NCBI GenBank assembly: GCA_963921275.4
Contig: OZ001293.3
Coordinates: 2,720,001-2,784,000 of the forward strand
Source: an uncultured Hormoscilla sp.
GTDB lineage: Bacteria; Cyanobacteriota; Cyanobacteriia; Cyanobacteriales; Desertifilaceae
Reading direction: 5' to 3'
DNA: 64,000 nucleotides
In this document: positions 1 through 64,000 of the stretch, one piece after another
Numbering within the stretch: position 1 is the stretch's first letter
Layout of the letters: every line of letters begins with the position of its first letter
Program-made: the position numbers and the translations under genes
The notes under the pieces: generated by a model
Database searches by the model: none
Told to the model about the DNA's origin: nothing
The model's input: only the letters and a program-made list of their open reading frames with translations

Positions 1-160
1 GCGCGATCGCCCGACAGCTTCTGCCAAGGGATCGAGAAGAAGTCGTCCCCCCAGATCTTATGATGCTCAAGAGCAAACAAACTATGTTGATTTCCAACCT
101 GTAGAGAAAAGATCGTCGGACGACGAGGATGATGATAATTCAAGTGGTTTTGACTACTAA
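1..160 (+). CDS. 3' end of a gene entering the window, probably Ycf66-family protein
   Basis: Reading frame ends ...NYVDFQPVEKRSSDDEDDDNSSGFDY* (TAA 158-160), resembling Ycf66 acidic C-termini; followed by TolB-like genes. Confidence 0.5.
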   Translation, partial: RDRPTASAKGSRRSRPPRSYDAQEQTNYVDFQPVEKRSSDDEDDDNSSGFDY

Positions 161-274
161 CAGGCGAGACGTATGTAGTGCCTAATGGGTTGACAGAGTA
201 TTGGGTATATGGTATATTACAATGCTCCCATAAGTTGTGCTCACTGACAACTGACAACTGACAGGAGATAGGCT

Positions 275-820
275 TTGGGAAAACTTTGGTTGCTGAGGTT
301 AGCCATTCCTTTGAGTATGTCGGGTTTAGTTGTAGCCTGCTCTCAGGTGAAGGGACCGATACTGTCGATGGAACTCAATAGCCGCTACACGGATGAACAA
401 CCGGCTTTGAGCGGAAATGGTCGATTTGTGGCCTTTGTTTCTAACCGCGATGGTAAGCGTCAGATTCTGGTTTACGATTTGCAGCAGCGCCGGTTTTTAG
501 AGTTGCCGAGATTGAACTGGCGAGATGCGATCGCGGAATCTCCCAGCCTCAGCTATAATGCCCGCTATCTGGTCTACGTTGCTAGTGACCGAGGCAGACC
601 GGAGGTGGGACTTTACGATCGGGTGACGGGAACGACAGATATTTTGACAATGGGTTATCGGGGCTGGGTGAGAAATCCGAGTATTAGTCCGGATGGTAGA
701 TTTATTGTTTTTGAAACCGATCGTCGCGGTCAGTGGGATATTGAGGTGCTCGATCGGGGTCCATTAGTTGAGTTAGATATCCCAGATGGTCCCCTAGGCA
801 ACTATGACTTGGCGGATTGA
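275..820 (+). CDS. TolB-like PD40/WD40 beta-propeller lipoprotein
   Basis: Signal peptide ending LVVAC; PD40 repeats PALSGNGRFVAFVS, PSLSYNARYLVY, PSISPDGRFIVF. Confidence 0.85.
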   Translation: MGKLWLLRLAIPLSMSGLVVACSQVKGPILSMELNSRYTDEQPALSGNGRFVAFVSNRDGKRQILVYDLQQRRFLELPRLNWRDAIAESPSLSYNARYLVYVASDRGRPEVGLYDRVTGTTDILTMGYRGWVRNPSISPDGRFIVFETDRRGQWDIEVLDRGPLVELDIPDGPLGNYDLAD

Positions 821-980
821 ATATGGTAAAGAAGATATCCGGACAGAACCTTTCGATGTCTCTGCGGTGTCTTCGGGGTTTTTGCCATGCATCCCGAAGA
901 CATCGAAGAGCTCTTGTCCCAGGGGACATGGCTGCGCTCCCGCAAGGGATACGGCACACAGGAGACATCGCTGATTAGTT

Positions 981-1529
981 TTGTTGACTAACAGAAGAAA
1001 AGTGAAACGCTTTGTTTTTATGTCAGCTGTTGCTGTTGCCAGTTTGTCGAGCAGCTGCATGGGCTACCCGCGTTTGCTGAATCAGCCCTTTGACCGAGGT
1101 GGGTGGAGTTTGAACAGTCCTGCAGCGGAGGAAAATCCTCAAATTACCGGTCGCTACATAGTCTTTACTTCCGATCGCCGCTTTAGCCAGGATGTCTATC
1201 TTTATGACATGATAGACAGGCGGATGATAGAACTGCCGAGATTGAATTCTTTAGAGGCGATCTCCTCCCACCCGAGTGTCTCTACAGATGGTCGTTATAT
1301 TACATTTGCTGCCAGTCGTCAGGGACGTTCTGATATTTACCTTTACGACAGGTCAATGGCCCTGCTACGTAACCTCACCAGCAATCTCAAGACAGAAGTG
1401 CGCAACCCTACGATCAGTGCCGATGGCACCACTATTGCTTTTGAGGCGAATGCTAATGGTCAGTGGGATATTTTTGTTTATGACCGGTCTGGACGCCCGG
1501 TCAACAACATATGGGGCAATATACCTTAA
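981..1529 (+). CDS. TolB-like PD40 beta-propeller lipoprotein (paralog of upstream gene)
   Basis: Signal ending LSSSC; PSVSTDGRYITF and PTISADGTTIAF repeats. Confidence 0.85.
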   Translation: MLTNRRKVKRFVFMSAVAVASLSSSCMGYPRLLNQPFDRGGWSLNSPAAEENPQITGRYIVFTSDRRFSQDVYLYDMIDRRMIELPRLNSLEAISSHPSVSTDGRYITFAASRQGRSDIYLYDRSMALLRNLTSNLKTEVRNPTISADGTTIAFEANANGQWDIFVYDRSGRPVNNIWGNIP

Positions 1530-2529
1530 TAGCCTAGAGCGTTGGTCAAGTAATAATAGTTGACAAACGGAGCTTTTTATGTATATAGCAACTAGCACGG
1601 GAATTTTTATAACAACTGAAATTATTACCCTGTATAGTTTTTTACCGAAGCCAACAGGATAGAATTATCACAAATGATTTATACCCCGTTGGTACAACAT
1701 TTATAAAGTGAGCTGCTCAGTTCAATAGGGGATTGGTTGTTTTTCGGTGTTTTTCGGTCTTCTCTAAAGAAATAAAAAAAGTCACCACAAGGCCTCGGGA
1801 AGTTGAGTCAACTTCCCGGCGCTCGACTCACGTAAGGATTAGATAAATTTCATCTATCTAGCTATGGGAGTATTCCGCGCGGAGTTGGCAAGTGGCGCCA
1901 CCATAGCTAGGGGACAATATGCATGGCTGCGCCCCCAGCGCAGCGCGATCGGAAAATAGTAGGGTAAGAATAAGAGCAAGGGCTAGTATTGTGCTCATGT
2001 TTATGAATCAACAAGTATCACGCAAGTTGGCGTTAGGGGATATTAGATCGCGTCAGGGCATGGCTGCACGCTACGCTGGGGGATGGGAGCTGCTGGTTTT
2101 CGCTCAATTCAGGTATTCTGGCAATGACATGAAGATTATGAACAACCGCTACCGGACGAAGGTCAAACAAATTTTTTCGCCTGACAATATAGCGGGCTTG
2201 ATTTCAACTGCCTTTATCCTACATGAGCAAGAGAATGTTCGACAGCGGTTAGACGAGCGTAGTTTGGCTCGTCCAGATGATGTCATCTGATCGCGCTGCC
2301 CATGGCTGGGCCACGCTACGCTCCGGGGGCGCAGCCATAGCTCTCGCAATTCCTGGCAATATTGTCTCATCCGGATGGATAGAAACACTGGGACGGTTTT
2401 TGCTAGTCGTGCAGGGAGCCTGTAAGGGGCAGACAGCACACGGGAAACTTCACAACTTTACCTGGAGAAAATGGAAGAGTTATTTGATTAGGACATAAGA
2501 TAGAAAAATTATTCCCGTCAAGTACCAAA

Positions 2530-3886
2530 GCCGTTTTGTCAAAATTCTTGACATTTCTTACAGGCCAAGCTTGGCAAAATATTTGTCAATTTTCCTTCAT
2601 TAACGCATCTACTACTCAAATAAGCGCCATCGATATGTAACTCTACCATCTCTTGGTTTTGCGATTTTAAGTCGCTATCGAGCGACTCCACTACTATCGC
2701 TTCTGCTTCATTGGCAGCAGTTATCCTGACAGCTCGAATTACTCCTAAATCTAAATCTGTCAAAACATGACGTTTGTAGCCATCTCCCGAGTTGACTACG
2801 ATGTCTCCTGTGTGCCGTATCCCTTGCGGGAGCGCAGCCATGTCCCCTGGGACAAGAGCAAGGAGCAGAGATATCGAAGGCTTTTACGTCCATGACCCAT
2901 TTCTGGATCTTCTATAGAAATCCGCCGATTTGGCGTAACTCCTTTTTTGAGGACAGGTTTGCCTGATGTGTTAACTGTCACGTCTTGCTCAATAATGCTG
3001 TTCTCCGATTTCCAGGGTTTTCAGCACTGGCTTCCTCGGGTCAGATAGCATAGCGCTGCCCATGGCTGGGCCACGCTACGCTCCGGGGGGCGCAGCCATG
3101 CTAATTTTTTTTTCAATCAATGCCTCGACAGAATCAAAAGTATTGAGCAGAATTTCTAGTGCTTGCGAAGGTTCATTTAAGTCATCCCAGTTTAAGGACA
3201 ATGCCGCTTTAATAGAAGACCCTAATACTATTTCAGCTCCCCTTGACTTGGCAATATATTCTTGCATAAGTTCCTTGAGTGGCAGCCATCAATCGCCTTT
3301 TTTAGGGTGTGACAAACGCCAATTCTATGTATCCTCTACTTTGCCTGCTCCCCACAAAGGCAAAGAATCCAATAGCGTGGCCCATGGCTGGGCCGCGCTA
3401 CGGGGGGCGCAGCCATAGCCGCCCGCAATTTTCCTGAACCCAAGCCTCGTTTTTCTTTAGCAATCTCTACCCTTCCCTCCATTAAACGTCAGTCTAGTCC
3501 AAAATCAATGATTTTTTGTCGAAACTTGACAAAAGTCCCTTTACTAAAAGGAGGTTTTTACAATGTACCAATTGCCCGGAGCCGATTTTTCCGGAACGGT
3601 GCCATCACCAAGACTTCAATTACTTCATCATCCTCCCGTATTTGTAATATCAAAGCTAAAGCTAGTTGTGCCCGGGGGACTGGACATTTGCCTAGGGTGC
3701 TGTCGTTAAAGATTTCAGCTAATTCTAATTGAAGTTCATCTGAGAATAATTCATGACGGTTTAGGCCGAGAAATGCGATCGCGTAGCGTGGCGCAGCCAT
3801 AGAGTTTTGCTTTAGTAGATGCTCGCGATAATTTCTGATTCATCTGGTGACAGTTCAACCGGCGGATTCCAATTCCGTTCGCCCAT
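2530..3886 (-). pseudogene. Degenerate IS1182-like transposase
   Basis: Fragments RHELFSDELQLELAEIF, PVPRAQLALALILQ, RRISIEDPEMGHGRKS, DGYKRHVLTDLDLGVIRAV, ELHIDGAYLSS in several frames, interrupted by small GCGCAGCCATG repeats. Confidence 0.7.
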
Positions 3887-4125
3887 CGCCTATCGCGTAG
3901 CGTGGCGCAGCCATGGGTGGCGCAGCCATGGGTGGCGCAGCCATGGACCCATAAGCAAAACCTCTAATAACGTCATTTGTTATACTACTGAAGAGTGAGA
4001 AATCCGAATGGGAATACTACCTCTTCCTCTAGCTGAAACTCTTGCAGGGAGTCGCTTACAGCCGGACGGAGTCCCTTTATTATCTCATCGTCGGTCTCGC
4101 GGGCCCAAACCCGCTTCCATGCTTG

Positions 4126-5035
4126 GTCGGGGTCGAGCTAGGAATCGCTCCCCAACCCTCCAAGAGCGAAACCGTGCTTGCGACTTTCACCGCACACGGC
4201 TACTGGTTACCAGGTCCTTGTCATGGATAGGCTTTATAGGGGTTACCCACCGTAGGCCCTTACTGTCTACTTGTTGGCTCCTTCTATGTGCAGGTCAGCG
4301 AGCGGTTGTCAAGGAACCTGTGGTCTCTCGCCTAGTTTATATCGCCGTCCGACGGCAGTCACCCTGTTTCACCTACACCTTCACTCATACCTCCATCAGT
4401 CCCCGAGGGGTCCAAATCGGGCTCATAATATATGTGGAGTTACTAATCTGAACAGCATCCTGGTATATCCGTCCCACGTCAGCGTCCTTGTGGACATCAC
4501 CGGGATTGCTCCGGGCGTTATCCCAGGCATTACCCTGGGCATTTGCTTTTTGGGACATCCCTCCTCCCGTGGCTTGCGCTTAATATCTAACTTGTCTAGC
4601 CGGTCGAGACCAGACAGCACACGAGAGGTTACTTCGTTCCTTGATGTCATTTCACGATATCTTTAGGTCCGTACTATTCCCCGACAGTCTTTCGGATACA
4701 TGACTAGCCACTGCCCAAAGCTAGCCCTGACTGCTTCCCCTTTTGGGGCCAGCGTATATAGCCTTATTCCGCTGGTTTTGGTTAACGAGGTTTTTATACG
4801 TTCGCTTGTTCTAACCTTGGATATCTTTCCTAGCGGAGTCACCGATTTAGGCTACCAGCTATCCTACATTTGAGTCCTCGCTCAGCACCACGGTGATATC
4901 GCTCCGCAGCACCTCCGACCGGTGTCAACCCTGCATCTGGGCGGGAGGAATTTAACCCCCATGAACATCAAAGTTCCCGGTTGATGTAACCGGTCGCTCA
5001 TGACCTGTTGCGGGTCATTTACGAACGAATCGCAC
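4126..5035 (-). mobile_element. ORF-less group II intron (IIB-like), copy A, 910 nt
   Basis: Minus strand starts GTGCGATTCGTT; contains GGAACGAAGTAACC; domain V AGCCGTGTGCGGTGAAAGTCGCAAGCACGGTT; ends CGACCCCGAC; no RT ORF. Confidence 0.9.
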
Positions 5036-5065
5036 GAGCAGTTATCCAATCGCATATCGTAGCGT

Positions 5066-5571
5066 GCAGCCATGGGTGGCGCAGCCATAGAACTTGGCAC
5101 TATCCAGTATAAGTACATAGGCAAAATTATTTTTATATTTTTCCTAGCCGTCAATTTCCGTATCCCTACGGGAGCGCAGCCATGAAGTTAAATCCCTGAA
5201 AGCCTTATGAGATATGGCTTGAGCGCCCACCCTGCCCGTTCGCGCTTTTCCACAAATAGAAAAATCATTTTGCACAACTACTTACTACATTGATTTGATT
5301 ATAGCACGTCCGTATTCAGCAGCCATGGGTGGCGCAGCCATAGAACTTGGCACTATCCAGTATAAGTACATAGGCAAAATTATTTTTATATTTTTCCTAG
5401 CCGTCAATTTCCGTATCCCTACGGGAGCGCAGCCATGAAGTTAAATCCCTGAAAGCCTTATGAGATATGGCTTGAGCGCCCACCCTGCCCGTTCGCGCTT
5501 TTCCACAAATAGAAAAATCATTTTGCACAACTACTTACTACATTGATTTGATTATAGCACGTCCGTATTCA
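5066..5571. repeat. Tandem duplication of a 253-bp unit
   Basis: 5066-5318 repeats as 5319-5571; unit starts in a GCAGCCATG mini-repeat. Confidence 0.9.
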
Positions 5572-6135
5572 GTTGTGTTCATTCCGTAGTGAGTGTGGAG
5601 CCTCGCGGCCAATAAGGTCGGAAGGGTATTTTCCAGATAATGGCTGTCAAACTCACTCTTTGTACCCTACTTTCCCCACGACTGTATTGCGTAAATATTG
5701 CTTGATTGGGGTAGCTTTGCCAACATCTCTCGGGATCTGGATAAATTTTCTACCTTGCTCTTTACCAAAATTCCCATAATTTACGTACTACCAGATATTA
5801 ACAGTGCAGTATTTGGGAGGTTTGGCCTATGACTAGATATGTTACAAAGTGAAGTGTGGAATGTGGATTGGACATATGACCACTTTTTTCATAACTGGTG
5901 CAGGTTTGGGACGCCGTACCCCCCCACAGGATAAGGATTTCAGTCCCCAGACAAGATAACAACTCGCTACTGACGTCTCCAGATGCATTGAGATAGCAAT
6001 TTTGTCAATCGTTTCCACTTGACCGACGCTCTAGGGCATCGGTCAAGTAGAAGCTAGAAACCGGGTCTCGGAGTGCCGCTATTAACGAGATATCAATGAT
6101 CTGACCCTTAGTTACTCGGTATCAGTACCGACGTT

Positions 6136-7125
6136 CTAGGTTTGAGATTCCAGATTTTGAACTGACTCGATTAGCGATCGCACCTGTGCAGTTCCTAAAG
6201 AAGGCTCAAAGGAAAGTGGGAATTTTCCCCGTGCTAGCATCCGTAACCCTAGTGGTCCTAGACCGATCAGCCCTTGCATGTCTCGGAAGTAATTTCCTAC
6301 TACCCGCAGGCCAAACTTGCGCTCATCCACCCAGCCGCCTTTTTTGACCAGGTCTATTAACACCTTCCGATGGCGAATTGGCCGACTGGCTTGGTCGTCT
6401 GTGCGTGAGAGTATTTCACTTTTAATTTTGCCAATTTTATCCATCGGCGCCACACCCATGGGACAGACATTATTGCAGTAATAACAACGAGTGCAACCCC
6501 ACACCCCCTGAGTAGTCTGGGTTAATTTGGACAAGCGCTGTTCGGTGTCGGCGTCTCGATTGTCGGCCACCATCCGGTAAGCTTTAGCTAGGGCGTGGGG
6601 TCCGACAAATTCTGGGTTCACTTCTACTGCATTGCACTCGGAATAGCAGGCTCCGCACATGATACAATTTCCTGTCTGGTCGAGCTGTGCTCTTGCTTGA
6701 GGTGTCTGTAAAAACTCACGCTCTGGCAGATCCCTTGCTTTAGTACTGACATAGGGGTCTAGTTTCTGGAGATTGTCCCAGAAACTACTCATATCCACTA
6801 CCAGATCCTTGATCGCTGGCATATTGCCCATCGGTGCTATGGTAATCTCTGGAATTGAGTCTGCCGAATCGGGAACTGAAGGTGCCAGAAAACTGCCGAC
6901 ATTCTCTTTACAAGCCAGGGCTGTAATACCATTAATACCCATGGCGCAGCTACCACAAATGGTATTGCGGCAATTTTTCCGAAATGCTAGAGTTCCATCT
7001 TGAGTCCACTTAATCTGATTCAGGCAGCTCAAGATAGTCTGACTTGTTTCGGCATCTAGGCGGTAAGTCTGTATCCGCCTATTGCTATTTTGTTCGCTGC
7101 GGACTACCTTAAAATTTATTTCCAT
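6136..7125 (-). CDS. sdhB: Succinate dehydrogenase/fumarate reductase iron-sulfur subunit
   Basis: CRNTICGSC, CIMCGACYSEC and CTRCYYCNNVCP Fe-S motifs; likely start MEINFKV at 7125. Confidence 0.95.
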   Translation of the reverse strand: MEINFKVVRSEQNSNRRIQTYRLDAETSQTILSCLNQIKWTQDGTLAFRKNCRNTICGSCAMGINGITALACKENVGSFLAPSVPDSADSIPEITIAPMGNMPAIKDLVVDMSSFWDNLQKLDPYVSTKARDLPEREFLQTPQARAQLDQTGNCIMCGACYSECNAVEVNPEFVGPHALAKAYRMVADNRDADTEQRLSKLTQTTQGVWGCTRCYYCNNVCPMGVAPMDKIGKIKSEILSRTDDQASRPIRHRKVLIDLVKKGGWVDERKFGLRVVGNYFRDMQGLIGLGPLGLRMLARGKFPLSFEPSLGTAQVRSLIESVQNLESQT

Positions 7126-8281
7126 GTTCGCCAGACTTAGATTGCTGAAAATACCTACTATTCTACCCTTTCGGGCCGACCGCAAGCACCCGGAGCGACT
7201 ATTTGTCCGTCAGGTTGTCCCTTGCGGAAGCTAGTCTAGAGCAGTTCGTCTTGTATTTTTGCTCTCAGACTCAATCACCTGCTATAGGGTATGCTGCTGA
7301 CAACCTCGGGAGCATCTCACTTTGGCAATAAGTACAAATGCTCAGATAAAGTCCCTTTTGAGATCAGCACAACGTTGCCTCAAGACTTGATTAACATTTT
7401 CGGATTTCCTAAGAGCACCCTCAAGCTTGATTCTCTGAGCGATGCGCTTAAGCGTCTCAGAGACGGCTCCTGAACCAATACAGATTTCTGCCAGGAAGGT
7501 ACTGGCAATAATCAGGAAGATGAGAGAAGTCCGGTGTGACTTGAGGTGCTGGTTTAATATGGTCTGGGAGTCTCAAGTGAGATGGCCGCGAAATAAAAAA
7601 ATAAAATATTTGGTCATTTATATCAGAATTAAGGCTATATTTTATATAATACTCAGAGAATACCCATTACCCTAAAAAACAGGGGATGCCAGGTGGTTTC
7701 CATAAATCAGCAAAATAGATGTTGACGCTGAACAGCTTCTCTATGGTATTCTAGAAAATGCAACTTGGAGCATAGTCAATCGCGTTAGTTGGAATCGGTA
7801 GTAACCCAACATCCCCCCTAGGCTAAAACCCAGGTTTGGACTTTTCTGGTGCAACTTGCAGGCTGTGTCTCCCCTTTTGTGCGGGCAGCGCTCCCGGGAG
7901 ACACAGCCTGTGTTGGCTGGCCCAGAAAGTCGGTAAAATGGAGATCCTCGGACGGCTATAGGTAAGGGGTTGATCACCTCAAAATCCAGGCTGTCAGAGG
8001 GATATAGTCGTAGTCAGATCCCAAAGGCTTCGATATCTTCTGGGAGCGCTACCCGCACTACCCAGAAGATATCGAGGAGAAATTTTTCTCAATCAGTCTT
8101 TGTGATGTTAGCTAAAATTGCACAAAGGATACCGGTGTAAGGTGTTGCTAACAGAATTGGGGCCATGGCTAACACCACGAAGGAGCGATAAACCCAGGAT
8201 GTGGGCAAAGTTGTGCTCCAGGGTTGGGCTTGACATCAAGTTGACTTACAATCTAAAGAGAAACGAGGAATTAAGGTATAA

Positions 8282-8758
8282 GTGATGAGTGAAAAAGCAA
8301 AAACAGCCCTGACGGGAAAGGCCCTACTGCAAAAAGTAAAAGAACTCTCAGACAAACCGAGGCGAGAAACAGCAAAGAGCTGTGGATATTACACGACCAC
8401 AAAATCAGGCCAGACCCGTGTGAATTTAACAGATTTTTATGATGCGGTGCTGGCAGCAAAGGGAGTTGCATTAGAGCCGGAAGGCTCAAAAGATGGTCGG
8501 GGCCGAGAGCCAACTTATCGGGTGAGTGTCCACAAAAATGGTCAAATTGTCATTGGCTCGACCTACACCTCGGTGATGGGATTGGAAAAGGGTGATGAGT
8601 TTGAAATTAAGCTGGGCTACAAGCATATTCACCTGATTCAGATAGAAAATCCAGAGAATACAGAGAAAAATGGTAGCCTACCAGCGAGTGAGAACAATGA
8701 TAGCCAACTAGCGGCTGAAAACGAAGAGCCAGAGACTGTGGCAGTAGAAGCGTCATAA
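8282..8758 (+). CDS. Cyanobacterial AbrB-family transcriptional regulator (cyAbrB)
   Basis: LTGKALLQKVKEL...GRGREPTYRVSVHKNGQIVIGSTYT...FEIKLGYKHIHL. Confidence 0.92.
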   Translation: MMSEKAKTALTGKALLQKVKELSDKPRRETAKSCGYYTTTKSGQTRVNLTDFYDAVLAAKGVALEPEGSKDGRGREPTYRVSVHKNGQIVIGSTYTSVMGLEKGDEFEIKLGYKHIHLIQIENPENTEKNGSLPASENNDSQLAAENEEPETVAVEAS

Positions 8759-9161
8759 TTTAAGCATGGCTGATGCCACCAGGCTGGAAACCCGCTCTCC
8801 GGGATCGGCTCTCTGAGCTATTATACTTTGCTCACCTCTATACTTTGCTTATCGGGCGCAAGAGGCTCTACTATAGTGAGCCTAAATCATTTGTGCAACC
8901 CTTCTGGGGGATCAGCGCTGAAACCCTTGCAGAGTAATGATTTCAGCAAACCCCTATAGCACAACTCCTGCACGGCTTGCTATATAGGGCTCAGTAGCTG
9001 GGTTGATTGGGTGGCAAAGTATAGCCTATGCTAGCTGCTGCGCAGCACTTCGTATTCTGCAGTTGGAAGGTCAAAAGCGATCGCCCCGATCTAGACGATC
9101 GGGGCGATCGCTTTTGATTCGCATCGGATATTTCCGGAACGTAAGTAGTAAGCAGTCAGTA

Positions 9162-9345
9162 GGGCGTTGCACATTTTGGGGATGATGGTTGCGACGATAC
9201 CAATTCTCAATTCCCAATTCCCAATTTCAAATTCAAATAAGATCTAAACAGCCAGATATAGATATTTATCACCAGAACAGATGCTGGTCACTCGCCCTGG
9301 TACGTGGTCACTTATCACTTATCATCCCGTCCGAAGTGCAACGCC
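9162..9345. mobile_element. MITE-like element (related copy at 22495-22607)
   Basis: Ends GGCGTTGCACATTTTGGGGATGAT ... ATCATCCCG...GTGCAACGCC are inverted repeats shared by both copies. Confidence 0.65.
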
Positions 9346-9604
9346 GTCAGTAGTAATTAGACGAGATGCTTTCCATTCCCAGAGATAAAGAGTGAACCTG
9401 TAATTTCCGTCAAACGCCGGTGAAAGCAGTCAAGGCCAAGAGGGTCTATGACTGAGGGTGCTGCCCAGTGAGAATAGTACGGATACTGAAGGGGAAAGCT
9501 GGACTGCTTGAGGCGGTCAGGACAACCCCGATCGCCCAGAACCCCCCTGGGGCGATCGCCATCACCAAGACCCCACTAGCAACTAAATGAGAATAGAGTC
9601 ATAG

Positions 9605-9862
9605 TTAAATGAGAAAAATTGAGGTTAGATTACCGCCAGTTCTACCAATAAAAATCTGGTGGGGTGTGGGTAAATGCTCTAGAACTGCCGGCGCTTTGCC
9701 ATAGAGATGGAAACAGAACCAGTGCCGGCACATATCGGCTGATTCTGGTTGCAGCGCTAATCCTGGCAAGACTAACAGGCGGACTTCTGGTTTGGTCATT
9801 AGTCCGGACCGATCGCTAACCGCAAAGCTTTGGGCCCAAATCGGATGGCTGGGCAGTCTCAT
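9605..9862 (-). pseudogene. Remnant of a precorrin-6Y methyltransferase (CbiE/CbiT-type)
   Basis: SDRSGLMTKPEVRLLVL..LALQP, a frameshifted AGTGSVSI motif and PHQIFIG; heavily deleted. Confidence 0.6.
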
Positions 9863-10014
9863 AATTATATAAGATTTTGCTCATAAAAGCTCAAAATCTC
9901 TGATTTTTGGAGGAGATCGGGGGAGAAGGGGGAAAAATCTGTAATGATCGTTAACATAGGAATTAATAAAACATTTAAAAGTTTTACAGAACCCAAACAG
10001 GAGGATGGAACTCG

Positions 10015-11853
10015 GTGAATAAACGGTGGAGAAACGCGGGACTGTACGCGCTGCTAGCAATTGCGGTGATTGCATTGGCAACAGCTTTGTTTGACAAACC
10101 CCCCCAAGCTAGGGAGACATGGCGATACAGTCGGTTAATTTCGGAAGTCGAAAATCAGAAAGTTGATAATATCAGCATCAGCGCCGATCGGTCAAAAGCC
10201 CTGGTGACGGCGGAAGACGGCACCAAAATTATGGTTAACCTACCGTTCGACCGGGATCTGCTCGACATTTTAACTCGGAACAATGTGGACATTGCGGTGT
10301 TGCCCCAAAGTGATGATGGGATGTGGATGCGGGCGCTGAGCAGTCTGTTTGTGCCGATTATACTGGTGGTTGGTCTGTTCTTTCTGCTGCGACGGGCTCA
10401 AAATGGACCGGGTTCTCAGGCAATGAACTTTGGCAAGTCGAAAGCGAGAGTGCAGATGGAGCCCCAAACCCAGGTCACTTTTGGTGATGTGGCTGGGATT
10501 GAGCAGGCGAAACTGGAACTGAATGAAGTTGTCGATTTCCTGAAAAATGCTGACAGGTTCACGGCTGTAGGGGCGAAGATTCCTAAGGGGGTGCTGCTAG
10601 TAGGCCCTCCTGGTACGGGTAAGACTCTGCTGGCAAAAGCTGTAGCTGGTGAGGCGGGCGTTCCTTTCTTCTCTATCTCTGGTTCGGAGTTCGTGGAGAT
10701 GTTCGTCGGTGTTGGTGCTTCCCGAGTCCGAGACCTGTTTGAACAAGCTAAGCAGAATGCTCCTTGTATCGTGTTTATTGATGAAATTGATGCGGTGGGA
10801 CGTCAGCGAGGTGCTGGTTTAGGTGGCGGAAACGATGAACGGGAGCAAACTCTCAATCAGCTGCTGACGGAAATGGACGGGTTTGAAGGTAATACGGGAA
10901 TTATCATTATTGCGGCGACTAACCGCCCAGATGTTTTGGATGCGGCCCTGCTGCGCCCTGGTCGGTTCGATCGCCAGGTGGTGGTCGATCGCCCTGATTA
11001 TGCGGGGCGTTTGGAAATTCTCAATGTGCATTCTCGTGGTAAGACTCTGTCTAAGGATGTGGAACTGGAAAAGATTGCCCGTCGGACCCCTGGGTTTACG
11101 GGGGCTGATTTGTCGAATTTACTCAATGAAGCGGCAATCTTGGCGGCCCGTCGTAATCTGACGGAAATCTCTATGGATGAGATTAATGATGCGATCGACC
11201 GAGTTCTGGTAGGACCGGAGAAGAAAGACCGGGTGATGAGCGAGAAGCGCAAGACTTTGGTGGCTTATCATGAAGCGGGTCATGCTTTGGTGGGTGCTCT
11301 GATGCCAGATTATGACCCGGTACAGAAGATTAGCATTATTCCGCGCGGTCGCGCTGGGGGCCTGACCTGGTTTACTCCCAGTGAAGATCGGATAGATTCG
11401 GGTTTGTATAGCCGTTCTTATCTGCAAAATCAGATGGCGGTGATCTTGGGAGGTCGCATTGCCGAAGAAATTATCTTCGGTGAAGAGGAAGTGACTACGG
11501 GTGCTTCTAATGATTTGCAGCAGGTGGCCCGGGTGGCCCGTCAGATGGTGACCCGGTTTGGCATGAGCGATCGCCTAGGTCCTGTGACTCTGGGTCGTCA
11601 GCAAGGTAATATGTTCTTAGGTCGCGATATCGCGGCAGAACGGGATTTCTCTGAGGAAACTGCGGCGGCGATCGATGATGAAGTCCGCAATTTGGTTGAC
11701 CAAGCTTATCGTCGTGCTAAGAATGTTCTGGTGAATAATCGTCAAGTTCTCGATCAGCTGGCCCAATCTTTGGTGGATAAGGAAACTGTTGATGCTGAAG
11801 AACTGCAGCAGATGCTCACTTCCAATCAGGTGCAGATGGCCGCGATCGCCTAA
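10015..11853 (+). CDS. ftsH: ATP-dependent zinc metalloprotease FtsH (FtsH3 clade)
   Basis: Two TM segments, Walker [15 protein letters not shown]-terminus [10 protein letters not shown] typical of cyanobacterial FtsH3. Confidence 0.97.
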
Positions 11854-12011
11854 TAGAGGCCCTAAAAGATGGCCCCCTACCTGGTTTCTCAACTTTCACA
11901 ACTGATTTGGAATTGCTATACAATCATGGCGAGATGCAATCAGCGGGCGATCACGCTATTTATTGATCCTATGCTTCTCGGCGGTGACGAACTTCTAGGA
12001 TGTTGATGATG

Positions 12012-14433
12012 GTGCGATTCGTTTAGGGTAAAATGACTTGACACGTGTCAAAAAAGGGGACCGCTAGCAGGGTTTCAATAGCCCTGACAACTTACAGATG
12101 ATGGTGGTGAAAGCCCACCCCTCCAGGTGCTCTCGTGACAGCATCCTCCCGACGGTAGCGATGGCATCAATCCGTAAAGCGGGAAGGAAAGGCGCTCTAA
12201 CTGGTAGCCTAAACCGGTCATCGTCGAGCAAGTAGTCATGATGAGCGCAAGCAAAGGTTCATAAGTGTCGTCAACATCAACCAGTGTAATAAGGCTGAGA
12301 CACTGGCCCAAAAGGGAAAGGATAATGGTCATTAGCGGTTGTAATCCGACTAATAAGCACTGACAACAAACCCGGCATATAGAATCCATCTAAAACTACG
12401 ATTAATCATCTGTAGGAACGAAGTAACCCAGCTAGGCACTCTCCATCACCGGTCGATAGATGGAGTAGTCACCAAAGACGCAACATCTGCTCTCATTTGG
12501 CAGGTCATAGCTGGGAAAGATTGAGTGGAGAAGCAAACGCCTATCTGTAATGGATGGGATAAGCTGACGCCCTCACGGTTTTGTCAATTGTGAAGTTGTG
12601 AGTAGTAGTTAATATGTCACGGAACTTAGCCGAAAAGCAAGAGTATGAATGGAAGGAGGTGCCCTGGCAGGAGCTGGAGCGCCGATCGCGCTAGCGTGGC
12701 GCCAGCCATGTCTTCAAGCTACAAAAGCGAATTTACAGAGCGGCACAGGAAGGCAACAAGCGGAAAGTTCGCAAGCTCCAAGGGTTACTAAATAGGTCAT
12801 GGTCCACGAAGATGATAGCGGTGAGACAGGTAACACAACAAAACCAAGGAAAGAATGCGGCTGGTGTGGATGGTGTGAAAGCACTGACTATGGAGCAGCG
12901 ACTGGAACTGGTAAGTCAGCTCAGAGTATCCAGGAAGGCAAAGGCGAAACCTACACTGCGTGTATGGATACCTAAGCCAGGAAGGGACGAAAAGCGGCCA
13001 CTAGGAAGACCGACGATGCACGACCGCGCACTTCAGGGATTGGTCGTCAAACAGTCGCTTGAGCCCGAATGGGAAGCGTACATGGAAGCCAATTCCTACG
13101 GATTCAGACCAGGAAGGGGATGCCACGATGCGATCGAAACGATATTCACCAGCACCAACAAGAAACCAAAATGGGTGTTAGATGCGGATATTGCGAAATG
13201 TTTCGACAAAATTGACCACTCAGCGCTCCTAGAGAAATTGAATACAACATCACCAATCCGTAGACAGATACGGGCATGGCTAAAAGCCGGGGTGATGGAC
13301 CAGGGAATATGGCAGGACACAGAAGCCGGAACTCCTCAAGGCGGAGTAATATCACCATTGCTAGCCAATATAGCCCTACATGGGTTGGAAAAGGTAGTGA
13401 TGAGTCTTGCCCGCACAAAGAGAGAGGAAAAGAAACTAACGATAGTCAGGTACGCCGATGATTTTGTGGTAATGCACGATGACCGGTCAATGATTGAGCG
13501 AGCACAAGGAGTGATTGAGGAGTGGTTGAAGGGAATAGGACTAGAGCTAAAAGCCGAGAAAACCAGGATATCCCACACACTGGAAGGAGAAAACCCCGGA
13601 TTTGACTTCCTAGGGTTCAATATCCGACAATACAAAGTAGGGAAACACAGAAGCGGCAAACTCAGCAACGGAACCCCCCTAGGATTCAAGACCCTAATCA
13701 AGCCTAGCGATAAATCCATTAGGAATCATAAAGAGCAACTATCACAGATAGTTCGCCGCCATAAATCGGCACCACAGACAGCCTTGATAGTCAAACTAAA
13801 CCCAATGATAAGGGGATGGAGCAACTACTTCAAGACGGTGGTAAGTAAGGAAACTTACAGCGACATGGATAGCTACCTATGGGAGCTGCTGTGGCAATGG
13901 GCAAAGAGAAGGCATCCCAATAAATCGGGCGAATGGATTGCCAAAAATTATTGGGCCATGACCGGTAAGGACCGGTGGAGGTTCATCGGTAAATCCAAGA
14001 AAGGAGAAATAAAGCTAATCCGGCACTCTGAAACTGAAATAATCAGACACACAAAGGTAAAGGGGACAGCTAGCCCGCTTGACGGTAACCTAGTCTACTG
14101 GAGCCAGAGATTACGAAAGAGCCCGGACGTAAGCATGAGAGTGATTAACCTGCTCAAGAGGCAGGATGGCAAGTGCCAGCATTGCGGACTAACGTTTAAG
14201 GACGGCGACAAATGGAAGTGGACCACATCCTGCCAACCTCACTGGGAGGTAAGAACTGGTACTCCAACCTACAGTTGCTGCACGACTACTGCCATGATTA
14301 TAAATCTGCCAGGGATGGCAGCAAAGGCCGTATCCATGACAAGGATGACGAAACTGAGGAGCCGGATGAGGTGAAAGTCTCACGTCCGGTTTTGAAGACG
14401 AGTCGGTACGGTGACGTACTGGCTTAGTTTAAT
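12012..14433 (+). mobile_element. Full-length group II intron with RT/maturase-HNH ORF
   Basis: Starts GTGCGATTCGTT; domain V GAGCCGGATGAGGTGAAAGTCTCACGTCCGGTTTT; ends ...AGTTTAAT 8 nt before the next start codon. Confidence 0.93.
12614..14427 (+). pseudogene. ltrA: Group II intron reverse transcriptase/maturase, disrupted
   Basis: GTPQGG and YADD RT motifs, X domain, CxxC and HNH; in-frame TAG at 12692-12694 inside a 24-bp insert; frameshift near 14213 separates the EVDH...NLQLLH HNH segment. Confidence 0.9.
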
Positions 14434-14441
14434 AGTCTCCG

Positions 14442-14885
14442 ATGATTCTAGCAACTGAAGGTACCTCGTCCTATCCCTTTAACCGCCTCATGACTTGGAT
14501 TGAAGCCCTGATTGCTCGCGGGTTTATTCAAGAAGAAGTAGTGGTGCTATCTGGTAGTAGCACCCAAGTACCACCGGAGATCGCGCGCTACGAGTCTAGG
14601 ACTGAGAGTTGTTTGACGGAACTGAGCTGGCAAGCAAGTCGGATTATTAGCGACTGTGATGCAGCGAGGCTGCAATTGCTAGATCGTACCGCTAAACCTT
14701 ACATATTGGTGCCCCGGACTTCATGCTATAATGAGTTTATCGACGATCGTCAAATTGAACTAGTAGCCTCACTGGCATCCTATGGGATTCCTGTTGCCTG
14801 GTGTCCAGGGGATTTAGTCAGATTCCTATCTTCACCCCGGAGGATTTCCCTCCCTATATCTTGGGAAATAGAAGATTTAATCTAG
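14442..14885 (+). CDS. Glycosyltransferase 28 C-terminal-like (PssE/Alg13-type) protein, divergent
   Basis: ILATEGTSSYPFNRLMTWI...PYILVPR...IDDRQIEL pattern; next to a sugar transferase. Confidence 0.7.
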   Translation: MILATEGTSSYPFNRLMTWIEALIARGFIQEEVVVLSGSSTQVPPEIARYESRTESCLTELSWQASRIISDCDAARLQLLDRTAKPYILVPRTSCYNEFIDDRQIELVASLASYGIPVAWCPGDLVRFLSSPRRISLPISWEIEDLI

Positions 14886-15030
14886 TTTCACTTGAAACCA
14901 GAAACAGAACCGGGGATGGTTGCCTCACTGGTTCTTGAGGCCCGGTCCAAAGTAGCGCTCCTCTGGTCGCGCACTGCGCCTTTGAGATGGGACTGCTGTC
15001 AAATTATGTCTGACTCGACTTGAGGGATAT

Positions 15031-16169
15031 ATGGATAGTCAAACGACTAGCGTTGTGTTTCCGGTCACAGTATTGAAGGAAATCTACTTAGTTCAGTTGC
15101 CCGATCGCTTGACTGTGCTGGAGGCGGTGGCCTTCAAGGACAGTTTTAAGCAATTGTGCCAAGAGAAACCGGCACCAGTGCGAATAGTTCTGGATTTCGG
15201 TAAGACTACTTTTATCGACAGCAGTGGCATCGGAGCACTGGTCAGTAGTCTGAAAATCGCGAGGTCTCACAAAACAGAAGTGGTATTCTGGAGTCTCCAT
15301 CCTCAGGTAAAGATGGTTTTAGAGCTCACAGAACTGAAAGCGGTGTTTACAGTTGATGCCGGAACTGAGGCGATTATACCGACAAAAGTCCAACATGTGA
15401 AGTCAAAGCAAGCACCTTCGGGACCTCTCGGCGCTCGATGTCTCCCGGTGAGGTGTCTCTTGGGAGCGCTAAAAGCACTACCCAAGAGACCACAGCGAGA
15501 CGGTCTAATCGCACTACCCGGGAGACATCGTATTCGCACTACCCGAGAGGTCCCGGTTACTCATCCTTCGGTGCGATCGCTCCCGAAACGCTTAATTGAC
15601 ATTGTCGGGGCTTTGGTGGGTCTTTTGATTACAGCGGTTTTGTACATCCCCATTGTGATTGCGATCGAACTAGATAGCCCCGGACCGATATTTTTTGGTC
15701 AAATCCGCTGTGGTGGATGGGCAGGCGTTTTAATATCTGGAAATTTCGCTCGATGGTGCCTGACGCGGAAGCGCTGAAAGGAAAGATCAAAAATCAAGCT
15801 AAAGGTGCCTTTTTTAAGAATGATAATGACCCACGAGTGACGCAGGTGGGTCGCTTTTTGCGCCGCACGAGTCTGGATGAGTTCCCCCAGTTTTGGAATG
15901 TCCTGAAAGGGGAGATGTCTCTGGTGGGGACTCGACCTCCGACCCCAGATGAAATCGATCGCTATGAAATACCTAAGTGGCGATGCTTGAATGTTAAACC
16001 TGGTATGACTGGGGAGTGGCAGGTGAATGGCCGCTCTCAAATCCGCGATTTTGAAGATGTGATCTGCATGGATCTACGTTATCAAGAAAATTGGAGCCTG
16101 ATGTATGATATCAAGCTGATTGTTAAGACGATCGCCATTTTGTTTAGGAAGAATTCGGGCGCAGTTTGA
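15031..16169 (+). pseudogene. STAS (anti-sigma antagonist) domain plus priming sugar transferase fusion, frameshifted
   Basis: FIDSSGIGALV STAS motif; KRLIDIVGA...DSPGPIFF; 1-nt frameshift near 15715 into RRFNIWKFRSM...[22 protein letters not shown]. Confidence 0.85.
15419..15555. repeat. Three nested palindromic mini-elements inserted within the coding sequence
   Basis: Stem pairs 15419-31/15543-55, 15436-48/15518-30 and 15455-64/15481-90; each right arm preceded by GCACTA. Confidence 0.85.
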
Positions 16170-16245
16170 TCTGCTTCCGGACCTGTCGCAAGCAATTACA
16201 GTAATTCATTTTATAGGCTACTGTCTGCGGCGACAAGTGGAACTT

Positions 16246-16715
16246 ATATCATGTCGGGTTAAATGCACCTGATTAAGCGGCCTTGATTTTTGGCCACCAA
16301 TGATATAAGGTCAACCCCTAAATTAACTCTTGCTGTTGGAGTAATTGGCGACATCGCCCAACTACCAAGTCTTCTACCTCATCAATGCTATTAAACGCTT
16401 TGTTGGCTAACGGTTCATTGATTAACGGCCATAACCGCTCAGCCGGTTACAACTCTGGTGAATGGGGCGGCAGGGGGAACAGGTGAATCCCTTCAGGCAC
16501 CTGGAGCTTTTCCGTCATATGCCAGCCAGCCTGGTCGAGAGGAAGAATTACCCGTTTATCTTTGCCCACTTGGAAATGATTGGCAAAGTCTTCGAGTACC
16601 GCACCGAATAGCTGGCTATTCACGTCGGGGAGAATCCACCAGTAAGTATCTCCTGTTTGGGGTTGAACAAAACCGTACAACCACAACCATTCCCGTATTG
16701 ACCACCTACCTCTAA
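16246..16715 (-). pseudogene. IS630-family transposase 3' remnant
   Basis: WLWLYGFVQPQTG...LDQAGWH...LPPHSPEL*PAERLWP DDE segment; IS-like end near 16246. Confidence 0.8.
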
Positions 16716-16805
16716 TACAACTGACCACCTACCTCTAATACAACCTACCTCTAATACAACCTACCTCTAATACAACTGACAACTAACCACTGACCACTGA
16801 CCAAT
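16703..16805. repeat. Short tandem repeats (CCTACCTCTAATACAA x4 plus ACTGACC heptamers)
   Basis: Directly visible. Confidence 0.8.
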
Positions 16806-16808
16806 GCA

Positions 16809-17330
16809 CTAGAAGTTTTGAGTTTCCGATGCTGGTATTCCTGTGCCTGGTTGCTTGAGGAAGAAGTTTTCGGCGTTATCGTTTTGGTAAATGCAACTAA
16901 TTTTGGGTGAAGCCTCAATATTACCAGTAAAGCCAAAGGTGTTCATCCGGTTTTTACAATCGCTGACCTGATCTCGCGTCACTAGCTTTCTTTGCTCTAG
17001 AATTGCCCAGTTGTTGCGCCGCAAAACACATCCGGGCTGCATAATTGGCTGAGAAATATAGACACTGAAAGGATTGAGAGTAACATAGAGCCTAGTATCC
17101 ATTACCATAGCACTGGCTCCATACTGAACACAAAGCTCCGGGTTAGGCACACTGCGGTCAATAAAGTCACGAGATGCCACATTTTCTGGGGTAAAGGTAG
17201 TCGTAGAGGAAACGGCAATGCCCACTCCAATTCCCAAAATCAATATACCTGCCATAATTGCCAGGTTTGTATAATTGAATGGAGAAGATGCAGTGTTTCC
17301 GGATCTCCGATTCATACTTTTTCTGGTCAT
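16809..17330 (-). CDS. Conserved cyanobacterial membrane protein (DUF3172-like)
   Basis: One TM helix; NVASRDFIDRSVPNPELCVQYGASAMVMD. Confidence 0.8.
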   Translation of the reverse strand: MTRKSMNRRSGNTASSPFNYTNLAIMAGILILGIGVGIAVSSTTTFTPENVASRDFIDRSVPNPELCVQYGASAMVMDTRLYVTLNPFSVYISQPIMQPGCVLRRNNWAILEQRKLVTRDQVSDCKNRMNTFGFTGNIEASPKISCIYQNDNAENFFLKQPGTGIPASETQNF

Positions 17331-18100
17331 GATTCCTATGCCTGCTAATTGTAAATTGCTAATTGTAAATTAGATTCACTACTCTCAGATCATACTGCTA
17401 ACATTTCTCTGATGCTAACCATTTGTTAGTTTTGCCTGCTGCTGATGCCAGTGCATACCCCGATTGCCGGTACTCTGCTGGTTTGGAGGTGATTCTGGGA
17501 TTGATTGTTAAATCCCTGGAATGCGACAGATAATCCCACACCTAGGATCAGGCGTAGATCAGGCTTAAACCCACTGGGAGGTAATGACTAGCCTTGTCAG
17601 GAGTTTTAATCACTGAATCTAAGGCTCTTCGGTACTTGGGAAGCAATTTTCAGGTTCAAAAATCTCCGAAAGCATTGCTATGTAAGGCTTCGGCGACTTG
17701 CTAGACCCTAGTTACCTAAAAAAGGCAGTCGATCGTCTCAAAGCCTTGCTGCGCAAGGCGAGAGCGCCTGAATTGGTTGGCGATTTTACCATACTAAGTA
17801 CCGAAGAGCAAAATATAATAGCATTTTTCTATCAGCTTTCACTTTTGTTAATTATGACTTTTTTCCTTTGGGTAACGCCTGACAACCCAACCTATTCTCT
17901 TAAGTTAAGTCCAGACTGTTTCTTATATCTTATCATCCACCATCCCTGCTTGTCAACTGTTATCGTAACAGACAATTTTCCTAAAATATGTTAATAATTT
18001 GATCCTCCAGCTTTGGCATGGGGAATACCATCGCTTTTTCTTGCTGTATATTACGCGATCGCATTTATATCCGCAAACGATGTCACTTGAAGTGACATCG

Positions 18101-19565
18101 GGGTGCATCCCAGTTTGGCAATTAGCAAAAATACTCAGAAGCTAAACTGTTACTAACAGGCAGTATGATTAGTTGGCATTAGGTAATGTCATGTCAAGAT
18201 AGACTCACGAAGAGAATACTCCATTGAGATAAGCGCAGCGATGCAGCAAAACCTGGGGGACATTGGCGGCTTTCCACTGCGCTTCGGAGAGCTTCAGCCG
18301 TGCAGATATCTGCTTAATCGTTGATTCGACATCTCCCGAACCAATGGAAATCCCCTCGGCTTGATCATAGCCATAGTTGACAATGCGGTGACGATGCGCC
18401 CGTAACATAGGCCCTGAAGTACCCGTGGATGGTCCCAGTCGTCAAATTCTTTGAGGGCCTCTTCCACTTTGCCTGACCATAAGAGAGCTTTCACTCGTGC
18501 GACGCGCTGGCCGGACCCGCCGACTTTTTCCAGGTTTTCTATCAAGTGATACCAATCGAGGATTTCCAGACTGAAGGTGGTCGGACCAATCTGAGCAAAC
18601 AAGTTCCAAACGCCATCATGACCATCTCCGAGACAGACAAGCGGATTTGCCAAGGGCTGCTGGTTGGCCCATTCGACCAGTCCAGGATTGTCCCGAAAGA
18701 AGGCGGCGACCCCCAGGTCATGCAGATTGACGGTGCGTAAGCGCACTTTCCCCCCTTGAAGTGCTCATTTCTTCAACGACTTCGGAGGTTGTCGGTAACT
18801 CCAAGTCATGGCAGGGCTCCTTCCCTTCTGGATGGCTCATTTCTTCGGCGGCTTGGCAGGCCCTGGGCAATTCCAAGTCATGGCAGGGCTCCTTCCCTTC
18901 TGGATGGCTCATTTCTTCGGTGGCTTGGCAGACCGTCAGCAACTCTCTCGTCATGGCGCTGTACCAGTCGTTGCTGGGTTCCCCGGGAGACGCTCATCTC
19001 CGTGAGCACCTCAATATCTTCCGATGCGTGCTCATACGAAGAGTTCGCGCTCAGCAATAAGCAACATTTCTCCAGATAGGGGCTCCACTGGCTATAGGGC
19101 CTCACATCAATCCGGAGTCCCTTGCTTGGAGGTAATTGAGAGCTTGTCGAGAATGCTGTTTAAAGTTCGGGCTCGCCCTGCTGTGGTACCACTGATGTTT
19201 TGGATAAAAAAAGGGCAATCTCTGGGCCGACGTATTCGAGCAACTGCCCGCGGATAGTGGCTTCGAGCCCTTCGATGGTTTCCAATTGCTCTGGAACCGT
19301 CCCTTGGGCCTCGGAATACAACAAGGCGGCTATGCCCAAGGCATAGGTTTTAATTTGAGCCAAGTTCTCTCTATTCATAGTTTCGGGGGGAACGTTTGCC
19401 TACTCCCTCAGCCGGTAGTGGGTCACAAGTAGTGATTTTAGCGCCTGAAACCCTCGGCGGACCGTAGTCAAATCACTACATTTTGACCACTACCCCTCAG
19501 CCTAACACCATCTCGTCAGTTCATAAACTCAGTTAAAATACTCATTCAAAAACTGGGAGGCACCC
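18101..19565 (-). mobile_element. ISKra4-family element with degenerate transposase
   Basis: Terminal IRs GGGTGCATCCCAGTTT / AAACTGGGAGGCACCC; 9-bp direct repeat GTGACATCG at 18092-18100 and 19566-19574; CLGDGHDGVWN, EILDWYHLIENL, IGSGDVESTIKQI fragments. Confidence 0.9.
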
Positions 19566-19589
19566 GTGACATCGCCCCCTACTTACCCC

Positions 19590-20150
19590 TTACCTCTGAT
19601 AGGCTAATTCAGCTTTAGCGCCACTTAATATATCCAGACAAACCCAACTTTTATCCAGAAATTTGATCTGCAATTTATCTCCTGCAACCACTGCATCTTC
19701 AATAATGTCTTGAGAATATCTCCACCATTCCCTGCCATCGACTCCGATCGCCACTACCCCGATTTCATGAAAGCACAGAATCAATCCACAATCTTTGAGC
19801 TGCAAAAAACAAGAAAATAGGTAATCTAACTCTATTATGAAGTCAATTTTCCGCTTTTTAACACTAACTCCAGACACTTCTCTATTGAATCCCAATAATA
19901 GCATATCTGACTCTGGCAGCAATAACATATGGGGTGATAAGCCATGATATTCAGCACAAATCCCAACTCCAAAATAATGTATTCCCAACCATTGAAAATG
20001 AACAAGCGCCGAATAGAACTTCTGTTTAGAATCAGCATCTTCACTGAGTAATATGCTGCCCAAATCGCATTGTGACAAGCAGCACATCAACTCGCTTTTA
20101 GTTTCCCAATACTGAATTTCTACAACATTTTTGCCAAAAGTAACTAGCAT
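19590..20150 (-). CDS. Hypothetical protein, candidate immunity protein
   Basis: Intact 186-aa ORF starting 2 nt after the stop of the toxin-like ORF; AT-rich. Confidence 0.6.
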   Translation of the reverse strand: MLVTFGKNVVEIQYWETKSELMCCLSQCDLGSILLSEDADSKQKFYSALVHFQWLGIHYFGVGICAEYHGLSPHMLLLPESDMLLLGFNREVSGVSVKKRKIDFIIELDYLFSCFLQLKDCGLILCFHEIGVVAIGVDGREWWRYSQDIIEDAVVAGDKLQIKFLDKSWVCLDILSGAKAELAYQR

Positions 20151-20152
20151 TT

Positions 20153-20473
20153 TTACTTCTCTCCACTCTTCAATAAAACTGTTATCAGTTTCTCTCCTTC
20201 CCAGGCTGTCTCCATTTTTATTCCACCAAGAGGTCCCATAAGTAGTGATTCTTTAACAACTCTCCCATCCTGCTGGACTCGAACGATATTTGTCGAGTCC
20301 CCAAATACTGAATCTATGTGGTTAGCCACATAACTCCGGTTCTCAGGGGTATCGATAATACCAATATTTTCCAGTTCTGCGAACAGACTTCTAGACCTTT
20401 TGATATTATGTTCCCTGCCACTTGCTTTTCCAAAAATAAAATCTAGCTTTTTAAGATTAGCCTCACTAAACAC
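20153..20473 (-). CDS. Small protein resembling a polymorphic-toxin C-terminal nuclease domain
   Basis: KLDFIFGKASGREHNIKRS...IGIIDTPENR...VKESLLMGPLG...ETAW...LIT resembles CdiA/Rhs C-terminal RNase domains (from recall). Confidence 0.6.
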   Translation of the reverse strand: MFSEANLKKLDFIFGKASGREHNIKRSRSLFAELENIGIIDTPENRSYVANHIDSVFGDSTNIVRVQQDGRVVKESLLMGPLGGIKMETAWEGEKLITVLLKSGEK

Positions 20474-20486
20474 GGCACAACCTTGT

Positions 20487-21578
20487 CTACACGTTAAATC
20501 GGAACAGCATTACGTCACCCTCCTGCACTACATAATCCTTACCTTCACTGCGGACTAAACCCTGAGTCTTCGCCGCAGTCATCGAACCCGTGGCCACCAA
20601 ATTCTCATAAGATATTGTCTCCGCCCGAATAAAACCGCGCTCAAAATCAGAGTGAATCACCCCAGCAGCTTGGGGTGCTTTCATCCCCGCTATAATCGTC
20701 CAAGCCCGGGTTTCCTTGGGACCAGTAGTCAAGTAAGTCCGCAAGCCCAAAATTTCATAGGTCGCCCGGATCAGGGATTTTAACCCGCCCTCTGCAACTC
20801 CCAGAGAAGCGAGAAAATCTGCTCTTTCTTCTGCTGGTAACTCAATTAATTCTGATTCCACCTGGGCAGAAATAACTACCACTTGGGCATTTTCGGCTGC
20901 TGCTATTTCCCGCACTTGTTCCACCCAACTGTTCCCCGTTGCCAAGTCATCTTCCGATACATTGGTCCCATAGATGACAGGTTTAGCCGTCAACAACCCC
21001 AAAGGCTTGACAGACTCCGCTTCCTCTGCTGTTAACTCAGCCTGTCGCGCCCCCATACCCTCATTTAACACCGCCATTAGCTTTTCCAGGGCTGCCAACT
21101 CCAGCTGAGCCTCCTTACTTGTACGGGCCTGCTTGCGGGTGCGTTCCATCCGGCGCTCAACTTGGGCCAGATCCGATAAAGCTAACTCTAAATTGATCAT
21201 TTCGATGTCTCGGACTGGATCGATCGTCCCAGAAACATGGATAATGTCATCATTCTCAAAACAGCGCACCACATGGACGATCGCATCTACTTCCAGGATA
21301 TTGGCTAAAAATTTATTTCCCAGTCCTTCGCCCTTGCTGGCACCTTTGACCAAACCAGCAATATCGACAAACTCCACCCGAGTTGGTACGATTTGCTCAG
21401 ACTGGGAGATTTTCGCTAGCACCTGCAACCGCTCGTCCGGCACGGCCACCACCCCCACATTGGGTTCGATCGTGCAGAAAGGGAAATTGGCCGCTTCTGC
21501 TTTAGCATTGGCAACCAGGGCATTAAACAAAGTAGATTTGCCCACATTGGGCAGTCCGACAATTCCAGCTCTTAGCAT
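20487..21578 (-). CDS. ychF: Redox-regulated ribosome-binding ATPase YchF
   Basis: GIVGLPNVGKST, NFPFCTIEPN, C-terminal TGS ...DVMLFRFNV. Confidence 0.97.
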   Translation of the reverse strand: MLRAGIVGLPNVGKSTLFNALVANAKAEAANFPFCTIEPNVGVVAVPDERLQVLAKISQSEQIVPTRVEFVDIAGLVKGASKGEGLGNKFLANILEVDAIVHVVRCFENDDIIHVSGTIDPVRDIEMINLELALSDLAQVERRMERTRKQARTSKEAQLELAALEKLMAVLNEGMGARQAELTAEEAESVKPLGLLTAKPVIYGTNVSEDDLATGNSWVEQVREIAAAENAQVVVISAQVESELIELPAEERADFLASLGVAEGGLKSLIRATYEILGLRTYLTTGPKETRAWTIIAGMKAPQAAGVIHSDFERGFIRAETISYENLVATGSMTAAKTQGLVRSEGKDYVVQEGDVMLFRFNV

Positions 21579-21626
21579 CTTAGTATCAGAGTAAAAATTT
21601 AGCTGTTGGTCAACTAGGTTTGTGCA

Positions 21627-22460
<834 letters not shown>

Positions 22461-22684
22461 TGACGGGAGGAATAAGTATCTCAGAAGATAAATTGGCGTT
22501 GCACATTTTGGGGATGATGCCCTTTTTTGCACATAACTGAAACTGGCTTGTAGTCTAGGTTTAAGACTTCTGCAACTATGCCCATCATCCCGTAATTGTG
22601 CAACGCAGATAAATTTATCGCGCTGGGGATCAGACAGGTCCCGATTTTTCCTTCAGCGGTGTCAAATCATCACAGAGGTATTTC

Positions 22685-22803
22685 GATCTTCAGTCCCAGA
22701 GTCCGGGTGACATAACTCACGCTAGTCATCTGCCGCACCAAAGAAGATCTTCAGTCCCAGAGTCTGGGTGACATAACTCACGCTAGTCATCTACCGCACC
22801 AAA
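22685..22803. repeat. Direct duplication of about 60 bp just before the decarboxylase start
   Basis: GATCTTCAGTCCCAGAGTC...CCGCACCAAA occurs twice with 2 mismatches. Confidence 0.85.
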
Positions 22804-24411
22804 ATGGAATTTAACACTCAATCTCAAGCAACAACCCCCATACTGGATGCTCTGTCCACCTGTGCCATGAGGTCTCATGCTGCTTTCTACTCCCCCGGAC
22901 ACAAGCGGGGAGTAGGAATTGACCCACATCTGTCTTCTTTGCTCTCGACAGCTGTCTTTCGAGCTGATTTGCCCGAATTGCCCAGTTTGGATAACCTGTT
23001 CGCCCCGACTGGGGTAATTCAGCAGGCCCAGCAGTTAGCAGCGGCGACCTTTGGAGCCGATCGCACTTGGTTTCTGGTGAACGGTTCCACCAGTGGGGTA
23101 ATAGCGGCAATTTTGGCCACATGTACCGACGGGGACCAGATTATTTTGCCTCGGAACGTGCATCAAAGCGCGATCGCGGGTCTGATCCTCTCGGGTGCGG
23201 TCCCCATCTTTATTAACCCAGAATACGACGCCGATGCAGACCTTGTCTACAGTATCACCCCACGGGCTGTGATGACAGCATTAAGGCAGCATCCGGAGGC
23301 CAAAGCGGTGATGATGGTTTACCCGACTTACCAGGGCGTCTGCGGCGACCTGCAGGAGATAGCCCTTATCACCCACCAACTTAACATTCCCCTGCTGGTA
23401 GACGAAGCCCACGGTCCCCACTTTGGCTTTCATCAGGACTTGCCCCCATCAGCCCTGTCCGCCGGTGCCGACTTAACGGTACAATCCACCCACAAGGTAC
23501 TGGGGGCCATGACTCAGGCCTCCATGCTGCACCTAGTAGGTAACCGCATCTCACCAGAACGGGTGAGTAAAGCCTTGCAACTGGTGCAATCTACCAGTCC
23601 CAGTTATTTACTCCTAGCTTCTCTGGATGTAGCCCGTCAACAAATGGCACTGCACGGAGAACAGCTGATGGCACGCACATTGCAACTGGCCTCTTTGGCC
23701 AGAGACCGCATCAGCCAGATTCCCGGATTGTCCGTCTTGGAACCGGCTTTTACCAAGGGCTTCCTGGCCCTAGACCCCACGCGGCTGACAGTTAATGTGA
23801 CTGGGTTGGGGCTGACTGGCTATGAAGCTGATGAAATTCTCGATCGAGAGTATGCGGTAGTGGCTGAGTTACCATCAACCCAATATCTGACCTTTATCAT
23901 CAGTTTAGGGAACACAGCGGCAGATATTGAGCAACTGGTGCAAGCTTTGACCAGCCTCAGCCAGCAGAAACTCCCCCAGAGTTCGGACGCATCCGCTCCG
24001 CCTGTATCCCCCGGTGCTGCGTCTCCTGGGAGCGCTAATCGTACAAAAGGGGAGACGCCGCGCGCTACTCGCACAAAAGGGGGGATACAGCAGCTAAGTT
24101 GGCAAAATGTCTCCACCAGGTGGAAGGAAGAGTTAATGCATGTTCATCCTTCAACTTTCATCGTTCATCCTGCACTCTCTCCCCGGGAGGCATTCTTTGC
24201 CCCAACGGAAACCCTACCGTGCGAACAGACTGACGCACGAATTGGTGCCGAAATTCTCTGTCCTTACCCACCGGGAATTCCAGCGTTAATGCCTGGTGAA
24301 GTCATTAATCTCGCTACCCTGGACTACCTGAAACAAGTCCTGGCTTTGGGTGGCAAAATTACGGGTTGTAGCGATCCTACCCTCAAAACCTTAAAGGTTG
24401 TGCGACATTAA
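22804..24411 (+). CDS. Orn/Lys/Arg decarboxylase family PLP-dependent enzyme
   Basis: PGHKRG, LVNGSTSG, VDEAHG, QSTHK (PLP lysine), YPPGIP; low-complexity insert at about 23990-24090. Confidence 0.92.
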   Translation: MEFNTQSQATTPILDALSTCAMRSHAAFYSPGHKRGVGIDPHLSSLLSTAVFRADLPELPSLDNLFAPTGVIQQAQQLAAATFGADRTWFLVNGSTSGVIAAILATCTDGDQIILPRNVHQSAIAGLILSGAVPIFINPEYDADADLVYSITPRAVMTALRQHPEAKAVMMVYPTYQGVCGDLQEIALITHQLNIPLLVDEAHGPHFGFHQDLPPSALSAGADLTVQSTHKVLGAMTQASMLHLVGNRISPERVSKALQLVQSTSPSYLLLASLDVARQQMALHGEQLMARTLQLASLARDRISQIPGLSVLEPAFTKGFLALDPTRLTVNVTGLGLTGYEADEILDREYAVVAELPSTQYLTFIISLGNTAADIEQLVQALTSLSQQKLPQSSDASAPPVSPGAASPGSANRTKGETPRATRTKGGIQQLSWQNVSTRWKEELMHVHPSTFIVHPALSPREAFFAPTETLPCEQTDARIGAEILCPYPPGIPALMPGEVINLATLDYLKQVLALGGKITGCSDPTLKTLKVVRH

Positions 24412-24473
24412 TTATTGCTCTTCGGCTAATTGTTCATTGCCATTAGCAATTCCCCATTCGACATTCCTAACCT

Positions 24474-25070
24474 ATGTCTCTCTGGCCTTATATCACTCCC
24501 GGTATCCCTGACAATCTGTTCGAGAGATTGCCCGGTATTCCCCTGAGTAAGCGGGAATTGCGGTTGCTGCTGCTTTCCGCCCTCCGACTAAAACCAGATT
24601 CGGTGCTGTGGGATATTGGCGCTGGCACTGGCACGATTTCTGTAGAAACTGGTCTGCTTTGTCCTGAAGGTAAGATTATTGCCATAGAACGAGATGAAGA
24701 AGTTGCTGCCCTAATTCGCCGCAACTGCGATCGCTTCGGTGTCCGCAATGTCGAAGTAACCTCAGGCAACGCCCCAGAATGCTTCGCTGATATAGGCCAT
24801 ACTCCCCAGCGAGTCTGCATTGAAGGCGGGCGCCAGATCAAAGCTATCCTGAGAGAAGTCTGGCAATACTTGCCGCGCCAGGGCCGAATAGTCACTACTG
24901 CTAGAAATCTGGAGATCCTTTATGGGGTTTCCGAGAGCTTTTCCCAGTTGCGAGTCCGCAATATTGAGGTAGTTCAGTCTGCTATTAACCGCTTAGAGAC
25001 TCGGGGAACCAATCAAACCTTCGCCGCGGTTAGTCCGATTTTTATCCTCAGTGGCGACAAGCTCGATTAA
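24474..25070 (+). CDS. cbiT: Precorrin-6B C15-methyltransferase (decarboxylating)
   Basis: PGIPDNLFERLPGIPLSKRE, WDIGAGTGTISVE. Confidence 0.92.
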   Translation: MSLWPYITPGIPDNLFERLPGIPLSKRELRLLLLSALRLKPDSVLWDIGAGTGTISVETGLLCPEGKIIAIERDEEVAALIRRNCDRFGVRNVEVTSGNAPECFADIGHTPQRVCIEGGRQIKAILREVWQYLPRQGRIVTTARNLEILYGVSESFSQLRVRNIEVVQSAINRLETRGTNQTFAAVSPIFILSGDKLD

Positions 25071-25099
25071 TTTCTCTTTCCATCCCCTATATTTTGTCT

Positions 25100-25215
25100 A
25101 TTTTGAGGCTTTCAGGCTCTCGAACTAGGCATTTTACCTTTTTTTTGAAGCTTTCGGGCTCTCAAACCAGGCATTTTACCTCTTTTTTGAAGCTTCGGGG
25201 CTCTCGAACCAGGCC
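25100..25215. repeat. About 42-bp tandem repeat, 3 copies
   Basis: TTTGAAGCTTTCGGGCTCTCGAACCAGGCATTTTACC variants. Confidence 0.8.
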
Positions 25216-25300
25216 CGAAAGCTTCTAGCGCTACGCGCACTTCGTATCCGCTCTCGTTGCTAGTAGTTATACCTGGTCCAGCAACATTTCAGTACAGAGT

Positions 25301-25429
25301 TAAGTAGGTGTGCATAATTAAACTCAATGGAAGTAAAGTTTTGTTAAGTTGGCTGAAAGCCCCTCCCAGAAAGAGATCATCTTTTTACATTTCTTAACAT
25401 AGGCTGGTTTATTTGTGCCTACCTACTTA
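25301..25429. mobile_element. TA-targeting MITE (inverted copy at 27834-27963)
   Basis: Ends TAAGTAGGTGTGCATAATT ... TTTGTGCCTACCTACTTA. Confidence 0.8.
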
Positions 25430-25483
25430 CCAGGCGGCGGTTGATAGGTTACTGGTCAATACTTCAAGGTTTTGCATCTTAGA

Positions 25484-25663
25484 AGTCATTGCGAGGGGGG
25501 GTACTCCGCGATTAACTTATGCTTTATGAGTTAACCCCCCCCGAAGCAATCCCCCCCGCGACCTATGAGATGAAGAGCGCTCCGGCGTCGTCGATTGCTT
25601 CGGGGGGGGATATAAGCGGAGATACTCACAATGTTGGTTTGGACTCCCCCCCTCGCTCCGGAC
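25484..25663. repeat. Large GC-clamped palindromic element (GTCATTGCGAG...GAAGCAATC...GATTGCTTCG...CTCGC type)
   Basis: Nested stems GCGAGGGGGG/CCCCCCTCGC and CCCCCCCGAAGCAATC/GATTGCTTCGGGGGGG. Confidence 0.65.
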
Positions 25664-25911
25664 AAGTTATTAACCGAGAAGTATTGGGTTACCGGTAGCG
25701 CAATACCTCAAGGTTTTGCCAGAACTCCTAACAGCCAAGGGGCTGAAATGCTTGAAATACCGTTGTTTTACTTGTCCGGAGGGTGCTTAACCGAAAAGTA
25801 TTGACCGGTAGCGGTGGGAGCGAGAAGTAAGGATTTATGACAAATGACAAATGACTTGAGAAAAATTCGTTAAAGTGTGCAAAAGCCTTTCTTAATCTTC
25901 TTAACCTTCTC

Positions 25912-26829
25912 ATGTCTGGCAACTTCTTCCTCTCTTCTACAACCACTGCGAATAGAGTGCCTTGGTCTCGTATCATCAGTGGCATAGTGGCGATCGCCCT
26001 AGCTTTGTCGATGACATTGCTGGGGGGATGGTACTTTACCATTGGTTTCGGGATTATCATCTATCTGGGTGAACTGGAGTACTTCCAGCTAGTGCGGGCG
26101 ACGGGAATAGCCCCAGCAGGTAAAACCACTTTGGTGGTCAGCCTGATCTTGCTAGCCTTCTGTACCTTGTCTTCCACCTTGGCAGATGCGGTATTGCCAG
26201 TAGCTGGCACGCTGATTTGTTTTTATCTGCTGTTTCAGCCCAAACTGGCGACGATTGCTGATATTGGCTCTTCCATTTTGGGCTTGTTCTATTGCGGCTA
26301 TTTGCCCAGTTACTGGGTGAGACTGCGGGCGCTGGGTACTGAAGGCCACAGTAACTTACCCCTAGGAGGGTTCTGGCCAGAAAACTGGAGTAACTTGAAA
26401 GAACTGCCCCAGGGTCTGACTATTACCCTGCTGACCTTTCTGTGCATCTGGGCAGCAGATATCGGTGCATACAGCTTTGGCAGAGTCTTCGGTCGCACCC
26501 GCCTGTCCCACATCAGCCCCAAAAAGACCGTAGAAGGGGCTGTATTTGGGGTGATGGGTAGCGTGGCGGTAGCTATTTTGGGTGCTTGGTATCTGGACTG
26601 GCCCAGCTTTACATTGACGGGGGCTCTCTTGGGTCTGATGATTGGTATTGCCAGCCTGCTGGGAGATTTAACCGAGTCAATGATGAAGCGAGATGCTGGT
26701 GTCAAGGATTCGGGGCAACTAATTCCCGGTCATGGCGGGATTCTCGATCGGGCGGATAGCTATGTTTTCACGGCCCCTCTAGTGTATTATTTCGTGACCC
26801 TGCTGTTGCCCTTACTGTCCGGTTTGTAG
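25912..26829 (+). CDS. cdsA: Phosphatidate cytidylyltransferase
   Basis: ISPKKTVEG, ESMMKRDAGVKDSGQLIPGHGGILDRADS. Confidence 0.96.
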   Translation: MSGNFFLSSTTTANRVPWSRIISGIVAIALALSMTLLGGWYFTIGFGIIIYLGELEYFQLVRATGIAPAGKTTLVVSLILLAFCTLSSTLADAVLPVAGTLICFYLLFQPKLATIADIGSSILGLFYCGYLPSYWVRLRALGTEGHSNLPLGGFWPENWSNLKELPQGLTITLLTFLCIWAADIGAYSFGRVFGRTRLSHISPKKTVEGAVFGVMGSVAVAILGAWYLDWPSFTLTGALLGLMIGIASLLGDLTESMMKRDAGVKDSGQLIPGHGGILDRADSYVFTAPLVYYFVTLLLPLLSGL

Positions 26830-26867
26830 TCAGCGCTTTAGCCGGTTTGTAGTCAGCGCTTTGGCGC

Positions 26868-27674
26868 TTAGCGAGTTCTTAATCCTTGCTCCTTGAGGAC
26901 GCCATATGCCCAAACAGCATCAGCTTTTGATAATTTGGGTACGGGTTCACAACTGTAATCTATCACTAAATCATAACTACCTTGATCGTATACAGTATGT
27001 AACAATTCTTGGAAAGGAATCATTGGTTAAGGATCTGATTCTGTTGTTAACGGTAAGGGAATGACAGTAATTTTATCTTGAACATTAAAAGCATATAAAT
27101 CAGCTTTTGGGCGAGTGTTACTGCGACTAACTAAAATCCGATAATGGGTCTGAATTTTCTGACTATCCATTGGCATAATTCTGCCTTTGCGCAGCAAATC
27201 AACCTCAATCAAATGGGTTAAGCTGTCCAAAATTTTCTGACGCTTAGTTTCGTAGCTACTACGACCTGGTCCGGCTTTTTTGTTCTTAGGACTCAGAATT
27301 TCAATCACTGTTATCACTGCACCGGTTGCCACATCTCGCACTTCTAAATACCATTCCTTAACTGTTTTCGGTAGAGGCAGGGTAACTTTGACCGGTAAGG
27401 AAGGCGGTGCCGCAACAGCTACATTTGATTCCAGGGAGTGACTAGATGTGGGAGAAGTTTGTACCAAGACATTATCAGGAATACCCACAAGCAGAGAATC
27501 ACCATTTTGGGTGTCATTCGCTGCATAAACTCTTTCTTCAATTTCCATCCGATATTTAGGGCGAATTTGAGGGTTCATGGCATTAGCTATTGCCACGATT
27601 AACCGCTTATGTATTTGAGGCCAAATTTGGGAATTTTCTAAATAGGGATTCATCCCAGGAAATGGAGAAGGCAT
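26868..27674 (-). pseudogene. DUF4058 (Uma2-like restriction-fold) protein with premature stop
   Basis: MPSPFPGMNPYLE, VIEILSPKNK; TAA at 27027-27029, frame continues 52 sense codons (PMIPFQELLHTVYDQGSYDLVIDY...) to 26868. Confidence 0.85.
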
Positions 27675-27769
27675 GGGTTGTGTCTCCTACAAGACAGTTT
27701 ATTAGCAGTGAGCAGTACCAGTGCGACTCAGTACCAGTGCGACTCAGTACCAGTACCATGACCTGACCA

Positions 27770-28013
27770 GTGACAACTATCAACTGACAACTATCAACTG
27801 ACAACTATCAACTGACAACTATCAACTGACAACTAAGCAGGTAGGCACAAATAAACCAGCCTATGTAAAGAAATATAAAATCGCTGAATTCTCTTCTGGG
27901 AGAGGCTTTGAACTAAGTTAACAAAAGTTTACATAGTTAATTTTAATTATGCACACCTACTTATCAACTGACAACTATCAACTGACAACTATCAACTGAC
28001 AACTATCAACTAT
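27770..28013. repeat. 14-mer tandem array (ACAACTATCAACTG)n interrupted by a MITE at a TA site
   Basis: Array flanks both sides of the 27834-27963 MITE. Confidence 0.9.
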
Positions 28014-28033
28014 CATGATAATTATATCCTATT

Positions 28034-28798
28034 TCAAGGCATCACTTTGACTCGACCGTGACAAACTACTAGGCCAGGACTGAGGGTTAATTCTTGGATT
28101 TCTACTTCTTTCCCTAAGTCAAGAGGGAAACTCTCTCGGTTTGGGACTCTTATGTCTGGTGGCATCTGGAGATCTAGGGGATACAGCTGCAATTCATGAT
28201 TGCTAGCCAGTTGCACTCCGCTGCGAATCACCATTGGGGCGACATTGCCATCGGCGTCTAGTAAGCTGCCTGTGACGGTCAAGCCACCAGCTTCTAGGGC
28301 AATCTTGTGCCAGTGCGGGGCGCGGTTTCCGATGACTTCAGAGTTAATTTTGCTGTCCGATGTCAGTAGCTGACAGAGTAAGTCGGTTAAGGCCCGAGAG
28401 AGCAAACTATCTTCTGAGGACAGTCCAGCATTCAGGTCTGCTTCCTCTAGCTGTACCTGACCGACTACGGGCACCGGTGCTCCCAAGCGCAGGGGTTTTC
28501 CCCGCAATATCTGAAGCAGGTTGATGCTAATGCCTTCTGCTACTAGCTGGAGATGACTCAGATGCAATCCTTGATAGACCGCTTTGTCCGCCGATAGGAA
28601 GATTCGGGGGATAAGACCAGCAATCAGCAGGCGATCGCCCGCTTCTATATTTACTTGTAGCTGTGCCACTGACTCTACTTGGGTACGCAACCACCGCTTT
28701 ACTGCCGGCGATAGCACTCTCTTCAGCTTCTGGCTTTGGCGCGAATGCACCTTTTTTCTCTGGTCAAAAGATCCCAAGTTGTCATCACTTCTTGACAT
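28034..28798 (-). CDS. DUF2993 / LmeA-like protein
   Basis: VLSPAVKRWLRTQVESV...AVYQGLHLS...GKPLRL cyanobacterial family pattern. Confidence 0.75.
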   Translation of the reverse strand: MSRSDDNLGSFDQRKKVHSRQSQKLKRVLSPAVKRWLRTQVESVAQLQVNIEAGDRLLIAGLIPRIFLSADKAVYQGLHLSHLQLVAEGISINLLQILRGKPLRLGAPVPVVGQVQLEEADLNAGLSSEDSLLSRALTDLLCQLLTSDSKINSEVIGNRAPHWHKIALEAGGLTVTGSLLDADGNVAPMVIRSGVQLASNHELQLYPLDLQMPPDIRVPNRESFPLDLGKEVEIQELTLSPGLVVCHGRVKVMP

Positions 28799-29192
28799 TA
28801 CTATCCTAGATTATGGTTTTTTTGTCAGGATCTCATGACGAAAATATTCTTAAAAGCCCCAAAAACCAAGAAAATAGTTAAAATTTGTCAAAATAAATTT
28901 GATCTCCTCTTGATCTCCAAGAAAAATTGTTGCAATATGTAAAGAGAGCGATCCCGACGAGCCCAGGCCATTGAATGGCAAGGGAAGCAAAGCCCTGTAT
29001 CCCCCGGGTAGTGCGAGTAGCGCTCCCGGGGGATACAGCAGGAAGTCAAAACGACCGGCAAGAATGCTTGCGTCTGCGCTCCGACCGCCTAGGGCTCGCT
29101 CACACAGCAGAATATAAGCTTGGTGGAAATTGTAGAACTTGGAGTGAGGGAGCGATAGGATCGAGCCGGACAAAATACTGGAGATCAGATCA

Positions 29193-30425
29193 ATGGCAAA
29201 AGAACGCCCACCTTTAGAAGAGATGACCTTACGGCAACTGCGCAAAGTTGCTAGTCAATATGGCATCTCTCGCTACAGCCGGATGCGAAAGGAGCAGCTA
29301 CTAGCTGCGATTAAAGAAATACAACTGCGTAGTAAGTTTTCAACAAATCAATCTCGTTCATTGGAGGCACAAGAAGAAGTGGAAGCAGCAAAATTTGAAC
29401 TGGGTCAAGACGATCGTGTTGGTGGTACTCTGTCTGCTGTAGATGAAGGACTAACGGATTTATCTGCGGGCTATGGTGAAAGCCGCATTGTGCTGATGCC
29501 CCGTGACCCGCAATGGGCATACACATATTGGGATGTGCCCAATGAGCACAAGGAAGAACTGCGGCGTCAAGGGGGACAACAACTGGCTCTGCGCCTGTAC
29601 GATGTCACCGATGTTAACCTGGATTATGAAAGCCCCCACAGCATTCAAGAATATCCTTCTGATGAGTTGGCGCGGGAATGGTATTTGCCCATTCCAGTGA
29701 GCGATCGGGCCTATGTGGTAGATATTGGTTACCGCTGTGCTGATGGTCGCTGGCTAGTGTTGGCTCGTTCTGCGCCCGTACAGATTCCTCCAGTCTATCC
29801 TTCTGACTGGATTGAAGACCATTTCATCACTGTGAACTGGGATGAAGACCTGCGCGGCCAGACCCTGTTTGAACTGGTTCCTCCCAGCAAGAAAGTCGCT
29901 GCCCAAAGCAACCCGATCTATGATGAAATCTTCGGCATGGCAGAAGGGGCAGAAGCTCAGCGGGTTGCTGGTTCTCTGTTCGGTTCCATGCAGCATGTTC
30001 CTGGTTCGATGGTTCCCTCTCAAGCTGTCAGTTCTTATGTCTTCCCCTCGGGCGTGGGTATGTGGGCAGTTCCGACCGCGTCTGGTTTGAATATGTCCGG
30101 TGTGGGCATGTCTGGCGCTGGTTTCTCGGCTTCCGCTATCCCTATGCGCCCCCGCAAGTTCTGGTTAATTGCTGATGCTGAGCTGATTGTTTACGGTGCT
30201 ACTGAGCCTGATGCTACTGTGACGATCGGGGGACAGCCCATCAAGCTCAATCCCGATGGCACGTTCCGCTTCCAGATGTCCTTCCAGGATGGTCTGATTG
30301 ACTACCCAATTATGGCAGTTGCTGCTGATGGCGAGCAAACTCGCTCTATCCACATGAAGTTCAACCGCGAAACTCCTTCTCGCAATACTAACACTAAGGA
30401 AGAAGCGGTTCTGGAATGGGTCTAA
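29193..30425 (+). CDS. DUF4912 protein with Rho-N-like domain
   Basis: MAKERPPLEEMTLRQLRKVAS...SRYSRMRK; LMPRDPQWAYTYWD. Confidence 0.9.
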   Translation: MAKERPPLEEMTLRQLRKVASQYGISRYSRMRKEQLLAAIKEIQLRSKFSTNQSRSLEAQEEVEAAKFELGQDDRVGGTLSAVDEGLTDLSAGYGESRIVLMPRDPQWAYTYWDVPNEHKEELRRQGGQQLALRLYDVTDVNLDYESPHSIQEYPSDELAREWYLPIPVSDRAYVVDIGYRCADGRWLVLARSAPVQIPPVYPSDWIEDHFITVNWDEDLRGQTLFELVPPSKKVAAQSNPIYDEIFGMAEGAEAQRVAGSLFGSMQHVPGSMVPSQAVSSYVFPSGVGMWAVPTASGLNMSGVGMSGAGFSASAIPMRPRKFWLIADAELIVYGATEPDATVTIGGQPIKLNPDGTFRFQMSFQDGLIDYPIMAVAADGEQTRSIHMKFNRETPSRNTNTKEEAVLEWV

Positions 30426-30557
30426 ATATATCCCAAATCTCATCCCCCCCACCCTCAAGGGTGGGGCTACAGATACAAAGCCCGCCTGCGCGGGCTTTAT
30501 TCTCGTTACCAGGCTCAGCCTGGTAACGTAGGTTTAGAGGCTCCCGCCTCTAGTATG

Positions 30558-31471
30558 GTCGGGGTCGAGCTGGGAATCACTTCCCAACCCTCCCTTTCGG
30601 AACCTGAAGAGCGACTTTCACCGCACACGGCTACTGGTTGGTAAGCTCTTGTCATCAGCAGGATTACTAGGGGTTACCCCCGTTGTTCCTTGCCCCATGA
30701 GATTTTGCCCCTTTGTGGTTAGCCAACAGACCGTTTTAGTACCTAGCTCCGGAAGGTTCGCGGAGGAGAACCAGCAAACCGCACTAGCCGCTCTTTGCTA
30801 ACATGGTCCCCATTTACTTTTTTACTCGGGGTTCTGAGTTTTTACCCGGCTAGGATTTTAGTCCATCATTCATCCTTTAAGATTGCTCCTTAGTCTATGA
30901 CTTTTTAAGGCTAGTTTCTCCCAAGGCTTCTTACCATATCCGTCCTACGTCTGCATATCCACAGGCATTACCCTGGGCGTTGGCTTCTTAGGACATCCCT
31001 CCCACCCACACTTGCTTGCGCTTTACATCTAACTTGTCCCTGGGGACAGCGACGTGGGGGTTACTTCGTTCCTTGATGCCATTTCGCGAGGCTTTTAGGT
31101 CTCCCCTATATACCGGCAGTTCTTTCGGATACGTCCTTAGCCACATATGAAAGCTAAGGCGCTGCCTGCTTTCCTATTTTAGGCCGGTGTTAGTCAGCCA
31201 TTACACCGGTTAGTATTAACGATACTTACAGGGATTTGCCTGCTCTAACCATGAACCTCTAATAAGCGCGGAGTTGCCAGTTTGGCTACTAGCTATCCTA
31301 CATTTGAGTCCTCGCTTGGCACCACGATGATGTTACTTCGCAGCACTGAGAACCGATGTCAGCCCCGTATCTGGGCGGAGGGAATTTAACCCTCATGGCA
31401 CCAAAGTTACCTGGCAAATAAGACCAGGTCCGATTTTCACCATTACTGGTTTACATCAGAACGAATCGCAC
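30558..31471 (-). mobile_element. ORF-less group II intron, copy C, 914 nt
   Basis: Minus strand GTGCGATTCGTT start; domain V AGCCGTGTGCGGTGAAAGTCGC; ends CGACCCCGAC. Confidence 0.9.
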
Positions 31472-31479
31472 CAATTGAC

Positions 31480-32692
31480 ATACCTCATATGATATTTTAT
31501 CAGGCATGTCAATTGATACTGCTTCCTGATTGAAAAAGATGCAAGAGTTCAGATAAAATGTTAGGTGGATGATTTTGGTGGGATACACGAGCGCGTCCAG
31601 ACATAGAAGACATAGGATATATTGGAAATGGTAAAGGTAGAAGAATAATGGTACATAGTAGTCTGGCAGTTATCCCAACACCAGACAACCCAGAAATATT
31701 AGGTTTAGCAGGTCAGGAGGTTTGGATGCGTCCAGCCCCGGTAAAAAAGAAAAAAACCTGTGGTCAACAAAAAAAAGAAAATCTTCGGCCCAGTTGGAGA
31801 TAAATGGGCCCAAATGGTGGAGTCAATAGGTAAAGCTCCATCATCGACAATAGCACCATTATGGGTAAGTGTAGGAGAGAGAAAGTGATGTATTCGATTA
31901 CATTAAACGTTCACAAGCGACTAGGTGGCATTGTTTGACGAGAATTTGTCTTCATCGAGTAATGACAACGGCCTCAGGAACAAAAAGTCACCTTAAAACT
32001 TTTGCTCGCACAAGGTCCACGCATGACAAATAAAACAATGTTTTTACGTAGTCGCATGGGGAGAACCCCAAGGTATAGTAAGATTGGAAGTGGCTTGGGC
32101 TCCTGTGACTATTCACCCGCCACCAGATCAGTCCTTATTCAAAAGAAGAAACTAGATCAGGATGGTGTATTCGTTGCTGGGAAGAGGGAGTTGATGATGG
32201 GTGAGAATGGATTTTATTTACAACTGTCAAGGTGGACAATGCCGAGGATGCTTGACAACAATTAGAGTGGTATAGCTTAGAAAATTGTGCGAATATCATA
32301 AGTGTATGAAGACTGGTTGTGCCATGGAAAAACGGCAGTTAGAGACGGCATCAGGGTTATTAACGTTACTGGGATTTGTGGCAATTGTATCAGGAGCGGT
32401 TGTTGCAATTGCTTAACATAAGTCGTACCGTGAGGGAAATTCCAGCGGACTCCTTGGTTCCAAAGAAGCAATTAAAGGTGTGCTAAAAGCGCATCTAAAT
32501 TTACCCTCTGAAAATTTGACTACAGCAGAATTTTGGAAAAATATCCCTCCCTTGGGTGGTTTCATTGGTCGTTCTGGAGATGGTTTGCCAGGCTGGCAGA
32601 CAATAGGGGCGGGGGTGGCAGAAATTCCAAGACTTGTGCTGTGGTGTAGAGCTGGCCACAAAAATTACTGGAAAAATGTGGGTAATGACAAG
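31480..32692 (+). pseudogene. Degenerate IS4-family (Tn5/IS50-like) transposase
   Basis: MVHSSLAVIPT..PEILGLAGQEVWMR, WVSVGER, LGGFIGRSGDGLPGWQT fragments; end GGTAATGACAAG. Confidence 0.75.
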
Positions 32693-32872
32693 GGCTCTGC
32701 CAGGGAACGAGGGGAATGGACATGAATAAAGAATCAACAATTTTAACTGCTCAATTCTCAATTTTAACTGCTCAATTCTCAATAGCTTTACTGGGAAGTA
32801 ATGGGAATAGAGATTGTCCCCTGCCCTGGTTTCGATGTCTTCGGGATGCAACCCAGGCAACCCCTCAGACAT

Positions 32873-34431
32873 ATTAAACTAAGCCAGAGAGTCACCTCTC
32901 CGAGGAGTCTTCAGAACCGGACGATCTGCTTTTCACCTCAGGAGGCTCCTCAGTAACGTCACCCTTGTCATGGGTACGGCTACTACCATCGCTGGTAGTC
33001 TTCGTGTCGTGGCAGTGTTTGTGCAACAGTTGCAGGTTGTCCCACCTGTCTTTACCACCTAATGAAAGTGGCTTGATGTGGTCAACTTCCCACCTGTCGC
33101 TATTCTTAAACGTTAGTTTGCAATGTTGACATTTCCCCTTTTGTCTTTTGAGCAGCTTTGCTACTCTGTTGCCTATCTCTGGGTTCCTACCTAGTCTCGT
33201 GCTCCAATAGGTGAGGTTCCCGTCGTATGGGCTGGCTTTTCCTTTTACTTTCACATGTCTTACTATCTCTACACTTGCGTGTCGATATAGTTCTACATTC
33301 CCTTCTTTTGTTCGGCACCGGAATCGCCATTGTGCGTCTTGGTCTACTGACCAATATTTATTGGCTATCCAATGTCTTGATTTGTTAGGGTGTCTTCTCT
33401 TTGCCCAATTCCACAGGATTTTCCATAGGTAATTGTCCATTTCTGAGTAAACCTCTTTGCTTACCGCAGTCCTGTAGTAGTTGGCCCATCCTCGTATTAT
33501 CGGGTTGAGTTTGCTTATCAAGGCAGCTTGTGGAGCTGCTTTATGATTGCTTATTACTTCTGCCAACCTTTCTTTGTGCTTACCTATGGATTTATTACTG
33601 GGTTTGATAAGGGTTTTGAATCCTAGCGGTTTCCCGTGTCCGTTCTTGCCCGTGTAATATTTTCCTACCTCATATTGCCTTACATTGAACCCTAGGAAGT
33701 CAAACCCCGGGTTTTCGCCGTGTAGCGTATGAGTTATTTTTGTCTTTTCAGGCTTGAGTTCTAGTCCAATCCCTTTTAGCCACTCTGCTATAACCTCCTG
33801 CGCTTCTTCTATCTTTTCTCTTTTGTCATGCATCACCACAAAGTCATCAGCATATCTGACTACCGCCAGCTTTTGTTTTTCTCTTTGTGTTTCTGCTAGT
33901 TTCATTACCACTTCTTCTAGCCCATGTAGGGCTACATTCGCTAGTAATGGTGATATGACTTCCCGTTTTCGTTGAACAGGTCATTGGTAAAAATTTTCCG
34001 GGTTGCCAGCGAGCGATTTCGGTTAAAATATTGATAAATATGAATCGGTAATTTCGACAATTTGTGGGTTGGTTATATTGCACAAATTTTAGAAGTATTA
34101 GAATCTGTTGATAGCTCTGAAAAACTTGAGATTAACCAGTACCACCTTTGGAGCTCTTTATTAACAGGAAATCTATCAAACCCAGATTCTGTCGTTTGAG
34201 TAACATATGTGAGCATGGGAGGTAGAGCTTAAAACCCAGAGCTGACAAGGGTTTTATTTTTGGAGATGTCTAATTGATGCCATCGCTACCGTAGGGAGTA
34301 TGCTGTCACTCCTGCACCTGGAGGGGTGGACTTTCACCACCATCATCTATAAGTTATCATGGCTAATGAAACCCTGTTAGCTGTCCTATAATTTGACTTG
34401 TATCATGTCAATCAATCTTAACGAATCACAC
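32873..34431 (-). mobile_element. Internally deleted group II intron related to 12012-14433
   Basis: 5' end GTGTGATTCGTT (34431) matches the first ~160 nt of the 12012 intron down to 34272; unrelated DNA follows, then the 3' half of the IEP and DV/DVI ending AGTTTAAT at 32873. Confidence 0.85.
32892..33958 (-). pseudogene. 5'-truncated group II intron RT/maturase with intact HNH domain
   Basis: Begins at ISPLLANVALHGLE; YADD; CQHC; WEVDHIKPLSLGG...NLQLLHKHCH. Confidence 0.9.
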
Positions 34432-34486
34432 CGCTGAAACACAATTCAGTTGCCCGCCATGAGATTCTACCACAATCTGGTAACTA

Positions 34487-35356
34487 GGGTGTGTCATCAA
34501 TCAAATTGCTTGACAGAAATAGATGGATACGGTATGGAGTCCTTATCCAGCAATAACAATCAAGAGGGCATGATATGAGACGCTATGGCTTGCGAGACGA
34601 CCAGTGGGAACGGATCGAACACCTTTTACCTGGTAAAGAGGGTGACCCAGGCGCTACAGCCAAGAACAATAGATTATTCGTGTTCTGCCGTGTTATATCG
34701 ATATCGTGCTGGCATTCCCTGGCGGGATTTACCGGAGTGTTTTGGGGATTTTCGGGTTGTTCATACCCGCCATACCCGTTGGTCTGAAAAGGGAGTTTGG
34801 AAGCAGGTATTCGATGTCTTGGCCTCAGACGCCGATAACGAATACGCTGCGATTGATGCCATCGTGCGTGCCCATCAACGAGCGTGCGGGTGCAAAAAAA
34901 AACACCCTCAGATACGTGCGAAACCCAAGCCATAGGCCGTAGTAAAGGGGGACTATCGATAAAGATTCATGCCACTTGCGATTGCCCAAGGCAATCCCAC
35001 AGGATTTCATCTTACCCCTGGCCAAGCCCACGACGGGAAAGGCGCTGACGTGCTATTGGATAAAATCGGTGAGATTGGCGCGCTGCTTGCAGATAAAGCC
35101 TATGATGCGGAACAACGTGTGCTCGAGCGCCTGAAAGAGGCGGATTGGATGGCTGTCATTCCTCCAAAAAGTAACCGCACAGAACACAGAGAATACGATG
35201 AAGAAATGTACAAGTGGCGGCATCTAATTGAAAATCTATTCCAAAAACTCAAGCAATACAGGGCTCTGGCGACACGCTACGATAAAACCGCTCGCAATTT
35301 CTTGGGTGCCATCTACCTCGCGGCAGCTGTAATATGGCTTAATTGATGACACGCCC
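34487..35356 (+). mobile_element. IS5-family (IS427-like) element, two-ORF transposase with extra frameshifts
   Basis: IRs GGGTGTGTCATCAA / TTGATGACACGCCC, TA duplication in [51 protein letters not shown]. Confidence 0.9.
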
Positions 35357-35483
35357 TAGACGATCCCCCCTAACCCCCCTTTCCTCTTTTACGAAGTGCG
35401 CGTAGCGCTAGGGGGGAACCGCTGCCTTCTTGAGATGACCCGCTTATTCCTTATACTTACAAAGGTCGCGAAGTTAAAAAACG

Positions 35484-35795
35484 ATGAATATCCGGACTTT
35501 TCGTCAAATTCACCGCACAGTAGCACCGTTGGTTTTATTGCCTTTGTTGGTCACGGTAATAACTGGCCTAGCCTACCGACTGGGAAAAAGTTGGTTTGGG
35601 CTGTCCAAAGAGCAAGTCCATTTTTTAATGGTGATTCACGAAGGAGAGTACTTGGGGCATCAACTGGAGCCTATTTACGTGCTTTTAAATGCTTTGGGAC
35701 TGCTGTTTATGTTGACTACAGGTATAGGGATGTTGCTGCAAAATATCAGCAAGGCCAGTTTGTTTTCCAAGAAACGTTCTGAAGAAAAAACCTAG
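35484..35795 (+). CDS. Small PepSY-associated TM-helix membrane protein
   Basis: FRQIHRTVAP...LMVIHEG two-His TM pattern. Confidence 0.75.
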   Translation: MNIRTFRQIHRTVAPLVLLPLLVTVITGLAYRLGKSWFGLSKEQVHFLMVIHEGEYLGHQLEPIYVLLNALGLLFMLTTGIGMLLQNISKASLFSKKRSEEKT

Positions 35796-35993
35796 AAATA
35801 AGCATAGTGCAGATCAAAAGCCAGAGGTAGCGATCGGGGTTATTCTGGCTTTTGAAATTATAGGAGAGGGACTGACAATTCCAAATCAAAAATTCCAAAT
35901 TCAAAATTGACAACTGACCACCGACAACTAACCACTGACAACTAACCACTGACCACTGGACCACTGACCACTGGACCGTCAGGCCGTGAGGTC

Positions 35994-36518
35994 TCAAAGG
36001 TCGGTCCCATCTGCCATATCCAACCCAGAATGAGGACAGGACCAATCACTAGGTAATAAAGATGGCCATCCCTGGCGCAGGGCTTCCAGACAGACGCCAT
36101 AAATAGTCAGCTGACAGTCCAGCAGGTGAAATCCGGAAGCTTCCGCTTGCTTCAGACCCAGCTTTGAGATCAGCTCGTTTTTGAACTCCACCGTCCTGTG
36201 GCACTGAACGCAAACCAGATGGTGATGATGATTCGGGTATGGCGGGTTGATTTCATAATGTTTATGCCCTTCTGCCAGCTCCACTTCCCGCAAAATCCCG
36301 ATCCGAGCCATTAAATTCAATGTCCGGTAGACCGTCGAGAGGCTGATCCGCTCTCCTCGATCCTTGAGGATATTGTGCAGGTCCTCTGCACTCAGATGGT
36401 CCCCTTGGGGAAGTCTTTGGAAGACATCCAGGATTTTTTCCCGTTGGGGGGTGAGGCGAAAGCCCCTCTGATTCAAATCGGACTTCAGCGAAGTCGCCGT
36501 ATAAACAGCCCTGAGCAT
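35994..36518 (-). CDS. fur: Fur-family transcriptional regulator (FurA-like paralog)
   Basis: RLTPQREKIL, HLSAEDLH, SLSTVYRTL, HHHHLVCVQC. Confidence 0.93.
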   Translation of the reverse strand: MLRAVYTATSLKSDLNQRGFRLTPQREKILDVFQRLPQGDHLSAEDLHNILKDRGERISLSTVYRTLNLMARIGILREVELAEGHKHYEINPPYPNHHHHLVCVQCHRTVEFKNELISKLGLKQAEASGFHLLDCQLTIYGVCLEALRQGWPSLLPSDWSCPHSGLDMADGTDL

Positions 36519-36751
36519 TTTCTCAATAACTCCTTGTTAATGTCAACTGTTCTGGCTTATTAGTAAATATTTGCATAAATATTCTCATGTATGATATGCT
36601 AAATGACTGATTTTCTACCTGCTGCCACCGGTACTGGGGCAGACCGGATATCAGCCGCTCGCTCCTGCCGGAGCATCAGATTGTTAAGAAAAATAAATTT
36701 TTGCTCAAAGTATTGCTATTTATTTTTAATAAGGTTATATTAGATTTTAAC

Positions 36752-36863
36752 GTTGCCATGTGTGTTCTCCTCTCAATATGGCAAGGGTCTCAAATGGTGT
36801 CAGGCGTTATCCTCTAGCCAATTGGCTAGTCAGGAGTAGCGGTCTCCTGATACCATTTTTTTG
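36752..36863 (+). ncRNA. IsaR1-like iron-stress sRNA candidate 1
   Basis: Fur-box-like TTGCTATTTATTTTTAATA and a -10-like element upstream; GTGTTCTCCTCTC in a hairpin loop; terminator stem plus T run. Confidence 0.6.
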
Positions 36864-36883
36864 CAAAAAATTTTCATTTAATT

Positions 36884-37096
36884 AGGGCTTGCTGAAAAAG
36901 TCTCCAGATCGAATGCACGAGGTCACACAGCTTGAAAAATGGTTTTGTCGTCACCTTGGTTCCCCAAGAAACCCGACGATAACTGGCGCAAGTGCAAAGT
37001 AAATGAGTCTCCAGATGTCATTACAAGGCACTTGTTGGGGGTCTAAAATGCCTGAAAACCTTATCGCAAGGCTTCTAGTTATATTCAGCAAGCCCT
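36884..37096. mobile_element. MITE with AATT target duplication
   Basis: IRs AGGGCTTGCTGAA / TTCAGCAAGCCCT; the duplicated neighbour segment shows the empty site at about 37386-37398. Confidence 0.85.
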
Positions 37097-37260
37097 AATT
37101 GCAGTGGGCACCGCCCATCTTACTGCAATTAGCTTAGCTAGCTGGGGCAGACCGGATATCAGCCGCTCGCTCCTGCCGGAGCATCAGATTGTTAAGAAAA
37201 AATAAATTTTTGCTCAAAGTATTGTAATTTATTTTTAATAAGGCTATATTAGATTTTAAG

Positions 37261-37372
37261 GTTGCCATGTGTGTTCTTCTCTCAATACGGCAAGGGTCTC
37301 AAATGGTGTCAGGCGTTATCCTCTAGCCAGTTTGCTAGTCAGGAGTAGCGGTCTCCTGACACTTTTTTTTTT
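37261..37372 (+). ncRNA. IsaR1-like sRNA candidate 2 (duplicate of candidate 1)
   Basis: Segment starting at 36634 recurs from 37142; seed GTGTTCTTCTCTC; terminator GTGTCAGG/CCTGACAC plus T run. Confidence 0.6.
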
Positions 37373-37537
37373 GCAATAAATTATCATTTAATTGCAGTAG
37401 GTAGGCACCGCCCATCTTACAGCTTGTGGCTTAGCTGGCTATCGGCAGCCTTTGGCATGGAATAGCGCTGGCAGCGGTCCCGCTCAAATATTTTCCGAAA
37501 TACTTGCTAAATAATTTCAATAGGAGTAGATTAGATA

Positions 37538-37600
37538 TTGTGTTCTCCTCGAAAGGACAGAGAGAAATAAAGAATTCCTCTCTGTCCTATCTTTTCTTTT
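37538..37600 (+). ncRNA. IsaR1-like sRNA candidate 3 (short form)
   Basis: TTGCTAAATAATTTCAATA box, then GTGTTCTCCTC and terminator AGGACAGAGAG/CTCTCTGTCCT plus T-rich tail. Confidence 0.65.
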
Positions 37601-37637
37601 CTGAGAGGGTAAGATAGGCCGCACACCTTACCTGGTA

Positions 37638-38511
37638 TCAAGGATTTTTAGTTGACGCCGGTTTCTGTCCTGGCAGAATAGTAGCTTTAAAGTTGGACAG
37701 GTGAAAGGGAATTTCCTCCAGATCCTGGTGGTTCGAGGGTACCAGCAGGATCTGGAGGCTTTGGCGAATTAAGGGAATGGCCCCCAGACCGATCGACAAG
37801 GCTACTAAAAGCCCGATCGCGTAGTGCGCGCAGCGCATTCGCGCCATCGGCCCAGAACCAGTGGCACAGCCAAATGGCGATCGCGGCCAGATCACGCCGA
37901 CAGAACTAATAGTGTCGGCTATGACATGCAAAAACGCCCCTCGCAGATTAATGTCATGCTGAGAGTCTGAATGCACCAAGACAGCGTTGAGACCGTGAAC
38001 TGCCAAGCTAATAATGGCCACCACCAGCATTGGCAAACTGAGAATATCCGTCGGCGATGTCTGATTTTTCCGGAACGGTGGGGTTGCCTGCGTTGCATCC
38101 GGAAGACATCGAAGGAGACTGCAAGCTGTCTACGGCTTCCCAAGCTATCCAGCTGGCCATGATAACTAAGCCGACCCCATCGATCGGAGCGGCGATCGCC
38201 TCCTGTCGCCCAGAGAAAAAAGAACCTTGCTTGTCGGCAGACCGTTGGGCGATCCAGGTGGCCAACAGGGCTAAACCGAGGGCAAAACTGTCCGACAGCA
38301 TATGTCCGAAGTCTGTGAGTAGGGCCAGAGAGTGACTGAACCGGGCGACGATCAGTTCTACTACTGAGAAACAGCTAATCGTGAGGCGATCGCCAGCTTG
38401 CGAATTTTCGCTCGTTGGGGCGGTACTGGCAGCCTCTTGGCAGTGGTAGCAACCAGAGGAATGAAAATGGTGCATAGGTATGGTCTGGTGATTCTCTGAG
38501 ATCATCAGCAA
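37638..38511 (-). pseudogene. Cation diffusion facilitator (CzcD/ZitB-like), frameshifted
   Basis: SHSLALLTDFGHMLSD and INLRGAFLHVIADTISSVGV motifs in different frames; palindromic inserts near 38060-38112 and 37815-37845. Confidence 0.85.
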
Positions 38512-38637
38512 CCCCTATCATCCCCTAATTCTGTAACCAACTAACAACTAACAACCGACCACTGACAAGTGACAACTGACAAATGACAATGGGCAGTTTT
38601 ATCAGTTTTGTGTTATCTTGGGGAGCGGTTTGGCTTA

Positions 38638-38656
38638 TTTGATAATATATCTCAAA
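38638..38656 (+). promoter_or_regulatory. Putative Fur box upstream of futC
   Basis: TTTGATAATATATCTCAAA, imperfect inverted repeat 12 nt before the ATG. Confidence 0.55.
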
Positions 38657-38668
38657 AGTATTGCCCAG

Positions 38669-39730
38669 ATGGAAAACCCCGTTATTGTCCAGATAGAGGG
38701 TGTGACCAGACAGTTTGACAAAAGTACGCTGCCAGCGGTGGATGAGGTGACATTGAGCCTACAGCGATCGGACATCCTGGGGTTGTTAGGACCATCAGGC
38801 TGTGGCAAAACCACGCTGTTACGGTTAGTAGCAGGTTTTGAGCAGCCCCAGGCAGGGTATGTGGCCCTAGCAGGAAAACCGGTAGCAGGAGGGGGCTATT
38901 GGGTGCCTCCAGAAAAGCGCGACGTCGGTATCGTCTTTCAAGATTATGCCCTGTTTCCCCATCTGACGGTGGCCCAGAATATTGCCTTTGGCTTGCAACA
39001 AGGTAGGTTAAAAAAGTCCTCTTCAGTGCAAACACGTGTCAATGAAGTGCTGGCCCTAGTAGGACTGGAAGGACTGCAAAAGCGCTATCCCCACCAACTA
39101 TCCGGGGGACAGCAGCAACGGGTGGCCCTGGCCCGGGCTTTAGCCCCGGCACCAGCATTAATTTTGTTGGACGAACCGCTGAGTAATTTAGACGTGCAAG
39201 TGCGTCTGAGACTGCGAGAGGAAATTCGCAAGATTCTCAAAACCAGCGGTACCACTGGCATTTTTGTGACTCACGATCGGGAAGAAGCAATGGCGATCGC
39301 GGACTGGGTAGGAGTGATGCGGCAAGGAAGGTTAGAACAGTTGGGAACGCCAGAAGAAGTATACCAGCAACCAGGGACGCGGTTTGTAGCAGAGTTTGTC
39401 ACTCAAGCCAATTTTATCCCAGCTCACCGCAGAGGTCAACTGTGGGAAACGGAAGTAGGTAGCTTCGAGGTAAAAACTGTAAGGGAAGCAGATTTTGATA
39501 TTGGCGATCTGATGATCCGACAAGAAGATTTAATCCTGAAACCAGATGAAGAAGGAAAAGTGGCGATCGCGGATCGACAATTTCTGGGTCGGGAATACCA
39601 TTATAGTTTAGTGACCGCATCTGGCAGAGAGCTAAAAGCACGGGCCACAGGGTCTTCCCCGCTGCCAGTAGGAACAAAAGTACAGCTAGCTATTGCCAAA
39701 GGAACCCTGGAAGTATTCCCCGGTTTGTAG
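38669..39730 (+). CDS. futC: Fe(III) ABC transporter ATP-binding protein
   Basis: GPSGCGKT, VFQDYALFPHL, LSGGQQQRVALAR, TOBE C-terminus; adjacent to the permease. Confidence 0.88.
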   Translation: MENPVIVQIEGVTRQFDKSTLPAVDEVTLSLQRSDILGLLGPSGCGKTTLLRLVAGFEQPQAGYVALAGKPVAGGGYWVPPEKRDVGIVFQDYALFPHLTVAQNIAFGLQQGRLKKSSSVQTRVNEVLALVGLEGLQKRYPHQLSGGQQQRVALARALAPAPALILLDEPLSNLDVQVRLRLREEIRKILKTSGTTGIFVTHDREEAMAIADWVGVMRQGRLEQLGTPEEVYQQPGTRFVAEFVTQANFIPAHRRGQLWETEVGSFEVKTVREADFDIGDLMIRQEDLILKPDEEGKVAIADRQFLGREYHYSLVTASGRELKARATGSSPLPVGTKVQLAIAKGTLEVFPGL

Positions 39731-39852
39731 TAAGCGATTTAGCTCTTCCGGGGTTTGTAGTAAGCGCTAAAGCGCTTGCGTTCTCCGCGCTAAAAAACGA
39801 TCGCCAAAAGTTTTTTAACCCCTTACTAACAACTAAAAAATCACAAAACTAA

Positions 39853-41547
39853 ATGCCAAACCACAAAAATATGAGAATCAATTACCAATTAGCAAATTCT
39901 CCATTAATGTTGCAGCGTCTAGTGCCGGGCGGATGGATAGCTGTAACGATCGCGCTCGCGCTTTTAGTCTCGACTCCAGTTTTGTTTGTGCTAGGAAACA
40001 TCTTCGCGGACAATAGCGAGGTGTGGAACCATCTGGCGGAGACAGTCTTACCGCGCTACATGGCCAACTCATTGTGGTTGATGTTAGGCGTAGGATCGGG
40101 CGTGTTACTGATAGGAGTGGGCACAGCCTGGTTAGTAACCATGTGCAGTTTTTGGGGAAGTAAGATATTTGAATGGGCGCTACTATTGCCTCTAGCTACA
40201 CCTGCCTATCTGCTAGCCTACAGTTACACTGAATTATTAGAATTTTACGGTCCCGTGCAGATGACCCTGCGGGACTGGTTTGGTTGGAGTAGCGTCGGGG
40301 ACTACTGGTTTCCCAACGTGCGATCGCTTGGTGGGGCCATTATGCTGTTAACCCTGGTACTCTATCCCTACGTTTACCTGTTAGCGCGAGTCGCCTTTTT
40401 GGAACAATGTACCTGCACTTTAGAAGCGAGTCGCAGTCTGGGTTGCGGTCCCTGGCACAGTTTCGCCACCGTGGCCCTCCCCCTAGCACGACCCGCCATT
40501 ATGGCCGGGTTATCCCTAGCATTAATGGAAACCCTGAGTGACTTTGGCACGGTACAGTTTTTTGGCGTAGACACCTTCACCACAGGCATCTATCGCACCT
40601 GGTTTGGCATGGGAGAACGAGTCGCAGCCGCTCAATTAGCAGCTTTTCTGTTATTATTTATCTTTGGGCTAATTTTACTAGAGCGTTGGTCCCGTCGTCA
40701 AGCCAAATATTATCAAAGTGGTAGTGACTACAGTCCCATGCAACCCTATCAACTCAAAGGAATTCGTGCCACTTTGGCAAGTATAGCCTGTTTGCTGCCC
40801 CTGAGTCTAGGTTTTCTGTTGCCAGCTGGTCTATTGCTGCAAATGACTTGGGAAAATGCTGAAACAATAAACGATCGCTTTTGGGGTTTAGCGACCAACA
40901 GTTTTATCCTAGCAGTGATTACAGCTATATTAGCAGTGATCGTTGCTGTGGTCATCGCTTATGGAGTGCGGTTGCAATCCCATATTGCCATGGAACTAGC
41001 AGCCAGGGTTACGGCAATGGGCTATGCTATTCCTGGTTCAGTGATTGCAGTCGGCATTCTCATTCCGGTGGGCAGACTTGATAATGCGATCGATGGTTGG
41101 ATGCGTGGTACCTTTTGCATCTCGACCGGTTTGCTACTGAGTGGGACGATCGCGGCCTTAATCTTCGCCTATCTAGTCCGTTTCCTAGCAGTTTCCTTCG
41201 GCACAGTAGAGTCCAGTTTAGGCAAAATCAAGCCCAACCTCGATGATGCGGCCCGCAGTCTCGGTCACAGTCCCACTAGCACTTTACTGCGAGTCCATGC
41301 ACCGATGATGGGGGGCGGTTTACTGACAGCAGCAATGCTAGTATTTGTAGACGTAATGAAGGAATTGCCAGCAACCCTGATTATCCGACCTTTTAACTTT
41401 GACACTTTAGCAATTCGGGTGTATAATCTAGCTTCTGACGAGCGTTTAGCTGAAGCAGCAGCACCCGCATTGGCGATCGTTCTCGTGGGGATTATACCCG
41501 TAATTTTCTTGAGTTGGCAAATCGCTGTCCGATCGCGAAGCGACTAG
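39853..41547 (+). CDS. futB: Fe(III) ABC transporter permease
   Basis: Two EAA loops (EASRSLG, DDAARSLG); LMETLSDFGTV; FVDVMKELPATLIIRPFNFDTLA. Confidence 0.92.
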   Translation: MPNHKNMRINYQLANSPLMLQRLVPGGWIAVTIALALLVSTPVLFVLGNIFADNSEVWNHLAETVLPRYMANSLWLMLGVGSGVLLIGVGTAWLVTMCSFWGSKIFEWALLLPLATPAYLLAYSYTELLEFYGPVQMTLRDWFGWSSVGDYWFPNVRSLGGAIMLLTLVLYPYVYLLARVAFLEQCTCTLEASRSLGCGPWHSFATVALPLARPAIMAGLSLALMETLSDFGTVQFFGVDTFTTGIYRTWFGMGERVAAAQLAAFLLLFIFGLILLERWSRRQAKYYQSGSDYSPMQPYQLKGIRATLASIACLLPLSLGFLLPAGLLLQMTWENAETINDRFWGLATNSFILAVITAILAVIVAVVIAYGVRLQSHIAMELAARVTAMGYAIPGSVIAVGILIPVGRLDNAIDGWMRGTFCISTGLLLSGTIAALIFAYLVRFLAVSFGTVESSLGKIKPNLDDAARSLGHSPTSTLLRVHAPMMGGGLLTAAMLVFVDVMKELPATLIIRPFNFDTLAIRVYNLASDERLAEAAAPALAIVLVGIIPVIFLSWQIAVRSRSD

Positions 41548-41581
41548 AACCCTCATTCACTTCGCTGTCAGCCCGCCTTCG

Positions 41582-41989
41582 GTGTCTCGTGGGAGCTCCC
41601 CCTGGATCGTTTGTTGGGACTATGGAGTTAGAACCGGGGTCAAAAAATCTCGCATCCCAGACCTGACCATGATCACAGAAGCGCAAGAGGACAGGTTGAT
41701 TGAGTCTGATTCCGAAGCAGTACTCGAAGAAGCACCCATCTTAGCTATTGAGATTGTCTCCCCCAACGCTCGCATCACAGACTATCGCTACAAACGTTCT
41801 GAATATGCCGCCAAAGGTATCCCGGAATATTGGATTGTGGATGCCTCTAAGAACAGAATTACTATCTTGACGCTGGTGGATGGTTTCTATGAAGAAGCCA
41901 TTTTTGAGGGAAATGACCGCATTATCTCTGGAACCTTCCCCGACCTGGACTTGACCGCTGAACAGGTGTCGATCGCTAAAAAGTTGTAG
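41582..41989 (+). pseudogene. Uma2/DUF820 endonuclease, 5'-truncated fragment
   Basis: SRIPDL...PILAIEIVSP...KRSEYAAKGIPEYWIVD; N-terminal part missing. Confidence 0.7.
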
Positions 41990-42138
41990 GTTGGGTTGAG
42001 GCACGGATGCTGTTGGCGAATTGGGAGAAAGCCAAATTTATCGTTGATGCTGTCTACCGTAGAAAAGGGGTTTCAGAGAATTAAACTGATTTCGCCAACA
42101 GCATCAGGCACGAAACCCAACCAAGAGATGTTGTTTTT

Positions 42139-42282
42139 ACTCGTTCCCAGGTTCTACCTGGGAACGTACATCAGAGGCTCGGCCTCGCGGGTGGGAGCCG
42201 CTATACTGGTAATCATGTCATAGCTGCGAGACTGGAGGCGTCCCCTCCCAATAGTCGTTCCCAGCCAGAGACTGCCAACGAG
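42139..42282. mobile_element. Palindromic MITE (CTCGTTCCCAGG...CTGGGAACGAG family); related copies at 44104-44247, 48540-48640, 30503-30550 and 53650-53763
   Basis: Terminal hairpins plus internal GAGGCTCTGCCTC palindromes. Confidence 0.75.
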
Positions 42283-42285
42283 GTA

Positions 42286-43211
42286 GTGCGATTCGTTCCG
42301 GCATAAGCCAGTAGGTGAAAGTCGGGTCTGGCTCTATCAGCCAGATAACTCTGGTTATCATGGGGGTTAAATTCCCTTTCCCCAGGTACGGGGGTCGAGG
42401 GTACTACCGGTCGGAGGTGCTACGGAGCCACATCGCCGTGGTGCCTCCCGAGGACTTAAATGTAGGATAACTGGCAGCCTAAGCCGGTGACGCCGCTAGG
42501 AAAGATGCTAATGGTTAGAACAAGCGAACCTATGTAAACCTCGTTAACCAGAACCAGCGGAAGAAGGCTTATGCGCTTGCCCAAAAAGGGAAATGGTAGT
42601 TAGTATTAGCTCTTGCCTCTGGCTAATAACGTACTCAAAGAACTCCCGGGGTATAGTAGGAACCTAAAAGCATCGTGAAATGATACTAGGGAACGAAGTA
42701 ACCTCTCGTGAGCTGTCCCCATTTGGACAAGTTAGATGTAAAGCGCAAGCCACGAAGAAGAAGGATGTCCTAAGAAGCTAACGCCCAGGGTAATGCCTGT
42801 GGATATGCAGACGTAGGACGGATATGGTAAGACACCCTTGGGAAAAGTAACCTTAATGTCACAGAACTAGGGAGAAATTCCGAAAGTACGAATTTTGGAT
42901 TCAAATCTTAGCCAGGTAAAGTTCAGAGCCCTTACGAAAAGCGGAAAGCAGAATGGGGAAGATGTTAGTAAAGAGCGGCGAGTATGGTTTGCTGAACTAT
43001 CCTCCGCGAACCTTCCGCAGCTCAGTACTTAAACGGTCCAATAGGATTGACCATAAGGGGTAAAATTTCAAAGGGTAAGGGACAACGGGGGTAACCCCCA
43101 GTAATCCTACTGATGACAACAGCTTACCAACCAGTAGCCGTGTGCGGTTCCAGTCGCTCTTCAGGTTTCGCTCTTGGAGGGTTGGGGAGTGATTCCCAGC
43201 TCGACCCCGAC
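42286..43211 (+). mobile_element. ORF-less group II intron, copy D, 926 nt
   Basis: GTGCGATTCGTT ... AGCCGTGTGCGG(TTCCA)GTCGC ... CGACCCCGAC. Confidence 0.9.
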
Positions 43212-43275
43212 CATACTATACGGGTTTCTGGCGATCGCTCAAATTTTAATCTATTTCCTCCGGGTTGACTCCCAT

Positions 43276-44028
43276 TTATAGTAACCGCTGGGCTAATTTT
43301 TCCGCACGTTGGCGTTCGGAAAGGACCTGTTGTTCCAGTGTTTTGATTTGGCCTTGTTCTGCTTTTATTAATTGCTCCACTAGCGGAGGAGCGAGCAGTT
43401 CTTTCACCGATAAAACTAACTGCTCAAACTGACCAGAAACAATTGACATCTCTTCGGTGAAATCTACAAAACTATATCCTTCTTCATTACGAGGATTAGC
43501 AAACACCCGCACCCGTTTCTTTTTTGGGTCTACTACCCAATATTCGGGAATTTCTGCGATTTCGTATTCAGAACGTTTAATCACATAATCATCCCGGGCA
43601 TTACTACTGACAACTTCCACTACCAAAATCGGCTTTTCAGCAAAATCCAAAACTCCAGCACCAGGACGATGAATAACTTGTTCCCAAACTGTTTGGCTAC
43701 AGACTACCACATCGGGAATTCGCAATGAATTTTCTTCCGTTCGGACACCTGTCCCTAAAGAGTTCGCGACTAAATCTAAGTTTTGGTCAGCAAAGTAGCG
43801 CTGGAACTTATAAATCAGAAACTTGCAAATATTGGTATGTAAGTGCGTTGGTGCTGACATGGGTATTAGTTGCCCCCTGAATAATTCATAGAGAACGTCC
43901 GGTTCTCCTTCATATTCAAGATATTCTTGGAAGGTTAACAGATGTTCAATGCTTTGATGTTCAATTTCAGGAGGTTCACCCCGTGCCTGCCCAACCTCCT
44001 CTACCGCTGAAACGACTGCTTGAGTCAT
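43276..44028 (-). CDS. Uma2/DUF820 family endonuclease (stop 9 codons earlier than its paralog)
   Basis: RIPDVVV...PILVVEVVSSN..DDYVIKRSEYEIAEIPEYWVVDP; TAA where the paralog has GAA. Confidence 0.88.
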   Translation of the reverse strand: MTQAVVSAVEEVGQARGEPPEIEHQSIEHLLTFQEYLEYEGEPDVLYELFRGQLIPMSAPTHLHTNICKFLIYKFQRYFADQNLDLVANSLGTGVRTEENSLRIPDVVVCSQTVWEQVIHRPGAGVLDFAEKPILVVEVVSSNARDDYVIKRSEYEIAEIPEYWVVDPKKKRVRVFANPRNEEGYSFVDFTEEMSIVSGQFEQLVLSVKELLAPPLVEQLIKAEQGQIKTLEQQVLSERQRAEKLAQRLL

Positions 44029-44250
44029 AATGCTAGACCTCTGGTGCGATCGCGTTCTTTGAATATTTTATCTCATCTCAACTTTCTGTGCTAGTTGATT
44101 TTACTCATTCCCAGGTTCTACCTGGGAACGCACATCCTTCGAGGCTCTGCCTCCCGGGTGTGAGCCGCTATACTGGTAATCATGTCCAGCCAGAGACTGG
44201 AGGCTCCGCCTCTCAATATGCGTTCCCAGCCAGAGACTGGGAAGGAGGTA

Positions 44251-45176
44251 GTGCGATTCGTTCCGGCATAAGCCAGTAGGTGAAAGTCGGGTCTGGCTCT
44301 ATCAGCCAGATAACTCTGGTTATCATGGGGGTTAAATTCCCTTTCCCCAGGTACGGGGGTCGAGGGTACTACCGGTCGGAGGTGCTACGGAGCCACATCG
44401 CCGTGGTGCCTCCCGAGGACTTAAATGTAGGATAACTGGCAGCCTAAGCCGGTGACGCCGCTAGGAAAGATGCTAATGGTTAGAACAAGCGAACCTATGT
44501 AAACCTCGTTAACCAGAACCAGCGGAAGAAGGCTTATGCGCTTGCCCAAAAAGGGAAATGGTAGTTAGTATTAGCTCTTGCCTCTGGCTAATAACGTACT
44601 CAAAGAACTCCCGGGGTATAGTAGGAACCTAAAAGCATCGTGAAATGATACTAGGGAACGAAGTAACCTCTCGTGAGCTGTCCCCATTTGGACAAGTTAG
44701 ATGTAAAGCGCAAGCCACGAAGAAGAAGGATGTCCTAAGAAGCTAACGCCCAGGGTAATGCCTGTGGATATGCAGACGTAGGACGGATATGGTAAGACAC
44801 CCTTGGGAAAAGTAACCTTAATGTCACAGAACTAGGGAGAAATTCCGAAAGTACGAATTTTGGATTCAAATCTTAGCCAGGTAAAGTTCAGAGCCCTTAC
44901 GAAAAGCGGAAAGCAGAATGGGGAAGATGTTAGTAAAGAGCGGCGAGTATGGTTTGCTGAACTATCCTCCGCGAACCTTCCGCAGCTCAGTACTTAAACG
45001 GTCCAATAGGATTGACCATAAGCGGTAAAATTTCAAAGGGTAAGGGACAACGGGGGTAACCCCCAGTAATCCTACTGATGACAACAGCTTAACAACCAGT
45101 AGCCGTGTGCGGTTCCAGTCGCTCTTCAGGTTTCGCTCTTGGAGGGTTGGGGAGTGATTCCCAGCTCGACCCCGAC
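44251..45176 (+). mobile_element. ORF-less group II intron, copy E, 926 nt (near-identical to copy D)
   Basis: Same boundaries; only two substitutions versus copy D noticed by eye. Confidence 0.9.
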
Positions 45177-45206
45177 CAGTTTCGTCAAGAATGGCTCGCT
45201 CAAATT

Positions 45207-45968
45207 TTAATCAATTTCCTCCGGGTTGACTCCCATTTCTAGTAACCGCTGGGCTAATTTTTCCGCACGTTGGCGTAGGGTTTTGATTTGGTCTTGTTCT
45301 GCTTTTATTAATTGCTCCTCCGCTAGTGGAGCAAGCAGTTCTTTCACCGATAAAACCAACTGCTCAAACTGACCGGAAATAATTGATTGCTTTGCGGTGA
45401 AATCTACAAAGCTATATCCTTCTACCCTGCTAGGATTAGCAAACACCCGCACTCGTTTATTTTTGGGGTCTACTATCCAATATTCGGGAATTTCTGCGAT
45501 TTCGTATTCAGAACGTTTAATCACATAATCATCCCGGGCGTTACTACTGGTAACTTCCACTACCAAAATCGGCTTTTCAGCAAAGTCTAAAACTCCCGCA
45601 CCATCACGATGCAGAACTTGTGCCCAAACCGCTTGGCTACAGACTACCACATCTGGAATTCGGGATGAATTTTCTTCCGTGCGGACACCGGTCGCTAAGG
45701 AGTTCGCGACTAAATCCAAGTTTTGGTCAGCAAAATAGCGCTGGAGCTTATAAATCAGAAACTTGCAAATATTGGTATGTAAGTGCATTGCTGCTGACAT
45801 AGGTATTAGTTGCCCCCTGAATAATTCATAGAGAACGTCTGGTTCTCCTTCATATTCAAGATATTCTTGGAAGGTTAACAGATGTTCGACTGTTTGATCT
45901 TCAATTTCAGGAGGTTCACCCCGTGCCTGCCCAACTTCCTCTACCGCTGAAACAACTGCTTGAGTCAT
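45207..45968 (-). CDS. Uma2/DUF820 family endonuclease
   Basis: Paralog of 43276-44028 with coiled-coil tail RAEKLAQRLLEMGVNPEEID. Confidence 0.9.
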   Translation of the reverse strand: MTQAVVSAVEEVGQARGEPPEIEDQTVEHLLTFQEYLEYEGEPDVLYELFRGQLIPMSAAMHLHTNICKFLIYKLQRYFADQNLDLVANSLATGVRTEENSSRIPDVVVCSQAVWAQVLHRDGAGVLDFAEKPILVVEVTSSNARDDYVIKRSEYEIAEIPEYWIVDPKNKRVRVFANPSRVEGYSFVDFTAKQSIISGQFEQLVLSVKELLAPLAEEQLIKAEQDQIKTLRQRAEKLAQRLLEMGVNPEEID

Positions 45969-46355
45969 AATGCTAAACCTCTGGTGCGATCGCGTTCTTT
46001 GACTATTTTATCTCATCTCAACTTTCTGTGCTGGTTGATTCGCCCCCGATGTTTATGCGGGCCCTAGGAATGTGCAGAACTTGACTTGCGCCGGTCAAAC
46101 CTATGACTCCGGCGGAGCTGCACGCGAAATCGCGCATCACCGAAGCTGTTCTGGATCGCGGCTCTGGGGCTGCCAGTCTTTCCCAGAGGCTCCAGATACT
46201 TTATTGCAAATATTTATTATTAAAAAATAAAATAATCATTAAATTTTGATTCCTCCTTACCAGGCTCTGCCTGGTAAGGAAAAACAGAGGCAGAGCCTCT
46301 TGTAGCTTGTAGCAACTGAGGCCAGATGTGAATTAAAATAAATTATCAGCTATAA

Positions 46356-48506
46356 TTGATAAATCTTATGAATAAGGGTAGAAAGACTCAGATGATCGCA
46401 AAAGTGCTGGCATTATGGAATGCTGTAACTAAGGCTAAATTCAGTTGGAGAAGTTACGTCCCTGTGTGGCTGAGCCTGATGGTAGGGATAGGACTGTCTA
46501 CAGTGGCCTCGGGAATAGTCTGGAAGTGGGAGTTAGCGAAAACCCAGCAGCAATTCGATCGGCGGGCAGATAATCTCGCCTTTGCTTTGCAGCAGAATAT
46601 AGACGAATATGTGCAACTCACCCAGGCTCTTGGGGCTTTTTACGATGCCGCCGATCGGGTCAGCAGAGCAGATTTTACCGAGTTCTCCCAACCCTTTTTG
46701 CCTCGCTATCCCGGGATCTTGGCCTTATGTTGGGCGCAGCGGGTTCTAGCTTCAGAACGATAAGCTTACGCCGAATCAATGGTCGCACAAGGATTTCGTC
46801 AATTCAACATCTGGGAGAGAAATGCCGATCGAAAAGCGATCGCGGCGAGTGAGCGTGCCGAATATCTTCCCAGTACCTATATCGAGTCACAAGAGCCGTT
46901 CAAACAGGCGATCTGCTTCGATCATAACTCGGTACCAAAGCGTCGGGTAGCCTTAGAGAAGGCGCGAGAAACTAGCGTGATGGTTTCTACACAGCAGGTT
47001 CCCTTAGAGCATAAGGTCGAATCAGGCTTTCTGATGTACCGACCCGTTTACCGACCCCCTTACCGTCAAGAGAGCGAGTTTTTTCAGGGAGTGGTTTACA
47101 TAGTTTACCAGATTGAAGGGTTAATCCGGGCATCAATTGGAGGATTGAACATCAAACACCTTGACTTTTACCTGTTTGACATGCCTGTCGATCAACTTGA
47201 ATCTGCCCTCAGCAAAGAATCAGTTAATGTAAATCAGGGCTTTCTGGTGTTTTACGACTCCAAACAGCGGCAGTTAGTAGAAGATCGGCAGCAGGCAGAA
47301 ATAGCCCAGCTAAATGCTTCGTCCGGGAGATCGCGCAAAAACTGTCTTGATAGTGATTGGACAGTCTGTATCCGCACCCTTAATGTCGCCGATCGAGAAT
47401 GGTCACTGTTAATTCTGCCGACATCGGACTTTGCTGAGAAACCTTGGACAGCAGTTGCGGCTCTAGCGATCGGGTTACTCTTGACTAGCATTCTCGCGCT
47501 ATACCTGGGGATGTCAATTAGACGGGGGACTCAAACCCAACAGTTACTCGCTTCTTTAGAAAAGACCAATGTGGCCTTACAGCAATCTGATACTGAGTTG
47601 AGGTCACAAAAAACGCAGCTAGAACAAGCCTTTCGTCAGCTGCAACAAACCCAAGCGCAACTGGTTCAGACAGAAAAAATGTCTAGCCTAGGCCAACTGG
47701 TAGCAGGAGTAGCTCACGAAATTAATAACCCCGTCAGCTTTATCTACGGTAATATTAGTTTTGCCCAGGAGTACACGCGCAAGTTGCTGGAGATGGTGAA
47801 GCTTTACGATCGGCATTGTCAAGATCACCATCCGTCGATTAAAGAGTTAGCAGAGGCGATCGATCTAGATTTTCTGCTACAAGACTTTCCCGATATGCTA
47901 TTTTCAATTCAAATCGGCGCTGAACGACTGCGAGAAATAGTTAATTCTCTGCGCAACTTCTCCCGCAAAGACGAAGCTGAGGTGAAAGCAGTTGATATTC
48001 ACGAGGGGATAGAAAGTACCCTGATGATCCTGCAAAATCGGCTGAAAGCAACAACGGGAGGCATCGCCCTAATTAAAGAATACGGCAACTTGCCCCCGAT
48101 CGAGTGCTATGCCGGACAGCTGAATCAGGTTTTTATGAACATTATCAGCAATGCGATCGATGCCCTGGAAGAGGTATTTTCAGGCAGATCCAGTTCCCGA
48201 GGGAAAGATTGGACTCCATCAGAAATCCCGACAATTCAGATTCGGACTGAAGTGGTAAAATCAGACCAGATCGCAATTAAAATTGCTGATAATGGACCAG
48301 GAATGCCCGATGAAGTGAAAGAAAAAATCCTCGACCCCTTCTTTACTACTAAACCTGTGGGCAAAGGTACAGGTTTGGGGTTGTCTATTAGCTACCAGAT
48401 CGTCACCGAAAAACATCAAGGTAGCTTGCAATGTATCTCAGCACCAGGTCAAGGAACCGAGTTTTTGATTCAAATTCCTGTCAGTCAAACTATAGAGAAA
48501 GTTTAG
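46356..48506 (+). pseudogene. CHASE-domain sensor histidine kinase split by one in-frame TAA
   Basis: [50 protein letters not shown]; both ORF parts share a frame, TAA at 46761-46763. Confidence 0.88.
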
Positions 48507-48757
48507 CAGAATACGGGCGGGAGATCGGGGACCCAGTTCCTCGTTCCCAGGGTCTCCCTGGGAATGAGTCGTCTGAGGCTCTGCCCCTTGTGAGTGAGTT
48601 AGCTAGTCCAGGAGGCAGAGCCTCAACCGGGCGTGACCAAGGGCGAGGGGTTTGTCTTATGAAGTGCATCATGGCAAGCACAAAGAAACCCGGTTTTTCC
48701 GAAAAACCGGGTTTCTTTGTCATTGTGTGGGTTTATTGACAACAACGAAAGATGTGA

Positions 48758-50473
48758 TTAGAACTTAAACGTCGTCCGGATAGTGCCGACATAGATAGTG
48801 TCGTTATCCTCGTTGTGCTCTGGATTAAGAATCACATACAGGCCAGGGGTAATGGCAATATTGTCATTGAGCTGAATGCGATATAAACCCTGGATCTGAA
48901 GAGAAGTACCATCATCACCTCTGTTATCATCTCTCCTGGCCCCACTGACAACTTTCGGCAGCATCCCTACCTGGATCGCTCCCAGGTTACCTTCCGCGAA
49001 CAAATCTGGTAAAGCCAAGGTTCCTGCCCAGTTATAAATCGCAGAATGCCTATCATTATCGCCTTCTTCAATCACGTCTGCCCAACCGAACCAACCGGAA
49101 AGAATCAACCCACGACCCAAGCGAATTTGCGTTGTCGCTCCCATGACGTTAGCTGAGGTGTCCTCCCCAGTATAGGGGTTCGTAGCATTAGCACTACCTG
49201 TGCTACCAGTCAGGTTAGCTTGATCAGTCCAGTACGCCCGTGCATAGCTTAAACCCAGCTTGAAGGCATCACCGTTGAAAGTCAGCTGGCCCATTGCACT
49301 ATGGCTGCCATTGAACAGTCCCTCTCCATCTGAGGGGCTGCTGCTATTATCAGTCAGATAAGAGCCAGTGATCTTGAACCGTTCGCCCAAATTAACTTCA
49401 ACAGCGGCCCCTGCTCCCCCAGGTACCCGATAAATTGGGTTGAAGCGTCCAAAGCGCGAAAGAGAGCCGCTGTTACTGCTTTCTAAGGGGCTCAAGGACG
49501 GGTGAAAATCGTCCTGATCGTATCCTGCTGCGGCTAGCCAGAAAACCAGACTTTCGTTGGCCACTGGTAAACGGTAACCCAGTTTACTCAGTTCAAAAGT
49601 ACTTTCTGTGTCCGTTGCAAACCCGAGGCGACTCATCTCAGTACCAGTAACATCCTCCCCAAAATTATTGATGTTTCCGGCTTCCAAACGGGTTAGCAGG
49701 GAGCTTCCTCCTGTAAAAGTAGTCAGAAAATTGAGACGCGCCCGGGCTGACAAGGTCCAGATTTCATTAACCCCGTCATCGCCAAATACTCCACCAGTAT
49801 TGATAATGACCTCACCCCTCAGCTTAGAAGTAGTAGAGAACAGATTAGCCTCCAGTTCAGCAGTGCGGGCTTCCAGGGCATCTACGCGACCCCGCAGGGT
49901 AGCCAGTTCAGCAGCAAATTCTTCTTGCAGCCGTTGCAGGGTAGCTAAGTCGGCCCTGGTGATGGTGCTAGCTGTAGCCGCAGCAATCAGTTCGTTGATC
50001 CGGTCCAAACAAGCATTCAAACCAGCGGCAAACTCAAACCGAGTCAGGACCCGATTACCGCGATAGGTGCCATCGGGATAACCAGCGATACAACCATAGC
50101 GTTCTACCAGGGACTGCAAAGCTTGGAATGCCCAGTCTGTGGGGCGTACATCCCGCAGTTGAGACACGGAGGTGACCTGTTCCATCAGGTCACGGCCGGG
50201 ATTAGTTTCATTGCTGTAACGTTGAATTTGTTCCAGCGGCGTTACATCAGTCGGTGCTACTTCCGGGACTGCTTGTACCACTATGACTGGGGTGACAATT
50301 GCTTCAATCGTTGGATCGGTCTGGGTGGGGGCAGCTATTGACTGCGCTGCTGCTTCTGTCGGATTCCCCTCCTCACCGGCTGCTGCTTGAGCCTGATTAG
50401 AAGAGAAGACTAAAGTCGCTCCTAATAATGCTGGGGTGACCAACAGTGAATTCCACAGAACCTTATTGTTCAT
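48758..50473 (-). CDS. SLH-domain outer-membrane porin (OprB/Som family, iron-uptake porin type)
   Basis: QVTSVSQLRDVRPTDWAFQALQSLVERYGCIAGYPDGTYRG; C-terminal IRTTFKF. Confidence 0.95.
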   Translation of the reverse strand: MNNKVLWNSLLVTPALLGATLVFSSNQAQAAAGEEGNPTEAAAQSIAAPTQTDPTIEAIVTPVIVVQAVPEVAPTDVTPLEQIQRYSNETNPGRDLMEQVTSVSQLRDVRPTDWAFQALQSLVERYGCIAGYPDGTYRGNRVLTRFEFAAGLNACLDRINELIAAATASTITRADLATLQRLQEEFAAELATLRGRVDALEARTAELEANLFSTTSKLRGEVIINTGGVFGDDGVNEIWTLSARARLNFLTTFTGGSSLLTRLEAGNINNFGEDVTGTEMSRLGFATDTESTFELSKLGYRLPVANESLVFWLAAAGYDQDDFHPSLSPLESSNSGSLSRFGRFNPIYRVPGGAGAAVEVNLGERFKITGSYLTDNSSSPSDGEGLFNGSHSAMGQLTFNGDAFKLGLSYARAYWTDQANLTGSTGSANATNPYTGEDTSANVMGATTQIRLGRGLILSGWFGWADVIEEGDNDRHSAIYNWAGTLALPDLFAEGNLGAIQVGMLPKVVSGARRDDNRGDDGTSLQIQGLYRIQLNDNIAITPGLYVILNPEHNEDNDTIYVGTIRTTFKF

Positions 50474-51159
50474 TTATCTCTCCTCACACCTGGGATACCT
50501 TGACTTTAAGGCTAAACGAGAACTAACTAACAGAGATTATATCTCAAGGAAAAGATTTTGGGTAATGGAAAATTGGGCAGTTACCAGTAGGGTGGGCATT
50601 GCCCACCAGGTGCCAGTAGGGTGGGCAATTCCTAGGCTGTTTATTTTGGGTCTTTTTAGGACCCGATCGAGCACTCCGGATCCTACGATGGCGCTCACGC
50701 CTATAATTCATATATAGCAAGCGATCCAGGGTCTCATCACCTTACACAAAAAGTGCATGAAGTTTTTTCCACTGGCCTAGAACAAAGTGAACAGCCTAGG
50801 CAATGCCCACCAGGTGCCAGTAGGGCACCATCCATTGCTAGCCCTGTAAAGTTGTAGGATAACAAATTTTCTTGGCAGTTGACAATGAGTATTTTTAATA
50901 GATTGGATAAGTTGAGCAATATGGAGCTTTCATTGGGTCTGATGAATGCGATCGCCTACCAGTGAACAGTTATCACGTACCAGGCCCACCACGGATCAGT
51001 GAACAGTTATCACGTACCAGGCCCACCACGTATCAGTGAACAGTTATCAGTGAACAATTACCAGTGGTCGGGTATTGCTAATCCTGAAAGCTGTAGGATA
51101 ACGATCGAGTGCCAGTTACCAGGGACGTTTTGGACGTGCGGTTCCCCTCCCTTTCGCAA

Positions 51160-51345
51160 GGGGAAGGGGGGACATCGTACTCGCACTACCCAGGAGACAT
51201 CGTAACCGCACTACCCAGGCCGTGTCTCCTGGGAGCTTGATGTCCCCCGGACGCACTTCGATGCCTTCGGGATGCTTCGCAAAAACCCCTCAGGCATCGT
51301 CGAAACCCGGGGGACATCATAATCGCACTACCCAGGAGACACGGC
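51160..51345. repeat. Cluster of palindromic GCACTACCC mini-elements
   Basis: Several CGCACTACCCAGGAGACA / GATGTCCCCCGG units. Confidence 0.7.
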
Positions 51346-51691
51346 GGAGACACCGCCCGTTCCTTAAAGCTAAACGACAGAGCTACCGGCTGACGCTCAC
51401 CTATAGGTGTCATGACCCCCCTCGCCCTAACGTAGGTCAATACCATGACCTGCATCTTGCATCTTCCCGATAGCGCTGCGCTGGGGGCGCAGCCATAGGA
51501 GATAATTCCAACCGAGGCCGGAAATTACCGGATTTTATGCAAGAGTTAGTAGTGACAGTTATAGCAGTTGCTCTTATTAGTGTGATCTGCAGAAAATCGC
51601 TGAAACACTTATGCTGTCTGCATTTGGTCGTACCACATAAATTTGAGAAACGCCATACCAATCGACCGATCGCCAATCGACAATTATCATA

Positions 51692-52744
51692 TCACTTCCA
51701 GCCAGCCCGGTCCATAATTTTCAGGGCTGCTGCATTGTTTTTCCCGAATACGTCGGGGTTGAGGGGGTCGGCTTTGAACTCGCCATAGCTAGCGAGGACT
51801 GGGTCTATGGACACGCCAGTCACTACAGGATATTCGTTGTTGCCCTCAGCGAAGAATTCTTGAGCCTGACGACTGACCAGATGCTCCAAAAATGCGATCG
51901 CGGCTTCTTTATTGGGAGCATTTTTGATGACGCCGCCGCCGCTGACGTTAACATGGGTGCCGCGACCGTTAGGACCAGTTTGGTTGGGGAAGAATACCCC
52001 GATCTTATCTATCACTTCCTTGTCTGCCAGTTTATTTGATTTGGCCAGACGGGCGACGTAGTAGGAGTTGGCGATCGCGATATCACCGACTCCTGCGGCA
52101 CAAGCTCTAATTTGGGCCGTATCATTGCCTTCGGGCTCACCGGCGAAGTTAGCGACCATACCCCGGGCCCATGCCTCTGTCAGGTCTGGGCCATGGGCTG
52201 CCAGCAGGGAGCCCACCAGGGACTGATTATAGATATTGCTGGAACTGCGGATGAGGATTTTGCTTCGCCATTTAGGATTCATGAGATCCTCATAGGTGGA
52301 CAGTTCCCAGGGCTTAACTCTGTCTTTACGGTACAGGATCACTCGCGCCCGCCGAGAGAAAGCATACCAAGTGCCGTCCGGGTCGCGCAGATCGGCATGG
52401 ATCAGGGAGTTCAGATTTGGTGAATAGATAGGTTGGAGGATCCCTGATTCCTTGGCCCGCCAGAGACGGCCCCCATCAACGGTCAGTAAGATGTCAGCTT
52501 GACTATTGCGACCCTCGCTTTTGACCCGTTCGATCAATTGGTCAGCTTTACCTTCCACCAGATTTACCTTGATACCGGTCTCTCTGGTAAAGCTGTTGTA
52601 CAACTCATCATCAGTATTGTAATGGCGAGAGGAGTAGAGGTTGAGGGGGCGGTTCTGGGCTATTGTTGGGGCCAAGCGAGGCAATTGTCCTGCGGCCACT
52701 GCTGCTGCTGCCGTACCCGCAGCCATAAAAACTCGTCTTTTCAT
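51692..52744 (-). CDS. futA: Fe(III) ABC transporter periplasmic binding protein (FutA/IdiA)
   Basis: Tat signal [31 protein letters not shown]. Confidence 0.93.
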
Positions 52745-53178
52745 CTTCTTTCTTGTCGATCCTGATTGTTATCACCGGTCCTATTTAGACTCTTAGCTGG
52801 CTAATAGCCGATCGCGCAGCGCGGCGCCAGCCGTGCGCTTACAGTTGAAAGCTATTATAACTACTAATGAGATTTATTGTTGATTAAATTTTTCAATTGA
52901 TTTTATCGTAACCCACTTGGATGACATAAAATCCATGGGCACGGGTTAATATGTCGCTGTTCCCAGGATTGATCTGCTGCCGTGCCCCTAAATCTGCTTG
53001 ATAAATAATCTTAACTCTAGCAGATATCATGTAGTATAGCTATGAATATTGAGCAAGTACAACGCTCTAGAGCGCCGGTCAAGAAACCGGGTTTCTCTGG
53101 TAAAAGCATTGATAGATCCTTGATAGCTGGACAAGAAACTCGGTTTCTAGCTTCTACACTTGACCGATGCTCTAGGTC

Positions 53179-53574
53179 TTAGGGCCGGTGAGGAGACAGG
53201 GCGAGGGCAATTAAATGTTCAATTTTCTTAATATTTGGATCGCCAGCTAAGTAACCAATGCCGCGATGGAGGTGGAGGCGAAATTGGGTAGCAAGGGTTT
53301 CTTTGTCTTGGCCTAAACCATCATTGTGGCAGCGTTGCTTGAGAGCAATGAGGAGGATATCGGACATTTCGCCGCCAAAGACGCGCCAAGTCAGTTCCAC
53401 ATTACTATCGGCGGGGATGGGGACCGATGAGGGGATACTTGGTTCTGCCAGGGAACGACAGAATGCCCAGCGACAAAGAATGTTCCACTGGTCGATTTTA
53501 GTATTGCGTTTGAGTTGAGTCAGTTGATTCTTGGCAGTTTGGGACAGACGAATTCTATCTATTGGTAATTCCAT
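53179..53574 (-). CDS. dndE: DNA phosphorothioation protein DndE
   Basis: IRLSQTAKNQLTQLKRNTKI.QWNILCRWAFCRSL...FRLHLHRGIGYL. Confidence 0.95.
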   Translation of the reverse strand: MELPIDRIRLSQTAKNQLTQLKRNTKIDQWNILCRWAFCRSLAEPSIPSSVPIPADSNVELTWRVFGGEMSDILLIALKQRCHNDGLGQDKETLATQFRLHLHRGIGYLAGDPNIKKIEHLIALALSPHRP

Positions 53575-53776
53575 AGTTCGTGAATGGTGAATGGTGAATG
53601 GTGAATGGCGATCCCCCTCGTCCCCTAGTTGCTAGTTTCCCTCGTCCCCCTCGTTGCTAGTTAAAAACTAGCAACGTTTTCCCTTCGAGGCGGATGCCTC
53701 CTGTCGGGACGATCGGGAGGCTCTGCCTCATCCAGTCCTTCCCTGCCAGAGTCAGGGAACGAGATAATAACGGACT

Positions 53777-55756
53777 TTACCAGAAATAGCCTTCTTGGAC
53801 GATCGTCTGACCTGCGGTAGAGTCGTACTGGAGGAGATATTCGCGGGCGATCGCATTTTGTTTGCGAAGATTTTCCACTTCTGTTTCGCCAATTTCGGTA
53901 TCAGTAGAGAGGAGAATCACCTGATGAGAAGCAGAGGGGAAGTAACGTTCGATCAAGTTTTGACGGTGTTCGGAATCTAGACGTCCCAAGGGAGTGTCAA
54001 TGGCCACGGGTAATTGCCGGGCAGAAACTCGGGCTAATCCCCAGAGGAAGGAAATGGCTAAGAGTTGTTTTTCTCCGGCGGAAAGACGATTTTTGGGCAC
54101 TGGTTTTCCTTGGGGGTCGAACAGAGAGAGGCTAAAATTCTGGGTATCGATCGCCACCCGATGGACCAGGTCTGATTTGTGCAGGAGATAGCGAAAACAT
54201 TCTGTGACTTCACCTTCGAGTTTATTGAGTTTTTTCAGGGTCAATTTTTCCCGAAACAGCTTGAGGGTGTTTTGGACTCTCGCAGCAGCCTTGAGAAAAT
54301 GCTGGTCGTTGGCGATCTTGAGGCTTTCTTCAGTATACTGGTGCAATTCCTTTTTGATTTTATCGATCGCCTGTTCTGATTCTTTGCGGCGGCGATCGCA
54401 GTTTTCCCAAGCAGCGCGGGCCTTAGCGACTTCTGTTTGGGTCTGGGTGACGCCCTCTTGCAACTTTTCATAGGCTTCTGGTGCGGCGGCGGCGGCTATT
54501 CTTTTCTCAAGGGCATGCATTTCTATTTCTAGCTGCTTGAGTTGTGCCAATTTTTCCGATCCTGTTGCTTGAGCCGCTTGGATATGATAACCTAGAAGAG
54601 ACTGTAATTGCTTGACTGCCTCGGGGTCTGCGAGTAACCAAGGTTCAGCCGTTTCTAAGGTTTGGGCTAAGGCCAAGTTTTCTTGGTCGAGAAAAGATTG
54701 AATTTTCTCAAGCAGCTCCACCTGTAAGGAGAGTTGGGTGAGATAATCCAGGAGGCGGCGATCGCGATCGTGCAAAACATCCCGAGTCATTTTCGCCTGA
54801 GAGTAGCGGGCTTCCGTTTCTGCTTGGGCTAGGGCCTGAGTGAGAAGGGATGAAATTAAAGCTAAGGGTATTGACCCAGCAGCTAATTCTCTCATCTCCT
54901 GACAACTCTTATCTGCCTGGTCCTTTAAGTCCTGGAGTTTTTTGTCGAGCAGGTTGCGATCGGCTGCTATTTGGCCGCCTTCAGAGAGAAAGTTCTCTGA
55001 TGCTTGGCGATATCTTTTCTGGGCAATGTCTAGCTTCTTTTTCAGTTCTCCTCCTTCCGCGATCGCGGCATCTTTTTCCTTAGCATGTTGCTGGAGTTTT
55101 TGTTCGATTTCATCCAGGTTGGCGAGTTCCTTGGCGTTGGCAAGGGCTTTTTGCTTGCGTCGAACTAAGATATTAAGATCCTGAGAGAGACGTTCCGCTA
55201 GTTCTAACCCTAACATAGATTCGATCGCCTGAACGACTAAAGGGGGAGGAATTTCCAGTTCTGCGAGTTCCTTCACCTGTTCTCCATCAAACAGGAAAAG
55301 ATTAGAAATGCCCAGGGGCAGGAGATTTTCAATGTACTCATCCCAGGTATCAGCCAAGTATGGGTCAGGCCAATCATTGTCAAGAATACCTAAAGTATCT
55401 TTACCATCTTTAGGGTTTTTTGTCCAAGTGCGGACAATGCGGTATTCGACTAGCTTATCGTTAAGGACATGTTGAAAAGCTAATTCAACCCGGGTATTTT
55501 CTCCAGGGGGAGTATTGCGGTTAACACACTGGGAGAGAAAATCGCCATAATTCAAATTACCACGATTAGAACATTGGGCGCGAATGCCGTAAAGGGCGAG
55601 GCGAATAGCATCCATCAGGGTAGTTTTGCCGCCGCCATTCATGCCACCAAAGAGGATAATGGGGCGAGTATTGTCATCAGCTTCTGGACGGAGGTTAATG
55701 ACTTGTTTTTCCAGATAGGGACCAAAGTTTTCTAGTACGAGTTCTGTAAAAATCAA
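53777..55756 (-). CDS. dndD: DNA phosphorothioation SMC-like ATPase DndD
   Basis: GGMNGGGKTT, LFLFDGEQ, LSAGEKQLLA, IDTPLGRLDS, ASHQVILLSTDTEI. Confidence 0.95.
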   Translation of the reverse strand: MIFTELVLENFGPYLEKQVINLRPEADDNTRPIILFGGMNGGGKTTLMDAIRLALYGIRAQCSNRGNLNYGDFLSQCVNRNTPPGENTRVELAFQHVLNDKLVEYRIVRTWTKNPKDGKDTLGILDNDWPDPYLADTWDEYIENLLPLGISNLFLFDGEQVKELAELEIPPPLVVQAIESMLGLELAERLSQDLNILVRRKQKALANAKELANLDEIEQKLQQHAKEKDAAIAEGGELKKKLDIAQKRYRQASENFLSEGGQIAADRNLLDKKLQDLKDQADKSCQEMRELAAGSIPLALISSLLTQALAQAETEARYSQAKMTRDVLHDRDRRLLDYLTQLSLQVELLEKIQSFLDQENLALAQTLETAEPWLLADPEAVKQLQSLLGYHIQAAQATGSEKLAQLKQLEIEMHALEKRIAAAAAPEAYEKLQEGVTQTQTEVAKARAAWENCDRRRKESEQAIDKIKKELHQYTEESLKIANDQHFLKAAARVQNTLKLFREKLTLKKLNKLEGEVTECFRYLLHKSDLVHRVAIDTQNFSLSLFDPQGKPVPKNRLSAGEKQLLAISFLWGLARVSARQLPVAIDTPLGRLDSEHRQNLIERYFPSASHQVILLSTDTEIGETEVENLRKQNAIAREYLLQYDSTAGQTIVQEGYFW

Positions 55757-55905
55757 GGTGATGCCTCATAAAGAAATACAAAAATATCTCGTTCCCTGAC
55801 TCTGGCAGGGAACGAAATCTAGAGGCTCTGCCTCGGGTTAGTTTCTCGCTTTGGCAGATCCTCTAAGCTACCAATTCCAGGACTGCCCGACTGCCCACCC
55901 TACAA

Positions 55906-57546
55906 CTAATCTTGAGATTGATATTTTAAGCTTGCCCAAGTTAGCTGTTTAACGGAACTCTGTTTAGAGGAAGTCTCATTTTTAACTGAGCCTACGTCGT
56001 TATCAGAAGTCTGTTCACGGGAATCCATATTTTTTTTAATCGAGTCTACATCCCCATCAGAAGCAGCATTCTTCAATTCCAGCTTTTGGTGGGCATTTTG
56101 AATTGCGTCCTCTTGGGAACGAGAACTGGTTTCAAAGCATTTTTCCAGCTTTTCGTATATGCCCACGCGACGGGCCATGTTATGATACTGGCGTTCCGTA
56201 TCTAGCAATTTGGCCATCAGTTCCAAGTGCATGGCATCCAGGTGATTAGCATCATCCTTACAGACATCTTCGAGGATATTCCACTCATCGGTGCCTAGCA
56301 GACGGTTGCTGGCGATCGCGAGGTCTTGGAAAGGTTCGCCAAGTACCTCCTCGTAAATACGGGGCAAGCTGTCATCAAATTCATGTTTTTCTTCTAGCCA
56401 GATGCGGTGAATTTCGCTCAGTTCCTCTTGGGAGATCAGGGTGATGTCCTGCATATCTGCAGGTGCGGTGCGACGAATTTGGATTTGAGCCGTAAGAACT
56501 TTCTTGAGCCATTCTTCTCGCCATTCCTTAGTATAAGGACCAGGAATGGGTTGTACTGATATTTCCCCATCTACATTGCGCTCAAAGAGTTCTACTTTAC
56601 CATAAATGCGACGGAAATCTCTCTTGTCATGATCGTTCTTAGCATCCAATTCATTGCGGATATCGAGTAGAGGCTGCATCCATTCTTTCTCTTCATCATT
56701 CTGGATCATCGCTGTCATAGACTTATCTTTATTGACTATTGTGCAAACCCAACAGCCAAAACGGGAATCACCACAGCTTGGGGTAGAGGTATCGACAACT
56801 AGGGGACATTCATTATCTGCTGTCGCACCCTGATACATGGCTAGTAGATCTTTGTTGTTATTTCCCCAAGGATTCTCCCACTGCATCAAATAAAGCCAAA
56901 CTTCATTAGTACGCCAATCTTCAATAGGGAGATAAATCAGAGAATTAGGTCTGCTGGGATTACTGTTCAAGCGATCGCGAAACCGCCATTCTCTATGTTT
57001 AGCCATATTTGCAGCCCGTTTAAAACTTTCAGCCTTGCGAGTTCCCAGAACAAGAATCACTTCACCGCTATTTCTAATCATTTCGCGGATAAAAGAGTCC
57101 GCTGGACTAATTTTTAAGCGTTCAGTACACCACCTGAATCTATTTCTAGGTGCCGGATATCCCTTTCCAATCAAACATACCCAGAATGTTTCTTTAACTT
57201 CTGGATAAGTTAGATGGGGTTTAATTGGCATTTCTTGTTCTTTCGCAGCCGTTTTCATTCTTTCTATGGATTTGCTTACCCATACAGATACTACAGGATT
57301 TTCTACCAAAGTATCATTTGTAAGAACATGAATTGTTTTAGTGCGTTTTTCTTTTGGAAGTTCCGCGATCGCCTTCCATATTAGCTGCAACACTGCTGTT
57401 GAATCCTTACCACCACTCCAGCCAACAACAAATGGAATATCATCTTGACAATATAACTCTTGGATTTCTTTGGTTAGTTTTTCTAGATATTCCACCAACT
57501 CTGCAACTGTACGCTGCGGAAATAGTGACATTTGCTTTTTTATCAT
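55906..57546 (-). CDS. dndC: DNA phosphorothioation sulfurtransferase DndC
   Basis: SGGKDS, IGKGYPAP, FRWCTERLKI, ECPLVVDTSTPSCGDSRFGCWVCT; likely start MIKKQ at 57546 after AGGAG. Confidence 0.95.
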   Translation of the reverse strand: MIKKQMSLFPQRTVAELVEYLEKLTKEIQELYCQDDIPFVVGWSGGKDSTAVLQLIWKAIAELPKEKRTKTIHVLTNDTLVENPVVSVWVSKSIERMKTAAKEQEMPIKPHLTYPEVKETFWVCLIGKGYPAPRNRFRWCTERLKISPADSFIREMIRNSGEVILVLGTRKAESFKRAANMAKHREWRFRDRLNSNPSRPNSLIYLPIEDWRTNEVWLYLMQWENPWGNNNKDLLAMYQGATADNECPLVVDTSTPSCGDSRFGCWVCTIVNKDKSMTAMIQNDEEKEWMQPLLDIRNELDAKNDHDKRDFRRIYGKVELFERNVDGEISVQPIPGPYTKEWREEWLKKVLTAQIQIRRTAPADMQDITLISQEELSEIHRIWLEEKHEFDDSLPRIYEEVLGEPFQDLAIASNRLLGTDEWNILEDVCKDDANHLDAMHLELMAKLLDTERQYHNMARRVGIYEKLEKCFETSSRSQEDAIQNAHQKLELKNAASDGDVDSIKKNMDSREQTSDNDVGSVKNETSSKQSSVKQLTWASLKYQSQD

Positions 57547-57586
57547 CTCTGACAACTCCTGATGAAATATATTGCTAACATTTATC

Positions 57587-58561
57587 CTATGATCTAAATA
57601 CGTTTTTGCGATGCCACTGGATTGCTTCAATTCTTGGGAAGTATTTCTCATAACTTGGCAACAGGATCATCTCGTCGTTAAAAGCTATCATTGGTCTAGC
57701 GTATGGTGATTCCTCTTGTAAATCGCTGGAGATAATAATTTTGTAATCATCATCTATGCTAAACAAGCCATGATCGAATGCCCAATGATGGTTTTTGCAA
57801 AAAGATATTCCGTTATCAATCCTGCTATCAAAAAACTTTGCTAACGGTTTAATATGAGATCCGTCTACAATGTTCTGAGTAAGGGAATTAGTCACTTTCA
57901 GCCTACAAAATGCACATCTATAATCGTAAATATGTACAACTGCCTTACGAAAAAATGCATTTCTCACTACTGAATTTTTTATATTAAATCTTCGTTCATT
58001 ATCCCTATTGTTATATTTATCGTTTTTTTCAGTTGCTTTCAATGTTAAATCATGAAAATTTTGATTGATATTTATAAGATATCCAATTTTTTTTTTGCTA
58101 GATGTAAACCATGCGCTACTAAGGCATCAATTAATTCTTTTCTGGAGTTTTCATCTATAATAAACTCAAACAATTCATCGTCAACATATGCATATTCAAC
58201 GTCTTCTCTTAATTTAGGAATCGTTTGTGGACGACCTCCATCATATTGAGAACTAAACTTTAAATACCAAAATTTATGCTTTTTATTTTTCGTATTCTTT
58301 AGATGAAAAAATGGTAGGACAAAGTCACTGCTTTTAAATGACCCAGAACCCAGAATTTTCCAATATTTTTTGAAATTTTCTATCAATTCATCGGAAATGT
58401 GAATCTGATTAAACTTTATTCTGCCTTGTGCAATTATATCTATGACAGATAAAAGCATTATTGGTTGATTGGGAGCATTTCCTCTATAGACCTGAATATT
58501 AGCAAAATGTTTGCAATAGTACGCCAGATTTCGCGGCGACTGACTGTTGTCCTGTACTCAT
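57587..58561 (-). pseudogene. SBD (sulfur-binding domain)-HNH endonuclease with two frameshifts
   Basis: GGAGG then ATG at 58561; a CAGT duplication and a 1-nt loss near 58112 break the frame; restored protein has APNQPIMLLSVID, LPFFHLKN..FW, CAFC, HIKP..NGISFCKNHHWAFD. Confidence 0.8.
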
Positions 58562-58912
58562 TCGCACCTCCTTGCTTAAACCCGATCGCCCCTACTGCCT
58601 CCCCTACTACCGGTACCCACAAACACTTTTCCCAATTCTCACGATACATTTTCATCAGCGTACCACGCGCTGCCCCTACTTCTCTAAGGGCGATCGCCGG
58701 TAATTAGCCGATCGCTCAACCCCACAGGACACCTGGAGAAGTAATATCCCCGTCCCCCATTAATCCCTCTGATGACCGGCAATACATCCTCGCCAGCAGT
58801 AATCACCATAACACCATTTCCCTAGTATCCATTTTTTACAAACCATCTTGTTGATATATCCCATCATGACAGATTAATCTGAAAAAGTCAAGGATATTTT
58901 GAAAAATTCCCG

Positions 58913-60514
58913 ATGATGAACAGCCTACCTTCCACCGGCAACATTGCTGACCAAATCCTAGAACAGGAAAGAAAGGAACGAGAGGCTCTGGCGGTTCTAC
59001 TCGATCGCCATTTGGCCCGCAACGACAAGATCCTGGTTCAGAAAACCGAGATGGGGGGGACTGAAGCTTATGTCGGTGCCGTCACCCTGGAGTGGTTTGC
59101 CAGTCGCGTTCGCTTTGCCTCTCGCTTGCCCCTGTTCCGCCAACATGTCAACCAGCAGACGGATAACGTGGACATTGACGCTGACAGCATTGAGATAATT
59201 CAGCAGCGACCCCTGGACTGGTCCCGCCAAGCTCCCTTGGCACAGTATTTGGCAGCTCGCAAAACTCACAAGTTTCCACCGGTGCTAGTGGTGGTTAACA
59301 GACCTTGGGTAGACGAACCCACTGCCCAGGAATGGGACGCTTACGGACTGGCCACTAAATCTGCTGCTGATTTTACGCCCCTGGATGCCAACGGTAAGGT
59401 CGGTCTGCTGGACGTTTCCGAAGATGTGACCATTTTTGCCCTCGACGGTCAACACCGACTGATGGGGGTTCAGGGTCTGATGGAGTTGATCAAAACTGGC
59501 AAACTCGAACGGTACAAAAAAGATAAAAAACCTCTAGGCGCTTTCATTACTGTTGAGGATCTCCGACAAGAGTACCACATCGAACCTGCTTATTTGCAAA
59601 ACTTGGCCAAGGAAAAGATTGGCATCGAGTTCATTTCCGCAATAGTTACTGGGGAGTCTCGCGAAGAGGCCCGACGACGAATTAGATCTATCTTCGTTCA
59701 CGTTAACCTGATGGCGACTCCTTTAAGCAAAGGTCAGTTGGCACAACTGAATGAAGATAATGGTTTTGCTATTGTTGCTAGAAAAATTGCTGTCTCCCAT
59801 CCTTTATTAAAAGATGTAGAGGACCGCAATCCTCGTGTAAACTGGGATAGCGCTACTGTTGCTGCTAAGTCCACCGTTTTGACTACCCTTCAGGCCCTTC
59901 AGGAAATGTGCGATCGCTACTTGGGCCATAGATTTCCTCACTGGAAATCTTCCGAAAAGAAGGGTTTAATTCCCATGTGCCCGGAGGATGAGGAACTGGA
60001 AAAAGGAATTTCCGAGTTTAAGCAGTTGTTCGACCATTTGGCAACTCTCCCCAGCTATCGGAGACTGGAAGAGGGGACGGAAACCCTGGAAATGCGGCGC
60101 TTCAGTTTTGAGAAGGATGGGGGCGAAGGGAATTTATTATTCCGTCCTGTGGGACAAATTGCCTTGACTCAGGCCCTAGGTATCTTAGTATTTAAGAATG
60201 ATTTTTCCTTGACAGCCATTTTCCAGAAACTGGGACAATACGACGCTAATGGTGGATTCAGTGGTATGGATAAACCTGAATCTTTATGGTATGGTATTTT
60301 GTACGATCCTAATAAAAGGCGAGTCCTCGTGGCGGGGCGGGATCTGGCAGCGAAGTTAATCGTTTATATTGTAGCTGGTACTGACGATGATATGGAACGG
60401 GCGGAACTGCGACGTTTACTTGCTTTGTCGAGAACGATCGAAGATCGAGCTATGGGTTTTGATGGTAAATTTACTGAACCCAGAGATGTAGGATTGCCAC
60501 CCGTTATTAATTAA
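58913..60514 (+). CDS. DGQHR-domain (DndB-like, ParB superfamily) protein
   Basis: QRPLDWSR, FALDGQHR, IFVHVN; divergent from dndC. Confidence 0.9.
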   Translation: MMNSLPSTGNIADQILEQERKEREALAVLLDRHLARNDKILVQKTEMGGTEAYVGAVTLEWFASRVRFASRLPLFRQHVNQQTDNVDIDADSIEIIQQRPLDWSRQAPLAQYLAARKTHKFPPVLVVVNRPWVDEPTAQEWDAYGLATKSAADFTPLDANGKVGLLDVSEDVTIFALDGQHRLMGVQGLMELIKTGKLERYKKDKKPLGAFITVEDLRQEYHIEPAYLQNLAKEKIGIEFISAIVTGESREEARRRIRSIFVHVNLMATPLSKGQLAQLNEDNGFAIVARKIAVSHPLLKDVEDRNPRVNWDSATVAAKSTVLTTLQALQEMCDRYLGHRFPHWKSSEKKGLIPMCPEDEELEKGISEFKQLFDHLATLPSYRRLEEGTETLEMRRFSFEKDGGEGNLLFRPVGQIALTQALGILVFKNDFSLTAIFQKLGQYDANGGFSGMDKPESLWYGILYDPNKRRVLVAGRDLAAKLIVYIVAGTDDDMERAELRRLLALSRTIEDRAMGFDGKFTEPRDVGLPPVIN

Positions 60515-60625
60515 GTTATTATTTAGGGCACCATCTCACCCTAATCGGTTAGTTATGAGTGCGATCGCCTTCTCCAGAAGTGGTTACCCTAGTATGAGGC
60601 TGTAGAAAATTCGATTCCATACCAT

Positions 60626-60727
60626 ACGAACTGTCCGCAAACGCTAAAGCGTTTACTACGAACTGTCCGCAAACGCTAAAGCGTTTACTACGAACTGTTC
60701 GCAAACGCTAAAGCGTTTACTACGAAC
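60626..60727. repeat. About 32-bp tandem repeat x3 with internal palindrome
   Basis: TACGAACTGTCCGCAAACGCTAAAGCGTTTAC repeated with no spacers. Confidence 0.85.
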
Positions 60728-60900
60728 CAGCGATCGAGCCATGCATGGACCGGTAGCTAAAGGCGTCCTGCCGGTTCCAGCTCGATTTTTCGGGCCGTCC
60801 GCGGACCGATCGCTGGCTGGAATATTTGAAGATAAGGCGCAAGTTAGCTTATAATTAAGAGAATGTTAAGTTATCCGCAAAAAATAATTGAGTGTTACTT

Positions 60901-61239
60901 ATGGCTGAAATTCAGTTTTCCAGAGGCATTACCGAAACAGATGTACCGAAAGTGGGTCTCACCCGCGCCAAGAGGGGCAACAGCGGTACGGCCAAGTTCA
61001 TTTTTACAAATCCCACGGTGTTTCAAGAGGGCAACACCCAAGAAGTTACTGGTATGTACATGATTGATGAAGAGGGCGAACTGATGACTCGGGACGTGAA
61101 CGCTAAGTTCGTTAATGGTCAGCCAGCAACAATAGAAGTATTATATCTGATGAACTCCCAGGCAGAATGGGACCGCTTTATGCGTTTCATGGAGCGCTAT
61201 GCCGAGCAGCATGGCCTGGGCTTTAGTAAATCTAAATAG
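60901..61239 (+). CDS. psb28: Photosystem II assembly factor Psb28
   Basis: MAEIQFSRG...[10 protein letters not shown]...[13 protein letters not shown]. Confidence 0.95.
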
Positions 61240-61330
61240 TCCTCATGAATTGCTTACTCTCGTTCCCAGGTTATACATGGGAACGAGTCAAACTGCGAAA
61301 GCGCTAAAGCGCTTACTACGAACGAAAAAT

Positions 61331-61864
61331 ATGACCCTCTTACCTCACCCAGATCGCCCTAGAATGACGGTAAATTGTGCTGTGATTACCGTTAGCGATA
61401 CCCGCACGCCCGAAACGGACCGCAGCGGTCAGCTAATTAAACAGTTACTCCAAGAAAAGGGGCATGCGATCGCGGCTTACAAGATATTAAAAGACGAACC
61501 TGCCCAAATTAAAACCCTGCTGCAAGAGTTATGTAGTCGCCCGGACCTAGATGCTCTCATATTAAATGGGGGCACGGGTATTGCCCCCAGGGATACTACC
61601 TATGATGCCATTCAAAGTTTACTAGAAAAACAATTGCCCGGCTTTGGTGAATTGTTTCGCGCCGCTAGCTTTCAAGAAATTGGTTCTCGGGCGATCGCCT
61701 CTCGCGCCTGTGCTGGAGTATATCAGTCCAAAATCATCTTCTCAATACCAGGTTCCACAGGTGCAGTCAAACTTGCCCTGGAACAGCTAATTTTACCCGA
61801 AATCGTTCACCTCGTTTCAGTTATTAGTGACCCGTATCCCGATGCAAGCGCCGCGATACCCTAA
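61331..61864 (+). CDS. Molybdenum cofactor biosynthesis protein, MogA/MoaB family
   Basis: VITVSDTR...DRSG...GGTGIAPRDTT...LPGFGELFR...SRA...PGS. Confidence 0.9.
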   Translation: MTLLPHPDRPRMTVNCAVITVSDTRTPETDRSGQLIKQLLQEKGHAIAAYKILKDEPAQIKTLLQELCSRPDLDALILNGGTGIAPRDTTYDAIQSLLEKQLPGFGELFRAASFQEIGSRAIASRACAGVYQSKIIFSIPGSTGAVKLALEQLILPEIVHLVSVISDPYPDASAAIP

Positions 61865-62090
61865 AGGGTATCGCTACATCAACTAAGTCCGCCTGCGCGG
61901 ACTGGGTTTTTTCTCCTCCCATACCCCCTCGCGCCGCGATACCCTAAAGGGTATCACTACATCAACTAAGTCCGCCTGCGCGGACTGGGTTTTTTCTCCT
62001 CCCATACCCCCTCGCGCCGCGATACCCTAAAGGGTATCACTACATCAACTAAGTCCGCCTGCGCGGACTGGGTTTTTTCTCCCCCCCCCC
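61849..62090. repeat. About 82-bp tandem repeat x3 with two hairpins per unit, between convergent genes
   Basis: GATACCCTAAAGGGTATC and AGTCCGCCTGCGCGGACT hairpins followed by a T tract in each unit. Confidence 0.85.
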
Positions 62091-62091
62091 T

Positions 62092-63423
62092 TTAGGGTGC
62101 GGCTACCCTTGATTTTTCTTCATCATTTATACTCTCATTAATTGCCAAAGGTTTGGGATAAATTTCTACCGTTAAAGTGGCGAGCGCCCTTGCATACTGA
62201 GGGTCTTGCTGAGTAGCGAGTAACTTGGGGTTTCGGAGCAAGCGCCGCAACTGCTTATCTGTCATTTTTATCTCGATATCGGGAGTGATGCCTGTTTGAC
62301 TAATATCCGTTCCCTTAGGCGTGTAATAATGAGCCACAGTCACCGCCAACCCCGAGCCATCCGAGAGGGCATGTACCGCCTGCACTAAAGCCTTACCAAA
62401 AGTTTGAGTACCGATCACTTTAGCCCGTTTATGGTCTTGCAAAGCCCCTGTTAAAATCTCGCTAGAACTCGCAGAATTACCATCTACAAGCACCGCTAAA
62501 GGTAGTTTAGTTAGAGCTGTGCGATTAGCTTTAAGAGCTTCGCGGTTTCCATCACGGTCTATAGTGCTGACAATAGCACCTTTATCCATCCACATGCGAG
62601 CAATTTCAATTGACGCCTGCAACAGACCTCCAGGGTTACCGCGCATATCTAACACAAAATCATCCACCTGTTGCTCTTGCAGATCCGTGATCGATCGCTC
62701 CATCTGTTCGGCGGCGTGGGAACTAAAATCAGACAAGCGGATATAACCTATGCGTAAATTTCCTTCTTCCTTCAGAGCATAATTTACCGCAGGTACTTCT
62801 ATCTTTGCCCGCGTCAGTTCTACTTCAAATATACCTCGACCCGGTCGTGACAGTTCTAGAGTCACCTCCGTCCCTACTTCCCCCCGAATCAGCTTAACCG
62901 CAGCTTTCAAGCTCATGTTTTCCGTTGATTTGCCGTCGATCGCCAATATCTGATCGCCCGCTTGGATACCTGCTGCGGCAGCTGGAGAATTTTTATAGGG
63001 TTTGACCACAGTAATACTTTTAGTTTCGCGATCAAACTCTAAACTCACGCCCACTCCTGACAGTTCTCCCGACGTTTGCTCAGTTAGTTTTTGAAATTGT
63101 TCGGGGTCCAAAAAGCGAGTGTAGGGGTCATCTAACTTTCGTAACTTTGCCCGGATCGCCGCATAAGCCTGTTTCTTGCTCGTATATTCTTTACCCAATA
63201 AACTGTGGCGCACGTCTTGCCAATCTACTTGATTAAATGTCGGATCTACATATTCCCGATTGACAATTTGCCAGGTCTCGTCTACAATTGTTTTGGGACT
63301 ATCCTCTAGGACCGCCTGTCCCGATTTACTCCATGCTGGCAGCATTAATGACAAACTGGTCGTCGCCGCGATCGCTACACTTACTATTGCCAATTTCTCG
63401 ATCCCTTTTTCATACTGATTCAT
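62092..63423 (-). CDS. Carboxyl-terminal processing protease (S41A, CtpA/CtpB family)
   Basis: DPYTRFL, PDZ domain, LDMRGNPGGLL, SASSSEI, TFGKALVQ. Confidence 0.93.
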   Translation of the reverse strand: MNQYEKGIEKLAIVSVAIAATTSLSLMLPAWSKSGQAVLEDSPKTIVDETWQIVNREYVDPTFNQVDWQDVRHSLLGKEYTSKKQAYAAIRAKLRKLDDPYTRFLDPEQFQKLTEQTSGELSGVGVSLEFDRETKSITVVKPYKNSPAAAAGIQAGDQILAIDGKSTENMSLKAAVKLIRGEVGTEVTLELSRPGRGIFEVELTRAKIEVPAVNYALKEEGNLRIGYIRLSDFSSHAAEQMERSITDLQEQQVDDFVLDMRGNPGGLLQASIEIARMWMDKGAIVSTIDRDGNREALKANRTALTKLPLAVLVDGNSASSSEILTGALQDHKRAKVIGTQTFGKALVQAVHALSDGSGLAVTVAHYYTPKGTDISQTGITPDIEIKMTDKQLRRLLRNPKLLATQQDPQYARALATLTVEIYPKPLAINESINDEEKSRVAAP

Positions 63424-63733
63424 CTTAGTTCCTACCCAGGTTTTTGGCTCGCGATTTCTCACAATAATTTGCAGCACTCAGGCTCTGACGCTATGCTGAC
63501 TGCCTAGACGCAACATTTCCGGCTCTCATAACTCTGGTTCTCTTCTCTATTATAGCTTTAAGAAAGCGAAGCCCTTGCCTTTGTTCCTATAATTTTTAGC
63601 TGCTTTTAATAACTTCCTCTCCTCATGGGAGCCTTAACATTAATTTACATAATTCGCTATCGAGACGAAGAAGCCACAAACAACACCCAAATATCGAGGA
63701 CATCGCCAGTGGTTACGGGCCCCTGGGCTGGGG

Positions 63734-64000
63734 TTGAATCTGGTTACCAGCATCATGCTACTGGGAAATGCGATCGCCCTTTTGCAAGCTGCCCATGGAC
63801 CGGTAGATGCCTATCTCGTGCTTGGAGGTAGCATTCGTCGGGAAATATACGTAGCCTCCCTAGCCAAACAACAGCCTGACATTCCGATCTTAATTTCCCA
63901 AGGCTCCTCAGACCCCTGCATAGTCCTCATTTTTCAGCGAGATGGCGCACCCATGTCAGGAGTTTGGCTGGAAAAATGCGCCCGATCGACCTTTGACAAC
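63734..64000 (+). CDS. YdcF/DUF218 family protein, partial (start uncertain)
   Basis: Open frame to the window end: DAYLVLGGSIRRE...PILISQGS...VWLEKCARSTFDN. Confidence 0.75.
   Translation, partial: MNLVTSIMLLGNAIALLQAAHGPVDAYLVLGGSIRREIYVASLAKQQPDIPILISQGSSDPCIVLIFQRDGAPMSGVWLEKCARSTFDN

Follow-up and report, generated by a model that had tools for sequence, protein, structure and literature searches.

Retargeted group II introns without protein genes of their own in a Hormoscilla genome

The genome of an uncultured Hormoscilla sp., a cyanobacterium of the sponge-symbiont type, contains hundreds of group II introns that lack a protein gene. These elements are very probably non-autonomous introns of type IIB that have been retargeted through their EBS loops and that spread with protein supplied in trans by the IEP-bearing introns of the same genome. 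In the proposed mechanism, target sites would be recognised by a 6-nt EBS1 hairpin loop pairing with positions -1 to -6, a 5-nt EBS2 loop pairing with about -9 to -13, and EBS3 pairing with +1. Through changes in these loops, a single ORF-less RNA lineage would have diversified into about 47 families, with about 45 target specificities between them. Copies would spread by reverse splicing into DNA and subsequent reverse transcription, the reverse transcriptase/maturase/HNH protein coming in trans from IEP-bearing introns elsewhere in the genome. That the introns splice, that they continue to move and which protein serves them we infer from the sequence.

Five ORF-less introns in the window

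The window, a stretch of 64,000 nucleotides, contains five ORF-less copies (A to E) and two IEP loci:

4125-5035, minus strand: copy A, ORF-less group II intron, 911 nt, family of 5; EBS1 GGGCAG 4711-4716, EBS2 ACCAA 4778-4782, EBS3 T 4676; IBS1 5036-5041, IBS3 4124
12012-14434, plus strand: IEP-bearing group II intron of the sister RNA clade; 5' end from an nhmmer match at 12012, RF00029 at 14357-14433, 3' end approximate
12812-14374, plus strand: IEP1, broken; by Pfam without the first 46 positions of RVT_N and without HNH
21627-22461, plus strand: copy B, ORF-less group II intron, 835 nt, family of 71 at 53 distinct sites; EBS1 TGCACT 21948-21953, EBS2 TCTAG 21881-21885, EBS3 T 21988; IBS1 21621-21626, IBS2 21614-21618, IBS3 G 22462
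30557-31471, minus strand: copy C, ORF-less group II intron, 915 nt, sole member of its family; EBS1 CATATG 31144-31149, EBS2 ATACT 31212-31216, EBS3 T 31108; IBS1 31472-31477
32872-34431, minus strand: remnant of an IEP-bearing intron; 5' end from an nhmmer match at 34431, BLAST matches 32872-33960 and 34273-34431
32892-33911, minus strand: IEP2 fragment; by Pfam without the N-terminal RT
42286-43212, plus strand: copy D, ORF-less group II intron, 927 nt, family of 16 at 13 distinct sites; EBS1 TGCCTC 42614-42619, EBS2 ACCAG 42547-42551, EBS3 T 42654
44251-45177, plus strand: copy E, of the D family, in the second unit of a tandem duplication of about 2 kb; EBS1 44579-44584, EBS2 44512-44516, EBS3 44619

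All five ORF-less elements were found where the first-pass annotation had placed them, and they can be aligned from end to end with a mean column identity of 79%. Each starts with GTGCG, the first 13 nt are invariant across A to E, and the longest open frame in any of them is 136 aa. A tblastn search of the ORF-less families with two intact IEPs (E<=1e-3) found no RT remnant; its only 7 matches are all mis-bounded elements that are the 5' parts of IEP-bearing introns. Alignment, start letters, frame lengths and tblastn agree with the earlier claim of five related elements with GUGCG starts and no RT ORF, and the five are confirmed as genuine group II introns without a protein gene of their own. 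Copies D and E, with 2 mismatches over 927 nt, lie within the tandem duplication, the flanks of which are 93.5% identical, and a paralogue of copy A with identical flanks exists, so that the five copies do not represent five independent events.

The 3' ends first proposed proved to be one nucleotide short. The boundary was examined through exact 30-mer empty sites across 326 elements (a gapped version was also made): with the end set 1 nt further, an empty site exists elsewhere in the genome for 62 of the 326, as against none at the original end and only one when the 5' start is instead moved 1 nt upstream. For 263 of the 326 the genome holds no exact 30-mer empty site. The true end is thus ...GAC plus a pyrimidine; the terminus lies 1 nt past the consensus-aligned AC, giving ...GACC or ...GACU, and does not conform to the canonical AY. 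This ...ACY end counts against the main explanation.

Among the five copies, the gathering score of RF00029 (domains V/VI) is reached by A and B only (45 and 47 bits, the match in A being at 4138-4204), and this model also matches more than 100 other copies in the genome. The AGC triad, the GAAA loop and the bulged A are visible in the alignments of A and B. For copy D, no Rfam family matched even at E<=1. Domain V of C, D and E keeps the AGC but has two predicted mispairs, and in D and E its loop is UUCCA, which is non-GNRA; given these features, copies of the C and D/E families may be poor ribozymes. Between families, the stems of domain V covary (GGA/TCC, GTG/CAC, GGG/CCC).

Target recognition by EBS pairing

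The pairs of loop and flank first reported for A to E are exactly reproduced. In copy A, GGGCAG pairs with CTGCTC at 6/6 positions with one G-U, and EBS2 pairs at 3/5 in the fixed register or, with a shift of 1, at 4/5 (read manually off the flank). In copy B, TGCACT and TGTGCA match at 5/6, EBS2 at 5/5 with one G-U, and EBS3 forms a U-G pair. D and E share TGCCTC with GAGGTA (6/6 with one G-U), and the IBS2 of copy D is degenerate, with 1/5 in the fixed register. In copy C, EBS2 (5/5 with one G-U) and EBS3 (1/1) pair well. Its EBS1, CATATG with CAATTG, reaches 4/6 only, an observation that counts against the main explanation.

Curated covariance models fail to align domain I: none of the Rfam group-II-D1D4 families reaches its gathering score, the best being RF01999 with 12.8 bits (E 7.5), and an RNAalifold consensus on a rough alignment recovers the structure in parts only. 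An unbiased, structure-blind scan compared every alignment column with every flank position over 326 genome copies. It returns the very loop that had been called EBS1 as the partner of -1 to -6, in antiparallel register, and the same covariation scan pairs EBS2 with -9 to -13 and EBS3 with +1, again antiparallel. EBS2 lies in the context CGTTA-NNNNN-AAC, a 5-nt loop, and for EBS3 the pairing of its column (D-369) with the true +1 holds in 240 of the 264 family-site pairs. Of 45 family representatives folded individually, 35 place the whole EBS1 hexamer, unpaired, in a hairpin loop.

The complementarity also far exceeds chance throughout the genome. Over the 264 family-site pairs, EBS1 matches at 5.17/6 positions as against 2.67 with shuffled partners (z ~39), EBS2 at 3.80/5 as against 2.26 permuted, and EBS3 at 0.91 as against 0.69. 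With one copy from each of 49 families the values are 4.98/6 versus 2.63, 4.12/5 versus 2.16 and 0.88 versus 0.47; none of 5000 permutations is as high as the observed values, and the permutation maximum for EBS1 is 3.18. Two outcomes had been set beforehand as refuting the retargeting claim, a loop that is not EBS1 in a covariance-model alignment and complementarity no better than chance across all copies; both were tested, and neither refuted it. These results support the assignment of the elements to type IIB, with sites recognised by EBS1, EBS2 and EBS3 pairings.

Copy number, insertion sites and recent spread

A family-specific profile detects about 476 intron 5' ends genome-wide and 366 paired 5'/3' ends, and group II introns make up 8.3% of the genome. 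About 320 copies (318 by one count) are ORF-less and fall into 47 families with 45 EBS combinations and 41 distinct EBS1 sequences, which fits the earlier description of a radiating, non-autonomous and retargeted family. The density of about one per 13 kb given for the window does not hold genome-wide, where there is about one ORF-less copy per 21 kb. One ORF-less family has 137 copies at 108 distinct sites with 99.75% identity, and the 71 copies of the B family are 99.67% identical; both look like recent bursts.

Counted by site the number is lower, since some copies hitch-hike within other repeats: the 326 copies represent 265 distinct sites, and 61 of the 326 share a site group with another copy. 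This sharing, the duplicated segments around D/E and A, the antisense orientation of some nested copies and the domain V mispairs in some families would suit a history in which the elements are dead relics, multiplied by segmental duplication, recombination or as passengers, and are now neither spliced nor mobile. Such a history is very improbable, however, because the 108 and 53 sites of the two big families have only IBS motifs in common (the target logos are restricted to the IBS positions), identity inside both families is about 99.7%, sites are empty in congeners at 95-98% nucleotide identity, and open frames cross the insertions in glutamate synthase and ribonucleotide reductase genes, which an unspliced insert would break.

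The orthologous site of copy B is empty in four records titled Hormoscilla sp., and there is no copy of C, D or E at the matching loci in the congeners G002 and G004. Given these empty sites, the data support B, C, D and E as probable recent insertions. The window segment 32865-35355, too, has no counterpart in G002 and G004.

Insertions are mostly intergenic; leaving IEP genes aside, open frames of 250 aa or more hold 38 sites. Genes for glutamate synthase, ribonucleotide reductase and RecJ (gltB-like, nrdJ-like and recJ-like) are interrupted in frame by ORF-less introns. At 6 of 10 sites examined the exon halves have consistent or contiguous Pfam matches. Split pairs include GATase_2 with Glu_syn_central as well as ribonucleotide reductase, and single profiles are split in A2M_BRD (positions 1-81 and 84-140) and DUF6851 (1-107 and 113-140). 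Among RNA contigs aligned to the locus, no exact intron-skipping joint was found.

Other introns also serve as targets. Three families with 8 copies in total share the EBS1 GGGAAT and are inserted in the conserved intron sequence ...TTAAATTCCC/TCTCCCC. Copies of family 0 and of the B family are nested in IEP-bearing introns, of which intact paralogues have the same sites empty. Some nested copies lie antisense to the host intron.

A broader reading, which we regard as evenly balanced between right and wrong, is that this is the densest group II load described in a bacterium (about 480 copies, 8% of the genome), driven by a SINE-like ORF-less clade with about 45 specificities and no autonomous member. 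This clade would still be mobile, with different insertions in each congener, some of them in essential genes. If so, the viability of the cell would depend on a shared trans-acting splicing apparatus, and the organism would offer a present-day bacterial counterpart of the intron-invasion stage that has been proposed for early eukaryotes.

The source of the protein

Both IEP genes in the window are broken, as first stated: the Pfam matches show IEP1 without the start of RVT_N and without HNH, and IEP2 without the N-terminal RT. Of 93 IEP loci genome-wide, 15 keep an ORF of at least 588 aa, 14 of these in the main family, and two long-ORF IEPs checked by Pfam both have RVT_N, RVT_1, GIIM and HNH. 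Among solved structures, the Thermosynechococcus intron RT (6ME0, E 3.9e-114) is the best match to the IEPs.

It had also been claimed that the IEPs belong to a different RNA subfamily. This is borne out by the 46 cleanly placed IEP-bearing introns (of 68 flagged), to which the clade statements refer: all 46 fall in a separate RNA clade, with 51-126 nt of BLAST-detectable similarity to ORF-less families in the first 600 nt. For the window intron at 12012-14434 this amounts to just 125 nt. As far as the introns of this genome could be placed, none with an ORF belongs to the ORF-less clade. Nor was a protein-binding element in domain IV found that ORF-less and IEP-bearing introns share. Owing to this divergence of scaffolds and the lack of a shared domain IV element, service by these IEPs is an assumption.

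The same two observations, together with the divergent RT-like loci present in the genome, leave some room for a dedicated or divergent protein in place of the abundant IEP family, with splicing and mobility possibly relying on different proteins. There are two candidates, a 595-aa IEP with YADG for YADD (C1:1775405-1777189) and an RT-deleted IEP-like ORF of 374 aa (C1:5172167-5173291). The latter sits between two ORF-less introns. Without YADD and with half of its maturase domain missing, it could not synthesise cDNA, and it is possibly a pseudogene. The 595-aa IEP occurs once, in its own intron, and judging from the translation its RT motif is altered. Bursts at 99.7% identity need an active RT, for which the 14 long-ORF main-family IEPs (two of them Pfam-checked) are the obvious source, and a dedicated protein is accordingly unlikely.

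Integration of group II introns into DNA needs an RT, through target-primed or primer-dependent reverse transcription. The first-pass annotation had left a choice between a borrowed maturase and protein-free action. Of these, borrowing fits the 15 long-ORF loci elsewhere in the genome, which also make a protein-free mode unnecessary. Movement by self-splicing and reverse splicing, with copying by an unrelated host polymerase, would agree with an ORF-less clade that has neither an ORF-bearing member in the genome nor ORF remnants, but no precedent was found in the literature on the compared systems, and we consider it the least credible of the explanations.

Comparison with known systems

The closest published system is TeI3/TeI4 of Thermosynechococcus elongatus, likewise cyanobacterial and targeted by EBS1/2/3. 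There, ORF-less copies outnumber ORF-bearing ones and are taken as trans-mobilised, and the families have diverged in their EBS (Mohr, Ghanem and Lambowitz 2010, PMC2882425). Both genomes have twintrons, with insertion into other introns and the RT ORF, and many intergenic insertions. The scale differs: T. elongatus has 28 copies in 6 families, about 1.3% of its genome (PMC2882425), as against the 476 5' ends, 47 ORF-less families and 8.3% given above. Its ORF-less and ORF-bearing introns are 85-100% identical, with visible ORF remnants (PMC2882425), whereas here the two form separate RNA clades and the remnants sought were not detected. The ...ACY 3' end is a further difference. T. elongatus is a thermophile, and heat has been proposed to aid the spread of its introns (PMC2882425); here, the records of relatives come from samples of sponge and sediment, and nothing in the record titles (the nearest being Hormoscilla sp.) suggests a hot habitat.

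In the filamentous Trichodesmium erythraeum, ORF-less introns in dnaN and in the ribonucleotide reductase gene are spliced with a trans-acting maturase, the IEP that they need being encoded at another locus (Meng et al. 2005; Liu et al. 2003; cited via PMC4649490 and PMC12584367). The present genome likewise has ORF-less introns in housekeeping genes, among them a ribonucleotide reductase gene where an intein lies alongside. For Trichodesmium, 17 spliced introns are reported, ten of them ORF-less (PMC4649490), as against hundreds here that are mostly intergenic, and splicing is demonstrated there and predicted from genomic data here. In engineered targetrons, retargeting uses EBS1, EBS2 and a third pairing position (PMC3898094); the reprogramming here is natural, and has occurred about 45 times in one genome.

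Trans-mobilised, EBS-retargeted non-autonomous introns are thus already known from Thermosynechococcus and Trichodesmium, and what is new is the scale. Arthrospira platensis, also filamentous and a cyanobacterium in which CL-type and ORF-less group II introns are present in very high copy number, has the highest count among 1,790 representative bacterial genomes, 101 introns (Miura et al. 2022, PMC8919778). That number comes from an Rfam-based pipeline and the 366 paired or 476 5' ends from a family-specific profile, so that the two can be compared only roughly; copies like C, D and E, which fall below the RF00029 gathering score, would be missed by counting with Rfam. Set against 101 per genome, the largest published count found (PMC8919778), the intron load of this genome would be unprecedented.

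Five ORF-less introns and their boundaries

The window had been annotated as containing five group II introns without a gene for an intron-encoded RT/maturase protein (IEP), and the closer analysis bears this out. These copies, A to E, align over their full length (mean column identity 79%). GTGCGATTCGTTC is the start of all five, the 3' block ...AGCTCGACCCCGAC is common to them, and the longest open frame within any of them is 136 aa. Between copies D and E there are 2 differences in 927 positions. With two intact IEPs as tblastn queries, no IEP remnant was found in the ORF-less families at E<=1e-3. The gathering score of RF00029, the Rfam model of domain V/VI, is passed by A (45 bits) and B (47 bits) and is not reached by C, D and E; copy D has no Rfam match whatever at E<=1, and no usable match to the introns was found with the Rfam domain I-IV models. 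The Rfam alignment of B includes the AGC triad, the GAAA loop and the bulged A in domain VI, and the lower helix of domain V covaries among families (AGCCGGA...TCCGGTT, AGCCGTG...CACGGTT, AGCCGGG...CCCGGTT). A variant ...GCTCTTCAGG recurs in the families of C, D and E and leads to two predicted mispairs in domain V, and the domain V loop of D and E is TTCCA in place of GAAA. Censuses based on Rfam under-count introns of this type, as three of the five copies in the window are invisible to them.

The 3' ends in the first-pass annotation turned out to be 1 nt too short. The flanks of each copy were joined, and the same genome was then searched for an exact 30-mer empty site. With the end placed 1 nt further on, such a site exists for 62 of 326 copies, as against none of 326 for the annotated end and none for an end 2 nt further on; one of 326 fits solely a model in which the 5' start is moved 1 nt upstream, and for 263 of 326 there is no exact 30-mer empty site in their own genome. 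A gapped BLAST version of the test gave 137 junction-spanning paralogues. The added base is invariant within each family (C at 108 of 108 sites in the largest family, T at 53 of 53 in the family of copy B). It follows that the introns end in ...GACY, 1 base past the AC that Rfam aligns with its consensus AY.

The five introns of the window with corrected ends
4125-5035, minus strand: copy A
21627-22461, plus strand: copy B
30557-31471, minus strand: copy C
42286-43212, plus strand: copy D
44251-45177, plus strand: copy E

Target-recognition loops

Since domain I is aligned by no curated model, the loops that recognise the target (EBS1, EBS2 and EBS3, matching the exon positions IBS1, IBS2 and IBS3) were located by a covariation scan between flanks and alignment columns. 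The 326 aligned copies were 700-1150 nt long and had both end motifs; flank positions -16 to +4 were compared with 813 well-occupied columns for a family-weighted excess of Watson-Crick or G-U pairs. The 13 highest-scoring pairs form three groups: positions -1 to -6 with columns D-329 to D-334 in antiparallel order (EBS1), positions -9 to -14 with columns D-260 to D-266 (EBS2), and the base following the corrected end with column D-369 (EBS3). A scan blind to structure thus arrives at the same loop that had been taken for EBS1 from the window alone. The next signal, between the intron's own last base and D-478, is a weak excess (0.94 vs 0.73). EBS1 lies in a loop T(C/T)T-NNNNNN-TG on a covarying hairpin stem, and when family representatives were folded one by one, the hexamer was fully unpaired on a hairpin of at least 4 bp in 35 of 45. 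RNAalifold on 51 representatives gave a poor consensus save for a few helices and was used for the EBS1 hairpin only. EBS2 is the pentamer within CGTTA-NNNNN-AACCAGCG.

The 326 copies, which include seven 5' parts of IEP-bearing introns and one non-intron, occupy 265 distinct sites. Over 264 family-site pairs, EBS1 pairs at 5.17 of 6 positions (2.67 when shuffled between families, z ~39), EBS2 at 3.80 of 5 (2.26, z ~26) and EBS3 at 0.91 of 1 (0.69, z ~11). When each of the 49 families is represented by one copy, pairing amounts to 4.98, 4.12 and 0.88, compared with 2.63, 2.16 and 0.47 after permutation, and the maxima over 5000 permutations are 3.18, 2.73 and 0.67. The match between loop and flank that had been read from five copies is therefore far better than chance across families. 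Within the window, the EBS2 registers were determined by hand.

Pairing of the five copies with their own flanks
Copy A: EBS1 6/6 (one G-U); EBS2 3/5, or 4/5 shifted by 1; EBS3 pairs
Copy B: EBS1 5/6; EBS2 5/5; EBS3 U-G wobble
Copy C: EBS1 4/6; EBS2 5/5; EBS3 pairs
Copy D: EBS1 6/6; EBS2 1/5; EBS3 pairs
Copy E: EBS1 6/6; EBS2 3/5, or 4/5 shifted by 1; EBS3 pairs

Families and nesting across the genome

In the whole genome, nhmmer profiles match 484 5' ends (476 of them beginning at the model start), 413 3' ends and 513 domain I cores. A 3' end can be paired with 366 of the 5' ends, and in 328 of these pairs the two ends span 700-1150 nt. Sorted by context, the 476 5' ends comprise 334 of ORF-less introns, 68 followed by an IEP, 46 unpaired and 28 long or nested; the stack pairing of ends mis-joined some nested introns (e.g. 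6623488-6625992), which were separated by hand. In the set defined by motifs, seven paired elements (clusters 13, 15, 31 and 49) proved to be 5' parts of IEP-bearing introns and cluster 37 a non-intron. Once such artefacts are dropped from the ORF-less counts, 318 ORF-less copies remain, which group into 47 families at an identity of at least 94% and have 41 distinct EBS1, 43 distinct EBS2 and 45 distinct combinations. Intron-derived DNA amounts to 583,592 of 7,034,909 bp, or 8.3%. The largest family has 137 copies at 108 sites with a mean identity of 99.75%, and the second largest, that of copy B, 71 copies at 53 sites with 99.67%; families of this kind may still be mobile. The target logos of these two are conserved at IBS2, IBS1 and IBS3 only, plus an A-rich -15/-14. 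No replication-strand bias of the introns is visible in 500-kb bins.

Some introns have other introns as their targets. Three small families (8 copies in total; EBS1 GGGAAT, EBS2 AACCC) lie inside the conserved intron sequence ...GGGTTAAATTCCC/TCTCCCC and are therefore twintrons. Copies of the B family and of the ORF-less family-0 are also found within introns that bear an IEP and within the IEP ORFs themselves; in intact paralogues the same sites are empty. At C1:361089-362628 on the chromosome and at other nested loci, some ORF-less copies are antisense to the host intron and for this reason could not be excised from the host's RNA. On the chromosome, about ten loci of ~1738 nt (e.g. 824938-826675) consist of two members of the largest ORF-less family in tandem, head to tail, joined at ...CCCCATCC/GTGCG. 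They would fit re-insertion at unchanged IBS1/2, with a U-G wobble of EBS3 to the first intron base, and a similar tandem re-insertion is described for an E. coli IIB1 intron (PMC12584367).

Intron-encoded proteins

There are 93 IEP loci in the genome (tblastn), and in 15 of them the longest ORF reaches at least 588 aa. Identity to the window's IEP is 72-89% for 14 of these and 41% for the remaining one. Two of the 15 (592 and 598 aa) have RVT_N, RVT_1, GIIM and HNH domains in Pfam, and their best solved relative is the RT of the Thermosynechococcus intron RNP (6ME0 chain C, E 3.9e-114). Pfam also confirms that both IEP genes in the window are broken, as the first-pass annotation had it. The claim that they belong to a different RNA subfamily is upheld as well: a tree built from the first 330 nt separates IEP-bearing from ORF-less introns by a deep split into two clades, with few exceptions, which are due to nesting, and all 46 cleanly placed IEP-bearing introns have only 51-126 alignable nt with any ORF-less family in their first 600 nt. 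A search for a shared IEP-binding element in domain IV matched the domain II/III region only, its profile being contaminated by nested 5' ends. Any helper protein of the ORF-less introns would presumably be encoded elsewhere in the genome.

Two of the IEP-like genes are unusual. At C1:5172167-5173291 a 374-aa ORF between two ORF-less introns matches RVT_N, RVT_1 over its first 139 of 205 positions and one half of GIIM, with the YADD block deleted. The ORF is a maturase-only relic, or else a pseudogene. The sole divergent IEP (595 aa, C1:1775405-1777189, minus strand; 41% identical to the main family) has the RT motif YADG, not YADD, and a weak HNH match.

Gene context and possible splicing

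None of the five copies in the window interrupts a sense open frame. Genome-wide, a frame of at least 150 aa runs across the junction in sense at 92 of 265 sites and in antisense at 50 of 265; on either strand, this is 49% of intron sites vs 62% of 2000 random positions. At 40 sites the sense frame has 250 aa or more, including no fewer than 50 aa on either side, and 38 of these are outside IEP loci. The exon halves of ten of these sites were run separately against Pfam, and at six the architecture is consistent or contiguous.

Pfam matches of exon 1 and exon 2 at six interrupted genes
Glutamate synthase (B-family intron, inserted at C1:5580677): GATase_2; Glu_syn_central and Glu_synthase
A2M_BRD: profile positions 1-81; 84-140
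Mrr_cat and ResIII; Helicase_C and ISP coupler
DUF6851 1-107; DUF6851 113-140 and VCPO
Ribonucleotide reductase (insertion at C1:848632): RNR_Alpha; RNR-II insertion domain
Pentapeptide; pentapeptide

The remaining four comprise one site with RecJ domains in exon 2 only (insertion at C1:5887450) and three with a match in exon 1 only. Introns lacking their own splicing protein sit in core metabolic and replication genes, and we infer that they are spliced. At the ribonucleotide reductase site the pairing is complete (EBS1 6/6, EBS2 5/5, EBS3 1/1). In this gene (C1:849548-851044), exon 2 also has a match to an intein-splicing domain, at 27.7 bits under the curated cut-off of 35.8.

In the contigs of four metatranscriptome runs (window 20500-24400), no exact intron-skipping joint across 21627-22461 was found. 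In two of the four, contigs of relatives (90-95% likeness) run through the site and have 51 unrelated nt there instead of the intron; these were rejected as evidence of splicing, as they represent an empty site in a relative. Copy number explains the high word depth on conserved intron parts equally well.

Relatives and lineage-specific insertions

The nearest named records are titled Hormoscilla sp. (95% protein identity, ~96% DNA identity). None of the four Hormoscilla records has copy B at its orthologous site: their flanks can be aligned as far as the insertion point, and the site spans 63-84 nt, compared with ~1.1 kb in the window including the 835-nt intron. The congeners G002 and G004 lack any counterpart of copies C, D and E and of the remnant of an IEP-bearing intron at 32865-35355, and for copy A the flanks match short dispersed repeats only. 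Dispersed repeats of ~50 nt in intergenic flanks (window ~30446-30496 and 42140-42186) have many matches in each of four congeners and are another abundant small-repeat family of the genus. Directly downstream of introns D and E are paralogous ORFs of ~250 aa (window 43276-44028 and 45207-45968, both minus strand), which together with D and E form a tandem repeat of ~2 kb with 93.5% identity; G004 has one unit without the intron and G002 has none.

With 106-150 candidates scored per genome, the figures being floors, RF00029 has at least 104-106 matches, with 106 candidates scored, in three of four congeneric genomes and in G028, an unrelated genome of the same order and a different genus, and 0-19 in 25 other relatives. 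G028 (1 contig, 3.8 Mb; at least 106 matches, from 106 candidates scored) looks like another intron-rich cyanobacterium, putatively with a different intron family. Among the 40 candidates scored per genome, relatives of the B sequence in congeners are only 68-84% identical; no similarity to it was found in G028 at E<=1e-30 or in 60 other genomes of the order at E<=1e-20. Elsewhere in the assembly, C4 (10,136 bp) is almost wholly a 64-nt tandem repeat (~156 units), and C3 (31,420 bp) may not belong to the cyanobacterium because of its low G+C (17.6% vs 47.4% for the chromosome).

Comparison with known systems

Most bacteria have few group II introns per genome, and the route by which introns reached eukaryote-like numbers is a long-standing question. 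Overall, the first-pass observation and its interpretation as a radiating family of non-autonomous, naturally retargeted ribozymes stand. In this genome, retargeting has occurred naturally dozens of times, bursts have left more than 100 near-identical copies, and there are lineage-specific insertions. It makes the origin of a common splicing apparatus and the reach of one IEP across diverged RNAs testable, as its 265 natural sites do for real target rules, and the compact (~830-930 nt) retargeted ribozymes are a ready-made panel for gene-targeting.

A full-text search outside subscription journals and supplements gave no publication that joins 'Hormoscilla' and 'group II intron', and the words 'intron' and 'reverse transcriptase' are absent from some published Hormoscilla genome papers. 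The highest count among 1,790 representative bacterial genomes is the 101 introns of Arthrospira platensis (PMC8919778), and no larger count per genome was found within the same scope. The best bacterial model so far is T. elongatus, for which PMC2882425 describes the mechanisms, invokes heat for the spread and gives 28 copies (6 EBS families, 17 ORF-less, ~1.3% of the genome). Trichodesmium has ORF-less introns in housekeeping genes that are spliced with a trans-acting IEP, according to PMC4649490 and PMC12584367, and the intron-split ribonucleotide reductase with its sub-threshold intein match resembles the Trichodesmium gene with inteins and introns. The kind of system is already known. What is new is its scale, with more than 10 times the intron number of T. 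elongatus, as well as how deeply the ORF-less introns have radiated, the 3' end displaced by 1 nt and the core genes split by introns.
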